Position numbers and translations under genes: made by a program
Origin: Acidobacteriota bacterium
Lineage (GTDB): Bacteria > Acidobacteriota > Vicinamibacteria > Vicinamibacterales > CAVVIG01
Reading direction: 5' to 3'
Assembly: GCA_040007095.1 (NCBI GenBank)
Contig: JBDTVS010000192.1
Coordinates: 16,552 to 80,551, forward strand
Length of the DNA stretch: 64,000 bases
In this document: positions 1 through 64,000 of the stretch, in pieces
How positions within the stretch are numbered: position 1 is the first letter of the stretch
Layout of the letters: each line of letters starts with the position of its first letter
Notes under the pieces: model-generated
Seen by the model: only the letters and a program-made list of their open reading frames with translations
Told to the model about the DNA's origin: nothing
Database searches by the model: none

Positions 1-469
1 ACTGGTCTTGCGAATTGTCTCTGAAATCGATCGTGTCGTGTTCCGTTGATTCCGCCCAACTTCATATGGCTCGAAGGCGCCAGTTGCCTGTCGGCTATCG
101 GTGCGCGCAGGCTCGCCCTGGAACGCAGTCCGCCACTCGCCGGCATTATTGCCGTCATTTGGTCCTGGTGCAACGGCTTCTCCTGCAAGGATTTACCCCA
201 ATTCAGTGACGCAGGACCCCCAAATTGGCGCCAGCGGCATCTGGCCGCGAATCCGTGGATAGCTGGAGGGAGCCATTCCCGGAACTCCTGTCTTGCGTCG
301 CCGGTGCCACTTGTCTGTCGACCTCGTCGCACGTGCTGGCGCTGCTGCTGCCGGATCGGACGGACTTCGCTTCATCGACGTCTCGGCAAGAAAGTAAAAC
401 GTCGATTCTCTTTCGTCCGGGGTATACACTTTCGCGAGCTGGACAGCTCCAGGGAGATGGAGGTTTCTC

Positions 470-853
470 ATGGTCTCGAGACGGTTCGTTCTTTCCATGG
501 CATTTGGTGTTCTGGCGGGCATGGCGCTGACGACGACGCCCGCGCTCGCGCATCATTCGACGGCGATGTACAACATGGCGACGCCGGTGACCGTGACCGG
601 AGTCGTCAAGAGATTCGAATGGACGAACCCCCACGCGTTCGTCTTCCTCGAGGTCAAAGACGACCAGGGCAACATGGTCGAGTGGGAAGTCGAAATGATG
701 AGCCTCAATCACCTCAGGGGGTACGGTTGGACCCGAAGCACCGTGAAACCCGGAGACGCGATTTCATGCACCGGCGGCGCGGCAAAGAGCGGGGCGCCCT
801 CCATGATCAGTTCGTACATGAAGTTGGGCGACGGCCGGATGATGAAGTCCTAG
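470..853 (+). CDS. small secreted protein, DUF6152-like
   Basis: 127-aa ORF with GGAGATGGAGG just upstream of the ATG. The signal peptide ends ..TPALA|HHS. It shares the pattern HHS..(25 aa)..NPH..LEVK..G..EW...PGD with the paralog at 22340-22753. Confidence 0.8.
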   Translation: MVSRRFVLSMAFGVLAGMALTTTPALAHHSTAMYNMATPVTVTGVVKRFEWTNPHAFVFLEVKDDQGNMVEWEVEMMSLNHLRGYGWTRSTVKPGDAISCTGGAAKSGAPSMISSYMKLGDGRMMKS

Positions 854-951
854 CAGGTTACTGACAAAGCCAGCAACCTGAACGTAGACGTGAGAACTCA
901 GAACGTTGAAGCGCAAATTCCCGAGCGATCTCGGCGTCCTTCCAAGTTCTG

Positions 952-991
952 ACTTTTGAGTTTTCAGTTCGGGCTGCGTCTTTCAGCAGCC
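952..991 (+). repeat. 40-nt hairpin-containing intergenic repeat (family 2, copy 1)
   Basis: acttttgagttttcagttcgggctgcgtctttcagcagcc matches the reverse complement of 31266-31305 at 39/40 positions. The stem GGCTGC/GCAGCC ends 4 nt before the GGAGG RBS of the next gene. Confidence 0.8.
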
Positions 992-1009
992 TGCTGGAGG
1001 AGCATGCAT

Positions 1010-2131
1010 ATGAAGGCGGTTCTTGGTTTCGCGATGATTTGTGCGTGCGCGTCGGCGGTGGTGTGGGCGCAGGCGCCCCCCTCCCAGACACCGGCTGCGG
1101 GCGGCCAGGATGCCCCGAAGGTTGCTCCGGGAGCAGTTCCCGCCGGCTTCGACGGGTCGGCCTATGCCAAGGCCAGAGATATCCCGGCGCGGATCATCAC
1201 CTTCACGGCGGAACCGGTCTCGCTTCGGGCCGGGCAGGCTTTCACGCTCGTGTGGCACACCGAAAACCCCGCCGGCGTCACGATCGATCCGGAGCCCGGG
1301 CGGGTCACGCCGCGTGGCAGTCGACGGTTGACGCCGACGGCGACGACCACCTACACACTGACCGTCCGCGGTCCGAACAATCAACAGCTCACCAAATCGG
1401 TGACCGTCAACGTGGCTGGAACCGCTCCCGCCGCCGCCGGCACCGTCGCCAGGAAACAGGTACCGCGAACCGCCGATGGCAAACCGGATTTTTCGGGGGT
1501 CTACGGTAGCGTGGCGGGCGGAGGCGGTGCCCGTGGTGCGGCTCCCGCAGCCGCGCCCGCTGGTGCGCGTGGAGCGGGGCCAGGCGCAGGCGCTGCCCCG
1601 GCCGGTCCGGTGTTGAAGGCAGGGGCCGAGAAATTCCGAATCGTACGCGCAGCCGACGACACCGGTGCGACCTCGAACTGCATGCCGCTGGTGCCGCCCC
1701 AGTCCTGGGGTGTGCCCTATCAGTTTCAGATGCTTCAGGGCGCGAATTACGTCGCGATCTTTCACGAGTATCCGGGTACCTTTCGCATCATCCCGACCGA
1801 CGGCAGCCCGCATCCGGTGGACCCCGATCCCAGCTGGCTGGGAGACTCGGTGGGGCATTGGGAAGGCGACACACTCGTCGTCGATACGATTGGCTTCAAC
1901 GACAAAACTGAACTTCAAGGTTTCCGGCACACCGAAGGCCTGCACATGATCGAGAAATTCCGCCGGACGGATTTCGACGTCGTGCAGTACGAACTGACGA
2001 TTGAAGACCCGAATGTCTTTGAAAAGCCCTACACACTCACGCGGACCTTCGGCCTGCGCGGCGACTTGAAGCGGATCGACGAATTCATCTGCGAGAACAA
2101 TCGCGATTACCGTCCGCTCTTCGGAAAGTAG
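1010..2131 (+). CDS. secreted protein: N-terminal Ig-like beta-sandwich domain plus WEGDTLVV-type domain (uncharacterised family)
   Basis: I chose the ATG at 1010 because GGAGG lies 9 nt upstream; the track ORF starts at 956. Signal peptide MKAVLGF..VWAQA. The core motif is DSVGHWEGDTLVVDTIGFNDKTEL..IEKFRR..TIEDPNVFEKPYT..FICENN, shared with four or more paralogs in the window. Confidence 0.8.
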   Translation: MKAVLGFAMICACASAVVWAQAPPSQTPAAGGQDAPKVAPGAVPAGFDGSAYAKARDIPARIITFTAEPVSLRAGQAFTLVWHTENPAGVTIDPEPGRVTPRGSRRLTPTATTTYTLTVRGPNNQQLTKSVTVNVAGTAPAAAGTVARKQVPRTADGKPDFSGVYGSVAGGGGARGAAPAAAPAGARGAGPGAGAAPAGPVLKAGAEKFRIVRAADDTGATSNCMPLVPPQSWGVPYQFQMLQGANYVAIFHEYPGTFRIIPTDGSPHPVDPDPSWLGDSVGHWEGDTLVVDTIGFNDKTELQGFRHTEGLHMIEKFRRTDFDVVQYELTIEDPNVFEKPYTLTRTFGLRGDLKRIDEFICENNRDYRPLFGK

Positions 2132-2215
2132 CGCACGCGCTGGTGGCTTGGAGCCGCTGAAGCGATACCACTTGCCCCCGTTGTTGACCGCGATGTTTCC
2201 GGCGCGACGGGCGGG

Positions 2216-2626
2216 GTGTCGCGCATGAATGTGCCTCTCAGCAATTCATGGATCTTTCCGATCGTCCAGTCGATCCATCTCGCGGGCATCGCCTGCATGG
2301 TCGGGGCCATCGTCCTGATCGACGTTCGTGTTCTTGGTTTTGCCCCGCGCGGTCGCTCTGTCGCACAACTCGCGGGTCAATTGGCGACGTGGTCGCGTGC
2401 GGGGTTGGCCGTCATGTTCACGACCGGGCCGATGTTGTTTTTCGCGGACGCGTCCAGATACTCGAGCAATCCGGCCTTTCGCGTGAAGATGGCCCTGCTG
2501 CTTGTTGCCCTCGTCTTTCATTTCACGATCCATCGTCAGCACACACGGCTGACGGCGATCGTGTCGATCGTGCTCTGGAGCGCGGTTGTGATTGGCGGGC
2601 GCGCGATCGCCGACTTTGATGTTTGA
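2216..2626 (+). CDS. integral membrane protein, DUF6644-like
   Basis: 136-aa hydrophobic ORF with motif FPIVQSIHLAGIACMVGAIVLIDVRVLGF. A tandem paralog follows. The start could instead be the ATG at 2225. Confidence 0.7.
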   Translation: MSRMNVPLSNSWIFPIVQSIHLAGIACMVGAIVLIDVRVLGFAPRGRSVAQLAGQLATWSRAGLAVMFTTGPMLFFADASRYSSNPAFRVKMALLLVALVFHFTIHRQHTRLTAIVSIVLWSAVVIGGRAIADFDV

Positions 2627-2963
2627 GTGGCTCAGGGAGTCCACGTGGGGATATCCCATCGTCGGCGCGATCCATGTGCTCGGCCTGGCATGGTTCGGCG
2701 CGGCTGTGCTGATCGTGGATCGACAGCTCCGCGCCTGGAAGGGGATCGGCCTGGCCATCATGTTGGCGACCGGGACGCTCCTCTTCGCGTTGCAGCCGGC
2801 TCGGTACTACACCGGTGTGTCGTTCCGAATCAAGATGCTGCTGCTGCTATTCCTGGGTGTGAACGCCGCAATCGCACGGACGCGGATCGGGCTCCCACGA
2901 AGCCTCGTTCTGGCTTTATGGGTGTGTGTCATCTTCGCTTCACGAGCGATCGCGTTTTTCTAG
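2619..2963 (+). CDS. integral membrane protein, DUF6644-like (tandem paralog)
   Basis: I chose the ATG at 2619 (MFEWLRESTWGYPIVGAIHVLGLAWFGAAVLIVDRQL). It overlaps the upstream stop by 8 nt (ATGTTTGA). The track start at 2592 is a TTG extension. Confidence 0.7.
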   Translation: MFEWLRESTWGYPIVGAIHVLGLAWFGAAVLIVDRQLRAWKGIGLAIMLATGTLLFALQPARYYTGVSFRIKMLLLLFLGVNAAIARTRIGLPRSLVLALWVCVIFASRAIAFF

Positions 2964-3039
2964 AAGCAAAATGCGACCGCGAAACCGCGAAAATTAGCCT
3001 GTCTTCGAGGCGGGCAGGGCGCGTGGTAACCTTGCGGCC

Positions 3040-3360
3040 ATGCCCGCCTCGACTGGAGATCCCCGGTTGGATCGCATCGTCGGCGACGTGGTCGCTCAGG
3101 CGGTGCGCTTGGTCGCCCCGAGGCAGATCTGGTTGTTCGGATCCCACGCGCGGGGTGGGGCGACCGCGACCTCCGATGTGGATCTCGCCTTCGATGTCCC
3201 CGCCCTTGACATGGGCGTCTGGGCGGCGTTCGTCCTCGAAGCCTCCGACGAAGTGCCCGCGCTAGTCGACTTGGATCTAGTCGACATCGCGACGTGCGCG
3301 CCCGCCCTGGCCCGAGAGATCGCCACGACAGGGCCCGTGGTCTACGAGCGCCACTTGTGA
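3040..3360 (+). CDS. MNT-type nucleotidyltransferase (antitoxin-like, HI0073 type)
   Basis: Contains the minimal nucleotidyltransferase motif LFGSHARGGATATSDVDLAF (GS-x9-11-DxD). It is paired with the downstream HEPN gene. Confidence 0.8.
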   Translation: MPASTGDPRLDRIVGDVVAQAVRLVAPRQIWLFGSHARGGATATSDVDLAFDVPALDMGVWAAFVLEASDEVPALVDLDLVDIATCAPALAREIATTGPVVYERHL

Positions 3361-3740
3361 CGACGAGGGCGCTCGACAACGCCGAGGCGGCCCTGGCCAA
3401 GCTCGTCGCCTTCGTGAGCGAGCCCGCCCCATCGGAGCGAGACCGCGCGGGCGTCATTCAGGCGTTCGAATTCACGTTTGAGGTCACATGGAAGCTCCTG
3501 AAGCTCATCGCCGAGCGGGAGGGCCTCGACGGCGAGTCACCCAAGCGTGCCCTGATCGCCGGTTACAAGTTGGGCCTGCTGCAAGACGAACAGCTCTGGC
3601 TCGAGATGCTCCAGGATCGAAGCCTGACCAGCCATGTCTACCACGCCGAGCTGGCCGACCGGATCTTCGAGGCGATCAGTACTCGGTACGCGGCGGCTCT
3701 GGCCGACGCCGTCAGACGGGCCGCAATCGCGATGCGTTGA
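3357..3740 (+). CDS. HEPN / HI0074-family nucleotidyltransferase substrate-binding protein (toxin-like)
   Basis: GTG at 3357 overlaps the upstream stop (GTGA). The Rx4H HEPN motif is present in LQDRSLTSHVY. The FEFTFEVTWKLLK helix is typical of the HI0074 family. Confidence 0.75.
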   Translation: MTTRALDNAEAALAKLVAFVSEPAPSERDRAGVIQAFEFTFEVTWKLLKLIAEREGLDGESPKRALIAGYKLGLLQDEQLWLEMLQDRSLTSHVYHAELADRIFEAISTRYAAALADAVRRAAIAMR

Positions 3741-4009
3741 ACACACCGGACCTAATCTCTGAGCGCGCCAGTGAGGCTTTGCCGGTCAGAGACGGAGAAC
3801 AGAGCTGTCCGCCGGCGATCTCGCGCACCTGCCAGCCCGCTCTTCGCCCGCCTCGAACTCGACGAGCACATTCGACTTCACGGCCGGTACCGAAACGTGG
3901 GTTATGTCTCGGTTCGATTGAGCGGCTGACGCCCAGATGACTAAACGAGCTTCACGCCGTGTTCGGCCATGGTCTTGGCGCCCGTCATGCCGAAGCCGCC
4001 CGACTCAGC

Positions 4010-4987
4010 TCACCGACGGACGACGAAGTTGCCTGCTTGGCCGCAGGAGTCGGTGCACGGCGGCGGTGGGACGTAGGTGTCCTTGATCTTCTTCCGATAT
4101 TCCGGGTAGAGCGTCTCGAGATAGCCGAGGACCGCCTCGCGCGGGAGGTGGTAGAGCTTCACGAACTCGTCCACGAACGGATTCTGATCCGGCGGATAGT
4201 GGGGCACGCTGTCGCCGGGTTCCCGTCCTTCATAGCCCGTCACGCAACCCGCGCGGTAGTCGAGCGGCGTTCGCGACAGCCGAAAGCCCTTGGAGACGAT
4301 CTCGGGCTCCACGAGGTAGACCGGATCGGTGGCCACCATCAGGACCGTCATGATGTCGCCGTGGCGGAAGAAGCGCCAGTCGATCGTGGCCCGGTCGGTC
4401 AACGGCACACCGGTCTTGCGGATGAAGCCCGCCTTCACGTGGGTCGTCCGCGCGGCGAGCGCGCCGCCTTCCCAGCGGCCGACCGTGAAGCCGGCCTGCG
4501 TGTGGAGCGCGTTCTCCGATGGCCGTGGACGGCCGTCCATCCAGATGACCATCTCGTTCCAGTCCTCCCACGCGGCGATCGTGATCGACACGACGCGGTT
4601 CGTCACGGGATCGGTCTGGCTCGTCACCCGCAGACCAAAAGGACCGAGCACCATGTAGGACGCACCCCAGCCGGCGCACTGGCGTTCGACCATCGATTTC
4701 TGCGATTCGTCGTAGGAGAGCGCCCGGATGCGGGCCTCGTCGGTCAGCGCGAGCCCGAGGTAGTCCACGGGCACCGAGTCGTTCTGCACGTCTTCGCTGC
4801 CGAGGGGCGCCCACGATCCGAGCATGTCGAACTGTGCCGACGCTCTGCCAGCGGTGAGGAGCACGAGCACGACGGCGACGGCCGTGCGGCAGCTGTTTCG
4901 AATTAGAGATTCGGCGATGAATCTCCCGAAGCGCGGCGCCCGCGTGGCAAGACGCGAGGCGCGAGAATTTACCAGGTTGATGAGCAT
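4010..4987 (-). CDS. secreted hypothetical protein, divergent member of the WEGDTLVV-type family
   Basis: The real part of the 580-aa track ORF starts at MLINLVNS (ATG 4987) and has a signal/TM segment AVAVVLVLLTAGRASAQ. Motifs are GRWEGGAL..VKAGFIRKTGVPLTDRATI..RFF..ATDPVYLVEP. The upstream portion of the track ORF is Arg-rich shadow frame. Confidence 0.7.
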   Translation of the reverse strand: MLINLVNSRASRLATRAPRFGRFIAESLIRNSCRTAVAVVLVLLTAGRASAQFDMLGSWAPLGSEDVQNDSVPVDYLGLALTDEARIRALSYDESQKSMVERQCAGWGASYMVLGPFGLRVTSQTDPVTNRVVSITIAAWEDWNEMVIWMDGRPRPSENALHTQAGFTVGRWEGGALAARTTHVKAGFIRKTGVPLTDRATIDWRFFRHGDIMTVLMVATDPVYLVEPEIVSKGFRLSRTPLDYRAGCVTGYEGREPGDSVPHYPPDQNPFVDEFVKLYHLPREAVLGYLETLYPEYRKKIKDTYVPPPPCTDSCGQAGNFVVRR

Positions 4988-5712
4988 GGTGTCGGATCCC
5001 ACTTCGAGCCGTCCGGCTCTTTCTTGAAGTGCGGGCTCACGATATACGGTCCCGTGAGGTACACAGGGTCGTCGACGGTGGTGGTGACGAGCAGCAGCCG
5101 GCCGTCGTCGGCGAGCGGTGCGATATCGAAGTTCTCCGTGACCGTCGCACGCTCGCTGTAAGGTACGCCGTTCTTCCGCAAGTAGCCGGCGCGCACGTTC
5201 GACGTGACGACGCGCAGGCTGCCGCCGCCGTCGGGTCCGTTGGCGCGTTCCCACGTCGCGCTCGACTCGCCCTGCCAACTCGGCGCCGATGCGGCCGCCC
5301 GGACCGAGAAATGGAACAGGCGCGTCTGCGTGCCCGCGTCGGTGTCGATGCGCAGCGTGTCGGCATCCTGCCAGGCGATGTGAAGGCGACCAGGCACACT
5401 CATGATCGTGCCCGCGCCATAGGACTTGCACTGGTTGCCCGCGCGATCGTCCGCGGCCGGATCCCAGTTGTTGATGAACGTTAGAGCGGCCGGCGAAACC
5501 GGAATGCGGCGATACTCGCCTTTGGCGGGCGTCACCATCCGGTAGCGCCAGTTCTCGGTCACGTACGAGACCCAGTAGCCCGTGAGGTCGATCGGCGCCG
5601 CCTCTCGCGCCGGCCTCGCTGGACCGCCGCCCCGCTGTTGCGCCCACACGGCCACCGATCCGCTGAAGGTCAGCAGAACGAGTGCGAGAACTGCGGGCGA
5701 CCGCGCTCTCAC
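4969..5712 (-). CDS. secreted hypothetical protein, paralog of 4010-4987
   Basis: GTG at 5712 overlaps the upstream stop (GTGA). Signal peptide VRARSPAVLALVLLTFSGSVAVWAQQ. Motifs are VRAGYLRKNGVPYSERATVTENF..VDDPVYLTGPY. Confidence 0.7.
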   Translation of the reverse strand: MRARSPAVLALVLLTFSGSVAVWAQQRGGGPARPAREAAPIDLTGYWVSYVTENWRYRMVTPAKGEYRRIPVSPAALTFINNWDPAADDRAGNQCKSYGAGTIMSVPGRLHIAWQDADTLRIDTDAGTQTRLFHFSVRAAASAPSWQGESSATWERANGPDGGGSLRVVTSNVRAGYLRKNGVPYSERATVTENFDIAPLADDGRLLLVTTTVDDPVYLTGPYIVSPHFKKEPDGSKWDPTPCSSTW

Positions 5713-6710
5713 GGCTTCTCCTTGGCGAGGCTCCGGTAGATCGCCTCCACAAAACGGTCCGTCGTCCATGCGCCGCCCTGGTTGCCGTAGCGTCCGACGT
5801 ATCCCTTCGCCGGCTGGGCAGCCTTGACCTCGGTGAGCGATCGTCCTGCTTTGATCAGATCGCGGACCCGATCGCGGATGATTGTCACCATGTCCCGGTA
5901 CTCGACGACGTCGTATTGATCGCAGAGGCGGCCGTGCCCGGGGACGACGATGGTGCCGGCCTCGCGAGTCACGACAGGCACCGAGGGGACGGCCAAATCG
6001 ACGAGGCGATTGAGCGCCGCAATCTCGCCCTGGATGCTGCCGCCGCGTTCGACGTCGATGACCGGAAACTGTCGTGTGTCGAGCACGTCGCCAGCGACGA
6101 CGACATCGGAGCGTCTGAAGAACGCGAGCACGTCGCTGTCGGTGTGCGCGGCCGGCTGGTGCAGCACCTCGATCGCCTCACCGTTCAGGTACATGGACTT
6201 TCGCGAATAGTGAAACACCTCGGTGGGCCAGCCGCCCGCCGGGGACTTGGCCATGTGCCGCAGCACGCCTTCGGCCGAGAGAATCGGAGCCACTGCATCT
6301 GCGGCGTTTGGTGCGCCGCCGCCGATGCCGCCGGCAAAGAGTTTTTCTCCGGCCTTCGCGAGCGCTTCGTTGCCGCCCACATGATCGGCGTCTGGTCCGG
6401 TGTCGATCACGTAACGAATGGGCTTCGACGAGATGCGTTTGATCGCGGCCAACACGGCCGGGGCGCTGGCCGCCGATCCGGCGTCCACCACCACGATGCC
6501 GTCGTCGCCCACCTGCACGCCGACGTTTGCCCCGGCGCCGGCGATGACGAAGAACGAGGGCCGAACCTCCAGGATTTCCAGGCCGTCGGACGGGACTCCC
6601 GCGGCCTGCGGCGCGGCGGCGCTCAGCGGCACGAGGCGATGTGGCAGCAGGAGTGTCGTACAGAGGGCTGCCATGGCGGTCACCCGCGCGCGGCGGCATC
6701 GTTCAGACAA
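5709..6710 (-). CDS. MBL-fold metallo-hydrolase with non-canonical metal motif
   Basis: MBL-like layout: IVVVDAGS.., DTGPDADHVGGN in place of THxHxDHxGG, then HTDSD and VPGHG. It carries an N-terminal signal-like segment. An alternative ATG start lies at 6674. Confidence 0.75.
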   Translation of the reverse strand: MSERCRRARVTAMAALCTTLLLPHRLVPLSAAAPQAAGVPSDGLEILEVRPSFFVIAGAGANVGVQVGDDGIVVVDAGSAASAPAVLAAIKRISSKPIRYVIDTGPDADHVGGNEALAKAGEKLFAGGIGGGAPNAADAVAPILSAEGVLRHMAKSPAGGWPTEVFHYSRKSMYLNGEAIEVLHQPAAHTDSDVLAFFRRSDVVVAGDVLDTRQFPVIDVERGGSIQGEIAALNRLVDLAVPSVPVVTREAGTIVVPGHGRLCDQYDVVEYRDMVTIIRDRVRDLIKAGRSLTEVKAAQPAKGYVGRYGNQGGAWTTDRFVEAIYRSLAKEKP

Positions 6711-7086
6711 GTCTGAGCCTCATTCTGCGCTGTGGCATCGCGGAGGGTAGCACACAATCTAGCAGGGCAGCCTTGATGCTCGTGCGGGCGAGTGAGCGGT
6801 GCCGAGGAATTCGTTCGGGGCTTCTCCGCGCGCACCACGGAGGGCGACTGTCGTCCCCACGTCTGCCTTCGCCGCCGCCTCTCGCATCCTCCCGGGGAAC
6901 GAAGACAAGGATGCCGCCTGCGGTCATCAAGATTGTATAAATTTCAGCTTGACCGTCGAGTCGGTGGCGTCTATGGTAGGGCCATCGAGACGAGCGGTTG
7001 TTCTCGCCGACTCCGATTCTTCTGGTGATTGCGCCGCGCCTGAGACCCCTGCCAGTACAACAAAGAAAAAGAAGTGGGGTGGACCA

Positions 7087-10068
7087 ATGCGAGTGAGGTG
7101 TACCCGGTTCGTGACGGGATGCTTGCTGGCGGGGCTGCTTGCTCTGCCCGCGAACGTCAACGGGCAAGGGGCCACGCAGGCCTCCATTACCGGCATCGTT
7201 CGTGACACGTCTGGCGCCGTGCTGCCGGGCGTGACGGTCGAGGCATCGAGCGACGCGCTCATCGAGAAAGTGCGCGGTGGCATCACGGACGGCACCGGGC
7301 GGTACCGGATCGCGGGCCTGCCGCCCGGCATGTACACGATGACGTTCACGCTCACCGGCTTCCGCACGGTACGGCGGGAAGGACTGGCCCTGGCCGGATC
7401 GTTCGTGGCGACGGCTGACGTGAGCCTCCAGGTCGGCGCACTCGAGGAGACGATCACGGTGACGGCGGAGACCCCCGTCGTGGACGTGTCGAGCGCGCAG
7501 CGCCAGCAGGTCATCAACAGCGACGTGATAGCCGCGATTCCGGCCAACCGCTCCTTCGAGAACCTGGCCGCGCTCGTGCCCGGGATCCAGTTGGCCACCA
7601 CCGCGCAGAATGTGGGCGGGATTCAAGGGCCCGTGCCGCCGTACTTTACGGGCCATGGCGGGAGCAGCTTCGAAGGCCGGCTGCGCATCGACGGGATGAC
7701 TACCGGCGGCTCCACTGGCGGCGTCTCGCTCATGGCCCTCGATACGGGCAATGCGGCCGAGGTCACGGTGAGCACGACCGGGGGGCTTGCCGACGCCGAA
7801 AACGGCGGAGCGGTATTCAACATCGTCCCGCGCACGGGAGGGAACACCTTCGCGGGCAATCTCTTTCTCATGGGTGCGCGCGCCGGGATGCAGAGCGACA
7901 ACTTCACTCAGGCGTTGAAGGATGCCGGCTTACGGTCTCCCTCAGAGCTGGATAAGATCTGGGACGCGAACTTTGGAATGGGGGGCCCGATCAAGCGGGA
8001 TCGGCTGTGGTTCTTCGGGACCTTCCGCAGCACGGGCAGCTTCCTGTCCATCTCGGACACGTTCTACAACAAGAACGCGGGCAATCCCAACCCGGCCTTC
8101 TGGTACTACGATCCGGATCTGAGCCGGCCCGTGCTCAATGACCAGAAGTGGCTGGACGAATCGCTGCGGCTGACGTGGCAGGCGACGCCGCGCAACAAGG
8201 TGACGGCCTTCTGGAACGAGCAGCAGCAGAGTCGCGGGCAGACGGGCGGGGGCAGCCCGACGGTGTCGCCCGAGGCGAGTGAAGGGACCAAGGTGCCGGC
8301 GATCCGGGTCTATCAGGCGCAGTGGACGGCGCCGGTGTCGAATCGCGTGCTGTTCGAGGCGGCGTTCTCGGGCTTGAACGCCCTCTACAGCCGGGAGAAG
8401 CCGGGGAACAACAAGAGTATCCCCTTTATCCAGGAGCAGACCGGGCCGGTCACGTTCGGGTCGCACGAGTGGCGCCCCACTGTTTCCTTCACGCCGCGCG
8501 TGCGCGCGCACATGACGTATGTCACCGGGTCGCACAACATGAAGGTCGGCGTCGACCACTATATGAACCACGCGATCCGCACGTGGTCCACCAACGACCT
8601 GAACCTGCGGTACCGCGTCCTCAACCGGGTGCCGAACCAGATCACGATGTTCGCCAGCGGCCACAGCGAGGACGCCACCGTGCGAGGCGGCGCGATCTAC
8701 GGCCAGGACCAGTGGACGGTGAAGCGGCTCACGTTCCAGGGTGGGCTGCGGTTCGACTATGGGAGCAGCAGCGTGCCGCAGCAGCAGGAGGGGCCGTCGC
8801 GGTTCTTCCCGGTGCCGATTGTGTTTCCGGCGCAGGAATTGGTAACGGGCTACAGGGACCTCAGCCTGCGGGGTGGGTTGGCGTGGGACGTGTTCGGCAA
8901 CGGGAAGACGTCGGTGAAGGGGAGCGGTGGCAAGTACATCGACACCGTGCAGTGGGACGGCATCTACATCGACGCCAACCCGATGCGCGCGCTAATCAGC
9001 GGCGGGAGCCCGCCTACGGTGACCCGGTCGTGGACCGATCGCAACAGCGACTTCGTCCCGCAATGCGACTTCCAGAACCCGCAGACCAACGGCGAGTGCG
9101 GGACGATGTCGAACGTGAACTTCGGCCAGGTCCAGACGCCCTCGAGCACCTTTGACCCCAGCATCCTCGGCGGCTGGGGGATTCGCCCCCGCAACTACCA
9201 GATCAACGTCTCGGTACAGCAGCAGGTGTTCCCGCGTGTCTCGGTGGAGGTGGGTTACAACCACCGGTGGTTCCCGCCGGCGACCTCGCCTGGATCAGCA
9301 GCCGGAGGGGACTTCACAGTCACCGACAACCGGGCGGTGACGCCCGCCGACTACGATCGGTTCAGCATCACGGCCCCGTCCGACCCGCGGCTGCCGGGCG
9401 GCGGCAACTACGTGATCAGCGACCTGACGAACATCTCGAACGCGGCCTTCGGAAAGACGGACAACTTCGTCACGCTGGCCCGCAACTTCGGCGACTCTAC
9501 GAACTACTGGCACGGCGTGGACATGAATATCAACGCACGGACGGCCAACGGGATCACCATGCAGGGCGGGACGAGCACGGGGCGCCGGGTGGTGGACAGC
9601 TGCAACCTGATCATCGACGATCCGAGCCGGCGGAACTGCGCCGTGAGGTATCCGTTCCAGACGGATCTTCGGGGCCTGGCGTCCTACACGATCCCGCGGA
9701 TCGACGTCCAGGTGGCGGGGACCTGGCAGAGCCGTCCGGGGCCGGAGCTCGTGGCCAACTGGGTCGTGCCGAATGCGGTGATCCAACCGTCTCTCGGGCG
9801 TCCGCTCTCCGGCGGCGCCGCCAACGTGACGGTCAACCTGCTGAATCCGGGCCAGGTGTACGGCGATCGGGTCAACGAGCTGGATCTGCGGGTCGCGAAG
9901 GTCGTGCGGTTCCGCAGGACGAACGCCATTGTCGGCGTCGACATCTACAACGTGACAAATTCGAGTGTCACCCTGACGTACAACTCCACCTACGGGACGA
10001 CGTGGCTGCGGCCGACCTCCTTCATCGCTGCCCGGTGGATCAAGGTCACCGGTCAGTTCAACTTCTAG
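7087..10068 (+). CDS. TonB-dependent receptor with N-terminal carboxypeptidase-regulatory-like domain
   Basis: ATG at 7087 with signal peptide ..ALPANVNGQG. Contains ITGIVRDTSGAVLPGVTVEA..GRYRIAGLPPGMYTMTF. The beta-barrel-length protein ends in ..TGQFNF (C-terminal Phe). The track 5' extension from 6799 is not coding-like. Confidence 0.9.
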   Translation: MRVRCTRFVTGCLLAGLLALPANVNGQGATQASITGIVRDTSGAVLPGVTVEASSDALIEKVRGGITDGTGRYRIAGLPPGMYTMTFTLTGFRTVRREGLALAGSFVATADVSLQVGALEETITVTAETPVVDVSSAQRQQVINSDVIAAIPANRSFENLAALVPGIQLATTAQNVGGIQGPVPPYFTGHGGSSFEGRLRIDGMTTGGSTGGVSLMALDTGNAAEVTVSTTGGLADAENGGAVFNIVPRTGGNTFAGNLFLMGARAGMQSDNFTQALKDAGLRSPSELDKIWDANFGMGGPIKRDRLWFFGTFRSTGSFLSISDTFYNKNAGNPNPAFWYYDPDLSRPVLNDQKWLDESLRLTWQATPRNKVTAFWNEQQQSRGQTGGGSPTVSPEASEGTKVPAIRVYQAQWTAPVSNRVLFEAAFSGLNALYSREKPGNNKSIPFIQEQTGPVTFGSHEWRPTVSFTPRVRAHMTYVTGSHNMKVGVDHYMNHAIRTWSTNDLNLRYRVLNRVPNQITMFASGHSEDATVRGGAIYGQDQWTVKRLTFQGGLRFDYGSSSVPQQQEGPSRFFPVPIVFPAQELVTGYRDLSLRGGLAWDVFGNGKTSVKGSGGKYIDTVQWDGIYIDANPMRALISGGSPPTVTRSWTDRNSDFVPQCDFQNPQTNGECGTMSNVNFGQVQTPSSTFDPSILGGWGIRPRNYQINVSVQQQVFPRVSVEVGYNHRWFPPATSPGSAAGGDFTVTDNRAVTPADYDRFSITAPSDPRLPGGGNYVISDLTNISNAAFGKTDNFVTLARNFGDSTNYWHGVDMNINARTANGITMQGGTSTGRRVVDSCNLIIDDPSRRNCAVRYPFQTDLRGLASYTIPRIDVQVAGTWQSRPGPELVANWVVPNAVIQPSLGRPLSGGAANVTVNLLNPGQVYGDRVNELDLRVAKVVRFRRTNAIVGVDIYNVTNSSVTLTYNSTYGTTWLRPTSFIAARWIKVTGQFNF

Positions 10069-10243
10069 TTGAGAGATCGCGAACCCGCGCCACGAGTCTG
10101 GAGGACCGGCATCAAGACTGAGCCGGTCACCTTCCACGGCGCCGCCGGGCCGTCGAGTCCCGGCGGCTGCTCGCGTCCGAAGGCGCAACGGTTCCGCCTC
10201 GACGCGAGCTCGGCTTGCGGCTAGACTGGCCCAGCCAAGCGAG

Positions 10244-11746
10244 ATGGGTGCCCCTTGCGCCGGCCTGACGGCGGTCTTCCGAGTGGGCGTCTCGGCGTTG
10301 CTGCTCTGCCTCTCGGCCGCTCCCACCGTCTTCACCACCCAGGCCCTGCCACTCACCGGAGCGCGTCGATCGAACCTCCCGTACGTCGCCGTGAGATCGA
10401 TTGTCGACGCGCTGCCACGGGATCGCATTCCGGCCGACTTGCGGTCGAAAACGCCTGCGGCGCGTGAGTCCGCCTGGCCGGACTGGGTCGCCGGCCGGGA
10501 CCGGGACATCCGGGCGCGCCTCGCCCTGGGGGACGAGGACTCGATATTCAACCTCACGCTGTTCGGCACGACGTTCACGAACCAGCGACCGCTGACCGAA
10601 CGCGATATCGCCGACACGGCCGACGGCCGGGCGATGCCGGACATCGTGCGGTTGCGCATCCGGGACCTGATTCAGGGCCTGGCCACGCCCGGGACCAACG
10701 AGCGGCTCGACTTCGCGCGCGTGGTCGCCAGGCGACAGCCCATCGATCTGGCCGCGCCGGACGCAGAGCGGCGGCTCCGGGACTGGCTGGAAAAAGGCAT
10801 CGCGCGGGTCGTGGCCGAATACGGCCGGCACGCCGACCTGGTGGACGGCCCCGCCAGCAGCGATGCCGATCGGGCGACGCTCTTCCGCGACCGGGGATTG
10901 TCATCCGATACGTCCATCTTTCCGGGGTTCGGCATCGAGCAGACGCTCGCCGTCCTGATGGCCAACTCACTGGTGGCCGCGGGCAGTGTCCATCGCGTTG
11001 CGATTGTCGGGCCGGGCCTTGACTTCGCCGACAAGCGCCAGGGATACGACTTCTACCCGGTGCAGACGATTCAGCCATTCGCCGTTATCGATTCGCTGAT
11101 CAGGCTCGGTCTTGCATCGCCGGGCCAGATTCGCGTGACGACGTTCGATGTCAGTCCGAGGGTCAACCAGCACCTGGAGGGGGCGCGACAGCGGGCCGAC
11201 GTGGGCGGCGCCTACCTGCTGAACTTGCCCCAACGGACGGATCTGTTCCGATGGAGCCCATATCTGGTCTCGTATTGGGCGAATCTCGGAGACCGGATCG
11301 GGACGGCGATCCCACCGGCCGCGGCGCCACCCGACACGGTGCCTGTGAAAATGCGCACCGTGCACGTCCGTGCCGACATCGTGAAGGCCATCGTGCCCGA
11401 TGACCTCAACATCGTCGTCCAGCGGCTGGACCCGTTGGCATCGGGCGATCTGTTCGACTTGATTATCGCCACCAACGTGCTCGTCTACTACGATGTCTTC
11501 GAGCAGTCGCTGGCCCTCAGCAACGTCGGGACGATGTTGCGGCCTGGCGGACTGTTCCTGAGCAATCAGGTCGTCCAGCCGCTTCCGTCCATCCCGATGG
11601 AGATGCTCGGGCACACGGACGTTCCGATGGAGCTCGCCGCGGCCTCGAACAATGGACGCCCGTCGAAACCGGTGGGCGATCGGTTCTTCTCCTATCGGCG
11701 TCTGTCATCGCCGGCGGTGAGCGGGGCGGCCGGGAGAAACCCGTGA
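10244..11746 (+). CDS. class I SAM-dependent methyltransferase-fold protein with N-terminal signal/anchor-like segment
   Basis: Motif I-like VAIVGPGLDF and post-I FDLIIATNVLVYYD..MLRPGGLFLSN. The N-terminus is hydrophobic (VGVSALLLCLSAAPTVFTTQA). Confidence 0.65.
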   Translation: MGAPCAGLTAVFRVGVSALLLCLSAAPTVFTTQALPLTGARRSNLPYVAVRSIVDALPRDRIPADLRSKTPAARESAWPDWVAGRDRDIRARLALGDEDSIFNLTLFGTTFTNQRPLTERDIADTADGRAMPDIVRLRIRDLIQGLATPGTNERLDFARVVARRQPIDLAAPDAERRLRDWLEKGIARVVAEYGRHADLVDGPASSDADRATLFRDRGLSSDTSIFPGFGIEQTLAVLMANSLVAAGSVHRVAIVGPGLDFADKRQGYDFYPVQTIQPFAVIDSLIRLGLASPGQIRVTTFDVSPRVNQHLEGARQRADVGGAYLLNLPQRTDLFRWSPYLVSYWANLGDRIGTAIPPAAAPPDTVPVKMRTVHVRADIVKAIVPDDLNIVVQRLDPLASGDLFDLIIATNVLVYYDVFEQSLALSNVGTMLRPGGLFLSNQVVQPLPSIPMEMLGHTDVPMELAAASNNGRPSKPVGDRFFSYRRLSSPAVSGAAGRNP

Positions 11747-11865
11747 GCAGGACCAAAGGCACGTTCGGCCGCGATCTGTCCGGCGTCCGCCCCGGGCAGG
11801 TGGCAATCGTCTGCACTCTGCCCGGAGCGCTATTGTTTCGAGGATGTTTCGACGCGGGCTGTGGG

Positions 11866-12723
11866 CTACTTGATGTGGTGGGTCGATCGCTCGTTCTCGT
11901 TGCAGATGAATTCGATCATCTCCTGGTCCACCATGAGGCGGTGGTTCACGCGCACCGTGAAGGGCTTCGTGTACGCCTTGGGATCGTCGATCGTGATGTC
12001 AATCTCGAGTGTGCCGAAATTCGGACGGCGGAACCGCTCGGTCATCTTGAGTGATTCAGTGTAAGGGCTGCCGTTGACGTCCAGCCAGCCGGCCTTCTCG
12101 TCGCCGCGAAAATTCGTGGTCTCGACGACCAGCGTATCGCCCTCGAACCAGCCCCGCGAGTATCCGAACCACCACGGCACCGGATCGTTGTTCGGGGCGG
12201 GGCGCCCATCCAGATAAATATAGCGAAGACCGTAGTTCGATTCGTAGGTAATCAGCGCCAGATTCTTGGTCTGGACGATCTGCCGGGGCTGCGGGTGATT
12301 GTGGTACTGCATGAGGCCGATCGGAAGGCACCAGACATCCGGGTTGTCCTTGCTGTTGTCGGCCATTCGCTTCTTCTTCAATTCGGCAGCCCAGGGCTGC
12401 AGCGGCAGCGCGTATCCTCGGCCGGCCACCTCGAAGAATTGGGACACGGGAAGCGCGTCCGGGGCGGGAGCGGGAGCCGCAGGGGCGGCGCCAGCGCCGG
12501 GTCCTGCGCCACGACCCCGCCCGCCAGCGGGCCTGAGCTCCCAGATGCCCGAGAAATCCACCTTGCCATCAGCTGTGCGCGGCGTCGGGCCGTCGAGAAT
12601 GGGTTTGCCGTCCGGGGTTCGCGGAACTCCAGGCGTCGGGGACGAGGGCCACTGTGCGCCCATCGAAACGGATGTTGCGGCGGCTATCGCGAGCGCGACT
12701 ATCATTCGAACCAGTATCTTCAT
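11866..12723 (-). CDS. secreted WEGDTLVV-type family protein
   Basis: Signal peptide MKILVRMIVALAIAAATSVSMGAQ. Motifs are GWFEGDTLVVETTNFRGDEKAGWLD..MTERFRR..TIDDPKAYTKPFT..FICNENERS. It lies 140 nt downstream of the TBDR gene on the same strand. Confidence 0.85.
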   Translation of the reverse strand: MKILVRMIVALAIAAATSVSMGAQWPSSPTPGVPRTPDGKPILDGPTPRTADGKVDFSGIWELRPAGGRGRGAGPGAGAAPAAPAPAPDALPVSQFFEVAGRGYALPLQPWAAELKKKRMADNSKDNPDVWCLPIGLMQYHNHPQPRQIVQTKNLALITYESNYGLRYIYLDGRPAPNNDPVPWWFGYSRGWFEGDTLVVETTNFRGDEKAGWLDVNGSPYTESLKMTERFRRPNFGTLEIDITIDDPKAYTKPFTVRVNHRLMVDQEMIEFICNENERSTHHIK

Positions 12724-12863
12724 TCAGATCTCCTCGCCAGAGTCTCACGGCAGCCCGTTGGTCCCTCACAACGAAAACTGCTCGCGCCTTCTGGCCGGAT
12801 CAGAAAGCCGTGATCAGGTCGAACGATTATAGGCGGGGTCGAAGCCGGGGCCAGACCTCCGGC

Positions 12864-15800
12864 TCAGAACGAGTATTTCAGGGCGAGCTGCACCAGGCGG
12901 GGCGGCGCGGCGCGCACGATCTGGCCGAACGTCGAACTGCTGACGTTGCCGTCCACGGAGCCGGCGCCGTAGAACTGCGCCGTATTGAACACGTTGAACA
13001 TTTCCAGACGGAACTGCACGGCCTGTCCCTTCCCCAACGCCACGCGCTTCAGCAGCGTCAGGTCGGTGTTGATGATGCCCGGTCCGTAGAAGAATCGACG
13101 CGGGGCATTGCCCAGCTGGCCATCCGGTGGAATCGAGAAGCACGCGGTATTGAACGCGTCGCCCTTGGCGGGATCATGATTGATCTTCAGGTCGCAGCCA
13201 GGAGTGTAGTCCGGCGTATCGAGCCCATGGTTGTTGACTCCGTTCCCAAAAGTGCCGAGCAGCGACGAGTCGGTGTCGTTGTAGAGCGTGACCGGGAATC
13301 CGCTGCTGAGTCGCGTGATCCCGGCAATGGCCCACCCCGTCGTCCAGCCATTCTGCCTGTGGAACACGCGCTCGAACGGCAGGTCGACGTTATAGCTCGC
13401 GATGAAATTGTGCCGCACGTCGAACGCCGACGGGGCCCAGGTGGCCTCCGGATCGAACGGGTTGATCTGTTCTCCGATGAACGACGACGTGTCCATCGAC
13501 TTGGCCAGCGTGTAGCCGAGCAGGAATCCGGCATGCGGACCGGTGTAGCGCAGGTCCGCCTCGAAGGCGTTGTACAGCGAGCGCCCGATGGTGCGCTGCG
13601 CCGTGATGCTGCCGAAATTCGGCGCAAACGGTCGTGTGCCGTTGATCACCGTGCCATCGGCCCTGGTGAAGACGCCGTTTTCAGAGAAGGGTCCACACGT
13701 CGCGCTGCCCGGCGCGACCTGGCTCTCCTGGCTCACACTCAGGCAGAGCGCAGGGTCGCCCGGGTTGGTGGGTTGGACGACGAGGATGTTGCGCCCCTGG
13801 CTGCCGACATAACTCAGGGTCATCACCAGTCCCATGCCCAGCTGCCGGTCAATCGAGAGCATGTAGTTGCGCGTGAACGGTACGTCGTTGTCGTGGTAGT
13901 AGTACGGGTCGCCGTTGATCGGGAGCAGCCGCGACCAGTCGACAGACGTGCCCGGCTTGCTGGGCGAAGCGTCGAGCGGCGCCGGCGTGTGCGGGAACGG
14001 CTGACCGTTGATCGTGCCGTCGGCCGCGGTGATGAACGGTGTGTCGAACAGCGGCGGCGCCGGGCTCAGGTAGTTCTCGCCGTACGGCGGGATGCTGTAC
14101 ATGATGCCCGCCGAGAGTCCGGGAATCGCGGTGTAGAAGATCCCGAAACTCGAGCGGATGCTGCTCTGTCCGTCGCTGCCGAACAACGTTTTCAGCACGC
14201 CGTCCGAGAACGACGGGACGTAGGCGATGCCCACGCGCGGCGAAAACTTGTGGCGCGCCGGTGACAACGTCCGCGGAATCCCATCGTCCCCCGGGTAGAC
14301 GAATCCAGCGGGTCCGGTCGGATAGACCACCGACTGCCGCCCTGGGATGAAGGTCTGGATCTGATTGTACTTGTCGTACCACGGCTCCATGAAGTCATAC
14401 CGCAGGCCGTAATTCAGCGTGACGTTCGGCCGGACGCGCCAGCTGTCCTGTCCGAACGCGCCGGCGTACCTGTTGCGGATGAAGAACGGCGTGCCGGCCG
14501 CCTGGATGTAGCCGCTCGGTGCGCCGAGCAGGAAGTCCGCGAAATCCGAGCCGGTCTCCGTGCCTTGAAACGAGAACGTCCCGTTGAACTGCGCGTTGGG
14601 ATCGATGTCGACCTGCGCGTACTGGATCTCTCCGCCGCCGCGGAAGGTATGCGTTCCCACGACCTTCGACACGTTGTCGCTGAAGTGGTAGGTGTTGTTC
14701 GCCTGATTCACGTTGGTGGTCGTCACGCCGAACACGAACTTCTCGAACGCCACGTTCTCGACGCCTTCAAACTGCGGCGCCTGGACGACGATGCCTGGCG
14801 TGCCGGGGCCGGTGACGAAGCCCTGCGACGCAATCGGGACGCCGAGGCCGCCCTTCGGCGCGCCGATGTCGTTGATGTTCCGCATGTAGCTGAAGTGGAA
14901 CTCGTTGACCAGGCCGGAACCGAGCACGTTGTTGCTGCCGACCGCCAGGAGCTGCGCGCGCCCGATGGTCAAGGCGTCGAACCCCGGCACGTTCGCGCCG
15001 CCCTGCGCGCCAGGATAGGGGTTGTCCAGCCGGTAGTCGTCGACAAAGTAGTACGCAGACAGCAGTCCGAGCCGGCTGTTCCCGTCGATGCGGATCGACC
15101 CCTTGTCGTCACGCACGGTCTGCGGGAACGCGCCGGTGGAAAAGGCGCCGGCGCCCGTATTGGGCGTCGGGATGTATTGGAGCAGCTTCTGCGCCGGCGC
15201 CGACCACGCCCGCGTGGGAATCATCGCGTTCGGCAGCACGCAGGCGGCCGAGCTCGTGCAGCCGGGCACGTAGTACGGCTCTCCGGCCGACACGGGGTAG
15301 CCCAGGCGCTGCGACAGCAAACTCGCGAAGTAGGGGCCGTTGACCGTGCCATTGAGCGCGCTCGGGTCGAGCGAGAAATTACCGGCCCGCTCGGCCAGCG
15401 TCGGCACGGGGATGAGGCCTGTCTCGATGCCTTGGGTCGTGCGCGTGCCCTGATAGTCGGCGAAGAAGAATACCTTGCCCTTCTTCACCGGCCCGCCAAC
15501 CGTTCCCCCCGGCTGCTGCTGTTTGAACTCCGCGCGTTCCGGCGAGAAGTAGTTCTTCTTGTCGAGCGCCGTGTTGCGGACGAAGTCGAACGCGCTCCCG
15601 TGAAACACATCGCTGCCCGACTTGGTGATCACGCTGACGATGCCGCCGTTGTAGTTGCCGTACTGCGGATCGAAATTGCTGGTGAGGACGCGAAACTGAT
15701 CGACCGAGTCGAGGTTGGGCACCACGGACGTGCCGCCGTTCATGCGCTCCTGAACGTCGCTGCCGTTGACGAGGAAGCTATTGGCCGACTCGCGCTGGCC

Positions 15801-16478
15801 GCTGATCGACAGATTGCCGGGATTGAGCTGCCCCGACGGCGCCACGGCGCCGGTCACGCCCGCCATGATGATCGAGTCGGACTGCATGGTCGTGACCGGA
15901 ATCACGCCCGGTTGGATGGCGAGCAGGTCCGTGAAGCTCCGGCCGTTGAGCGACAGGGTCGTCATCGTCGCGGCCGCCACGACCTCGCCGATCTGCGTCG
16001 AGGTGGTTTCGACGTGCACGGAGGTGGCCGTGACGGTGACCGTCTCGCTCTGCCCGCCCACTTCGAGGGTCGCGTCGATCTGCAGTCGGCTGTTGATATC
16101 CACTGCCACCCCTGTGCGCTTCAACGGCTTGAAGCCATCGAGCGTGACGGTCAGGTCGTAGCGCCCCACCGGGACGTTCGGAAACGAGTACACGCCCTGT
16201 CCGTCTGTCACCACGGTGGTTTGGTTGCCGAGCGTCGTGTTCGTAAGCGTGACGGTGGCGCCTGGAATCACGGCGGCGCTCGCGTCCTTGACCGTGCCGC
16301 TCAAGCTGCCGCCGGCCTGCGCGTAGCTGGTCGTTGACCATCCGATGCACGCGATCGCGACAATCGCTGACGAGCCGAGCCACCGGGCGCCATTGCGGAG
16401 ATGCGTCACACGCGCTCGCGGGGCGGCGCCGCCGCCGAGCGCCTTGACGAGCCGATGGAACCAACAGAGTCCCGACAT
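12864..16478 (-). CDS. TonB-dependent receptor (about 1200-aa subtype) with carboxypeptidase-regulatory-like domain
   Basis: ATG at 16478 with AGGAG 8 nt upstream. Contains LSGTVKDASAAVIPGATVTLTN..GVYSFPNVPVGRYDLTVT. The C-terminus is ..ALKYSF. Confidence 0.9.
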   Translation of the reverse strand: MSGLCWFHRLVKALGGGAAPRARVTHLRNGARWLGSSAIVAIACIGWSTTSYAQAGGSLSGTVKDASAAVIPGATVTLTNTTLGNQTTVVTDGQGVYSFPNVPVGRYDLTVTLDGFKPLKRTGVAVDINSRLQIDATLEVGGQSETVTVTATSVHVETTSTQIGEVVAAATMTTLSLNGRSFTDLLAIQPGVIPVTTMQSDSIIMAGVTGAVAPSGQLNPGNLSISGQRESANSFLVNGSDVQERMNGGTSVVPNLDSVDQFRVLTSNFDPQYGNYNGGIVSVITKSGSDVFHGSAFDFVRNTALDKKNYFSPERAEFKQQQPGGTVGGPVKKGKVFFFADYQGTRTTQGIETGLIPVPTLAERAGNFSLDPSALNGTVNGPYFASLLSQRLGYPVSAGEPYYVPGCTSSAACVLPNAMIPTRAWSAPAQKLLQYIPTPNTGAGAFSTGAFPQTVRDDKGSIRIDGNSRLGLLSAYYFVDDYRLDNPYPGAQGGANVPGFDALTIGRAQLLAVGSNNVLGSGLVNEFHFSYMRNINDIGAPKGGLGVPIASQGFVTGPGTPGIVVQAPQFEGVENVAFEKFVFGVTTTNVNQANNTYHFSDNVSKVVGTHTFRGGGEIQYAQVDIDPNAQFNGTFSFQGTETGSDFADFLLGAPSGYIQAAGTPFFIRNRYAGAFGQDSWRVRPNVTLNYGLRYDFMEPWYDKYNQIQTFIPGRQSVVYPTGPAGFVYPGDDGIPRTLSPARHKFSPRVGIAYVPSFSDGVLKTLFGSDGQSSIRSSFGIFYTAIPGLSAGIMYSIPPYGENYLSPAPPLFDTPFITAADGTINGQPFPHTPAPLDASPSKPGTSVDWSRLLPINGDPYYYHDNDVPFTRNYMLSIDRQLGMGLVMTLSYVGSQGRNILVVQPTNPGDPALCLSVSQESQVAPGSATCGPFSENGVFTRADGTVINGTRPFAPNFGSITAQRTIGRSLYNAFEADLRYTGPHAGFLLGYTLAKSMDTSSFIGEQINPFDPEATWAPSAFDVRHNFIASYNVDLPFERVFHRQNGWTTGWAIAGITRLSSGFPVTLYNDTDSSLLGTFGNGVNNHGLDTPDYTPGCDLKINHDPAKGDAFNTACFSIPPDGQLGNAPRRFFYGPGIINTDLTLLKRVALGKGQAVQFRLEMFNVFNTAQFYGAGSVDGNVSSSTFGQIVRAAPPRLVQLALKYSF

Positions 16479-16646
16479 GTAGATGTGCTCCTGATGACTA
16501 ACCAACGGGTCGGGCGACGTGAATGGCGCACGCCACAAACAATCGACGAGCGCTCGCACGCGAGGAAGACCGAATGACACACGCTGAGTGCAACGCGGTC
16601 AGAATATGTCGCGTGATGGAGCATCGATTCTTAAGAGTTGATGAAC

Positions 16647-16684
16647 TTTTCTTCAGAAGAAACCGCCGAGCGTGCGATCGCACG
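16647..16684. promoter_or_regulatory. two adjacent palindromes in the TBDR upstream region (candidate operator sites)
   Basis: TTTCTTC-A-GAAGAAA at 16647-16661 and a perfect 16-bp palindrome GCGTGCGATCGCACGC at 16669-16684. Both lie about 170-205 nt upstream of the TBDR start at 16478. Confidence 0.3.
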
Positions 16685-16874
16685 CGATCATCAATGACCG
16701 CAGTCGTTTGCCCGTGAAAGTGACTCGCAAGCAGCCGATGAATACTTACTCTCCTGAAACAGAATTCTTACGTATCTGATTCAGTGTGTTGTCAAACAAG
16801 CAAGTATTGATAAGTAAAGTGTAGAGGTTTTGAGATGTATCGTCGCCTCGTAGCAAGGCTCCCCAAGAGGTCAG

Positions 16875-17102
16875 TCACATGGCAGGGATCCCTTCGTCTT
16901 CGGGATACGCGAGCATGCCGAACTCGGGCATGTCCAGACCTTCGAGCTCGGCCTCTTGGCTGGGGCGCATCGAGCGAATGGCGTTCACGACCTCGAACAC
17001 GATGAAGGTTCCAGGCACAAAGGAAATCGCTCTCTCTGTTTCCGTCTCGACGGTTCGGTCAGTACACCGGGACCGGCAACCGCCTTGTGGCCCAAACAGC
17101 AA
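16875..17102 (-). pseudogene. 3'-terminal remnant of an ammonium transporter (Amt) gene
   Basis: The C-terminal about 50 aa of the 242-aa track ORF read ..AISFVPGTFIVFEVVNAIRSMRPSQEAELEGLDMPEFGMLAYPEDE. This aligns with the Amt C-terminal signature seen in the intact copy here (..LLKLIGAVIPLRADAVDESSGLDITQHGEEAY). Upstream residues are not Amt-like. Confidence 0.45.
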
Positions 17103-17288
17103 GCGAGGCCTGGTCTGGACGCATGGCCGCCAGATGATCGAAGAACACCACGGCTGGTCTAGAATCTCCTCACAAGGGCCACCGCCACGGACAACATCTT
17201 CATCAATTATCGGCGCGACGATGCGGCCGCCTATGCCGGCCGCATTGCCGATCACCTTGGCGCCCTGATCGGCGTCCACCGCGTCTTC

Positions 17289-18668
17289 ATGGACGTCGAG
17301 GACATCCGGCCAGGTCAGAACTTTTCCGAGGCCATCGATCAAACACTCGCGCAGTGCTCCACGGTGTTGGTGGTCATAGGTCCGCGCTGGTTCGAGATCC
17401 TGCAGCAGCGCGCGGCGAAGCGCGAGCAGGACTATGTGGTCCACGAGATCTCCGCCGCTCTTGCTCGCAAAGCCGACGTGGTGCCGGTATTCGTCGGTGG
17501 CGCCACCGCGGCCGCTCTTGCCGCGCTGCCCGCCGCGCTGGCCGATCTGTCGCTCCATCAGGCGGTGGAGCTTCACGACGGCAGTTTCAAAGAGGATTGC
17601 CACCGCCTTGCCACGTCACTCAAGCTGACCCGAGCGCGCGCATTTCCCAGGTCTCTGCTCTGGTCTGCGGCGGCGGTCCTGGTGGTCATCGCGCTTGTTC
17701 TCGCCGCCAACGCGGGCATCGGTCCCTGGCGCGCGTCTCGAGAACGCCAGGCGCGCGTCGCCGCGCTCCTCAAAACCGCCGCCACGCAGAGCAGCCAGAC
17801 TGAATACCAGTCCGCCTTCGATTCCTATCAACAGGTCCTCGGCCTCGAGTACGCCAACGGCGCTGCGCTCGACGGCCAGGTAGACGCCGCGATGCTGTGG
17901 CTGGAAAACTTCCATGTCCTCGTCGGCGAAGGCCAGAAAGCCGAAGATCTCGCGGCGCCGGTGCTGGCTCGCCTGAAGACGGTGCTCGAGGCCGGACTGG
18001 CGCGCACCAGCGGCCGGGACGCGCGTGCCGCCGATATCCTCGCTCATCTGGGCTGGGCTCACTGGCTCAACGAAAAGATCGCGTTCAAGGAATTTGGTGG
18101 CGCCGAGCGGGTCTTCAGCCAATCGCTGGTGATTGATTCGTCGAACGTCTTTGCCAACGCCATGATGGGGAACTGGCTCCTCCAGACGCATGGCGACAGC
18201 GCCGCGGCGATGCGTCATTTCCAAGTGGCTCTGACCACCGGCACACAGCGGCCGTTCGTGCGCAGCATGCAACTCGGCGGGCTCTTGTACAACGACGCCC
18301 CCGGCATGCACGCGGAATTCGCCAGGGCGTTGAGTGAGATGCGCAAGAGCAATGAATCCGTCGAGCCGGGAATCAAGAGCCGGGCACGGTATCTCTACGA
18401 CGTATCGCTTGGCGAAGTGGACGAATTTCGCGAAGTACTGGCCGCGGCTCCCCATGACGACAACTGGGAGACGTATCTGTGGCTGTCTCCCGGCGCCCCG
18501 ACCGATATCCGGCAAGCCTTCGTTCACGCCAGTCTGGCGGAGTTTTCGGACAATCGAGCCGCGGCGGCGAGCGAATTCAAGACCTTGCTGCCGAGGCTGC
18601 GGGCCGAGGGATCGAGCTATCGAATGGTCAACTATGCGGTGGCCGCCATTGCGCGCCTCTCGCGCTAG
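17289..18668 (+). CDS. TIR domain protein with one TM segment and a C-terminal helical-repeat domain
   Basis: Coordinates follow the track ORF. TIR homology (DNIFINYRRDDAAAYAGRIADHL..) continues in frame upstream to 17163, with no ATG/GTG/TTG; see the finding. TM segment LLWSAAAVLVVIALVLAANAG, followed by about 290 aa of helical repeats. Confidence 0.7.
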   Translation: MDVEDIRPGQNFSEAIDQTLAQCSTVLVVIGPRWFEILQQRAAKREQDYVVHEISAALARKADVVPVFVGGATAAALAALPAALADLSLHQAVELHDGSFKEDCHRLATSLKLTRARAFPRSLLWSAAAVLVVIALVLAANAGIGPWRASRERQARVAALLKTAATQSSQTEYQSAFDSYQQVLGLEYANGAALDGQVDAAMLWLENFHVLVGEGQKAEDLAAPVLARLKTVLEAGLARTSGRDARAADILAHLGWAHWLNEKIAFKEFGGAERVFSQSLVIDSSNVFANAMMGNWLLQTHGDSAAAMRHFQVALTTGTQRPFVRSMQLGGLLYNDAPGMHAEFARALSEMRKSNESVEPGIKSRARYLYDVSLGEVDEFREVLAAAPHDDNWETYLWLSPGAPTDIRQAFVHASLAEFSDNRAAAASEFKTLLPRLRAEGSSYRMVNYAVAAIARLSR

Positions 18669-18699
18669 CATTTTTTCGTTTGCACAAGTCGAAAACGCT

Positions 18700-19848
18700 C
18701 TAAAGCGCGCCCACCGGCTTGGTGACGCGCAGCAGCACATTTGAGAACGCGCCCACGCTCATCGGCCGGATCTCGGCGGAGAGGCCTTGGCTGACACAGC
18801 AGGCGATCCACTGATCGGAGGTGCGAAAAAAGAAACGCTGGCGCCACGATCCCGTCGCGATCGCCTTCAGGCGATTGGCAAGCCGCACCGCCAGATGGCG
18901 CCATCCCGCGGCCGAGTTCGCCTCACGCACCAGCATCACGCCACCCGGTTCGAGCACGGCGGCGGTCGCGGCAATCAGCGCCTCCTGCTCGCGGGCGGGC
19001 ATCATGTGAAGCACGTCGAAGAACAGCGCGACCCGGCAGGGTGGCAGGGTCAAGCCGCGTATGTCGCCCTCGAGGATCTGCGCGTCGGCGCCGAGGGCGC
19101 GCCGCGCCACCTCGGCGACTCGCGGGCGCAACTCGATTCCGATCATCCGATCGAAATGCGGCGGCGGGCTCCAGGTGCGGGGCCAGGTCCCCGTACGAAC
19201 GCGTTGCCCCGAGTGGGCCACCAGCGCCAGCGTGAGGCCCTGACCGCAGCCAACGTCGATGAGCGTTCCTCCCGACGGCAGAAGCCCGTCGCAGACAATC
19301 GCCCGGTAGACCGGATCGGCCCGCAGCTTGCCTTTGGCGAATTCCCACGCTGTCACGCTCGATTTGATGTACCGGTCTGAGGTTTCGCGCACCAGGTTCA
19401 GGAATTCGTCATCGGCCGAATCGCGCGACATGGCATAGGTGGCCGCCGCCATGCCCGTGCCGATGACCCCGCCGATGACGAGGCTGCCCGCCAGCGCGTC
19501 AAGGCCGAAGACCGTGAGTCCCGTCGTCGTGGCCGTTTCAATCGTCAGCGTGTGCCATGCGCCGCGGCGCAGCCAGGCGCCGAGCTGGACTTCGGCGAAG
19601 ACCAACGTCGGCGCCACCAACGGATTCGAGATGTTGGCCGCCAGGTACAACTTCAAGCGATTCAAATTGAGCAGCCGGCCGACGACCCAACAGAGCGCCA
19701 GATGGAATCCGAAGAACGGCAGGCAGCCGATGAAGGCACCCATGCCGATGGCGACGGCTTCGCGCCCAGCCCCGGCGCCTTCAGTCCTGAGACGCTGAAA
19801 CCAGCGGCGGAGTTGTGCGTGAACGCGGAGAGACGAAAGCACGGACAT
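18700..19848 (-). CDS. DUF2062 membrane domain fused to class I SAM-dependent methyltransferase
   Basis: N-terminal GMGAFIGCLPFFGFHLALCWVVGRLLNLNRLKLYLAANISNPLVAP is DUF2062-like. C-terminal TLIDVGCGQGL (motif I) and LEPGGVMLV. Confidence 0.75.
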   Translation of the reverse strand: MSVLSSLRVHAQLRRWFQRLRTEGAGAGREAVAIGMGAFIGCLPFFGFHLALCWVVGRLLNLNRLKLYLAANISNPLVAPTLVFAEVQLGAWLRRGAWHTLTIETATTTGLTVFGLDALAGSLVIGGVIGTGMAAATYAMSRDSADDEFLNLVRETSDRYIKSSVTAWEFAKGKLRADPVYRAIVCDGLLPSGGTLIDVGCGQGLTLALVAHSGQRVRTGTWPRTWSPPPHFDRMIGIELRPRVAEVARRALGADAQILEGDIRGLTLPPCRVALFFDVLHMMPAREQEALIAATAAVLEPGGVMLVREANSAAGWRHLAVRLANRLKAIATGSWRQRFFFRTSDQWIACCVSQGLSAEIRPMSVGAFSNVLLRVTKPVGAL

Positions 19849-19918
19849 GATCGCCTGGAAGCCAGTCCATCGCAGGCCGCAACATCAGCTCTCGCAACGG
19901 GCGCGGACTTTGGGCAGA

Positions 19919-21040
19919 CTACTTCCCGTTCTTCAGCACGAATCGCTGCGCCCGCCGGTTCGTGACGATCTCCGCGGTATAGAGATTGCCCTTCGAATCC
20001 GCCGCCATGTGGTGGACGATGTCGAAGTCGCCCGGCTTCGCGCTGCGCATGCCAATCGCGCCAATCTGCGTCATCGTCGCGCGATCGTAAATCACGACGC
20101 GCATCGGCCCGGAGTCGACGACGTAGAGAAACTGCTGCTTCTTGTCGGGCGAGAACGCGAACCCCGCGGGCACCGGCACGACGGTGCTGCCTTCGTTCGT
20201 GACGCGAACCTGCTTGAGGAACTTCCCGGCGGTGGTGAACATCTGGATCCGGTTGTTGATCCGGTCCGCGAGATAGACGACGCCGTCGCGCGACACTTTC
20301 ACCGCGTGCGGGAGTCCGAAGTCCTGCGGGCCGTCGGGAGTGGTCTGCGGCTGCGGCACCGCGGGATTCGGGGCCAGCGTCGGGGGCGGCGTGTTGCCGA
20401 AGGCGCCCCACATGCGCTTGAACTTCCCGCTCTCCGAATCGAACACCACCACGCGCTTGTTGCCGTAGCCGTCGGCGACGTAGATTTCTTTCGCCGACGT
20501 GTCGACGAAGGTATCGGTGGGCTGATGGACGTTTTCCGTGTCGGTGTTGCCCTTGCTTTGCCCGCGATGGCCGATCTGCATGACGAATTTTCCGGCCATC
20601 GTGAATTTAACAATCATGTCGTCGCTGCTGCCGGGCGCCGACGGCCGCGGCCAGCCGCCGCGCCCGCCGATCCACACGAAGTCGTTCGCATCCACGAAGA
20701 TGCCGTGCTCGCGCTCGGGCCACTCGTAGCCGTCGCCTGGCCCGCCCCAGCTGGTCAGCAGCTTTCCCCCGGCGTCGAACTCGAGCACCGGCGGCGCGGC
20801 GTTCGCGCGCTGCGCCTGCGGGATCGACTGCGGGACATGCAGCACCCAGATGTGGTCTTTCCTGTCGACGGAGATTGACGTCACCTCCCCGAGCACCCAG
20901 TGGTTCGGAATGGTCGGCCATTTCGGATCGAACTCGAACGCCGGCGCCTTGAGCTGCTGCGCGTGGAGAGCGGGCACAAGCAGGAGGATGGCGATGCCAA
21001 TGGCGATGGTGGCGACTCTACGCATGGTGAGTGAAATCAT
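19919..21040 (-). CDS. secreted NHL-repeat / six-bladed beta-propeller protein (peptidyl-hydroxyglycine lyase-like)
   Basis: The real part of the 738-aa track ORF starts at MISLTMRRVATIAIGIAILLLVPALHAQ. NHL-like blades recur: IYVADGYGNKRVVVFD, VYLADRINNRIQMF, LYVVDSGPMRVVIYD. Confidence 0.75.
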   Translation of the reverse strand: MISLTMRRVATIAIGIAILLLVPALHAQQLKAPAFEFDPKWPTIPNHWVLGEVTSISVDRKDHIWVLHVPQSIPQAQRANAAPPVLEFDAGGKLLTSWGGPGDGYEWPEREHGIFVDANDFVWIGGRGGWPRPSAPGSSDDMIVKFTMAGKFVMQIGHRGQSKGNTDTENVHQPTDTFVDTSAKEIYVADGYGNKRVVVFDSESGKFKRMWGAFGNTPPPTLAPNPAVPQPQTTPDGPQDFGLPHAVKVSRDGVVYLADRINNRIQMFTTAGKFLKQVRVTNEGSTVVPVPAGFAFSPDKKQQFLYVVDSGPMRVVIYDRATMTQIGAIGMRSAKPGDFDIVHHMAADSKGNLYTAEIVTNRRAQRFVLKNGK

Positions 21041-21070
21041 ATGACATGATCGCCCTCCTGGAATCGAGCA

Positions 21071-22264
21071 GTGGACCTTGTCGAAAGAAGAAGGAGCGTG
21101 GCTGTGCGAAGGTTCAGGGATCTGGAAACGAAAGTCGTGCACGCCGGCCAGCCGTCGCCGCGCATCGAAGGCGCCGTGGTCATGCCGCTTTTTCAGTCGG
21201 CGATGTTCGAGTCCGCGGGCGAGACGAGCTATCACGACCTGAAGTACATCAGGCTCAACAACACGCCGACCCACATCGCGCTGCACGCCAAGCTTGCGGC
21301 CATCGAGAACGGCGAAGCCGCTCTTGCCACGGCCAGCGGCATGGCGGCCATCGCGACGACGCTGCTGACGGTGCTGGCGCCGGGGGATCGCCTGCTGGCC
21401 CAGGACTGTGTGTATGGCGGCACACACGACCTTCTGACCGGCGAACTGACGGCACTCGGCATCGCCACGGACTTCATCGACGCGGACGATCCTGACTCGT
21501 GGGAGAGGCAGCTTCGCCCGACCACGCGCGCCATCTATGTGGAGAGCCTCACGAACCCGCTGCTCCAGGTTGCCGACCTCGAGGCTGTCGTCCGCTTCGC
21601 GCAGACGCACGGTCTGGTATCGATGGTCGACAACACCTTCGCAACCCCCGTGAATTTCCGTCCGCTGGAGCGTGGCTTCGATCTGTCGCTGCACAGCTGT
21701 ACGAAATACCTCAACGGCCACTCCGACATCGTCGCCGGCGCCGTGATCGGATCGGCTGCCTGGATCACACGGATCACGCACCGGTTGAACCACCTCGGAG
21801 GATCGCTCGATCCGCACGCGTGCTTTCTGCTCGATCGCGGGCTGAAGACCCTGGTCGTGCGGGTACGGCACCAGAACCAGAGCGCGCTGCAGATCGCCCA
21901 CCGGCTCGAGCAGCACTCCGCGGTCAGCCGCGTGAACTACGCGGGCCTTCCGAGCCATGACCGGCACGAGCGTGCTCGCCGTCTCTTCGAAGGCTTCAGC
22001 GGCATGATGAGCTTTGAGCTGAGCGGTGGGGCCGCGGCGGCCAATCGTTTCATGGAGCGCACGACGGTGCCGGTCGTCGCTCCAAGCCTGGGCGGGCCGG
22101 AGAGCCTGTTGACGCGGCCGGCCATCACGTCTCACGCGGGCATGAGTCCGGACGAGCGCCGGAATGCCGGTATCAGCGACGGTTTGATCAGGATGTCAGT
22201 GGGCCTGGAATCGACCGGAGAGATTATCGACGACCTGCTGCACGCTCTCGACGACGGCAAGTAG
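21071..22264 (+). CDS. Cys/Met-metabolism PLP-dependent enzyme (cystathionine gamma-synthase/beta-lyase/methionine gamma-lyase family)
   Basis: PLP-lysine motif SCTKYLNGHSDIVAG plus VDNTFATP and SLGGPESL. The start is uncertain: GTG at 21071 or a later GTG. Confidence 0.85.
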   Translation: MDLVERRRSVAVRRFRDLETKVVHAGQPSPRIEGAVVMPLFQSAMFESAGETSYHDLKYIRLNNTPTHIALHAKLAAIENGEAALATASGMAAIATTLLTVLAPGDRLLAQDCVYGGTHDLLTGELTALGIATDFIDADDPDSWERQLRPTTRAIYVESLTNPLLQVADLEAVVRFAQTHGLVSMVDNTFATPVNFRPLERGFDLSLHSCTKYLNGHSDIVAGAVIGSAAWITRITHRLNHLGGSLDPHACFLLDRGLKTLVVRVRHQNQSALQIAHRLEQHSAVSRVNYAGLPSHDRHERARRLFEGFSGMMSFELSGGAAAANRFMERTTVPVVAPSLGGPESLLTRPAITSHAGMSPDERRNAGISDGLIRMSVGLESTGEIIDDLLHALDDGK

Positions 22265-22301
22265 CTGTGTCGGGCGCGCAGCAGATCGCCTCAGGTCTTG
22301 A

Positions 22302-22334
22302 GGGCGCCGGGTTTTCACCCGGGCGCCTTCTTTC
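22302..22334 (+). terminator. rho-independent terminator candidate
   Basis: GC-rich stem GGCGCCGGG / CCCGGGCGCC with one bulge and loop TTTTCA, followed by TTCTTTC. It lies 38 nt after the stop of the PLP enzyme gene. Confidence 0.55.
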
Positions 22335-22339
22335 ATCGA

Positions 22340-22753
22340 CTATTCATCGACACCGCGGAAACGGACTGTGTGTCCGTCCTGGTAGGTGATCGCGACCAGA
22401 AGCCCAACCGGGCTCTTGCCGTCAGCGGCGGGTGTGCACGTGACCGTGATTGGGTCACCGGGGCGCAGCGCATTCGGTCCGTCTTTGAGACCGAACTTCG
22501 CGATGCTGGTCACACTGCCGCCCACGAACGACCACTCGGTTGCCGTGCCGTCCGTGTTCTTGACTTCCAGTTTCATCGACGAGTGGGGATTCACGAACCT
22601 GAATGCCTTGAACTCCCCACTCACCTTCGCTTCCTTACCCAATGCGTACACGCCCGCGAGGGAATGATGCGCCTGCAAGGAAGCGCTGGCCAGGACCAAC
22701 CCGCACAGAACGACGCATCGCACAGTCCACTTCGTCGTAAGCCACTTCGTCAT
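22340..22753 (-). CDS. small secreted protein, DUF6152-like (paralog of 470-853)
   Basis: Signal peptide ..LVLASASLQA|HHS. Motifs are FRFVNPHSSMKLEVKNTDGTATEW..RPGDPITV. A GAGGAGG RBS is present. Confidence 0.8.
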   Translation of the reverse strand: MTKWLTTKWTVRCVVLCGLVLASASLQAHHSLAGVYALGKEAKVSGEFKAFRFVNPHSSMKLEVKNTDGTATEWSFVGGSVTSIAKFGLKDGPNALRPGDPITVTCTPAADGKSPVGLLVAITYQDGHTVRFRGVDE

Positions 22754-22776
22754 AAGTTCCTCCTCAACATCATCTC

Positions 22777-22900
22777 GTAGCTCGTGTCCAGAGTCAGAGA
22801 TTCATCGACATTTTCCGGCCGGGGCATCCCGTCTGGCGGCGTTGCTCGGCACTCAAATATTCCCGATATTCTCGCGCCTCACGCCTTGCCAGCCGGGCGC
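22777..22900 (+). repeat. conserved intergenic element, family 1, copy A
   Basis: 22824-22900 matches 56619-56695 at 64/77 positions with no gaps. The left part (22777-22823) aligns with 38493-38556. It contains the hairpin AATAT-TCCCG-ATATT. Confidence 0.8.
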
Positions 22901-22942
22901 CGCGCTCCAGAAAATTAGTCAACGAATGTCTGACTCGGGACA

Positions 22943-24691
22943 CTAGTGCCGAATCTGCGTGGCGGCCGCTTCGGTCTCGAAACTCGTCTCACAGTTGCCC
23001 CGCTCTCGCAGCAGGCCGGCGTTGGGATTCGCGCTGGGCCGTACCACTCGTGTCGGGTACACGTACGGCTCCACCAGCACTTCAGGGTCTTCGACCGTGA
23101 CGTCATACAAGAGCACGTTGCCCTGACGCGTGAATTTCTCCACGACGTGCATCTTTTCGGAGTGGAAGAAGCCGCCGCGGCCCAGCCACGTCGTATCGAT
23201 GAACCCGATGGCGTCGAGCACCAGTGTGTCCCCCTCCCAGTGTCCGACGGTATCCCCCAGATACATCAGTTCGAACTTCGCGTTGGGGCCGTGCTGGCGG
23301 CCATCGGTCGGGATCACACGAAATTCGGGATAGCCGCCGCCGGCATCACCGCCCGAATACAGGAACGTGATGTCCTTGTCTGACTGGAAAATGCGCCGGG
23401 GCGGGCCCTGCCGCGGGATGCCCAGCGGCTGGCAGGTCATCACCGGGTCGAACTTGTTCGTCCACATGTCCAGTTCCTGAACCTTGTCCCAGTGCTCCGG
23501 CTTGTACATGGGACGATTCAGGTTCCCGAACCGCGAGGGTGAGTAGAGCTCGAAATCTTCCGTCTGATTGGTTTGCCGGCTGCAGTTGGGACCCTGCGTC
23601 GGACCGCAGCGGCGCCCGCCGCCCGTCATGTAGTTGCCAATCCAGTCGCTGAATTGATAGTTGCCCGTCAGGTCGGGATGCGCGCCCAGCCGGGGCGTGG
23701 GTATCGACTTGTCCACGGGAGGTTCGCTCCTGGCAAACACGCCTTTCGGGAGCTGCCCGGTGGGCTTGATCGCCGCCTTCACGCTCGCCGGCACGGGCGC
23801 CACCACATACACATTGCCCGTTTCCGTCACGTCCGTCGTCAGGTCGCGGACGACCGTGTTGCCGCGGCGCTCGACCAGCTTGCCGGCGTACAGCACACCG
23901 ATCTTGTTCAGCTTGCTGTTCCAGTCCTGATAGTTGGAGTAGGTGAATTCCGTCGTCGTCGAGCCCTGGGTGACGACGACTTTCTCCGTCATGTATTTCG
24001 CATCGAGAGTGGCTGTCGCAGTCGCCCCCGGAATGGCCGGAAGCGGGAACGTCAGGACCGGCTTTGCGCCCTCCCAGGCGAGGGACGTCTGGCCCACCTT
24101 CGCGAGACCGTCGGCGAACAGCGTGCCCGGGTTGGCCCCCAACCAGAATGTTTCGGTGGTTCCGGCCAGTGCGGACTTGGCCGCACCCTGGGGACTGGCC
24201 CAGATGCGGACGAGCCGCTCCTGCACGGCCGAGGGCATGGGCGTGGCCTTCCCCTTGGTCGGACCGATCTCCGCACCTCGCGTGTCTTCGTTCCAGGCGT
24301 ACAGCCCGCTGACCACCTCGATGTTCGAGGCCGTTTGTCCGTTCGCCCGCGTGCAGGTGTACTGAGTGCGCTGACTGAAGGTCTGGAAGTTGGTGCTCTC
24401 ACGATATTTCGTGAGCGTGCACGGCTGCCCGTCGACCTGAATCGTGCCCTTGCCCTGATATTCGAGCGTCGCGACCATGTCGCGTTCGTCATGGCCCTTC
24501 AGCATGCCCATGCCCCACATCCAGTGGAAGATCACGGATCTCAGGTCTTTGGCGTTCGGTGCCGGTGTGTAGGGTTCAGCCGTGCCTGCGTTTGGATTCG
24601 GATTCTGTGCACCGGCCGCCAACGGCGTGGCGAGCGCCAGGACGATCCCGAGTGCGACCCTCATCCCACTCATCCTTCCACGAACATCCAT
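22943..24691 (-). CDS. secreted 582-aa protein: novel N-terminal region plus C-terminal WEGDTLVV-type domain
   Basis: I chose the ATG at 24691 because GGAGG lies 6 nt upstream. Signal peptide ..ALATPLAAGAQ. The C-terminal core is PDLTGNY..MTCQPLGIPRQGPP..IPTDGRQH..GDTVGHWEGDTLVLDAIGF..VVEKFTR..TVEDPEVLVEPY. Confidence 0.8.
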   Translation of the reverse strand: MDVRGRMSGMRVALGIVLALATPLAAGAQNPNPNAGTAEPYTPAPNAKDLRSVIFHWMWGMGMLKGHDERDMVATLEYQGKGTIQVDGQPCTLTKYRESTNFQTFSQRTQYTCTRANGQTASNIEVVSGLYAWNEDTRGAEIGPTKGKATPMPSAVQERLVRIWASPQGAAKSALAGTTETFWLGANPGTLFADGLAKVGQTSLAWEGAKPVLTFPLPAIPGATATATLDAKYMTEKVVVTQGSTTTEFTYSNYQDWNSKLNKIGVLYAGKLVERRGNTVVRDLTTDVTETGNVYVVAPVPASVKAAIKPTGQLPKGVFARSEPPVDKSIPTPRLGAHPDLTGNYQFSDWIGNYMTGGGRRCGPTQGPNCSRQTNQTEDFELYSPSRFGNLNRPMYKPEHWDKVQELDMWTNKFDPVMTCQPLGIPRQGPPRRIFQSDKDITFLYSGGDAGGGYPEFRVIPTDGRQHGPNAKFELMYLGDTVGHWEGDTLVLDAIGFIDTTWLGRGGFFHSEKMHVVEKFTRQGNVLLYDVTVEDPEVLVEPYVYPTRVVRPSANPNAGLLRERGNCETSFETEAAATQIRH

Positions 24692-24976
24692 GGTGGTCCT
24701 CCCCTCTTGTCTCATCTCATTGGCGCCACCGCGGAGAGACCGTGATGACGTCCTGACACAGGCCGGTGCCTGGCAGGACCGAACATTTAGGGTTGAGCAT
24801 GCCCGTTCGGACGGCCGTGGTCAAGGCCAATATTGGTGTGGAGACGCGAGGGTGCCGGCGGATCAGATGGGCGAGGGCGGGCGTAGGTCGTTCAGTGAAA
24901 CGACCCTCGCCGCTGGTGTGGCCGAGGTCCTGGTGTCACCGAGGGTCAAGCCGATTCGCGGACGCGTTCCTGCATT

Positions 24977-25282
24977 TCAGTGCAACCCACCGACCCGCGG
25001 AATCTTGTTGATCTCGTCGATGATTGTCTTGGGTGCAGACAAGCGAATCTGCAAGGGAAAGGACTCGAACACGACGATGTCCTTCACGACACCGTCCTTT
25101 TCCAGTTCCCTGATCCTTTTCAGAACAGGGTCTGGCGTTTCTGCACTGCCGATGATGAGCGCGCGTTCCGTCGGCTCACTGCTCTGTGATGGTGTCGCGA
25201 GGGGCGGCGCGTCCGTTCGTTTCTGGCTGGTCGTGCAGCTTGCCGATGCAAGCAGGATCGCAAGCGCAAAGCTCAGTTTCAT
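24977..25282 (-). CDS. small lipoprotein-like hypothetical protein
   Basis: MKLSFALAILLASASC resembles a signal peptide with a lipobox Cys. The start at 25282 lies inside the longer track ORF. Confidence 0.55.
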   Translation of the reverse strand: MKLSFALAILLASASCTTSQKRTDAPPLATPSQSSEPTERALIIGSAETPDPVLKRIRELEKDGVVKDIVVFESFPLQIRLSAPKTIIDEINKIPRVGGLH

Positions 25283-25398
25283 GGTCCGGTCCGTTGCAAA
25301 CGCGACCGTGGCGGGCCGCCGACGCAGCCCACCACGGCTCACTTTTTACCTGTCCTAAACATCTGCTAAAGCCGCTGTCTGTCCGAATGACGTAGTTG

Positions 25399-25424
25399 GC
25401 TGGTCGGTTTGAGCGAAGCTTCAC
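25399..25424 (+). repeat. 26-nt intergenic repeat, family 4, copy 1
   Basis: gctggtcggtttgagcgaagcttcac is identical to 60446-60472 except for one extra G in that copy. Confidence 0.75.
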
Positions 25425-25457
25425 CAGGCACTGCTATTTTGACGACGCACTCGTCGG

Positions 25458-26483
25458 TTAGTTGGGGTAGGTCGAAATCCAACTTTGGAGTGTGTTGTAG
25501 ACCGTGCTGGTCAGCCTGGTGCCGCAGTTCTGCGTCGAGGAGCCGGTCGTATGGATCCCGCGGACGTAGACTCCGCCGCCATCGGCGATGCCGCTTCCGC
25601 TCTGGCCGCCAGCGGTGTCGATCTGGTAGCACAGCCTATACGAACCGCTGGTCGAGACTGCGCCGGAGGCCGTCCACATCGTGCCGAAGGGTTTGTCGCC
25701 AGGATAGCCGGTGATCGTGTGCGTTCCACCGGAGTAAACGCCCCAGCCGGAATTCCCGCCGTGGGGAGGCGCGCTGAGCACAATCATCGCGTAGTCGTAA
25801 TTGCGGTCGGCGTTGTTGTGCCATGCGGAAGTGGTGATGGCGCGCGACCACGACTTCGTTCCCCACGGTTGGTAGTTGCCGTTCTGGGCCACGGTGAAAT
25901 TCAGGCTCGAGTACCAGGTGCCGGCACCGTTGGACACACAATGTCCGGCCGTCAGGACGTGTTTCGGCGAGATCAGCGTTCCGGTGCAGCCGACGGCGAT
26001 CCGCCCGATATGCCAGAACGGGGAAGCCACGGTATTGGTCACCTGCACTCTTTGATCGGTGCCTTGGACGATTTCCGGAATGGGTATCGAGAAATTCCCC
26101 AACTGCGCCCCAGTTGCCGTGCGCGCGGCGAGCGTCGGCGCGGTGCCCCCGGTGGTCGCGAGGCGGCCGATGGCTTCAAGGTTCTTGAGCGCCGACTCGA
26201 AAATCGCGACGTCTCTCGACTCCATCTTGGATTCAAACAGATTGCCGCTCGGTGTCACCGCCACCGCAGTGAGTCCAGCGACCCGGCGTTGAATGTCGTT
26301 TTCGACCTTGAGGGCGGTAAACCTGTCGTCGTCCGTTTCCGGGATGACGTTCGTGACCAGGTTGTCGCCATAGATGAACGCCGCCCGTCCCGTCTGCCTC
26401 CCGAACGAGAAGCTCCCCTGGGCGGCATAGGTTATCGGCGCCATCGACAGGACCACCAACCACAACGCTGCTAATTTCCTCAT
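25458..26483 (-). CDS. secreted trypsin-fold serine protease (S1B, glutamyl-endopeptidase-like)
   Basis: Catalytic triad contexts are TLISPKHVLTAGHC (His), NYDYAMIVL (Asp) and DTAGGQSGSG (Ser). Signal peptide MRKLAALWLVVLSMAPITYAAQG. Confidence 0.85.
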   Translation of the reverse strand: MRKLAALWLVVLSMAPITYAAQGSFSFGRQTGRAAFIYGDNLVTNVIPETDDDRFTALKVENDIQRRVAGLTAVAVTPSGNLFESKMESRDVAIFESALKNLEAIGRLATTGGTAPTLAARTATGAQLGNFSIPIPEIVQGTDQRVQVTNTVASPFWHIGRIAVGCTGTLISPKHVLTAGHCVSNGAGTWYSSLNFTVAQNGNYQPWGTKSWSRAITTSAWHNNADRNYDYAMIVLSAPPHGGNSGWGVYSGGTHTITGYPGDKPFGTMWTASGAVSTSGSYRLCYQIDTAGGQSGSGIADGGGVYVRGIHTTGSSTQNCGTRLTSTVYNTLQSWISTYPN

Positions 26484-26822
26484 ACGAACTCCTTGACGAT
26501 CAGACGTTGACCGACGCATCACCAGGTGCTGGCGAGGCGTTTACGAAAGCTTGACGATTCACAGTTGAGACAACGTCTGCTCTGCTCGATTGGAACAGCG
26601 TGCGCGTCGGCGGGCCGGTTGGGGAAACGAGGGGGGATTGGGTCGTTGATCTCGAGTGCGGTGCAGACCTATAACCAGACGTCGGCGCGCGGTGGCTCAC
26701 GCCGAGGTTGGCGTTGCCCGCGCGCGCCGCCAACCTCGGCCTGCAGCTCGATTTCTAGACGGAGGGTGGATCGAGGTCCTGTGTCGAGCGCACATCGCCC
26801 CGCAGGCGCGACACCAGGCAAT

Positions 26823-27809
26823 TCACCGCCCGGCAAGCCGCCGCGCTTCGCTGACCACGCTGGTGTCGATGAAGGCCCGGAGCCGCTCCCTGGGCAGAGG
26901 CTCGCGCTGCTGCCCTTTCGCGATCCACGTCTCTTCTTCAGTCAGGACGTCCAGCATGTCACCGGGCATGGCCGCCGGAAATGCCTGGAACGGCCAACTG
27001 CGCGTGACCGTATCCTCGGTCTGCTTGATCATCCTTGCCACGAGCGGGATCACGTCGCGGGGGCGCATCCGCACCGTGTCGTTGGCCACGATGAGCGCGC
27101 GCACGAACTCCACCAGCTCCCGTCGCCGCTTCGGATCGTTCAACACCTCGGTCGTCGTATACAGACTGAACAGCTCCCGGTAGGCCTTGTTGTCCTGAAA
27201 TACGGTCGCATCGTTGCCGAGCGCCTCCAGGGCCTGTTGGCCTTGCGGCTCCCACATCGAGATCGCGTCGGCCTCGCGTCTGGCGATGGCCGCCACCATG
27301 TCGTTCGCCGCGACGGTCACGAGTGTCACGTCGGCTTCCTGAAGACGAGCCTTGGCCAGCATCTTCACCAGGTGGTAATGCGCCGAGGTGTTGCGGGGCG
27401 TGATGATCTTCTTGCCGCGAAGATCCGCGAGGGTGTTGATGCCGGCGGACTTGCGCGCGATGACGCGGTACAGACCCTCGGCGACCGTCAACAGCACGCG
27501 GACATTCGGATTGGCGGCGGTCACCAGCAGCATCTGCGTCTCGGCATTGGTGCCCGCATGGGCGCTGCCATTGACGACATTGCGGATGCCTCCGCTGATC
27601 ACGTTGAAGCCCGCACCAGCCGGCCCTTCGTCGGCCAGGAAGATCGGCGCGGTCTCGATCGTGGTCATGTTGACGGCGACTGTAAATGGATCGCTCGGGC
27701 CAAGACGCTGTGGCGGCGGCGGGGCCTGGCCGCCCTGGCCCGCCATGCCGATCGGCGCCAGGCCAAGGGTTGCGATGAGCCAGAAACGTATCGTGACGGC
27801 ACTTTTCAT
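26823..27809 (-). CDS. periplasmic substrate-binding protein, NMT1/THI5 (SsuA/TauA)-like, with no cognate permease or ATPase nearby
   Basis: Signal peptide, then LADLRGKKIITP.., ..ADAISMWEPQ.. typical of type-2 SBPs of the sulfonate/nitrate/taurine group. The assignment is by eye only. Confidence 0.6.
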   Translation of the reverse strand: MKSAVTIRFWLIATLGLAPIGMAGQGGQAPPPPQRLGPSDPFTVAVNMTTIETAPIFLADEGPAGAGFNVISGGIRNVVNGSAHAGTNAETQMLLVTAANPNVRVLLTVAEGLYRVIARKSAGINTLADLRGKKIITPRNTSAHYHLVKMLAKARLQEADVTLVTVAANDMVAAIARREADAISMWEPQGQQALEALGNDATVFQDNKAYRELFSLYTTTEVLNDPKRRRELVEFVRALIVANDTVRMRPRDVIPLVARMIKQTEDTVTRSWPFQAFPAAMPGDMLDVLTEEETWIAKGQQREPLPRERLRAFIDTSVVSEARRLAGR

Positions 27810-27862
27810 TGAAATCGCTCCGGTAACGCGGGACGGCGGCCATCACCGCACAGGTAGACGCC

Positions 27863-30800
27863 TTAGAAATCGAACTGCACGCCGATCTTCGCAAAACGGG
27901 CCGGCAAGATCTGGGTTGGCTGTCCCCACAACGCCGGAGTGGTCACGCTGTAGGTCGTGCTGAACGTCTGGCCGGTACTCGAGTTCAGCGCATTGTAGAT
28001 GTCGACACCGACATTCAACCGTCGCCGGCCGAACTTGACGATCTTCCCAACGCGCAGATCGACGATGGTGATCTGGTCGAAGAACGACTCATTGGTCTCG
28101 AACAGGTTGATGCCAATTGTCTGGACACTGCCCGAGGGGGCTCGGCCCAACGTCTGCGCGATTTCCGTCGCCGGCACCTGCAGGACTGCCGACTTCGCCG
28201 GTCCATTTCTGCTGGTGAGCGTCCCGGCGACCTGGACGTCGATTCTCGGAATGGTGTAGGTCCCCAGGCCTTTGTACTCGGACAGAACGGGTGTTACCGT
28301 CCTGCAATTGCGCCGGCTCGGGCCCTCAGGAATCCCCGTCCCGTAATAGCCGTTTTCCACATAGGTACACCAATCGTCGCCGGCGGTTGAAAGTACGGCG
28401 CCACCGCGCAGCGTCAACCCGCTTTTGAATCGTGCGTTGACGTTGAGGTCCACGCCATTCCACCAATTCTTTCGATCGATCCCGGGAATGTTGTCCTCGA
28501 GGATGGTCTGGTTGTTGATTTGCCCGAACTTTTGCGGCGAAACGTTCCACAGGTCGCCGATCACGCGGCCGCTCGCAACGCCCAGCGCCGGGTCGACCGG
28601 AGCGGTGATGGAATAGACATCGAAATCGGACGGGGCGTTGAGCGTGTTCTTGATCAGCGTCCACTTATCGATCCAGCGGCGGTGCCAACCGACTTCGACG
28701 GACATGCCCGATAGAATCTGGCGCTGAACGGACGCGCCCAGCTCCCAGTCCATGGGCCTGGTGTACCAGCCCTTGAACATGTCCGGGTCGTAGGTGGTGC
28801 TGAACACCTGGGTCCCAAAGGTGTTGTTGTTCCAGGCTCCGCACACATCCCGGCCGCTGGCGCTGAGGTTCTGACTGGCGGGATTCAACAGGTCGCAGTC
28901 AGGCACGAAGTTCCCGTTCGAGTCCGCCCACGACCGGCCGACGGTGGTCTGAATGCGGCTGAGGGGATTCCCCAGCGTCCATCGGCCGTCGCTCGACGCC
29001 GAGTCCGTGTAGCGGCCGGCGTTGAACTTCACCGACGTCTTCCCGTCTCCCGACAGATCGTAGGTCACTCCGACGCGGGGATTGATGTCGTGAAATCCGG
29101 TGATTCCCCCCTCGGTGTCGGTCGGAAAGTCGAATACGGCCGGATGGAACCGGCTGCCGCCAAACGTCTGACCTGGATAGATGCTGGTCGCGTTGTCATA
29201 CCGGGCGGCCGCCTGCAGCGTCAGGCGCCCGAGCGTCCACTGCTCCTGTACATATGCCGACTGGCTGAAAGCTCGTGAGCGGTACTGGATCGGGTTGGCC
29301 CCGACCATGGTGAGCGACTGCGGAACGCCATTGCGGAAGGTATAAGAAATATCCCTGGTGTTGGTGAAGTTTCTGTTGTCCTGCACCTGCACGAAGCCCG
29401 TGTAGCCCACCTTGAAGTTGTGGGCGCCCGTCACGTACGCCGCCGATGCTTTCCAGCGCGGGACCGACGCATGGTTCTCCTGCCAGTTCATCGATCGGTA
29501 GGTGACCGATTGAATCCCGCTCTGGATGCCCGTGTCGGTCACGCGAACGAGGTCGCGCGTCAGGTTCCCGTCGCGCTCGCGTCCGCCGTAATCGTAGGCG
29601 CTGGTCGAAAACGCGACGTCCAAAAGAAGACGCTGTGTCGCTGGCGACTGCCAGCCCACCTGGACCAGATGTTGTGGATAGGCATCGGACGTCCCGGCGG
29701 CCTCGGGTGATGTGGTGGCGGAGCCCCCGCCTTTGTGGTTGTCTTTGAGCGTCTGCTCGTCGACGTAGAGGTTGACCTTCTGGCGCGACGTCGCCTGCCA
29801 CGTCACGCGCAGATTCGTCGCGTTGGTGGTCGAGTCGTTGAAGGCCGGACGGCTCTCGTCAGCCTCGAACAGCCAACTCGCGGTGCCGGCATTCTTGTTG
29901 TACAGCATCACGGGCACTTTCTTTTCGGTGGCCTTGGTCCGGCCGCTCCAGAAGAACCACAGCCGATCTTTCTTGATCGGTCCGCCGAACGATCCCGTCA
30001 CGTCGTGCGTGGTGATCAGGTCTTCGGTCGCCACTCTCGATCCCTGGGCCTTCAAGGCGTCGGTCAGGTTGCTGCCCTGCATGCCTCCGTTGGCGAAATT
30101 GAAGAAGAAGGCCCCATTGGGGGTGTTCCCGCCGGATCGCGGGATGACGTTGATCACCGGCCCGCCCGACTCCGCCTCGCCCAATGCACCAGAGGTCGTG
30201 ACCGCGAGTTCGGCGGCGTTACCCATGTCCGGCTGAAAGTAGCTCGTTCCGCCCCCGCCGGAATTGGCCCCCGCCCCTCCCGTCGGCCCTCCGACGTTCA
30301 TGCCGTCGACCAGCAAGCGGCCATCGTCGTTCCGGCCCCCGTGGGCGGAAAAGTTATTCACCTCGGCTCCTCCCCTGAGGCCGCCGACATCCAACGTACC
30401 TGTGACGGCCATCCCTGGAATGAGGATCGCCACGTTCTGGACGTTGCGTGCCGTCGGGAGCTCGGCGATGAGGGAGCCTCGGATGACGTCCTGGCGGACG
30501 GCGCTCTGGACGTCGACGATCGGTGTCTCGCCTCGTATGGTGACCGTCTCCGAAATGGTGCCCACCCGCAACTCGACGTTCACGGCGGCTGTGAAGCTGC
30601 CCGCGAGCTCGATGCCCTCACGAACGACGGTCGCGAACCCCTGCAGCGCAAAACTCACGTTGTAGCGTCCCGGCTGCAGATCGACGATGCGGTACTGCCC
30701 GGTCCCGTCGGTGACGACGGTTCGCGCCTTCTCGATGAGCGCGGCGCTTGTCGCTTCTACCGTCACTCCCGGTAACACGGCGCCCGAGGTGTCTCTGACG

Positions 30801-30892
30801 GTTCCCGTCACAGACGCTTGCGCAAAGGCGAGGGTCGGCGCGAACACCAGCACCGCCGCGACAATCGGCGTCGTAATGACACTCTTCGACAT
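27863..30892 (-). CDS. TonB-dependent receptor with carboxypeptidase-regulatory-like domain
   Basis: Signal peptide MSKSVITTPIVAAVLVFAPTLAFAQA, then VTGTVRDTSGAVLPGVTVEA..GQYRIVDLQPGRYNVSF. The C-terminus is ..IGVQFDF. Confidence 0.9.
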   Translation of the reverse strand: MSKSVITTPIVAAVLVFAPTLAFAQASVTGTVRDTSGAVLPGVTVEATSAALIEKARTVVTDGTGQYRIVDLQPGRYNVSFALQGFATVVREGIELAGSFTAAVNVELRVGTISETVTIRGETPIVDVQSAVRQDVIRGSLIAELPTARNVQNVAILIPGMAVTGTLDVGGLRGGAEVNNFSAHGGRNDDGRLLVDGMNVGGPTGGAGANSGGGGTSYFQPDMGNAAELAVTTSGALGEAESGGPVINVIPRSGGNTPNGAFFFNFANGGMQGSNLTDALKAQGSRVATEDLITTHDVTGSFGGPIKKDRLWFFWSGRTKATEKKVPVMLYNKNAGTASWLFEADESRPAFNDSTTNATNLRVTWQATSRQKVNLYVDEQTLKDNHKGGGSATTSPEAAGTSDAYPQHLVQVGWQSPATQRLLLDVAFSTSAYDYGGRERDGNLTRDLVRVTDTGIQSGIQSVTYRSMNWQENHASVPRWKASAAYVTGAHNFKVGYTGFVQVQDNRNFTNTRDISYTFRNGVPQSLTMVGANPIQYRSRAFSQSAYVQEQWTLGRLTLQAAARYDNATSIYPGQTFGGSRFHPAVFDFPTDTEGGITGFHDINPRVGVTYDLSGDGKTSVKFNAGRYTDSASSDGRWTLGNPLSRIQTTVGRSWADSNGNFVPDCDLLNPASQNLSASGRDVCGAWNNNTFGTQVFSTTYDPDMFKGWYTRPMDWELGASVQRQILSGMSVEVGWHRRWIDKWTLIKNTLNAPSDFDVYSITAPVDPALGVASGRVIGDLWNVSPQKFGQINNQTILEDNIPGIDRKNWWNGVDLNVNARFKSGLTLRGGAVLSTAGDDWCTYVENGYYGTGIPEGPSRRNCRTVTPVLSEYKGLGTYTIPRIDVQVAGTLTSRNGPAKSAVLQVPATEIAQTLGRAPSGSVQTIGINLFETNESFFDQITIVDLRVGKIVKFGRRRLNVGVDIYNALNSSTGQTFSTTYSVTTPALWGQPTQILPARFAKIGVQFDF

Positions 30893-31264
30893 GGTCTGAT
30901 ATCCCGGCTTTCAAGAGAGACGCGGTCGCCCGAGCCAGAACGATCCTGGACTGGCGGGCACGACCCGGTGAACGGTAGTCGGCCAGGACGCGGAGGATCC
31001 TGATCGCCAGATGAACGACGGCCGCATTGTAGGTTAAAAAGTCGTAAAGTCCTCCTCCGCAGACACCGTCGGCAACCGCGCGAGTTTCTGGACGTGACCG
31101 GAAACGACGGCATGGAGGTGGATCGCCGTGGCAATCTCTATTCGACGACCGGCGCCGGTTCTGGCGAGGTGCGAATCACATCGGCTGGGGGAAGCGGCGT
31201 GCCACATGCTCTTTCGCGTGCGGCTGAAACAGGCCAGGCATTCGGCCCGGACCAACGCCGTAGC

Positions 31265-31305
31265 GGGCTGCTGAAAAACGCAGCCCGAACTGAAAACTCA
31301 AAAGT
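31265..31305 (-). repeat. hairpin-containing intergenic repeat (family 2, copy 2)
   Basis: The reverse complement of 31266-31305 matches 952-991 at 39/40 positions. The stem is GGGCTGC/GCAGCCC. It lies 100 nt downstream of the TBDR stop at 31405. Confidence 0.8.
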
Positions 31306-31404
31306 TGGAGTGAGAGCTCGCGCGGAAGAAAAGTCGTGGCGAGAGCGGGAGTCCACCAGCAACTCGCGTCGCCATCGCCACAACTCGCGCCTAAAAGCGC
31401 TTGA

Positions 31405-34400
31405 CTACCAGGTAAGCTCCGCGCTGATTCGGACCAACCGTCCCGTGAGGATCGAATTCGCCTGCAGCCATGTCCCGCCGGGGCCGGCGTAGGTGTTGTT
31501 GTAGGTCAGCACCGGGTTGCTGTTCAGCGTGTTGTACAGATCGAGCGACACCATCGTGCGAGCGCCGCCGAATCGCAGCATTTTCGCGAAGCGGAAATCG
31601 AGCTGGTTGATCCGGTCGCCATACAGGCTTCCCGGTTCCACCAGGTTCACGGTCACGTTCGTCACGTTCCCCGAAGGCACCCGCCCGAGAGATTGCGCGA
31701 TCGTCGCCGCCGGAACGGCGTAGTTGGCGGACAGCAGGGCTCCGGGCTTGCTTTGAAAGATGGCGCTGACCTGCGCGTCAATCTTCTTGATGGTGTAGGT
31801 CCCCAGTCCACGCAGCTGCGTCAGCATCCCGTATGCGACATGACAATACGGACTCGTCGGACTGACCGTCGAACCGACCAGGCCCGCGCCGATGGCGGTA
31901 TTGACCTCGGGAAGATTGGCGCGAACGTCGCATGCGTCGGCGACGTTCTGTCCCGTGCTGGTGCCGCCCTGGAACGTGAACCCGCTTTGCGTTCGGAGGT
32001 TCACCGTCAGGTCGACGCCGTTGAAGTACTGATACTCCTTGCCGTACTTGCTCGCGAGCGTCTGCAGGTTGTTGACCTGGCCAGCCACCGCGGGACTGAC
32101 ATCGTAAAGCCCCGAGATCGTGTACCCACCCCCATTGGGCAGTCGTGGATCCTGCGGCGCGACGACGCTGTAACTCCCCAAGTCGGATGCCTTCACCGCC
32201 AGGTTGTCGTTCAAGGTGAAGTTGTCGAACGTGCGCCGGTAATAGCCCACCTCAACCGACATGCGCGGCAGCACCTGTTGCTGGAGCGAGAGGCCGAAGC
32301 TCCAATCGCCCGAGCGCACCCCCCATCCCGAGAGGAGATCCGGATCGTAGTTGCCGGTCAAGACCGGCTGTCCGAACGCCAGATTTGAGATCTGCCCGCA
32401 GAAGTCGCCGCCAGTCGCGCGGGCGTCGTTCGCCTGCGGATTCAGCAGATCGCAATCCGGCTGGAAATTCCCATTGGCGTCGGTCCAGGTGCGCGTCACA
32501 CCTGGCACTCCGAACGGACCGGTGCTGGTCGGAATACGCGTCGTCGGATTGGTGTTCGCGTAATTGAGCTGCACGCCGACGCCTTCGAGATAGCGGCCGA
32601 AATTCATCTTGACCGCCGTCCTGCCGTTGCCGAAGACGTCGTAGGCCAGGCCCATTCTGGGCGTGATGTCCTTGTAGCTGTCGATGCCCTTGGTTTCCGG
32701 GAAGTTGTAAGCCACGGGCAGGAATCGGTCGGGCCCGATACTCTGTGCGGGGAACCAGCTGCTCGCGACGTCCCAGCGGAGCGCCCCCTGCAGCGTCAGC
32801 CGCCCCAGCGTCCAATTCTCCTGAGCAAACAGCGCGTGCCAGCCGGCGCGGGCGTTGTTGATCCACGGCGAAATGGTCTGCGTCAGCTGGTTCGGCACGC
32901 CATTGTTGACGCGATACCAGAGATCCGTCGAGTTGGTCGACCACGTCCGATCGTCGGTCATCAGGGTGCCTTGATACCCGACCTTCATGCTGTGCGCCCC
33001 CGTGACGTACGACATTGTCCCTTTCCACGTATAGGACCCGGTGAGGTTTGCGCCGTAGTCTTGAGACCGGTAGACGATGCCCGGACGATTGCCGTTCGCG
33101 GCGCAGCCACCCGCACACTGTTCGGTGACCTTGATCAGATCGTGCGTGGGATTCGGGACGCGCTCGAAATTGCCCCAGCCGTAATACGTGCCCCCGAAGC
33201 CTGCCTCCAGCAGCAGCCGGTTGGTGAGCGGCGACGACCATGTCACCTGAGGCACTCGCAGCGGCAGCGTCTGGTTCGGGCCGTTCGCTTCGGGCGAGAC
33301 GACCGCGGGTGTCGTGATCCCGATCGTGTTGCCGTCGCACTTACGGCACACCCACTGCTCGTCCCAGAACCCGCCAATCTTGTTGCGTTGGCTCACCTGC
33401 CAGGTCAGGCGTCCGCTGACGTTCTCCCACGTGCGATCGGAGAATCCCTGCTGGTTCAGATCCGGTGCGTAGAGCCATTTGCTGGGATCGCCCGCGTTCA
33501 GATTGACGAACTGATTGACGTTCGCGCGCGTGCTTCCCTGCGTCCGTGCGGTGACGAAGTACCAGATGCGATCCTTCTTGATCGGGCCGCCCGCGGCCGC
33601 GTTCAGGTCGTACACCTTGAGCAACGGCGTCGGCACGATGCCGGTTCCCGCGGTGTTGTCGGCCTGCAGGTTCTTGCCGCTGCCGCTGTAGAACAACGAC
33701 CCCTGCAGCCCGTTGCCGCCGGTCTTCGGGACGATGTTCATCACCAGTCCGGCGGTTTCCGATTCGCCGAGGCCGCCAGACGTCGTGAACGAGATTTCCT
33801 GCGAGTTGCCGACGTCGACGGAGTAGCCAGGCGGCTGATTGCCTCCAGGCGGGTTGCCGACGTTGAGTCCGTCTACGGTCATGCGCCCTTCATTGTTCCG
33901 GCCGCCATGGATGGGGAATTGCGTGGTGGACGTGCCGGTTGCGACGTCGTTCGTATTGGTGGTGACGCCGGGGACGACGACGATGATGGCGTTGTAACTG
34001 CGAACCGTCGGGATGGCCTTGAGCACGTCGTTGCCCACCACTGTCTGGCGCCGCGCACTCTGGACGTCGACGATCGGGCTCTCGCCGGTGACGGTCACCG
34101 TCTCCGCCAGGCTGCCGACCTTCAACTCGCCGTTGATCGTCGCGGTGAACGACCCGGTCAGCTCGACCCCTTCGCGCCTGGACGTGCTGAAACCCTGGAG
34201 CGTGAACGTCACCGTATAGCTGCCGGGCCGCAGGTCTTCAATGCGGTACTGTCCCGTGCCGTCGGTGATCGCCGTTCGCACTTTTTCGATGAGCGCCGGA
34301 CTGGCGGCCTCGACGGCAACCCCCGGGAGCACCGCTCCCGACGAGTCCTTCACCGAGCCCGCGATGACCGCCTGCGCGAACGCGGTCGAAGGGACCAACA

Positions 34401-34443
34401 CCAGCCACGCGAAAAGCGTCAGCAGTCTCACAGTCGCCCGCAT
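31405..34443 (-). CDS. TonB-dependent receptor with carboxypeptidase-regulatory-like domain
   Basis: Signal peptide MRATVRLLTLFAWLVLVPSTAFAQA, then IAGSVKDSSGAVLPGVAVEA..GQYRIEDLRPGSYTVTF. The C-terminus is ..ISAELTW. Confidence 0.9.
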   Translation of the reverse strand: MRATVRLLTLFAWLVLVPSTAFAQAVIAGSVKDSSGAVLPGVAVEAASPALIEKVRTAITDGTGQYRIEDLRPGSYTVTFTLQGFSTSRREGVELTGSFTATINGELKVGSLAETVTVTGESPIVDVQSARRQTVVGNDVLKAIPTVRSYNAIIVVVPGVTTNTNDVATGTSTTQFPIHGGRNNEGRMTVDGLNVGNPPGGNQPPGYSVDVGNSQEISFTTSGGLGESETAGLVMNIVPKTGGNGLQGSLFYSGSGKNLQADNTAGTGIVPTPLLKVYDLNAAAGGPIKKDRIWYFVTARTQGSTRANVNQFVNLNAGDPSKWLYAPDLNQQGFSDRTWENVSGRLTWQVSQRNKIGGFWDEQWVCRKCDGNTIGITTPAVVSPEANGPNQTLPLRVPQVTWSSPLTNRLLLEAGFGGTYYGWGNFERVPNPTHDLIKVTEQCAGGCAANGNRPGIVYRSQDYGANLTGSYTWKGTMSYVTGAHSMKVGYQGTLMTDDRTWSTNSTDLWYRVNNGVPNQLTQTISPWINNARAGWHALFAQENWTLGRLTLQGALRWDVASSWFPAQSIGPDRFLPVAYNFPETKGIDSYKDITPRMGLAYDVFGNGRTAVKMNFGRYLEGVGVQLNYANTNPTTRIPTSTGPFGVPGVTRTWTDANGNFQPDCDLLNPQANDARATGGDFCGQISNLAFGQPVLTGNYDPDLLSGWGVRSGDWSFGLSLQQQVLPRMSVEVGYYRRTFDNFTLNDNLAVKASDLGSYSVVAPQDPRLPNGGGYTISGLYDVSPAVAGQVNNLQTLASKYGKEYQYFNGVDLTVNLRTQSGFTFQGGTSTGQNVADACDVRANLPEVNTAIGAGLVGSTVSPTSPYCHVAYGMLTQLRGLGTYTIKKIDAQVSAIFQSKPGALLSANYAVPAATIAQSLGRVPSGNVTNVTVNLVEPGSLYGDRINQLDFRFAKMLRFGGARTMVSLDLYNTLNSNPVLTYNNTYAGPGGTWLQANSILTGRLVRISAELTW

Positions 34444-34742
34444 GTGCTACCTCACAATCGATGATTCACCGCCCCGGGGTTTTACGCTGATCGAAACGAA
34501 CCCTGCCGTAAGACAATCGTTCGTGATGAATGCGAGAGGCCCGACTCCGTGCGATGTGGCGACACGCTATGCCAGGAGTCCTTCATAGTCAACATGCTTC
34601 GCGGTCAATTGCTGACGTCTCGACAGGTGTTATCCATGAATCCGAATCGTGGTCCGGCTCGTCCCAGACGCCGCTGATCTTGTTGCGGGGCGATGCCTAC
34701 CCGGTGAAAGGCACGATGATGTTCTCCGACGTCGAGCGACCG

Positions 34743-35303
34743 TCAGCGGCCGCTCGCGGGGGCTGGCGCGGGAGGTGTCAATCCGGTGCGAACCGCGTTG
34801 CGAATCGGCTTGATGGTCCGAAGGTACGCGTAAATGGCCTTGAGATCCTCGTCCTTCATGTTCTGATACACGTCGGTCGGCATCGGCGGGAGCAGTTGTA
34901 TCCCCTCCGGTTTCTTCCCGGTGCGCATCGTCTGAATGAACTTGGCTTCGTTGTAGCGGGTCCCCAGTCCAGTCGCCGGATCGGGCGTCAGATTCGACGC
35001 CACGCTCTGGCCCCACCCGCCCGTCCACGCGGTCAGATCCTCGGACGCGTGCACTTCACCCTCCGCTTTCGACGGCACCTTGGTCGTCAGAGGCCGGCCC
35101 GAGAGCATCCGCTCGGGATCGGGCTTCATGCCGACCAGCTTCGGGGAGTGACAATCATGGCAACCGGTGATCCCCACGAGGTACTGGCCGCGCTCGACGC
35201 TGCTCTGGGATGCGGGCGGCGCCTGAGCGCCCAGCCGCAGCGCCGGAACGATGACAACCGAGAGAGCCAACTCGGCCAACGTGTAGGCGAACAACTTCTT
35301 CAT
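34743..35303 (-). CDS. periplasmic c-type cytochrome (single CxxCH)
   Basis: ATG at 35303 with GGAGG 6 nt upstream. Signal peptide MKKLFAYTLAELALSVVIVPALRLGAQA. Heme motif GCHDCH and a distal LPPMP. Confidence 0.8.
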   Translation of the reverse strand: MKKLFAYTLAELALSVVIVPALRLGAQAPPASQSSVERGQYLVGITGCHDCHSPKLVGMKPDPERMLSGRPLTTKVPSKAEGEVHASEDLTAWTGGWGQSVASNLTPDPATGLGTRYNEAKFIQTMRTGKKPEGIQLLPPMPTDVYQNMKDEDLKAIYAYLRTIKPIRNAVRTGLTPPAPAPASGR

Positions 35304-35627
35304 CAAAGCCTCCCGGAAAATCGGTGTCTGGGTTCGATTGTGCCGGGAACGTATCGTTCTGGGGCGTGCACTGTCAACGGTCAATGTGCAGTCCAGCGGC
35401 ACGTTCGTCGACTGTGAAGGAATTCTGTCGGGATCCCACGGTGGGGCGGATTGCATGACCGCCGATTTGTCGTTCGAGCGCCGGCGTTTCTCCTATAATC
35501 CGTCCCGTGCGGTCACGCAAAGACGTGTAGAGATTCTTATTGTGTTCTGCGTGTTTTCGCGCTTCGTGGTTGCATTTTGCGTCTCGAAATCAGTAGGACC
35601 GTGCGACAGCCGTTCTGGAGGACTTCG

Positions 35628-36335
35628 ATGGTACGACGAGCACTTGTCGCCGCGTTTGTAGTGTGGGCCCTCACATCCAACGCCTTTGCCCAGACCCCTG
35701 CGCCCGCCGGCGGCGGTCGAGGGCGTGGCGAAGCGCCTACGCGCCCGCCGCTGTTTTTCAGCGAGTCCTGGAAGGCGCTGCCGACGCCGACCGACGATCA
35801 CGGCGAATGGCCTGCGGGGCAGGCCGGAGTTGCGAGCCCGAATCTGCAACTCTCCCTGTACGGTCCGTCGGGCAAGGACATCACGCTGGTCGCGGTCCGA
35901 GGTCGGGCCGACGTCTATCCGCTCAACCTGTGGACCGGCGTGACGACGTCTCCAATCGGTGCCACGCTGCGGGACAAGAGCAATTACGTCGACCTCGTCG
36001 ACCCCCTGGCAAAGATCCGCTGGGTCGTGCGGACGTCCGGGTTCCACCAGATCCGCCCGCTCATCAAGTTGGCCGACGGGACCTGGCTGGTCGGCGACCG
36101 CACCTCGGGTCCGTTCGCCGACTTCAACCAGACCGACGTCTCGATTGCCGACGTACGCTGGATGAAGATCGACCCCGCACGGATGGTGACCGTCGGCCTC
36201 TCTGTCGATCGTCCCGATCTGAGCCGGGTTGACGAGGTCGGCTTCGCGGATCTCATGCCCGGTAGTGGACACGGCAATGGCGGTTACGTGAACGTCGCCA
36301 AAATCGAAGTCTTCGGGAAACCGGTCAAACGGTAA
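35628..36335 (+). CDS. secreted hypothetical protein
   Basis: ATG at 35628 with GGAGG 6 nt upstream. Signal peptide MVRRALVAAFVVWALTSNAFAQ, then GGGRGRGEAP. I recognised no family. Confidence 0.65.
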   Translation: MVRRALVAAFVVWALTSNAFAQTPAPAGGGRGRGEAPTRPPLFFSESWKALPTPTDDHGEWPAGQAGVASPNLQLSLYGPSGKDITLVAVRGRADVYPLNLWTGVTTSPIGATLRDKSNYVDLVDPLAKIRWVVRTSGFHQIRPLIKLADGTWLVGDRTSGPFADFNQTDVSIADVRWMKIDPARMVTVGLSVDRPDLSRVDEVGFADLMPGSGHGNGGYVNVAKIEVFGKPVKR

Positions 36336-36766
36336 AGCGCGGAGAGTGTGCCCGAAGTTGAGGGCATCCTGGCCGGGAGCTGCACGGTGGAGAAGGCAGG
36401 ACCGTGAACGCTGTCGGGCTTGCCCTGTCGAATTGACACAGGACGCTCAACGCTCGTCCGCGCGCGCGATCGGCTCAGAGTTGCAATATTGTTGGTGTGC
36501 GCGGACTTCGGACAGAAGTGTCGTCAGAGACGCCTGAAGCCAACCATTCATCACCGCGTGTGTGGAGGAATGCACCGTCACGGCGTACCACAAAGCGGCC
36601 CAGTGAGCTACACAAAGGTAGTGCCTGTCGCTCGTTGCCGACATAACTGTTGTTCGCGCCGATGCTGGTGAAGCCGTTGTCAGCAAACCCTGCCCGCTTT
36701 CTGTGACGTGTTGAATTCCGTGATCGCGGCTGATTGGCCCCCGTCTTGCTGTTCAAGACGTCGTCG

Positions 36767-37105
36767 ATGCTGTCGAGACTGTGTGTCGTTTGGCTCGTTT
36801 CGTTGATCCTGCTGCCATTTTCCGCACCATTCTCCACGTGCGATGTGCAGACCTTGTTCTCGAGCACGGACAGCGACAACACCACGCTGACGCGGCGCTC
36901 GCCGTTGCCGGTTGTCTCGGTCGATGCCGTCGCCACCAGTCACGCCCTGGTACTCCCACGCGCCACGGGGCGCGTCAGGCTGGCCGCCTCGGTATTTCTT
37001 CGCCTGCATGTCAACCCGGCAGCCTCGCCGGGACGGCTTACCGGTCCTAGTATTGCGGCGCCAGGGTCCGCCAGGGCCTCGTTCGCCTCTCCTCTTCGAA
37101 TCTGA
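36767..37105 (+). CDS. possible small membrane/secreted protein (weak call)
   Basis: This frame has high third-position GC. The N-terminus is hydrophobic (MLSRLCVVWLVSLILLPFSAPFS). I see no homolog and no clear RBS, and an antisense ORF (36475-36936) is partly as good. Confidence 0.3.
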   Translation: MLSRLCVVWLVSLILLPFSAPFSTCDVQTLFSSTDSDNTTLTRRSPLPVVSVDAVATSHALVLPRATGRVRLAASVFLRLHVNPAASPGRLTGPSIAAPGSARASFASPLRI

Positions 37106-37275
37106 TTCACACCACGCAGGGTCGTCAGACACGGCTGCTCGCACGGTGCGTCAGGCACCGGTGTGGTCGGTCGTGTCCCGTGCGCTCCCCTGATTCTTCG
37201 CTCCCTAACTGACAACAAATAGCCGATCTGGTCCGGCAAGTCCGGCCCGACAGATCTTCGATCCCGAGGTGTGCG

Positions 37276-38496
37276 ATGAATCAAGCAGATACCGCTTGGA
37301 TGTTGATTTCGACCGCGCTCGTGTTGCTCATGACGCCGGCGCTGGCGTTTTTCTACGGCGGCCTGGTCCGGTCGAAGAACGTCCTCAACACGATGATGAT
37401 GAGTTTTGTTTCGCTGGGATTCCTGGGCGTCGTGTGGGTGCTCGTCGGCTACTCGCTCGCGTTCGCGCCCGGTAACGACTTCGTCGGAGGCCTGTCGCGC
37501 CTGTTCCTGCGCGGCGTCGGACTCGAACCGAACGGGACGATTCCTCACCTTCTCTACATGTGCTATCAGGGCACCTTCTTTATCATCACGGCGGCGCTCA
37601 TCTCGGGTGCCATCGTGGAGCGGATGCGATTCTCGGCCTACATCATCTTCATCGTCCTCTGGGGACTCGCCGTGTATTGTCCCGTGGCTCACTGGGTCTG
37701 GGGCGGCGGGTGGCTGTCCAAGATGGGCGCCCTCGATTTCGCCGGGGGCACCGTCGTCCATGTGAATGCAGGCGCTGCGGCACTCGTCGCCGCCCTGGTG
37801 GTAGGCCAGCGACGCGATCACAAGTCCTCCTCCTTGCTGCCGCACAACGTCCCGTTCACCCTGCTTGGTGCGGGGCTGCTGTGGTTCGGATGGTTTGGAT
37901 TCAACGCCGGCAGCGCCGTGGCGGCGAACGGCATCGCTGCGCTGGCATTCACGTCGACCATGTTTGCGCCGGCCGGCACGTTGGTCGTGTGGACGCTGCT
38001 CGACGTCGTGCGAACGGGTAAGCCGACCGCGGTGGGCTGTGCGACCGCGATCGTGGTCGGCCTCGTGGCCATCACGCCGGCCGCCGGGTTTGTCGGCCCG
38101 ATGAGTGCGCTCGCGCTTGGCGCGTTGGCGGCATTCCCCAGCTATTTCGGATTGATCGTCCGGGCACGGACCTCGCTCGATGATTCCCTCGATGTGGTGG
38201 CCGCTCACGGCCTCGGCGGGATCGTCGGCGCCTTGCTGACCGGGGTATTCGCTCAGAAGGCGCTCAACGGCGTGGCAGACGGAGTGCTCTTTGGCAACCC
38301 GGCGCAGCTCGCCATCCAAGGCGTGGCGGTCCTGGCGTCTGTGGTCTATAGCGGCGTTCTGACCTTCGGGCTGCTGAAGCTGATTGGCGCGGTCATCCCA
38401 TTGCGCGCCGACGCGGTCGACGAAAGCTCCGGCCTGGACATCACGCAGCACGGAGAGGAAGCGTACGTGCACGCGGAAGGATCAACGGTCATGTAG
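37276..38496 (+). CDS. amt: ammonium transporter (Amt family)
   Basis: Amt signatures TPALAFFYGGLVRSKN, LDFAGGTVVHVNAG and DDSLDVVAAHGLGGIVGALLTG, with C-terminal SSGLDITQHGEEAY. There is no adjacent glnK. Confidence 0.92.
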   Translation: MNQADTAWMLISTALVLLMTPALAFFYGGLVRSKNVLNTMMMSFVSLGFLGVVWVLVGYSLAFAPGNDFVGGLSRLFLRGVGLEPNGTIPHLLYMCYQGTFFIITAALISGAIVERMRFSAYIIFIVLWGLAVYCPVAHWVWGGGWLSKMGALDFAGGTVVHVNAGAAALVAALVVGQRRDHKSSSLLPHNVPFTLLGAGLLWFGWFGFNAGSAVAANGIAALAFTSTMFAPAGTLVVWTLLDVVRTGKPTAVGCATAIVVGLVAITPAAGFVGPMSALALGALAAFPSYFGLIVRARTSLDDSLDVVAAHGLGGIVGALLTGVFAQKALNGVADGVLFGNPAQLAIQGVAVLASVVYSGVLTFGLLKLIGAVIPLRADAVDESSGLDITQHGEEAYVHAEGSTVM

Positions 38497-38608
38497 TTCG
38501 CGAGTGTCCCGCATCAGAGACTCGTTGACGAAGATGTCGCCACATTCCCGGGCGGGGCATCCCGCCTCGCGGCGTTGCTCCTCGCTTACATATGCCCAAT
38601 ATTGCGTG
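38493..38608 (+). repeat. conserved intergenic element, family 1, copy B
   Basis: 38557-38580 is identical to 56619-56642 (24/24). The flanks align with copy A. The left end coincides with the amt stop codon and the right end abuts the O-methyltransferase remnant. Confidence 0.75.
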
Positions 38609-38784
38609 CAACCCCATCGGTCCGGCCAACTCAGCGGCGTTCCTGGGGTCCGTGGCCAGCTGATCGGCCAGGCCCAGCTTGGCCGCGGCATACAGGACCG
38701 CGGAAACCCACCAGGCCGTGCCCATCTGGATCAGTTGCACCTGCGTGGCAAAGCCCCGGATGCAGCCTCTTCGTGATGATTCAT
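38603..38784 (-). pseudogene. 5' remnant of an O-methyltransferase gene (dimerisation-domain region), frameshifted and truncated
   Basis: AGGAG-N4-ATG at 38784 opens MNHHEEAASGALPRRCN*. A neighbouring frame then reads VQLIQMGTAWWVSAVLYAAAKLGLADQLATDPRNAAELAGPMGLH, typical of the OMT N-terminal dimerisation domain. Homology stops at the repeat. Confidence 0.5.
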
Positions 38785-39035
38785 GCGTCTCCTCTGATGG
38801 TTAGGACGTCTAACCCGTACACAACTGTCTCAGACCGAGCGGATGGTAGACCTTACGACGAGGCCTTGGAAAGGGAGTTCGGCGCCACACCGAACGCGTC
38901 TCGTCTCCCCAATATCGGTAGTTGACTCCTTGGCGAGCAGCGGTGAAGATCTTGGACTCATATCCACGCTGCTCAGGCACTCTTCTTAGCAGACGCGTGT
39001 AGGCATTCTTTGCAGTTTTTTTGGAGATTTTGCGT

Positions 39036-42026
<2,991 letters not shown>

Positions 42027-42048
42027 GAGAGGTTGCATTGACTAATCC

Positions 42049-42121
42049 GAACCACGAAGGGCACAAAGAGCATTAAGAAATTCGGCTGTCTGCTTGGTGA
42101 GCTTTGTGACCTTTGTGGTTC
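42049..42121 (+). repeat. family 3 repeat pair forming a long imperfect hairpin
   Basis: GAACCACGAAGGGCACAAAGAGC (42049-42071) and its near-complement GAGCTTTGTGACCTTTGTGGTTC (42099-42121) are separated by 27 nt. The structure sits between the TBDR stop and the next start. Confidence 0.7.
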
Positions 42122-42149
42122 AGAAATTGATCAGCCGCGCCAGCCGGGG

Positions 42150-43976
42150 GTGTTGATGCGATACGTGGTCGTTCGTGGTCTCGCGCTGGCGATGTTGTTC
42201 GGTGTCTGCGGCCGCGCTGTGGCGCAAGACGGCGCGCAGGCGTTCCGGGCGAATTGTGCGTCGTGCCACGGCACGGCCGACGGTCCCCAACCCGCCAACG
42301 CCCCCAGCGTCGCGGCGCTGCGGCAGTTCAGTCCGGAGGCGATTCTCAACGCACTGCTGAACGGCAAGATGCGGATCCAGGGAACGCCGTTGTCCGACGC
42401 CGACCGGCGCGCCGTCGCCGAGTTTCTCGGCGGGCGCGCGCTGCGCAGCGTTCCGGTGGGGTCGTCCGTCGTGGCCTGTAAGTCGTCGCCGCCGTTTCGC
42501 GGGTCTGTCGCGGCCAGCGATTGGAACGGGTGGGGCAACGGCATCGAAAATACACGTTTCGCCAGAAACGGCGGCCTGACCGCTGGAGACCTGCCGAAGC
42601 TGACATTGAAGTGGGCCTTCGGCTACGCTGACGTGACGTCCGCCCGCGCCCAGCCCTCGCTCGTCGGCAACCGCCTGTTCGTCGCCAGCGACAGCGGCGA
42701 GGTCGATGCGCTCGACCCGAGGACCGGATGCGCCTACTGGTCGTTCCGCGCGGAAGCCACCGTACGCACGGCGCTTCTCGTGGCGCCGTACCGGCTGCCG
42801 GCGGGCGCCGTCGGATGGGCGGTGTTCTTCGGCGATCTGAAGGCGAACGCGTACGCGCTCGACGCGACGAGCGGCCGTCCCGTCTGGATCCGCAAGCTCG
42901 ACGACCATCCCTATGCCGCGATCACCGGGACGCCGACCTACCACGACGGTCGTGTGTTCGTGCCGGTGCAAGGGCTCAATGAGGAAGTTCAAGGTGGACG
43001 ATCTCAGTACGAATGCTGCACGTTCCGCGGCAGCCTCAGTGCGCTCGACGCTGGCACCGGGAAGGTCGTCTGGAAGACCTACACCGTCGGCGAGCGGCAA
43101 TCGCGTGGCACGAATGCCGCGGGCAAACCACAGTGGGGCCCCGCTGGCGGCGGCATCTGGTCGGCGCCGACCATCGACGTTCGTCGCGGTGCGGTGTATG
43201 TCGGCACCGGTAATTCGTACGCCGACCCCTCGCAGCCGATGACCGATGCCGTCATCGCGCTCGACATCAAGAGCGGCAAGGTGCGGTGGTTTCGGCAGTT
43301 GATCCCGAACGACACCTGGACGCTCGGCTGCCGTGCGAAGAACCCGGACAACCCGAACTGTCCGGATACGCTCGGTCCTGACTTCGATATCTCGGCGTCG
43401 CCCGCGCTGGTGAAGGCCGGCGGGCGCGATCTGTTGGTGCTGCCACAGAAATCGGGCATGGCCTACGCGCTCGATCCCGACAAGCAGGGCGCACCCGTGT
43501 GGCAGTTCCGATTCGGTCAGGGCAGCGGCCGCGGCGGTCAGTGGGGCAGCGCGACCGACGGGCGTCAGGCGTACTTCGGCGCCAACGGCAATGGCCCCGC
43601 AGCGGGCGGGATCGTCGCTGTCGATCTCGCCACTGGCGAACGCGCCTGGCAGCGCGCGGCGGAGGCACCGCTGTGCGGCGCACCCAGCCGCGAGTGCGGC
43701 GCTGCGCAAGGCGCCGCTGTTACCGCCATTCCCGGCGCGGTGCTGTCCGGGTCGCAAGATGGCGGCCTGCGCGCGTACGCAGCCGAAGACGGCAAGCTGC
43801 TGTGGCAGTTCGACACGAACCGTGAATTCGCCACCGTGAACGGGGTCAAGGCCAGAGGCGGCAGCATGGACGGACCGGGTGCCATCGTCGCCGGCGGACT
43901 GCTGTTCGTGAACTCGGGGTACGGCGGCATCGCCGGTCGCCCGGGCAACGTCCTTCTCGTGTTCGGTGTGGACTGA
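42150..43976 (+). CDS. PQQ-type beta-propeller quinohemoprotein dehydrogenase (polyvinyl-alcohol-dehydrogenase-like) with N-terminal cytochrome c domain
   Basis: Signal peptide, CASCH heme motif, then repeated propeller blades (..LDPRTGCAYWSF.., ..ALDATSGRPVWIR.., ..ALDIKSGKVRWF.., ..AYAAEDGKLLWQF..). The start may be the ATG at 42156. Confidence 0.8.
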   Translation: MLMRYVVVRGLALAMLFGVCGRAVAQDGAQAFRANCASCHGTADGPQPANAPSVAALRQFSPEAILNALLNGKMRIQGTPLSDADRRAVAEFLGGRALRSVPVGSSVVACKSSPPFRGSVAASDWNGWGNGIENTRFARNGGLTAGDLPKLTLKWAFGYADVTSARAQPSLVGNRLFVASDSGEVDALDPRTGCAYWSFRAEATVRTALLVAPYRLPAGAVGWAVFFGDLKANAYALDATSGRPVWIRKLDDHPYAAITGTPTYHDGRVFVPVQGLNEEVQGGRSQYECCTFRGSLSALDAGTGKVVWKTYTVGERQSRGTNAAGKPQWGPAGGGIWSAPTIDVRRGAVYVGTGNSYADPSQPMTDAVIALDIKSGKVRWFRQLIPNDTWTLGCRAKNPDNPNCPDTLGPDFDISASPALVKAGGRDLLVLPQKSGMAYALDPDKQGAPVWQFRFGQGSGRGGQWGSATDGRQAYFGANGNGPAAGGIVAVDLATGERAWQRAAEAPLCGAPSRECGAAQGAAVTAIPGAVLSGSQDGGLRAYAAEDGKLLWQFDTNREFATVNGVKARGGSMDGPGAIVAGGLLFVNSGYGGIAGRPGNVLLVFGVD

Positions 43977-43998
43977 AGGGCGGATCTCACGGTCCCGT

Positions 43999-44028
43999 CA
44001 ACCACCGATCACCGAGAACACCGAGACG
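43999..44028 (+). repeat. family 3 repeat (tandem 9-mers, CACCGAGA type)
   Basis: caACCACCGA-TCACCGAGA-ACACCGAGA-cg, 23 nt after the stop of the PQQ gene. Confidence 0.6.
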
Positions 44029-44220
44029 ATCGACGTCTTAAAGACCTGTGTAGAAACCGTTCAACGCTCTGCGTCAAAACGTTGTGAATTTGTTCATGGA
44101 TCCTTCACGCGGACGCTCACGGTTTTCATGCTACGGGGTGCGCGCCCGCTCATGACGACTCGATGGGTGAACATCACGGTGTGGTAGCGTGCGACCGGCG
44201 ATTACGACAGGAGCAGGACG

Positions 44221-45741
44221 ATGAGAGATGCACGCGAGGATGACCGGGAGGCGGCACGCGTCACGACGCCGATCGGGCGACGTGCCTTGTTGCGGGGGGC
44301 GATGTCGGCCGCGGGCGTTCTGGGACTTGGAACGATAATCCCGCGCCAGGCGGCGGCGCAGCGCGGGGCCGGTGCCTCGAACGCCGCTCAGGCCGACAGC
44401 ACGCTCGCGCTCGCTCGATTCCTCAACAACGCCGCCTACCGGGACTTTCCGCCGAAGGCGATCGAGCACGCGAAGATGATCCTCGCCAGCACGTTCGCGA
44501 GTGCGGCGGCGGGATCCGTGATCGACTCGGCCCGGATCCTGCGTCAACTGGCGAAGGAGCAGGGCGGTAAGCCGGAAGCCACGATCTGGTTCGACGGCAC
44601 GAAGCTTCCTGCGGTCGAGGCCGCGCGCGTGAATGCCGTACTCAGCGACGCGGCAGCGTCCGACGACAGCGACATCCGCAACACCGCCCATGAAGGCACG
44701 ACACTCGCCTCTGTAGGTCTCGCCATCGCCGAGCGCACCGGCGCCACGGGGCAGGATCTGCTCGGCGCGATGATTCTCGGGTACGAGGCGGCGGGCCGGA
44801 TCGGCGAAGCGCGCAATGGCGGGCGCGGCGGTGTACACGCCTCGCAGATCGTCGCGTTCGCCGGCGCCGCAGCTGCGGCGAAGCTCCTGAAGCTCACCGA
44901 CGAGCAAATGGCGCAAGCGCTCGGGATCGTCGCCATCACCATGGGCGGACTGGCGACAGGGACGAACAGCTGGGCCCGGGAGTACATGGGCGCCAACGCG
45001 GCGGCCTGCGGCGTCAATGCGGCACTGGCTGCCAGCCGAGGCTACACCGTGAACGAGGACATGCTCGGAAGCCGCGGGGGATTCGTAGACGTGTTCGGCG
45101 GCGGCGCCAAGGCCGTCGAGCGCCTCACCGCGGATCTCGGCAAGGAGTGGGACATCGTCGATTTTCTGGCGATCAAGCTGTGGCCGGGCGCCCATCCGTT
45201 CTCCGGCACTGTGGAAGCCGCGATGAATGCCGCGCGGCAGGCTGATCTTGCTCCCGACAACGTGGCGAAGATTCTCGTGGCCGGCCAGAACCGAACGTCC
45301 ATTCAAGGAAGCCGGCGCCCCGGCAACCTGGCGGAAGCCATTCACAGCCTGTCGTACTACGTTGCGGCGGCAGTCGCGGACAAGGACTTCACCTGGGCGC
45401 ATGCGAGCGAGGCGAAGTTCCACGATCCGAGAATCACCAGGCTCATGGATCTGGTGGACGTCGATCCGGCGCCGCCAGCGGTGAAGTACGCCTGGAGCTG
45501 GGGAGGCACCGTCACCATCGTCGCGACGTCCGGCGCGCGGTTCACGAGCACGGTGGATGCGCCGCGGGGCTCGGGCCCGCGCGGCATCGCGTGGAGCGAT
45601 GTCGAAGCCAAGTACCGCGCCTTGATGCCTGAGTCGAAGCTGGCCGGGCGGCGCATCGACGACATCCTCGCCGTGATTCATGGTTTCGAGCGTGCGAAGA
45701 ACGTGTCGGAGTTGACCCGCCTGCTCGCGCCGGGACGCTGA
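44221..45741 (+). CDS. MmgE/PrpD-family protein with twin-arginine (Tat) signal
   Basis: The N-terminus IGRRALLRGAMSAAGVLGLGTIIPRQAAAQ is a Tat-type RR motif. It is followed by the PrpD-like segment LARFLNNAAYRDFPPKAIEHAKMILASTFASAAAGS. Confidence 0.8.
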   Translation: MRDAREDDREAARVTTPIGRRALLRGAMSAAGVLGLGTIIPRQAAAQRGAGASNAAQADSTLALARFLNNAAYRDFPPKAIEHAKMILASTFASAAAGSVIDSARILRQLAKEQGGKPEATIWFDGTKLPAVEAARVNAVLSDAAASDDSDIRNTAHEGTTLASVGLAIAERTGATGQDLLGAMILGYEAAGRIGEARNGGRGGVHASQIVAFAGAAAAAKLLKLTDEQMAQALGIVAITMGGLATGTNSWAREYMGANAAACGVNAALAASRGYTVNEDMLGSRGGFVDVFGGGAKAVERLTADLGKEWDIVDFLAIKLWPGAHPFSGTVEAAMNAARQADLAPDNVAKILVAGQNRTSIQGSRRPGNLAEAIHSLSYYVAAAVADKDFTWAHASEAKFHDPRITRLMDLVDVDPAPPAVKYAWSWGGTVTIVATSGARFTSTVDAPRGSGPRGIAWSDVEAKYRALMPESKLAGRRIDDILAVIHGFERAKNVSELTRLLAPGR

Positions 45742-46116
45742 TCTTCATACCCCGGCGCACCCTTCCTTCCGGTGCGTCGCTGCCCGACTGCCTTGGCCTC
45801 ATTTTTCTTGGCTTCATTTGCGTTGCGTTTACGCGTCAGATCGTCTACACCTACACGTTCAAATATGTCTGAACATCCATAGGCGAGTCGGGCGGCGAAC
45901 GGCTTCGGCACACGGCCCTATAACTGGGAGCTCATCGGGGCGCTGCCGACCGAGCTGAGGTCGAATATCAGATAAATTTCTGAGGATTGTGTGAAGGGGT
46001 CCCCACGAGTCGTCTTCTGGGGCCCCGAGACGTTCGACGCGGGATGCCCGGCGGCCACGGGCGTATGTTCCAATAGAAGGAACGTGCTGGACGGGGTGTC
46101 GGTGGGCGATGACGCG

Positions 46117-46545
46117 ATGACGTACTTCGCGAGGGTCGGCGAATGGGTGCGCAATCTGTCACTCGCTCGCAAGGTCATCGCGGTGATCATGGGCGTCACC
46201 AGCGCAGCCCTCCTCATCGCGTGTCTGGCGCTGGTGGAGTACGACCGCAGCACCGCGCGCACGACGATGATCCGAGACATCGGCATGCGCGCCGATGTCG
46301 TGGGGGTGACCAGCACGGCCGCGGTGTCGTTCGGTGACGCGAACGGCGCGAAGGAAACCCTGCACGCGGTCTCGGTCAACAAGAACGTGCGGCTGGCGGC
46401 CATTGTTCGCCGTGGTGTCGTCTTCGCGCGATTCGATCGACAGCCGGACACCGTCAGCACGCCGATCCCTACACGGGTGGACCCCGATCTCCTTCGCACA
46501 CCCCGTGCCGCCTTTACGTTCGAGAGCGATTCCGCGGATCGCTAG
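46117..46545 (+). CDS. CHASE8 sensor-domain-only protein (probable truncated sensor kinase/cyclase)
   Basis: The ORF starts at MTYFARVGEWVRNLSLARKVIAVIMGVTSAALLIACLALVEY and contains AAVSFGDANGAKETLHAVSVNKNVRLAAIV, typical of CHASE8. It stops before any second TM, HAMP or output domain. Confidence 0.55.
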   Translation: MTYFARVGEWVRNLSLARKVIAVIMGVTSAALLIACLALVEYDRSTARTTMIRDIGMRADVVGVTSTAAVSFGDANGAKETLHAVSVNKNVRLAAIVRRGVVFARFDRQPDTVSTPIPTRVDPDLLRTPRAAFTFESDSADR

Positions 46546-46625
46546 TCGGCAGTATTGGAGCGTCTTCCAATTGTGCGGCACGCAGTCCAGACGGGATCTA
46601 CAGGCACATCGAGGAGGCGGCCGAA

Positions 46626-47042
46626 ATGAGTTGGCTGTTCTATGCGTTCGTATCAGCCGGAGCGGCGGCACTGACCGCTGTCCTTGCCAAGATCGGCGTC
46701 GAAGGCGTGCCGTCCACACTGGCGACCGCAATTCGCACGGTGATCATTACCCTGTTCGCATGGGCGTTGACGATCGGCCTCAAGGAGCACCATGCCTTCA
46801 GCGGCGTGTCGCGACGCTCTCTCGTGTTTCTCGCCCTGTCAGGGCTGGCGACGGGGGTGTCGTGGCTGGCGTATTTTCGCGCGTTGCAACTCGCCCCGGC
46901 GTCCCGTGTCGCGCCCGTCGACAAACTGAGTCTCCCGCTCACGATTATCCTGGCCGCGCTCTTCCTGGGCGAGCCATTGAGCTGGCGGCTCGGGCTCGGC
47001 GTCGCGTTGATGACGGCCGGCGCGATTCTCACCATCGGATAG
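46626..47042 (+). CDS. small EamA-domain (DMT superfamily) membrane protein
   Basis: 138 aa with a single EamA-like domain. Contains WLFYAFVSAGAAALTAVLAKIG..SWLAYFRALQLAPASRVAPVDKLSLPLTIILAALFLGE. A GAGGAGG RBS is present. Confidence 0.8.
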   Translation: MSWLFYAFVSAGAAALTAVLAKIGVEGVPSTLATAIRTVIITLFAWALTIGLKEHHAFSGVSRRSLVFLALSGLATGVSWLAYFRALQLAPASRVAPVDKLSLPLTIILAALFLGEPLSWRLGLGVALMTAGAILTIG

Positions 47043-47075
47043 AGAGACCGACGTGAGGTTCCGAACACTCGCGGC

Positions 47076-47852
47076 CTACTTGATGTGAGGGCCCATGTGC
47101 GGCGTGGACTTCTCGTTCTCGTTGCAGACGAACTCGAACAGCTCCGTATCCGGCATCAGACGAGCGTTGGTGGTCGCCGTCCACGGCTTGGTGTAGTACG
47201 TCGGGTCGTTGATGGTGATCTCGATCTCGAGCCGCCCGACGTTCGGGCGGCGAAATCGCTCGGTCACCGTCAGCTTGCTGCTCGCCGGCAGACCGCCGTG
47301 ATCGAGCCACTGCTTGCCGTTCAGGCCCCGCGTCTCGACCACCAGCGTGTCGCCTTCCCAGCGACCCTTCGAGTAGCCCATCCAACTCGGGTTCAGATCG
47401 TCCACCCACTCGCGCTCATCGAGGAACACCTGCCGCCAGAGGTTGAAGGCTTCGTAGACGATGACGACCAGCCGGTCGGTCTGGACGATCTTGAACGGCA
47501 CCGGCGCCATGTCGATTTTGGGAACGCCTTGCGGCAGGCAGTGTGCGTCCGGTTCTTCGTAGCCGAGCAGCCCGGTGGCACGCGCCGCATGAATCTTCCG
47601 CGCTTCGCCGGTCATCGGCACGTTCTCGAGCCCCAGATCCGCGGCGAGGTTCTGGAAGTATTTGTAGTTCGAGGAGTAGATGCCGGAGAGATCGGGGTGT
47701 CCCGATGGCGTCCTTGGCGTCGCCGCCGACATGTTCGGCTTGCCGTCTGGTCCAGGCGGAACCCCGTCTTTCGGGAGATTCCGCCACTGAGCGCCCGCTG
47801 GACCCGCAACCAGCAGGAGCGCGATCGTGAGCGTCGCCGCGCGGTTCTTCAT
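47076..47852 (-). CDS. secreted WEGDTLVV-type family protein
   Basis: Signal peptide MKNRAATLTIALLLVAGPAGAQ. Motifs are AHCLPQGVP..GRWEGDTLVVETRGLNGKQWLD..VTERFRR..TINDPTYYTKPWT..FVCNENEKS. Confidence 0.85.
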   Translation of the reverse strand: MKNRAATLTIALLLVAGPAGAQWRNLPKDGVPPGPDGKPNMSAATPRTPSGHPDLSGIYSSNYKYFQNLAADLGLENVPMTGEARKIHAARATGLLGYEEPDAHCLPQGVPKIDMAPVPFKIVQTDRLVVIVYEAFNLWRQVFLDEREWVDDLNPSWMGYSKGRWEGDTLVVETRGLNGKQWLDHGGLPASSKLTVTERFRRPNVGRLEIEITINDPTYYTKPWTATTNARLMPDTELFEFVCNENEKSTPHMGPHIK

Positions 47853-47916
47853 GGAACGAGAGTGTAGCAGACCCTGGACCAGTGGCCTGTTCCGGTGGTT
47901 GTACTCCAGCGCGCGG

Positions 47917-48693
47917 CTATTTACCCACCAGGTGCTCGACGTCCCTGTTGTTCTCCTGGCAGATGTATTCGATCAACTCCCCCTGCAGGAGCGACGGATG
48001 CGTCGTGAACGACCATGGCCGCGAGAAGGTTTTTGGATCCTCGATCGTGTGCTCGATGTCGAGGTGGCCAAAGTCCGGCCGGCGGATGCGTTCGGTGACC
48101 TTCATCTCCGTGGAATGGGGAACGCCGGCTGCGTCGAGCCAGGAGATGTCGTTCTGCCCGATGGTCTCGACGACCAGCGTGTCCCCATCCCAGCGGCCGA
48201 TGGAGTCGCCGAGCCAGGTGAATTCGACTCTCGGATCGTGTCCACGCCCGTCCATGAAGATCTGCCGCCAGACGTGCGCTCCGCCTTCGTACAGGATCGC
48301 CATCAGCTTCGGTGTCTGCACGATGGTCCACGGATAGGGCGTGGTGCTCATGCGCGGCACGCCCGGCGGGAGGCATCGGGCTTCCGGATCTTCCCGGCCG
48401 AGGTTTTCCTTGTACCGCTTGTAGACCGCTTCTGCCGCGGGCAGCATCGGTACCTCCACTCCCGATCCGACGAGATCGACATTCTGGCGAATGGCGTTCG
48501 GTTGCCAGTTGCCTGATAGGTCGGGCTTTCCGTCCGGCGTTCGCGGTGTCGGGCCGGCCGGCGGCCACGTTGGCTTGGTCGCTGCCGCACCTGCCGCGCT
48601 CGGGGCCTGGCCGGCGGTGGCTACATACGCGGTCCCTTGCAGAGTAACCGCCGCGGCAATCACGGCGATCACGTATTGAGCATGTGTCTTCAT
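47917..48693 (-). CDS. secreted WEGDTLVV-type family protein (tandem paralog)
   Basis: Motifs are ARCLPPGVP..GRWDGDTLVVETIGQNDISWLD..VTERIRR..TIEDPKTFSRPWS..YICQENNRD. Its start lies 1 nt after the upstream gene's stop. Confidence 0.85.
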   Translation of the reverse strand: MKTHAQYVIAVIAAAVTLQGTAYVATAGQAPSAAGAAATKPTWPPAGPTPRTPDGKPDLSGNWQPNAIRQNVDLVGSGVEVPMLPAAEAVYKRYKENLGREDPEARCLPPGVPRMSTTPYPWTIVQTPKLMAILYEGGAHVWRQIFMDGRGHDPRVEFTWLGDSIGRWDGDTLVVETIGQNDISWLDAAGVPHSTEMKVTERIRRPDFGHLDIEHTIEDPKTFSRPWSFTTHPSLLQGELIEYICQENNRDVEHLVGK

Positions 48694-48694
48694 C

Positions 48695-50140
48695 TTAGAA
48701 GTCCACCTTGGCTACATCACCGAGAATCATCTCGCGGTAGACCGGCAGCGACCAGCCCGATTTCTCGAGCTCGGTCAGGCGTTTCTCCACCTTGGCCCGG
48801 TAGTTCTGCTTGCTGCCGTAAAGCTGCTTGAGCTGCGCCTTGGGGAAATCGACCTGGAAGGCCGCCAGACCGCACATCTGGTTCGCGGCCTGCTGTCCGC
48901 CTTTTGCGACGTAAGCGCTCGCGTTCGGGATCACAGGGACCGCACCCTCGTTGGGCACCCCATATCGCGCCGTCGGGACATCCACGTAGGTATTCCGGAC
49001 GCCGCCGCGAGGATTCCCAAGTTCGTCGAGCACCATCGGCGATCCGTCGCTCTCGTCCCGGTCCTTCCAAATCCGTGTCGATCGCGGCGGGACGATGCCC
49101 TTGTCGACCCACTGGAAGAGGTGATGCAGCGCGACGGACATGAACGCCTGCTCAGGGAAGTGGCTCACCGGCTGCTTGCACGGATCCGGGTGCAGGCGCA
49201 CGTTGTCCCGGCCGTCGACGTGACCGATGCCGGCGAACTCGTAGACGCGGTACTGATCGCCCGGCCCATCGCCGTCCTGCCGTCCCGTCACGTTGTTCCC
49301 TCTCACCTCGAGCATCGTCGGCACGTGGACGAGCGGCACGTCGACCTGCTGGATCACCGATCCGTTGGACGTCGGCAGGAACCCATCGTAGATGCGCTGC
49401 ATGTCCGGCGTGCGGAAGACCATGTGTGCCGGCAGATATTGAATCAACGTTCCCGCCGTCGCCGAGGTGCCGGCCAGAATGACCTTGCGGACCTGCAACC
49501 CGGCCATCGGTCCGGTGGCGCTCTTCGCTTTGATCAGCGCACCGACCTGCGCCAGGATCTCGCTCGGTTGTCCCGGTGCGACAGACAGGCCCGCGTAACG
49601 CTGCGGATTCGCGTCGATGACCTGCTGCAGACCGCCGGTGACGACCGCGACGGCCACATGTCCCGACGTCATCGAGTAGATCGAGGTGAACTCGAACATG
49701 TGGTCGGAGCCGCTCGGGTGCATCGGCTCGGTCAGCACGAGTCCGCTGAACGAGGCGAGATTCGAAGGTCGTCGCACGACGAGGCGCGTCTTGTACGGCT
49801 GGCCGTTGGCGGTTCCAGAAATGAGGTACTCGCGCGCCTCGTACTTGTACTTGTCCAGACCGTGACCTGGCGCCAGCGACTGCACCGATTCGTAGGCAGG
49901 CCCGGGGCCGGTGATGAGATCCGACACGGTCGGCAAGGCGACGGCCGTCGGCGACTGCGGCAGATTGACGACCGGCGCGGCACCGCGCCCGCCGCCCTCT
50001 CCGCGCCCGCCGCCCTGCCCGCGCCCGGGTCCCTGAGGCGCCCCGGGGCCCTGCGCGACCGCCGGGGCGGACAGGATCGCGATCACCGCGCCAGCGACGG
50101 CAGAGGACATTCCCAACACAAGACTGCGACGCGCTTTCAT
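48695..50140 (-). CDS. secreted alpha/beta-hydrolase-domain protein (Abhydrolase_10-like, uncharacterised)
   Basis: ATG at 50140 with AGGAG 6 nt upstream. A signal peptide is followed by a Gly/Arg-rich linker GPGRGQGGGRGEGGGRGAAP. The family assignment is by memory of the ~480-aa 'alpha/beta hydrolase domain-containing' group and is tentative. Confidence 0.6.
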   Translation of the reverse strand: MKARRSLVLGMSSAVAGAVIAILSAPAVAQGPGAPQGPGRGQGGGRGEGGGRGAAPVVNLPQSPTAVALPTVSDLITGPGPAYESVQSLAPGHGLDKYKYEAREYLISGTANGQPYKTRLVVRRPSNLASFSGLVLTEPMHPSGSDHMFEFTSIYSMTSGHVAVAVVTGGLQQVIDANPQRYAGLSVAPGQPSEILAQVGALIKAKSATGPMAGLQVRKVILAGTSATAGTLIQYLPAHMVFRTPDMQRIYDGFLPTSNGSVIQQVDVPLVHVPTMLEVRGNNVTGRQDGDGPGDQYRVYEFAGIGHVDGRDNVRLHPDPCKQPVSHFPEQAFMSVALHHLFQWVDKGIVPPRSTRIWKDRDESDGSPMVLDELGNPRGGVRNTYVDVPTARYGVPNEGAVPVIPNASAYVAKGGQQAANQMCGLAAFQVDFPKAQLKQLYGSKQNYRAKVEKRLTELEKSGWSLPVYREMILGDVAKVDF

Positions 50141-50603
50141 AGTCTGCTCCTGCAAGTGTGCTCGGATCGTGACGAGCGACCATGGTGTTCTCTCACTATG
50201 ACAATGTCAACCACGAGCGTCGGAATAGGAGCGGGATCGGTGGATCGTGTTGTCCTTAGGACCCGGGCGGGAACAAGGCTGTCAACTGTGGTCGAGGCGC
50301 CCGCCCGGCAAGGCGCGAGGAGCGAGCCTAGCGGGACGATGTCAGCGACGGGCAACGCAGCCCAGCGGGATACATCGGCGGCCAGCATGGCGCACCGACT
50401 TCTTGACCAGCCCTGAAGTTGAGCTTTGACACTGAAAGGCTGTTGTGCATAGAGTCGCCCTGCTCCTCACGTGGTCTGACGTGCTGTGCGGTAGCGCACA
50501 ACGACAGGCGAGGCTCTCGGCAGGTGTGTCGGGGTCGAGTTCTGGCGGGCCGTCCAGCACCGGACACCTGGTCGAAATACGTCGTTCTCGAAGCGAGGTG
50601 CGT

Positions 50604-53600
50604 ATGCGGACGTTGGCTGTCTTGCTTATGCTCGTCGGTTTGGTCCTGATCCCGGCGGCTGCGCGCGCGCAGGCCTCGATCGCGGGCGTGGTGAAGGACG
50701 GGTCAGGCGCCGTACTGCCTGGCGTGACGGTCGAAGCGGCAAGCCCCGCTCTGATCGAGAAGACGCGGTCGGTTGTGACCGACGGCACGGGCCAATACAA
50801 GATCGTGGATCTGCGGCCTGGCCCGTACACGGTGACGTTCACACTGTCGGGGTTCAGCACGTTCAAGCGTGACGGGATCGAGCTGACGGGATCGTTCACG
50901 GCGGCAGTCAATGCCGATCTACGAGTCGGGCAGGTGGCGGAAACGATCACGGTGACAGGCGAGTCGCCGATCGTGGACGTGCAGAATGCCACGCAGCAGC
51001 GCGTGCTCACGAAGGACGTGCTCGACACGATCCCGTCCGGCCGCAGCCCGACGAGCTTCGCCATCCTGGTTCCGGGCATGACGGGCACCAACGACATCGG
51101 CGGGTCGAACAACCTCAACCTCACGTCGCTCTCCGTTCACGGCGGCCGGGCCATCAGTCAACGGGTGATGATCGACGGGCAGTCGATTGGGAGCGCGTCG
51201 GGTGCCGGCGAGAGCACCAACTTCCAGCCGGACATCACGGGCGTGCAGGAGATGTCGGTCACCTACGCGGCCGGCTCGGCCGAGCAGTCCTTCGGCGGCG
51301 TGCAAATCAATCTGATCCCGCGCGAGGGCGGCAACTCGTTCAAGGGATCGTTTTACGGCACCGGCACGAACTCCTCGTTCCAGGGCCACAACATCACGCC
51401 GGATCTGATGGCCCAGGGGCTGACCGCGTCCAACCGCATCAATGTCATCTACGACGTCAATCCTGGCGTCGGCGGGCCGATCATGAAGGACAAGTTGTGG
51501 TTCTTCTCGGCGGCGCGATTTCAGGTGACGAAGACCTACCTCGCGGGCATCTGGTACAACCTGAACGCGGGCGACCCGACCAAGTGGACCTACGCGCCGG
51601 ACTACGACAACCAGGCGCAGCTTCCGCTCTCCCAGAAGAGCGTCAACACGCGGCTGACGTGGCAGGCGACGCCGCGCAACAAGCTCAGCGCGTTCAGCGA
51701 CTTTCAGGTGCGCAAGTGGGACCAGGCCGCGAACACGCGCTCGCCGGAGTCGCCCCAGCACTACGACTTCCCGCAGACGCGTCTCACGACAGCCGGGTGG
51801 TCGTCGCCGGTGACGAACCGGTTGCTCATCGACGTCCGCGCGTCCGACGGTCTTCAGGGATTCAACGACCGCTATCCGGATCCCAACTATGACGGACCGC
51901 TCACCTTCGGCGGGCCCATTCCCGCCGTCTACAGGTCGCTGATTACGGTTACCGAGCAGGGCGGGTTGATCCCGGGTCTCATCTATCGAGGCGCAGGCCA
52001 GAGCGCGGCGACGCAGCCCTTCATCGGGAACAAGAGCTGGATCTTCGGCCTGCAGGGCACGGTCTCGTACGTCACGGGCGCGCACGCGTTGAAGTTCGGG
52101 ATTGGGGACACGTGGGGCGAGCGCGACGTGACCTACAACAGCACGACGTCCGGGCTCACCTACCGGTTCAACAACGGCGTCCCGAACCAGCTTACGCAGC
52201 AGGCGACGCCGTACGAGTTCTTCAACCGCATCGGCGGCGAGTTCGGCGCGTTCGTCCAGGACAGATGGACGATGAAGAGGCTGACGCTGAACGTGGGCGT
52301 GCGGTACGACACGCTGGATCTGCACTTCCCCGCAACGCACCTGGGACCTGGGGTACTCGTGCCGACGCGCGACCTGACGCTGCCTGACACCCCGTACATC
52401 AACTGGAAGGATCTGTCGCCGCGCCTGGGCATGGTCTACGACCTGTTCGGCAACGGGAAGACGGCGCTCAAGGCGAACATGAGCTACTACGTGATCCCGC
52501 AGCGCACGTCGAACGACTACTCGACGATGGGCAATCCGGTCAACGCGCTGGCCCAGTTGGTCCCGCGCTCGTGGAACGACAGCACGTTTCCCGTCGGCGA
52601 CCCGCGCCGCGGGAACTTCACTCCGGATTGCGACCTTCTCAACCCGCTGGCCAACGGCGAGTGCGGACAGCTCACCGACGTCAACTTCGGCAAGCCGATC
52701 GCGAGCACCAGGACCGACCCCGACATGATCCAGGGCTGGAACAAGCGGCCGAACGAGCGCGAGTACGAGATCAGCCTGTCGCATCAGCTGCTGCCGCGCA
52801 TGGGCGTGGACCTCGGCTACTACCGGCGGACCTATGACAACTTCACGGTCGTCGACAACCAAGCCGTGGCGGCGTCGGACTACAGTCCGTTCAGCATCAC
52901 GGCGCCGCTGGATCCGCGGCTGCCGGGCGGCGGTGGCTACGTGATCAGCGGCCTCCAGAACCTGAACCCGAACAAGGTCGGGCAGGTCGACCAGCTCTTC
53001 ACGCGCGCCAAGAACTACGGCGAGCAGTACGAGCACTGGAACGGCGTCGACGCGTCGCTCAACCTGCGGCTGCAGAAGGGCATCATCCTGCAAGGCGGGA
53101 TGAGCATCGGCAAGACCTCGACCGACAACTGCGCCGTCGTCGCGGCGGTGCCGGAGAGCGCGATCGCCGGGACGAGCAACAGTCCGCTCTACTGTAAGGT
53201 AGACACGCCCTTTCTGACCCAGGTCAAATTCCTGGGCACCTACACCGTGCCCAAGGTCGACGTGCTGGTTTCGGCGACGGTGCAGAGCCTGCCGCCGCCG
53301 AACATCACGGCGAGCTATGTGGCGACCAACGCCGTCATCCAACCGTCGCTCGGGCGGCCGCTGTCGGGCGGCGCGGCCAACGCGACGATCAACCTCATTT
53401 CGCCGGGCGTCTACTATGGCGAGCGGATCAACTCGATGGACCTGCGGCTTTCGAAGATTGTCCGCCTGTCCAATCGGCGCCTGAGCCTCAACCTCGAGAT
53501 CTATAACGCGCTCAACGGAAGTTCGGTGGTCACGTTGAATCCCAACTTCGCCACCTGGCAGGTGCCGCAGCAAATCCTGCTCCCACGCTTCGCGAAGCTC

Positions 53601-53621
53601 GGCGTCCAGTTCGACTTCTAA
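50604..53621 (+). CDS. TonB-dependent receptor with carboxypeptidase-regulatory-like domain
   Basis: ATG at 50604 with GAGGTG upstream. Signal peptide MRTLAVLLMLVGLVLIPAAARAQA, then IAGVVKDGSGAVLPGVTVEA..GQYKIVDLRPGPYTVTF. The C-terminus is ..LGVQFDF. Confidence 0.9.
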   Translation: MRTLAVLLMLVGLVLIPAAARAQASIAGVVKDGSGAVLPGVTVEAASPALIEKTRSVVTDGTGQYKIVDLRPGPYTVTFTLSGFSTFKRDGIELTGSFTAAVNADLRVGQVAETITVTGESPIVDVQNATQQRVLTKDVLDTIPSGRSPTSFAILVPGMTGTNDIGGSNNLNLTSLSVHGGRAISQRVMIDGQSIGSASGAGESTNFQPDITGVQEMSVTYAAGSAEQSFGGVQINLIPREGGNSFKGSFYGTGTNSSFQGHNITPDLMAQGLTASNRINVIYDVNPGVGGPIMKDKLWFFSAARFQVTKTYLAGIWYNLNAGDPTKWTYAPDYDNQAQLPLSQKSVNTRLTWQATPRNKLSAFSDFQVRKWDQAANTRSPESPQHYDFPQTRLTTAGWSSPVTNRLLIDVRASDGLQGFNDRYPDPNYDGPLTFGGPIPAVYRSLITVTEQGGLIPGLIYRGAGQSAATQPFIGNKSWIFGLQGTVSYVTGAHALKFGIGDTWGERDVTYNSTTSGLTYRFNNGVPNQLTQQATPYEFFNRIGGEFGAFVQDRWTMKRLTLNVGVRYDTLDLHFPATHLGPGVLVPTRDLTLPDTPYINWKDLSPRLGMVYDLFGNGKTALKANMSYYVIPQRTSNDYSTMGNPVNALAQLVPRSWNDSTFPVGDPRRGNFTPDCDLLNPLANGECGQLTDVNFGKPIASTRTDPDMIQGWNKRPNEREYEISLSHQLLPRMGVDLGYYRRTYDNFTVVDNQAVAASDYSPFSITAPLDPRLPGGGGYVISGLQNLNPNKVGQVDQLFTRAKNYGEQYEHWNGVDASLNLRLQKGIILQGGMSIGKTSTDNCAVVAAVPESAIAGTSNSPLYCKVDTPFLTQVKFLGTYTVPKVDVLVSATVQSLPPPNITASYVATNAVIQPSLGRPLSGGAANATINLISPGVYYGERINSMDLRLSKIVRLSNRRLSLNLEIYNALNGSSVVTLNPNFATWQVPQQILLPRFAKLGVQFDF

Positions 53622-53652
53622 CGGGCGCGCGCATTGTTCGAAATCCGATGAT

Positions 53653-53686
53653 GAACCACAAAGGGCACAAAGGGCACAAAGAAGAG
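53653..53686 (+). repeat. family 3 repeat (tandem 9-mers, GGCACAAAG type)
   Basis: GAACCACAAAG-GGCACAAAG-GGCACAAAG-AAGAG, 32 nt after the TBDR stop. Confidence 0.65.
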
Positions 53687-53854
53687 TGTTCGGCTCAGCC
53701 TAACGCCTTTCGGAAATTTGCTGCACCGACGAAAATGACCAAAAAATGGGTCGCGGAGCTGCGCCTCTGTACACCTGACCCGGAGAAGCGGTTTCCCGCG
53801 GCGCCGAGCTGTTCGGTGGAGCGACCTGTTTTCTGGTCATGCTCGCAAATCGTC

Positions 53855-54649
53855 TCACCCGAACGTGCCGAAGCGGCTTCCGGACGCGTAGCGTCGCAAC
53901 CCGCGGTTGAATACCGTGACTGCCGCGGCTGAATAGACGATGACCGCGCCAATCAACACGCCTACCCCTTCAGCCGACGGGTGCTGCACCACGCGCGCCG
54001 GCACGTAGCCGACGAACCCGGCCGGGAGCACCGTAAACAACAGGAACCGAAGCACGCCGCCGAACAGCGGCTCCGGGTAGAGCGAGAACATCACGACCAC
54101 CTCCCACAGCTGCCGCGCGAGCATCTCGACCCGGCCGAGCCAGAACGTCAGGCTGTAGAAGATGATGCCCGACGCCAGGAACACGATCGCGCTGCCGACG
54201 ATGGCGGCCGCGACGATCGGGACGGCGGTCCAGGACACCCTGCCGGACCACACGATGAACGCGATCCCCGACAGCATGTCGCCGAACCCGGACGCCTGCG
54301 ACCGCATCCCCACCGCGTAAAGGAGGACCGGTTTCGGTTGCACGAGGAGCGTATCGAGCTCGCCGTCGGTGATCCAACGCGCCAGGTGGCGCACACCGCC
54401 GCCGACGCTCACCGCGAGGCCGACGCTCGCCGCCACCACGCCGAACAGCACCTGGATGTCGCCGAGGCGCCATCCGCGCAGATCGGGGACCCGCCGCATC
54501 AGCGCCCACCAGAACACGAAGAACGCGACGTTGTTCAACGCCATGAACACGACCTGCATGATGAATGCGCCGCGCAGCATCAGCGACGCCTTCAGGTTGG
54601 TCGCGAACAGGGCCCGAGCGAATCGAAACGTCTGTGAATATGTCGCCAT
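53855..54649 (-). CDS. ABC-2 family transporter permease (DUF990-like)
   Basis: Start at MATYSQTFRFARALFATNLKASLMLRGAF. It has six predicted hydrophobic segments and is the third gene of the ATPase-permease-permease operon. Confidence 0.75.
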   Translation of the reverse strand: MATYSQTFRFARALFATNLKASLMLRGAFIMQVVFMALNNVAFFVFWWALMRRVPDLRGWRLGDIQVLFGVVAASVGLAVSVGGGVRHLARWITDGELDTLLVQPKPVLLYAVGMRSQASGFGDMLSGIAFIVWSGRVSWTAVPIVAAAIVGSAIVFLASGIIFYSLTFWLGRVEMLARQLWEVVVMFSLYPEPLFGGVLRFLLFTVLPAGFVGYVPARVVQHPSAEGVGVLIGAVIVYSAAAVTVFNRGLRRYASGSRFGTFG

Positions 54650-54760
54650 CGTGCACGTCCACAATTCGAAGAGCTTGCGGAATCTCGACAATCAACGCGG
54701 AGCCCGCTGTCAGAAGGCGGAAACCGGTCACTACATACGACTGGGAAAACGCCGTAGCCC

Positions 54761-55555
54761 TCAACCGCCGTTCACCGCGAGCGCATGCGACGCGCGCCGG
54801 AACAGAAAGCCGACGACGAAAGCCGTTGCGACACCCCACGCCGCGAGATCCCTCGCGAGCAGGCCAGGCGCCGCCGCCTGACCTTCGAGGACGAACGACG
54901 CCGGGCCCGCGAGAATCGAGGGGAACGGCGTGAACGCCGCGAAGCGCTGAATGACGGGCGGATACAGCCGTATCGGCATCATCAGCCCGCCGCACACGAA
55001 CAGCACCTTCTGCCACACCCAATACACCGGCGCCACATCGTCGAGCCAGAACGCCGTCAAACCGATGACGATGTCGAGCGCGGTGAGGAGCACGGTTGCG
55101 ACCAACCCGAACGCCGCGATCAGCAGGAGCACGCGAAACGGCGGAATCCAGCCGGTGTAGGCAAATGCGCACAGGAATGCCACGACGCCGAGCACCGGGG
55201 CGCGCGCCGCCACCATGCCGACGCCCTCTGCGAACATCGCGCCGACGTACGAGATCGGCCGTCCCAGCTGGTAGACGACGTCGCCGCGGCGGACGGTCTC
55301 CTGTATCTCCAGATGAAGCTGTGGCGTGCTCATCAGGATCCACTCCGTCGCCGCGACGTACCACAGCAGCGTCCTCGGCGCTGCTTCCGCCATCAACCCA
55401 CTCTCGCCCGCGGCGCGCCAGAGGCTCGAGAGGACGCCGAGAATCACCGTGAAGAACACCGCGCGGCCATACAGCTCCCCGCGATCGCGGCGTGCGTGCG
55501 CGAGCGAGATTCGGACGAACGCGAGGTATTTCTCAGCCGCTGGCCAGGTCAACAT
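54761..55555 (-). CDS. ABC-2 family transporter permease (DUF990-like)
   Basis: Start at MLTWPAAEKYLAFVRISLAHARRDRGELYGR. It is a multi-TM protein and overlaps the end of the ATPase gene by 23 nt. Confidence 0.75.
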   Translation of the reverse strand: MLTWPAAEKYLAFVRISLAHARRDRGELYGRAVFFTVILGVLSSLWRAAGESGLMAEAAPRTLLWYVAATEWILMSTPQLHLEIQETVRRGDVVYQLGRPISYVGAMFAEGVGMVAARAPVLGVVAFLCAFAYTGWIPPFRVLLLIAAFGLVATVLLTALDIVIGLTAFWLDDVAPVYWVWQKVLFVCGGLMMPIRLYPPVIQRFAAFTPFPSILAGPASFVLEGQAAAPGLLARDLAAWGVATAFVVGFLFRRASHALAVNGG

Positions 55556-56555
55556 GGTTCCTCCTCTCCGCGTCCGCACACATTGTCTGGATCACGACGT
55601 CGAGCGGCGCATCCTCCACGACCAGATCGCGAAGCGTCCCCTGCCGCAGCACGGCGTCCACGACGTGACCGAGCGCGGTGATCTCGACGTCGACTTCCAC
55701 GTCGGTCCTGAAGGGCACCGACGCCACTATTCGCACGCCTGGAAGATCGAGTGCCAGCCGCTCGACGTCGCTCCAGACGGTCACCCGCTTCGTCGTCAGA
55801 TATCGCTGCCGCAGAGCGGACAGGTCGCCGTCCCACAGCAGCCGGCCCCGGTGAATCACGATGACGCGATCGCAGACGCGCTCGATGTCGCCGGTGTCGT
55901 GGGACGTCAAGAGCAGGGTCAAGCCCTCGCGCTCGGACTCCGCACGCAGAAGCCCCCTGATCGTGGTCTTCGCCGAGACGTCGAGACCGATCGTCGGCTC
56001 GTCGAGAAACAACAGGCGCGGCGCGTGCAACAGAGTCGCGGCGAGCTCGCAGCGCATGCGCTCGCCCAGGGACAATTGGCGCACCGGCGTATCGAGTAGT
56101 GCGCTCAGCTCGAACAACGCCACCAGTTCCTGCAGGCGCCTGCGGTGCGTACGCGCGTCGACTTCGTAGACGCGCCGCAGCAGCTCGAACGTATCGCGGG
56201 GAGGAAGCTGGTACCAGAGCTGCGATCGCTGACCGAACACCGTCCCGACGCGAAACGCGAGACTCCGGCGCTGCCGCGAGGGCGACATGCCGAGCACGCG
56301 GACCTCTCCTCGGTCGGGGTGAAGAATGCCCGCCAGGATCTTCAGCGTCGTCGATTTGCCGGCGCCATTCGGTCCGATGAAGGCGACGCGTTCGCCTGGC
56401 ACGATTGAGAACGACAGGTCGTCGACCGCGATCACCGAACGTGTCTGCGGCGCGACGAAGTCCTTGATGCGCGCGGCAAGACCGCTGGCGCGCGGCCGGC
56501 GGACGGCGAACGATTTCGACAGCCGGTGCAGGCTGACGGCGGGCGCAGGATGCAT
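55533..56555 (-). CDS. ABC transporter ATP-binding protein
   Basis: ATG at 56555 with GAGGAG 7 nt upstream. Walker A GPNGAGKST, signature LSLGERMR and Walker B LLFLDEPTIGLD. The track 5' extension covers the family 1 repeat and is not coding-like. Confidence 0.88.
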   Translation of the reverse strand: MHPAPAVSLHRLSKSFAVRRPRASGLAARIKDFVAPQTRSVIAVDDLSFSIVPGERVAFIGPNGAGKSTTLKILAGILHPDRGEVRVLGMSPSRQRRSLAFRVGTVFGQRSQLWYQLPPRDTFELLRRVYEVDARTHRRRLQELVALFELSALLDTPVRQLSLGERMRCELAATLLHAPRLLFLDEPTIGLDVSAKTTIRGLLRAESEREGLTLLLTSHDTGDIERVCDRVIVIHRGRLLWDGDLSALRQRYLTTKRVTVWSDVERLALDLPGVRIVASVPFRTDVEVDVEITALGHVVDAVLRQGTLRDLVVEDAPLDVVIQTMCADAERRNHVDLASG

Positions 56556-56602
56556 GGCGACGCTCCTCGTCGCCCTAGGCAGCCCCTGGCAAAAGTCCGT
56601 CT

Positions 56603-56695
56603 GCATTCGGCGAACGCTGCATCCCGCCTCGCGGCGTTGCTCAACGCTCAAATACTCCCGGTATTCTCGCGTTTCGCGCCTGGCGATCCGGGCGC
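56603..56695 (+). repeat. conserved intergenic element, family 1, copy C
   Basis: See copy A for the alignment. The hairpin AATAC-TCCCG-GTATT carries a compensatory T:A to C:G change relative to copy A. Confidence 0.8.
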
Positions 56696-56750
56696 ATCGC
56701 CCGCCTCGGTGCGACGACGGACTTTCACCACAGGCTGCCAGGAGCTCCCT

Positions 56751-56788
56751 GAAAAGCAAAACGCCCTTCCGGAAACTCCGGAAGGGCG
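56751..56788 (-). terminator. rho-independent terminator
   Basis: A perfect 11-bp stem CGCCCTTCCGG / CCGGAAGGGCG with a 5-nt loop is followed on the minus strand by TTTTGCTTTTC. It lies about 180 nt downstream of the stop at 56967. Confidence 0.75.
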
Positions 56789-56966
56789 TGATGGGTGGAT
56801 CCAGTTACAGCACCTCCGGCTTATGTGGTGTCCTCCGGGTACAGCTCGCCCGTTAGGCCGAACGAGCCGTTGCGAATGACGCCACTCATAGCCGATTGAT
56901 GCATAAGACGAGTCACAGTATGCGCGGATCGTTTCGGTCAGTCAAACGTATTTGATGTACTGCGAG

Positions 56967-58460
56967 TTACTTCGATGCGACCGGCGCCGGCGTCCGCGGC
57001 GGCAGCTGCGTCCTGGACGGCACGTACTGGCGCTTCTTGATCCGCCAGCCCTGAGCAGTCTTCACATAGACGTCTTCGTAGTGCCCGCCGCCGATGATCG
57101 TGTTCGTCTTGCCATCCTCGGCGACGTCCAGGACCAACGCGTACAGCTTGCCGGTGGCGCCTTCGGGCGAGGCTTCAATCCATGGATTGGTGCTGTAGTT
57201 GCGCACGTACAACGGCCCCTGTCCCGGCCGATGCTGCCAGGCGAACTTCGTCAGCGCTTCATGCCCTTCGTGCTGCACCGTGTCGGACATGAAGACGCCG
57301 TCGGGCGTGAAGAGGTCGGCGTAGAGCGAGCCTTTGCCAGCCCCCGTGTCCAGCGCCATCGGATAGGTCATCACGAGCTGCTGGATGTCGAGATAGTCTT
57401 CGACTGCCAGGCCGTTGTGCTTCGGCTGCGGGCCCGGATCCCTGGCGACCCTCACCGGAACCTTCGCGGGCGTCAGCTCGGCGCCGACGTCGGCGCCCGA
57501 TTTCTTGTTGTAGACCGTACGGCTTTTGATCCGCCATCCTACGGACGTCCTCACGTACGCATCCTCGTAGTGCGCGCCGTTCAGGATGGTGCTCGGTTTT
57601 CCCTGTCCCTCGCCGACGTCGATGACATAGGTGAGCATCTTGCCTGTCGCTCCCTCAGGCGTCGGCGTGATGACGACGTGCTGCGGGAAGTTGCGGTTGT
57701 ATCCGGGACCCTGACCGGGCCGGTGCTGCCAGGCGATCCCGAGGAGGGCCTCTCGGCCCTTGGACCTGCCAAACGTGCCGTCGGGCGCGAAGAGGTCCAC
57801 CCACATGTTCCCCATCCGCTGACCGGTATCCAGGGCGAAGGGATAACGCGCCACGAGCTGCTGAATCTCGATGTAGTCCGACGCGGTCATCGTGGTGCTC
57901 TTCGGTGACGCCTGGGAGACCTTGTGGAGCTCGGGCACATCGGTCGTGGGGATCGAGAGATCGGAGCCGGACTGCGACGGGATGAACTGACGCTGCTTGA
58001 AGCGCCAGCCGTCCTTCGTCCTTTCGTAGACGTCGTCGTAGTGTCCGCCGCCGAACACGCGGCTGGGTTCGCCGTTGTCGCCGATGACGAACTGGACGAG
58101 CAGTTCCTTGCCGCGCGCACCGTCGGCGGTCGGTTCGATGGCGTGCGACATGAGGAAATGAAACACCGACTGCGGTCCACGCGAGTTGCGATAGCCGACG
58201 CCGGCGAGCGCCTCGGGGCCGGTGGTCGTGACGCCGGCTCTCTGGAGGAACGCGCCGTCAGGGGCGAAGAGTCCGGCGTACATGCCGCCGTTGTCGGCCC
58301 CGGTGTCCACCGCGTAGGCATAGCGATTGACGAGCTGCTGAATCTGGATGTAGTCCATCGCCGTCAGCGTCCCACCTTTGGTGTTCTGCTGCGCGTGCCC
58401 GGTCACGAGTGTCAGAATCGCCACGCCGAAGGTTGTTGTGATCAAGGTCTTGCGCTTCAT
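56967..58460 (-). CDS. secreted protein with three tandem SnoaL-like (NTF2-fold, SnoaL_4-type) domains
   Basis: Signal peptide MKRKTLITTTFGVAILTLVTGHAQ. Three ~150-aa repeats each contain DY[IL].IQQLV..Y....DTG......LF.PDG.F and GGHY.D.Y..T..GWR.K. Confidence 0.8.
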   Translation of the reverse strand: MKRKTLITTTFGVAILTLVTGHAQQNTKGGTLTAMDYIQIQQLVNRYAYAVDTGADNGGMYAGLFAPDGAFLQRAGVTTTGPEALAGVGYRNSRGPQSVFHFLMSHAIEPTADGARGKELLVQFVIGDNGEPSRVFGGGHYDDVYERTKDGWRFKQRQFIPSQSGSDLSIPTTDVPELHKVSQASPKSTTMTASDYIEIQQLVARYPFALDTGQRMGNMWVDLFAPDGTFGRSKGREALLGIAWQHRPGQGPGYNRNFPQHVVITPTPEGATGKMLTYVIDVGEGQGKPSTILNGAHYEDAYVRTSVGWRIKSRTVYNKKSGADVGAELTPAKVPVRVARDPGPQPKHNGLAVEDYLDIQQLVMTYPMALDTGAGKGSLYADLFTPDGVFMSDTVQHEGHEALTKFAWQHRPGQGPLYVRNYSTNPWIEASPEGATGKLYALVLDVAEDGKTNTIIGGGHYEDVYVKTAQGWRIKKRQYVPSRTQLPPRTPAPVASK

Positions 58461-58543
58461 ACCCTCTCCTTATCTCAGCGTCGCGTCTTCGTCCCGGTGC
58501 GTCCCTCGCGGTTCCTGGCAGAGTAGCGTTTCAGTGTCAACAT

Positions 58544-58571
58544 CAACCACTGAGGTCACCGAGAGAGTGCC
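58544..58571 (+). repeat. family 3 repeat (CACCGAGA type)
   Basis: cAACCACTGAGG-TCACCGAGA-GAGtgcc in the intergenic region between 58460 and 58694. Confidence 0.55.
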
Positions 58572-58693
58572 AATGTTCTTGGCTCGGCGCACCCGGTAGT
58601 GATGGCAAATTGAGACAGTACGTCCCGCGGTGGAGAATTGACAATGGTAGCGCGCCCTTCAAACAGAACAGCCGACGAAAGGCCAGCGAGCGA

Positions 58694-60301
58694 TCAACGT
58701 GGCACCCGGCACGCGAAGTCAGCTGGGTCCTCCGTGCTTCCCGTGCCTTTGTACCGCGCCACCGCCGGGTACGCGCACACGAGCCGCTGGTGCGGCGGAT
58801 CGCCCTTGGCGGTCTGCGTGACCACGATTTGCCGAGGCGCCTTGCCGGTCGCCTTCCAGCGCCTGATGAAGGCCACGGCGTCGAAGTCGGTGGTCGGCGC
58901 GTAGGAATAGTCCTCGCCGAGGCAGTGGCTCATCGCCGGCACCATGAACAGCATCACCGAGTCGCGGGTCTTTCTCTCCCCCATTTTCGCGACGACGCTT
59001 TCGTAGTAATCGATGAAGCTGTACGGCGGGAGATCGTCGCTCCAGCCGCCGACGAGCAGCAGCTTTCCGCCGCGGCCGACGAACGCGGAGAGATCCGGAT
59101 CGTTCGCGTTGATCGGCAGGTTTTCCGGTGCGTCGCCGAGGTCCACGTCGGCGTCGAAGTTGACCGGCCGCTTGGCGTACTCCCAGGTCGGATCCTTGAA
59201 GACGAGGTTCCTGTAGAAGGTCTGCGCGTAGGCGTAGAGGTTCGGACCGATGAGCGCTGCCCAGCTCAACTCGCTGCCTGGCGGCATGGCGCCGTAGAGG
59301 TGCTGCTTCGTGCGCGTGTGAACCGGAGGCGAATAGATTTGCTTGACCGCTTCCACTTGCGAATCGGTCAGACAGTTCGGTGCGTCGCCGCTCTTGCACC
59401 GCAGCACGGCCGGGTCGAACGCGCAATGCTGCGGATCCCCGAGCACGCCGTCCTTGACGCCATCCCTCGCGTCGCATGCATCCAGGGCTCCCTGGTGGAT
59501 CATGGCCAGCTTGCTGACAGGAAGGGGGTTCGCCGCGTCCTTGTGCGCCGCTTGGTAGATCCACGCCTGCGAGACTCCGTGCCGCGTGGAGTAGTAGATG
59601 ATGCCCTGGGCGACGATGGCATCGAGGTCTGCGGGCGCGGTCTGGACCACCTGGAGCGCATCCCGGCTGCCCGAGCCTCCGCATTCGTTCATGAACGCAA
59701 AGCCGGGGCCGCGGCCGTAGTGCGCCGCGACGATCGACTTTGCCGACGCGACCGACAGATGGTAGGGCAGCGCCGCCATGTCGGCGGGTTTCCACGGGCC
59801 CCCGCCGTCGTGTCCGCGGTTGGTGTTGACGGTCGCCGCACCAGTCTTGAGGATGCGCGCCATCTGCGCGTAGCCAATCGTGCCGCCGGCGAACCCGCTC
59901 GACGCCGGCTGAAAATCGCCATTCCACCCTGTCGTCGGCATCCACACTTCGAACTTCACGTCGGTGTCGCCGGGGCGGGCGACGGTGCCCTCGACGCGGC
60001 AGAAAGGCGGCAGATCGGCGAACTGGTTGGCGGGCGGCCCTCCGCCGCGCCTCGCACCGGCCTGCCCGCTCGGATTCGGCACGAACGCGCCCGCGGCCAC
60101 AGTCTTCGCGGATGTCAGGGTGGTGTTCGGCAGCGAGAGCGAGGGGAGGTTCTCGCATGCAGTAGAAGCCGCCGCCACGGCACGCGGCTGACCGCCGGCG
60201 GCGAGCGCAGACGACAGGCCGGCTGTCAGAAGACCTGCCCACAGGATCCGAGCCGCGCTCGCGAGTCGTGAGGAATGCCTGCGTATGAGCCGGTCAGACA
60301 T
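58694..60301 (-). CDS. tannase/feruloyl-esterase-family alpha/beta hydrolase (secreted)
   Basis: ATG at 60301 (MSDRLIRRHSSRLASAARILWAGLLTAGLSSALAAG). Motifs are FCRVEGTV..KFEVWMP..WNG, ..AFMNECGGSGSRDAL.., ..DACDARDGVKDGVL.. and ..MVPAMSHCLGE. The track 5' extension is non-coding. Confidence 0.8.
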   Translation of the reverse strand: MSDRLIRRHSSRLASAARILWAGLLTAGLSSALAAGGQPRAVAAASTACENLPSLSLPNTTLTSAKTVAAGAFVPNPSGQAGARRGGGPPANQFADLPPFCRVEGTVARPGDTDVKFEVWMPTTGWNGDFQPASSGFAGGTIGYAQMARILKTGAATVNTNRGHDGGGPWKPADMAALPYHLSVASAKSIVAAHYGRGPGFAFMNECGGSGSRDALQVVQTAPADLDAIVAQGIIYYSTRHGVSQAWIYQAAHKDAANPLPVSKLAMIHQGALDACDARDGVKDGVLGDPQHCAFDPAVLRCKSGDAPNCLTDSQVEAVKQIYSPPVHTRTKQHLYGAMPPGSELSWAALIGPNLYAYAQTFYRNLVFKDPTWEYAKRPVNFDADVDLGDAPENLPINANDPDLSAFVGRGGKLLLVGGWSDDLPPYSFIDYYESVVAKMGERKTRDSVMLFMVPAMSHCLGEDYSYAPTTDFDAVAFIRRWKATGKAPRQIVVTQTAKGDPPHQRLVCAYPAVARYKGTGSTEDPADFACRVPR

Positions 60302-60445
60302 GTCGGTGTCCTTTTCTAGACCTCTTCCAAAGCCAGAGTCTCGCCAGATGAAGCACGGTTGTGCTCGGTTCGGCTTTGGAAGCTGGCTGAGCTGCGGCCG
60401 CTGAGGGCCGCCTCGTGAAGATTCGCCGCACCCTGGTCCGTTCTT

Positions 60446-60472
60446 GCTGGTCGGTTTGAGGCGAAGCTTCAC
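60446..60472 (+). repeat. 27-nt intergenic repeat, family 4, copy 2
   Basis: gctggtcggtttgaggcgaagcttcac, 145 nt upstream of the tannase-like gene start. Confidence 0.75.
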
Positions 60473-60628
60473 TGAAAGCCCGCGGTTGATATCGCAGGAA
60501 CCGCGGCGGCGCGCCAGTACCGCGACCATGTACGAAGAGCCCTGAAGTATAGGCACACCCCGCTCGACGATCAATATCATCGTGATCAGTGGTGGCTTGG
60601 CTTCAACGTCAATCACCCAGTTTCAAAG

Positions 60629-60657
60629 CAACCACCGAGATCACCGAGAAGAGTCCC
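60629..60657 (+). repeat. family 3 repeat (CACCGAGA type)
   Basis: cAACCACCGAGA-TCACCGAGA-AGAGtccc. It shares the AGAAGAGT tail with the copy at 53653. Confidence 0.6.
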
Positions 60658-60994
60658 GACTTTCCATCTCGCTGCACGCGGGTAGAACAGCGACATCACC
60701 GGGAAAACATTCCGGTTACAGCGTGCTCGCCGGCTTCGGAAAATTAGCGTGCAGGTCGACTTCCAGCGGGAGCGCAGGCCCCCATGTGGCGCGCGTGAGC
60801 AGGCCTGATCCGGCGCCTGGAATCGCAGATGGCGGGCCGCCAGGTCGAGTTGAAAAAGCATGAGAAAAGAGGTCTTCGCCGTGCTACGTTGTTCAGCGTT
60901 GCTATACGCGATCCAGGCCCTTGGGTGTCGGCCTGGTGTGAGTCCGGAGCCGAGGCGTTCGAAGAATGCCGAGAAGAGCACGGAAGGGACGTTC

Positions 60995-63409
60995 GTGCAC
61001 AGACATGTGACGAAGATTTGGCTCGTCGCTCTGACCTCCGGGTTGCTGGCATGGTCGTCGGCCCTGAATGGTCCGTACGCGGCGCCGCTGCAGACCGCGG
61101 TCCCGCCCGCCGCGCCGCCTGCCCGTGCATTCGTCAATCAGTACTGCGTGACGTGTCACAACACTCGCCTCAAGACAGGAGACCTGGCGCTTGACGCCAT
61201 CGATCCCGTGAACGTAGCGGCCAACGCCGAGATCTGGGAAAAGGTCGTCCGCAAGCTGCGGACCGGCGCCATGCCACCGCTCGGCGCGCGCCGCTCCGAC
61301 GAGGCGACGAGCAAGCATGTCGTCGATTGGCTGGAAACCGAACTGGATCGCAGCGCGGCGTCCAACCCCAATCCCGGCCGCCCGGCGCTCCATCGTCTCA
61401 ATCGGGCGGAGTACGCCAACGCAATCAGGGACCTTCTCGATCTGGATGTCGACGTCGCGTCACTGCTGCCGCCCGACGATGCCGCATACGGGTTCGACAA
61501 CATTGCGGATGTGCTCGGCGTGCCGCCGGTGCTGCTCGAGCGCTATGTTGACGCGGCGGCCGAGATCAGCGAGCTGGCGGTCGGCGCGCCTGACATCCCA
61601 TCAGGAGCCGAGACCTACCGAGTGCGGCAGGATCTGTCGCAGGATCGGCACATCGAAGGCCTGCCGATGGGAACCGTTGGCGGGCTGCTCGTGCGCCACA
61701 CGTTCCCGCTCGACGCCGAGTACGTGCTGCAGGCGAAACTGTACCGGACCAACGTCGGCACGATGCGAGGTCTCGCGTACGAACACGACGTCGAGATCAC
61801 CGTGGACGGCAAGCGGGTCCAGCTGGCGCGAATCGGGGGCGATGCCGATCTTCGTGCGCTGTTCAAGAACGAGAACACGACGGCGCTGGGCGATCAGGTG
61901 GATGCCAGGCTGCAGGTTCGACTTCGCGTCCCGGCCGGCCCGCACGCGGTGGGCGTGAGCTTTCTCGCCAAGTCTGCCTCCGCCGACACGCGACAGCTCC
62001 AGGCGTTCATCCGGAGCTCTTCGGACACCTACGACTGGGGCGGCGATCCGCACATCGACACGTTCACGATCACCGGTCCGTTCAACGCCACCGGGTCCGG
62101 TGATACGCCGGCCCGCCGGCGGATCTTCGCGTGCCGCCCGGCGACCGAGACCGCGGAGTCCGCGTGCGCACGGACCATCCTGTCGACGCTGGCCCACCGC
62201 GCCTACCGGCAGCCCGTTCCCGAGAAGGATCTGCAGCGCCTGCTGACGTTCTATCAGGCCGGCCGGCGCGACGGGACATTCGACGCCGGAATCCAGTCGG
62301 CGCTGCAGCGAATCCTGGCCAGCCCGAAGTTCGTGTTTCGCGCCGAGCGCGATCCGGCCAACGTCACGCCCGGTACGCCGTATCGCCTGAGCGATCTCGA
62401 ACTCGCCTCACGCATCTCGTTCTTCCTCTGGAGCAGTATTCCCGACGATGAGCTCCTCAAGGTGGCCGAGCAGGGGAAGCTGGGGACGCCGGCGGTGCTC
62501 GCGCAGCAGGTGCGCCGGATGTTGGCCGATCGGAAATCGGGCGCGCTCGTGAGCAACTTCGGCGGCCAGTGGCTGCAGCTGCGGAACCTGCGCAACATGA
62601 CGCCGAATTCGGAGGAGTTCCCCGACTTCGACGACAACCTGCGGCAGGCGTTCCAGCGAGAGACCGAGATGTTCTTCGAGAGCATCATGCGCGAAGACCA
62701 CAATGTCCTCGATTTGCTGTCGGCCGACTACACCTTCGTCAACGAGCGGCTGGCCCGGCACTACGGGCTTCCGGGTATCTACGGCAGCCAGTTCCGGCGT
62801 GTGACGGTTGCCGACGAGACGCGCAAGGGCCTGTTCGGCAAGGGGGCCGTTCTGATGGTCACGTCGCACGTCGACCGGACGTCGCCCGTCGCGCGCGGCA
62901 AGTGGATCCTGCAGAACCTGATGGGCACGCCGCCGCCGCCGCCGATTCCCGACGTGCCGCCGTTCCCGGAAGGCGAGGCGCAGAAGAGCCGATCGGTGCG
63001 GGAGCGCATGGAGCAGCACCGCGCGAATCCCGTCTGCGCGAACTGCCACCGGGTGATGGATCCGCTGGGGTTTGCGCTCGAGAACTTCGACGCGGTCGGC
63101 GCGTGGCGTACGCGCGACGGCGGGACGCCGATCGATCCGACAGGGCAGCTGGCCGATGGCACCTCGGTAGACGGCGTGGTGATGTTGCGGCAGGCGCTGC
63201 TGAAGCGGCCCGAGGTCCTGGTCACCACGCTGACCGAGAAGCTGATGACGTACGGCGTCGGCCGGGGCGTCAGCTACTACGACATGCCAGCCGTGCGCGC
63301 GGTCGTCCGCGACGCGGCGCGCAACAATTACCGCTTTTCGTCGTTGATTCTGGGTATCGTCAACAGCCAGCCGTTTCGGATGCGGATGAAGGCACCGGTA
63401 GAGAACTGA
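60995..63409 (+). CDS. DUF1592/DUF1595/DUF1587/DUF1588/DUF1585-type protein with N-terminal CxxCH (planctomycete-type cytochrome family)
   Basis: Heme motif NQYCVTCHN. Also ..HRLNRAEYANAIRDLL.., ..FFLWSSIPDDELL.., ..CANCHRVMDPLGFALENFDAVGAWR. The start is uncertain: GTG at 60995 or 61007 (the track gives 60860). Confidence 0.8.
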   Translation: MHRHVTKIWLVALTSGLLAWSSALNGPYAAPLQTAVPPAAPPARAFVNQYCVTCHNTRLKTGDLALDAIDPVNVAANAEIWEKVVRKLRTGAMPPLGARRSDEATSKHVVDWLETELDRSAASNPNPGRPALHRLNRAEYANAIRDLLDLDVDVASLLPPDDAAYGFDNIADVLGVPPVLLERYVDAAAEISELAVGAPDIPSGAETYRVRQDLSQDRHIEGLPMGTVGGLLVRHTFPLDAEYVLQAKLYRTNVGTMRGLAYEHDVEITVDGKRVQLARIGGDADLRALFKNENTTALGDQVDARLQVRLRVPAGPHAVGVSFLAKSASADTRQLQAFIRSSSDTYDWGGDPHIDTFTITGPFNATGSGDTPARRRIFACRPATETAESACARTILSTLAHRAYRQPVPEKDLQRLLTFYQAGRRDGTFDAGIQSALQRILASPKFVFRAERDPANVTPGTPYRLSDLELASRISFFLWSSIPDDELLKVAEQGKLGTPAVLAQQVRRMLADRKSGALVSNFGGQWLQLRNLRNMTPNSEEFPDFDDNLRQAFQRETEMFFESIMREDHNVLDLLSADYTFVNERLARHYGLPGIYGSQFRRVTVADETRKGLFGKGAVLMVTSHVDRTSPVARGKWILQNLMGTPPPPPIPDVPPFPEGEAQKSRSVRERMEQHRANPVCANCHRVMDPLGFALENFDAVGAWRTRDGGTPIDPTGQLADGTSVDGVVMLRQALLKRPEVLVTTLTEKLMTYGVGRGVSYYDMPAVRAVVRDAARNNYRFSSLILGIVNSQPFRMRMKAPVEN

Positions 63410-63443
63410 GTTACACAAGGCTCAGCTGAGGAGATTCGCCGCC

Positions 63444-64000
63444 ATGTTCATCACAAAGATGTCTTTGCCTCGCCGGACGTTCTTGCGCGGCGTCGGGGTG
63501 TCGATGGCGCTGCCGTTGCTGGAGGCCATGGTCCCGGCCTTCACGGCGACGGCCAAGACAGCCGCCAATCCTCGTCTCCGCTTCGGAGCGGTCTACGTCC
63601 CGCACGGGGCGATCATGGATCAGTGGACGCCGCCGGCCGGCGACGGCCTGACGTTCACGCCGATCCTGAAGCCGCTCGAGCCGCTGCGGGATCAGGTCTC
63701 CGTGATCAGCAATCTCTTCAGAGCGGGGGAGGCCGATCACGCCGTCAGCGTCGCTGCCTGGCTGAGCAGCGCGGTCCCCAAACGGACCGAGGCGGAGGAC
63801 GTGCGGCTCGGCGTGACGCTCGATCAGATCATCGCCAAGGAGATCGGTCGGGAGACGCCGTTTCCGTCGCTTGAGCTCGCCACGGAGGATTTCACCGGCT
63901 ATGTCGGCGGGTGTAGCCCCGGCTACAGCTGCGCGTACATGAACACGCTGGCCTGGGCGGATCCCACCACGCCGCTGCCGATGGAGATCAATCCGCGCGT
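63444..64000 (+). CDS. DUF1552-domain protein with Tat-like signal (partial, runs off the window)
   Basis: Not in the ORF track because it has no stop within the window. ATG at 63444 with GAGGAG 9 nt upstream. Begins MFITKMSLPRRTFLRGVGVSMALPLLEAM.. and is the usual partner of DUF1592 proteins. Confidence 0.8.
   Translation, partial: MFITKMSLPRRTFLRGVGVSMALPLLEAMVPAFTATAKTAANPRLRFGAVYVPHGAIMDQWTPPAGDGLTFTPILKPLEPLRDQVSVISNLFRAGEADHAVSVAAWLSSAVPKRTEAEDVRLGVTLDQIIAKEIGRETPFPSLELATEDFTGYVGGCSPGYSCAYMNTLAWADPTTPLPMEINPR

Follow-up and report, generated by a model that had tools for sequence, protein, structure and literature searches.

A large family of exported proteins with a predicted barrel fold in an acidobacterial contig, and its association with DUF6152 genes

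Seven open reading frames (ORFs) in a 64,000-nucleotide stretch of an Acidobacteriota contig (JBDTVS010000192.1; hereafter the window) encode proteins of a family marked by a WEGDTLVV motif, and six TBDR-type (TonB-dependent receptor) genes were counted in the same window. A sequence-only reading of this DNA had proposed that the seven belong to one unnamed secreted family and may act at the cell surface or in the periplasm as substrate-binding or processing partners of the receptors. The locus raises two questions: what these proteins are, and whether their genomic partner is the TBDR or another gene.

Seven paralogues from a very large unnamed family

All seven ORFs were present (Table 1) and constituted one paralogous family with five canonical members (A, D, E, F, and G) and two distant ones (B and C). 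Pairwise BLASTP linked D to F (9e-55), F to G (6e-55), A to D, F, and G (1e-23 to 6e-29), and E to A and G (~1e-18 to 1e-20); B and C matched each other at 2e-8 and the canonical members only at 1e-3 to 1e-4. A family HMM trained on D, F, and G together with 95 unrelated representatives, with E-values calculated at Z = 1e6, confirmed B and C as distant members, and a six-frame scan of the whole window recovered these seven family ORFs and no further ones. All seven carried signal peptides ending in AxA-type sites, and a canonical lipobox Cys was absent from each of these signal peptides. The motifs PD[LF]SGxW, CxPxGxP, GxSxGxWEGDTLVV, ERFRR, DP, and CxEN were verified, and the Pro-rich leader of the family proteins was found to be a duplicated PRTxDGKPxLS. 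G57 was invariant among the window members and position 59 was W or Y. Coordinates, BLASTP, HMM scores, and signal peptides thus bear out a seven-ORF secreted family with a shared core. The Cys pair reported for the canonical five was indeed there, and its restriction to them did not hold, since it was invariant in all seven.

Table 1 Family members and associated genes in the window. E-values are from the family HMM for members A to G and from the named Pfam models for the other genes.
Feature	Position	Strand	Description	E-value
DUF6152 gene	470..853	+	156 bp upstream of A	1.6e-27 (PF19649)
Member A	1010..2131	+	Signal peptide, Ig-like N-terminal domain, low-complexity linker, barrel domain	1.4e-67
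Two tandem small DUF6644/DUF2214-type membrane proteins	2216..2963	+	Directly downstream of A	1.1e-9 (DUF6644)
Member B	4010..4987	-	Divergent, ~90-aa C-terminal extension	8.5e-8
Member C	4969..5712	-	Divergent; Cys pair and GxW kept	7.2e-10
Member D	11866..12723	-	Canonical	1e-106
Second DUF6152 gene	22340..22753	-	189 bp downstream of E, same strand	3.6e-17 (PF19649)
Member E	22943..24691	-	~330-aa N-terminal region and barrel domain	6.7e-51
Member F	47076..47852	-	Canonical; protein modelled by AF2	8e-104
Member G	47917..48693	-	Canonical	2e-97

The family also proved to be as nameless as had been suggested. Pfam gave zero matches at E<=1 to the barrel domain's sequence in any of the seven members, and the NCBIfam and PDB sequence searches yielded no match. 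A profile search returned 19,720 clusters (50% identity) at E<=1e-3 and 11,945 at E<=1e-10; more than 7,500 matches were all labelled hypothetical, none with Pfam domains. MAGs of Gemmatimonadota and Actinomycetota also contained barrel members, and the family co-occurred with DUF6152 in Acidobacteriota and Proteobacteria. The seven genes belong to an unnamed family of Sec-exported proteins that is very large. Sampled loci held 162 family ORFs in ~1.36 Mb, arranged in tandem clusters of high local density, with paralogues clustering together ~4-fold above background. In 70 loci from other genomes, the 132 immediate neighbours represented 115 Pfam families. Over 169 diverse domains, G57 (91%), W59 (or Y; 82%), C105 (93%), and C243 (91%) were conserved, as were R140, D145, E198, R199, R202, D216, and E240 (79-96%).

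Several members had additional regions. Residues 75-135 of A gave a weak He_PIG Ig match in Pfam, and this N-terminal domain recurred in P0381 and in two ORFs of locus L084, while the C-terminal extension of B recurred in family ORFs of three loci (L039, L020, and L013). The barrel domain of E spanned ORF residues ~338-592; its N-terminal region had no Pfam match and one weak BLAST match only. B, which overlaps C by 19 nt, closes an MBL-C-B run in which the start of C overlaps the stop of an MBL-fold gene (5709-6710; Lactamase_B match). Similarly, G abuts the stop of an Abhydrolase_10 gene (48695-50155; 5e-67), forming a hydrolase-G-F run. E had been taken as the last gene of a minus-strand cluster, but a DUF6152 gene comes after it, and no terminator-like site was found in the gap between the two.

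A predicted calycin-like barrel

The AF2 model of F (pLDDT 74.7, pTM 0.72, with much of the barrel region at pLDDT ~90) consisted of a strand at residues 57-61, helices at 82-92 and 102-105, and then eight strands. Its best Foldseek matches were CRBP1, CRABP2, and FABP (probability 1.0, TM 0.6 on the target), followed by streptavidin and nitrophorin. In the comparison with the FABP group, TM scores on the target were 0.5-0.6, the E-value was only ~3e-3, and the RMSD was ~7 Å. A PDB profile search also returned CRBP1, at an E-value of only ~0.9; query residues 59-87 aligned to CRBP1 residues 2-32, so that the weak match covers the N-terminal GxW region of CRBP1. The G-x-W found on strand A at the N-terminus of calycins was present in the family, and 150 family representatives had no Lipocalin PF00061-type Pfam match. 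We predict, with moderate model confidence, that the family core of ~210 aa is a calycin/FABP-like beta-barrel. The Foldseek comparison that the sequence-only reading had proposed as a check thus makes a binding-type fold plausible, and the conserved charged residues of the barrel could equally mark an active site. Judging from conservation and export, C105 and C243 (F numbering) probably form a disulfide that staples the barrel. Of the periplasmic disulfide suggested earlier, the conserved pair and the export signal stand, and the model is of low confidence at both cysteines (pLDDT <50 in segments 95-115 and 242-245).

Genomic partners: TBDR and DUF6152 genes

The proposed TBDR partnership rested on a gene context described as strongly non-random, with most members listed as receptor neighbours. 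D did lie on the same strand 140 bp downstream of a TBDR gene (12864-16580; OMP_b-brl_4, 3.9e-170), with no terminator-like site found in the gap. It was the only member immediately adjoining a TBDR, the other six being 2 to 8 gene slots away, and within the window the distance to a TBDR was no shorter for family genes than for random ones (P 0.3-0.9). TBDRs made up 3 of the 132 immediate neighbours in other genomes, and their share of long genes was ~13-19% near a family gene vs ~11-18% far from one. TBDR counts near family genes trended ~1.5- to 2-fold high; under a gene-slot null, 8 of 19 TBDRs adjoined a module gene vs 5.2 expected (P 0.11). When TBDR co-occurrence was checked on the sampled loci, the result was what the sequence-only reading had itself named as contrary to its claim, namely no enrichment beyond that expected from TBDR density. 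On our reading, the TBDR adjacency seen here comes from a high density of TBDR genes in this acidobacterial genome.

Individual loci nevertheless tied the module to receptors. An F orthologue with 89% identity directly follows a TBDR (L089), and two proteobacterial loci had the orders TBDR-DUF6152-barrel-barrel (L058) and barrel-barrel-TBDR-DUF6152-DUF6644x2 (L064); these three and gene D are co-directional clusters of TBDR and module genes. Some family members also have a CarboxypepD_reg N-domain, the same as in acidobacterial TBDRs. The TBDR link may therefore hold in a subset of cases. Against a general SusD-like role as binding or processing partner stand the non-significance of every enrichment test under a fair null, the lack of both a lipobox and a SusD-type Pfam match, and the unrelated contexts of most copies. 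P0121 is 88% identical to D; the D-type relatives P0122 and P0237 had no TBDR within 8 kb, other relatives of D and F had none within 8-10 kb, and D and F orthologues in other genomes mostly had none nearby. We consider such a role improbable.

The reproducible partner of the family is DUF6152, not the TBDR. DUF6152 was the top Pfam family among the immediate neighbours in the 70 loci (16/132, with all others at <=3 each), and its density fell from 2.57 per 10 kb at 0-500 bp from family genes to 0.16 per 10 kb at 3-10 kb (rate ratio 15.7, P 2e-13). Out of 53 DUF6152 domains, 7 were fused to the family domain; of those encoded separately within 300 bp, 38 were on the same strand and 3 on the opposite one. 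The share adjoining a family gene is conditioned on the sampling, which was centred on such genes. The fusions were seven distinct proteins, each with DUF6152 N-terminal and the family domain after it. Each of the window's two DUF6152 genes abuts a member (A or E) and exceeded the PF19649 gathering score (95.9 and 62.7 bits vs a cutoff of 27). The sequence-only reading had correctly seen these DUF6152-like neighbours, which Pfam confirms, and had given them no weight, though they were the real signal. DUF6152 is not an obligatory partner, since ~70% of the family genes sampled (121/169) had no adjacent copy. A residue comparison over the 169 domains found none that separates DUF6152-adjacent from orphan copies.

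DUF6152 (PF19649) is a family without assigned function, and the literature library searched contained no papers on it. The AF2 model of the protein encoded upstream of A (pLDDT 84.8) matched OB folds in Foldseek (SSB, LysRS N-domain), and DUF6152 is predicted to be a secreted OB fold. Conserved features were A|HH (96%), directly following the hydrophobic signal segment, NPH (94-98%), and W..E (91%). The protein encoded upstream of A has a predicted mature N-terminus of HHS, and its model falls below 50 pLDDT at residues 27-29. AHHS and NPH are kept in the gene next to E. From this pattern of residues, His-His, NPH, and the conserved Glu form a putative metal- or metal-chelate-binding site. 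The DUF6644/DUF2214 pair downstream of A is tentatively a third component of the module: DUF6152 followed by a DUF6644 pair also occurs in L064, a Novosphingobium locus, and a DUF6644 pair in L078, making three places altogether.

Proposed function and relation to known systems

The best reading, and one towards which we lean, is that family members are periplasmic barrels that bind a ligand and often work with DUF6152, a probably metal-binding OB-fold protein. Whether periplasmic or extracellular, the barrel would enclose a small ligand, and its paralogues, spread across diverse catabolic and transport operons, would each probably be tuned to another ligand. The organic ligand would sit in the barrel, and DUF6152 would hold or present a metal or cofactor. 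Because the two genes usually adjoin each other on one strand and are sometimes fused, their products most likely act as one unit. More tentatively, and with some doubt on our part, the pair may be a new two-protein periplasmic system in which the His-His of DUF6152 captures a metal or chelate and passes it to, or acts on, the ligand in the barrel, with a lineage-dependent route through TBDR and DUF6644 proteins. If so, DUF6152 and the WEGDTLVV barrel would be a previously undescribed system with a barrel family of ~20,000 clusters, and in some lineages TBDR, DUF6644 membrane proteins, and module would form a complete uptake route.

The barrel might instead be an enzyme, such as a hydratase, isomerase, cyclase, or metal-dependent oxidase acting with DUF6152, with its active site at the conserved Arg/Asp/Glu cluster. 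The strong conservation of these residues favors this, as do the frequent co-directional hydrolases (the MBL-C-B and Abhydrolase_10-G-F runs and an Abhydrolase gene after a family gene in L004) and the N-terminal His of the partner, which recalls the copper sites with N-terminal His in oxidative enzymes. We nonetheless judge an enzyme rather unlikely, as many conserved positions are Gly, Pro, Asp, and Trp in turns, typical of structural motifs, the structural neighbours are binders, and tandem high-density copies among such diverse neighbours better fit binding modules. A general envelope or stress protein of the lipocalin/YceI type, handling lipids or isoprenoids with no specific partner, would suit the calycin-like fold, the grouping of paralogues, and the many copies that have no DUF6152 neighbour. 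DUF6152 adjacency would then be a product of co-expansion, which alone is hard to reconcile with seven DUF6152-barrel fusions and a 16-fold same-strand enrichment within 500 bp, and we regard this explanation as improbable.

Compared with known systems, the ligand-binding barrel with its DUF6152 partner is closest in predicted structure to the FABP/CRBP/CRABP proteins, which supplied the best structural matches and, to judge from the AF2 model, share a helical insert after strand A; strand A of CRBP1, which we take to be VDFTGYW, compares with VDFSGIW in D. The conserved internal Arg residues are likewise candidates for binding an anionic ligand. The family differs in having no significant sequence similarity to these proteins, in its signal peptide, secretion, and conserved Cys pair, in its length (~210 aa vs ~135 aa, with a longer insert and the Pro-rich duplicated leader), and in being bacterial and massively paralogous. 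The few loci that cluster the module with a TBDR recall SusC/SusD pairs, but the family has neither the SusD fold, a SusD Pfam match, a lipoprotein signal, nor general TBDR adjacency. DUF6152 resembles BOF/YgiW and CusF as a predicted small secreted OB fold; to our knowledge neither BOF nor CusF has been described as having the mature His-His and NPH signature. As in CopC and YcnI, mature DUF6152 is predicted to start with His right after the signal-peptide cleavage site, and the DUF6644/DUF2214 pair next door is reminiscent of CopC-CopD. CopC and YcnI are beta-sandwiches, however, whereas DUF6152 is a predicted OB fold without sequence similarity to them, and its DUF6644 link is found in only three places. 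ZinT/YodA, Blc, and YceI are, like this family, exported calycin-like barrels, although the ZinT, Lipocalin, and YceI Pfam models had no match in the family. In ZinT, a His-rich N-terminus is joined to the barrel, and the protein acts together with a partner. Here, unlike in ZinT, the His-rich element is on a separate OB-fold protein and metal binding is putative; by analogy, ZinT resembles the pairing of a barrel with His-His DUF6152.

Membership, predicted fold and conserved residues of the barrel family

All seven ORFs named by the sequence-only reading were present in the window (G+C 63-66%), in which genes were chosen by third-position GC content, and its observation of a seven-gene family was confirmed by agreement between pairwise BLASTP and a family HMM. 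Canonical pairs had E-values of 9e-55 (D/F), 6e-55 (F/G) and 1e-23 to 6e-29 (A vs D, F and G), and E matched A and G at about 1e-18 to 1e-20. The divergent members B and C matched each other at 2e-8 and the canonical members at only 1e-3 to 1e-4. The family HMM, for which 95 unrelated representatives were combined with D, F and G, picked up C (7e-10) and B (8.5e-8) at Z = 1e6, so that both count as genuine, if distant, members. When all six frames of the window were scanned with this HMM, exactly these seven came up and no eighth. Signal peptides were borne out in all seven as an N-terminal hydrophobic segment ending in an AxA-type site, and a canonical lipobox was absent from the signal segments of 7/7. 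The reported Cys pair was conserved, but its restriction to the canonical five did not hold, since it was invariant in all seven members.

Table of features in the window and in loci of other genomes (L-numbers)
Feature	Sequence	Position	Strand	Description
A	window	1010-2131	+	barrel, canonical
B	window	4010-4987	-	barrel, divergent
C	window	4969-5712	-	barrel, divergent
D	window	11866-12723	-	barrel, canonical
E	window	22943-24691	-	barrel, canonical
F	window	47076-47852	-	barrel, canonical
G	window	47917-48693	-	barrel, canonical
DUF6152	window	470-853	+	directly flanks A
DUF6152	window	22340-22753	-	directly flanks E
DUF6644/DUF2214	window	2216-2626, 2592-2963	+	tandem small membrane proteins
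Polbeta	window	3040-3360	+	Polbeta-type nucleotidyltransferase
NTase_sub_bind	window	3294-3740	+	HEPN-like, overlaps Polbeta gene
TIR_2	window	17289-18668	+	TIR_2 match
NHL	window	19919-22135	-	NHL-propeller matches
PLP enzyme	window	21071-22264	+	Cys/Met PLP enzyme, 412 bits
TBDR	window	39021-42026		TonB-dependent receptor
PQQ	window	42150-43976	+	PQQ dehydrogenase with cytochrome c domain
MmgE/PrpD	window	44221-45741	+	MmgE/PrpD
SnoaL_4	window	56967-58460	-	protein with three SnoaL_4 domains
Tannase	window	58694-60616	-	tannase/feruloyl esterase
PSD protein	window	60860-63409	+	DUF1592/1588/1587/1585/1595, cytochrome c domain
DUF1552	window	63444-63998	+	HXXSHH
Small protein	L005	13226-13621	-	131 aa, secreted
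DUF6644 pair	L064	7073-8076		follows TBDR-DUF6152
DUF6644 pair	L078	3196-4254		
Fusion	L069	9602-10627		CarboxypepD_reg-barrel
Fusion	L072	9479-10633		CarboxypepD_reg-barrel

Pfam and NCBIfam gave no match to the seven members at E<=1 other than a weak Ig-like one in the N-terminal domain of A. A single-sequence search saturated at >7,500 matches, all "hypothetical protein" and none with Pfam domains, and a five-paralogue profile collected 19,720 clusters (50% identity, E<=1e-3), 11,945 of them at E<=1e-10. Neither C (with two alternative starts) nor F was on record as a protein of this window. The nearest homologues of the window proteins came from Vicinamibacterales and other Acidobacteriota MAGs.

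Accessory domains varied. The Ig-like N-terminal domain described for A recurred in another protein (P0381) and at locus L084, and some family proteins of 450-530 aa carried two copies of the barrel domain. Among 150 family representatives, eight had an N-terminal CarboxypepD_reg domain and nine a C-terminal DUF3471 domain. The extra N-terminal region of E, some 330 aa, was novel as described: residues 1-330 had no Pfam match, and a comparison with about 500 proteins and 89 loci gave essentially no relatives (one BLAST match, E 1e-3, at L082). A reading of this region as a degenerate second barrel was unsupported (domain i-E-value 12).

The AlphaFold2 model of F (pLDDT 74.7, pTM 0.72, with much of the barrel region at ~90 pLDDT) ran from a strand at 57-61 containing the GxW motif through helices 82-92 and 102-105 to eight more strands. 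In Foldseek against the PDB the best matches were to cellular binding proteins for retinol, retinoic acid and fatty acids (probability 1.0, TM 0.5-0.6 on target, E about 3e-3), followed by streptavidin and nitrophorin. Profile searches of the PDB with the barrel sequence found nothing significant, and the sole weak matches fell on CRBP1, in its N-terminal GxW region. The predicted fold is that of the calycin superfamily, a FABP-like barrel, and the family would be an unnamed new branch of a known fold class. Conserved positions over 169 domains from many genomes (F numbering) were G57-x-W59, C105 (93%), C243 (91%), R140, D145, the GxSxGxWxGDTLVV hairpin, G187, E198, R199, R202, T213, D216-P217, P223 and E240. 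The Cys pair would form a periplasmic disulfide, and the barrel would bind a small ligand, possibly anionic because conserved Arg residues occupy strand positions facing one side. D, F and many homologues also had a duplicated Pro-rich PRTxDGKPxL[ST] tandem at the mature N-terminus directly before the GxW strand (consensus QWLNYPTPGIPRTADGKPNLSAPAPRTADGKPDLSGxW).

DUF6152 is a reproducible partner of the family

Both DUF6152 (PF19649) genes of the window lay directly beside a family gene on the same strand, and the first three orthologue look-ups found DUF6152 within 8 kb in 3/3. The unannotated genes beside those DUF6152 genes were additional family members, and two "DUF6152" proteins of 340-371 aa were DUF6152-barrel fusions. 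We sampled 80 genome loci, mostly from Bryobacterales/Solibacteraceae, Terriglobia and Vicinamibacterales, the remainder from Gammaproteobacteria (including SAR86, Nevskiaceae and Pseudohongiellaceae), Novosphingobium, Bordetella, Gemmatimonadota and Acidimicrobiia MAGs. DUF6152 was located <=500 bp from the focal family gene in 19/80 loci, and its density per 10 kb was 2.57 in the 0-500 bp interval vs 0.16 in the 3-10 kb interval (ratio 15.7, P 2e-13). It was also by far the commonest immediate neighbour by Pfam (16/132), with other families at three or fewer each. Of 53 DUF6152 domains counted over all loci and the window, seven were fused N-terminal to the family domain; at distances of up to 300 bp, 38 shared the strand of the family gene (26 upstream, 12 downstream) and three did not; three were at 300-1,000 bp, and only two >1 kb from a family gene. 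Tight same-strand pairing and fusion thus identify DUF6152 as a newly recognised, reproducible partner.

Such a partner was found for 48/169 family genes, about 28%. A comparison of DUF6152-adjacent and orphan copies for separating residues, such as an extra His, showed no difference beyond a K/R preference at a single position. Family paralogues clustered together about 4-fold above background, and the orphan paralogues would be stand-alone binders in diverse operons, for example MBL-C-B and Abhydrolase_10-G-F in the window. The F orthologues P0037 and P0053, with about 80% identity, were last in a DUF1592-DUF1552-ankyrin operon. Operons of this kind ending in an F orthologue occur in two lineages besides that of the window (L001, L087, L088), and the DUF1592/DUF1552 pair of the window lies 12 kb away from F.

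In the AF2 model of the window DUF6152 protein (pLDDT 84.8), a short helix accompanies a small barrel, and the model matched OB folds by Foldseek (SSB, Rim1, LysRS N-domain; E about 2e-4). A profile search of the PDB found no significant sequence relatives of DUF6152. The literature search returned nothing relevant on DUF6152, DUF3471, DUF1552/DUF1592, or Vicinamibacter with TonB and lipocalin. In 96% of the 53 sequences A|HH directly followed the hydrophobic signal segment, and mature DUF6152 should therefore begin His-His. N-P-H (94-98%), W..E (91%) and a number of Gly positions were likewise near-invariant. Judged from sequence, DUF6152 may hold a metal or metal-chelate site via its N-terminal His; the model is unreliable at residues 27-29.

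Proximity to TonB-dependent receptors

The sequence-only reading had proposed the family as a TonB-dependent receptor (TBDR) partner in a "strongly non-random" gene context, and this was not supported as a general rule. Six of the 42 window genes were TBDR-type, and 10/36 other genes abutted one. The seven members lay 8, 3, 2, 1, 3, 3 and 2 genes from the nearest TBDR, and random sets of seven non-TBDR genes did equally well or better (permutation P: mean rank 0.53, number adjacent 0.92, number at most two genes away 0.75, mean distance in bp 0.30). Pfam scans of the immediate neighbours of 70 family genes found a TBDR-type domain (OMP_b-brl_4) in 3/132. Long ORFs 0-2.5 kb from a family gene (n = 52) included seven OMP_b-brl_4 and three TonB_dep_Rec, and those at 5-10 kb (n = 45) three and five, respectively. 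TBDRs thus made up about 13-19% of the long genes in the near set and 11-18% in the far set (Fisher P 0.4-1.0), and the rate ratio was 1.3-3, varying with the overlap of the two Pfam families. With TBDRs defined by multi-seed jackhmmer and a 650-aa length filter, 8/19 abutted a module gene (barrel or DUF6152) vs 5.2 expected under a gene-slot null (P 0.11). Co-occurrence across the 80 loci was not significantly enriched; the data do not show a general TBDR association, and the trend is weak at most.

Two earlier versions of this analysis were discarded. An HMM based on the window's own six TBDRs failed to detect the classical Plug/TonB_dep_Rec receptors of L058, L064 and L073 and counted the CarboxypepD_reg-barrel fusions of L069 and L072 as a "TBDR within 200 bp"; it was replaced by Pfam batch scans and the multi-seed jackhmmer search. 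A uniform-placement null for TBDR distance (P 0.0025) was set aside as unfair because genes tile DNA and any neighbour falls within about 300 bp. The CarboxypepD_reg-barrel fusions, also found in P0328, P0336 and P0369, share their N-domain with acidobacterial TBDRs, were wrongly scored as TBDRs by the HMM, and are a pitfall for automated neighbourhood statistics.

A partnership with TBDRs in a subset of lineages is a rival reading. A few co-directional clusters of TBDR and module genes do occur, at L058, L064, L073, window gene D and L089, where a close F orthologue (P0006, 89% identical) is directly downstream of a TBDR; two D-type relatives (P0122, P0237) were TBDR-free within 8 kb. The gene orders were TBDR-DUF6152-barrel-barrel in L058 (Gammaproteobacteria) and barrel-barrel-TBDR-DUF6152-DUF6644-DUF6644 in L064 (Novosphingobium), and in L073 a TBDR was accompanied by an aminotransferase and by a DUF6152-barrel fusion. 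These three proteobacterial clusters were hand-picked by eye and serve as examples, not statistics.

Neighbouring genes, function and known systems

The DUF6644/DUF2214 tandem proteins, which follow DUF6152 and A in the window and TBDR-DUF6152 in Novosphingobium, share a His that is conserved within their first transmembrane helix. The pair may serve the module as an inner-membrane component, by analogy with CopD. Directly upstream of the DUF6152-barrel fusion gene at 12100-13212 of L005, on the same strand, the 131-aa protein with GxW-type motifs (GSWIGTWG, TGTWKS) may be another small calycin-like protein of the same cluster. The window was rich in exported or catabolic enzymes; its PQQ dehydrogenase lies just after a TBDR, and at other loci, too, PQQ dehydrogenases recur near family genes. 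The overlapping Polbeta and NTase_sub_bind genes, inserted between the A cluster and the B/C operon, had the typical look of an MNT-HEPN toxin-antitoxin pair. Since the TIR_2 match pairs residue 1 with position 29 of the profile, the gene may really begin further upstream; the ORF may encode a defence or signalling protein. The NHL matches were confined to the C-terminal part of an ORF overlapping the PLP enzyme gene, and the NHL gene must therefore start internally, at about 21000 or lower.

In the mechanism we propose, DUF6152 would use His1, His2 and the His of the NPH motif to bind a metal, and DUF6152 and the barrel would act jointly. Less probably, the barrel could be an enzyme, against which stand Foldseek matches headed by binding proteins, or a generic envelope lipocalin, which the predicted calycin fold favours and the recurrent DUF6152 pairing speaks against.

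The family comprises ~20,000 sequence clusters, yet has no Pfam, NCBIfam or PDB representative and only "hypothetical" homologues, and it is often multicopy over a few kb in dominant soil bacteria (Vicinamibacterales, Bryobacterales). It gains a predicted calycin/FABP-like fold, a defining motif set and a reproducible partner, and the two unknowns, barrel and DUF6152, now share a testable joint hypothesis. Removing the unsupported "TBDR accessory protein" label matters for acidobacterial annotation, where it could otherwise spread because TBDR density makes almost any gene look TBDR-linked.

The family does not form a SusD-like system, being without a lipobox, a SusD domain or conserved adjacency. 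The iLBP/FABP group has the closest fold to the predicted barrel, but membership by sequence fails. In function, the nearest analogues are probably calycin-type binders of the periplasm, such as ZinT and Blc, and metal proteins with an N-terminal His, such as CopC and YcnI.
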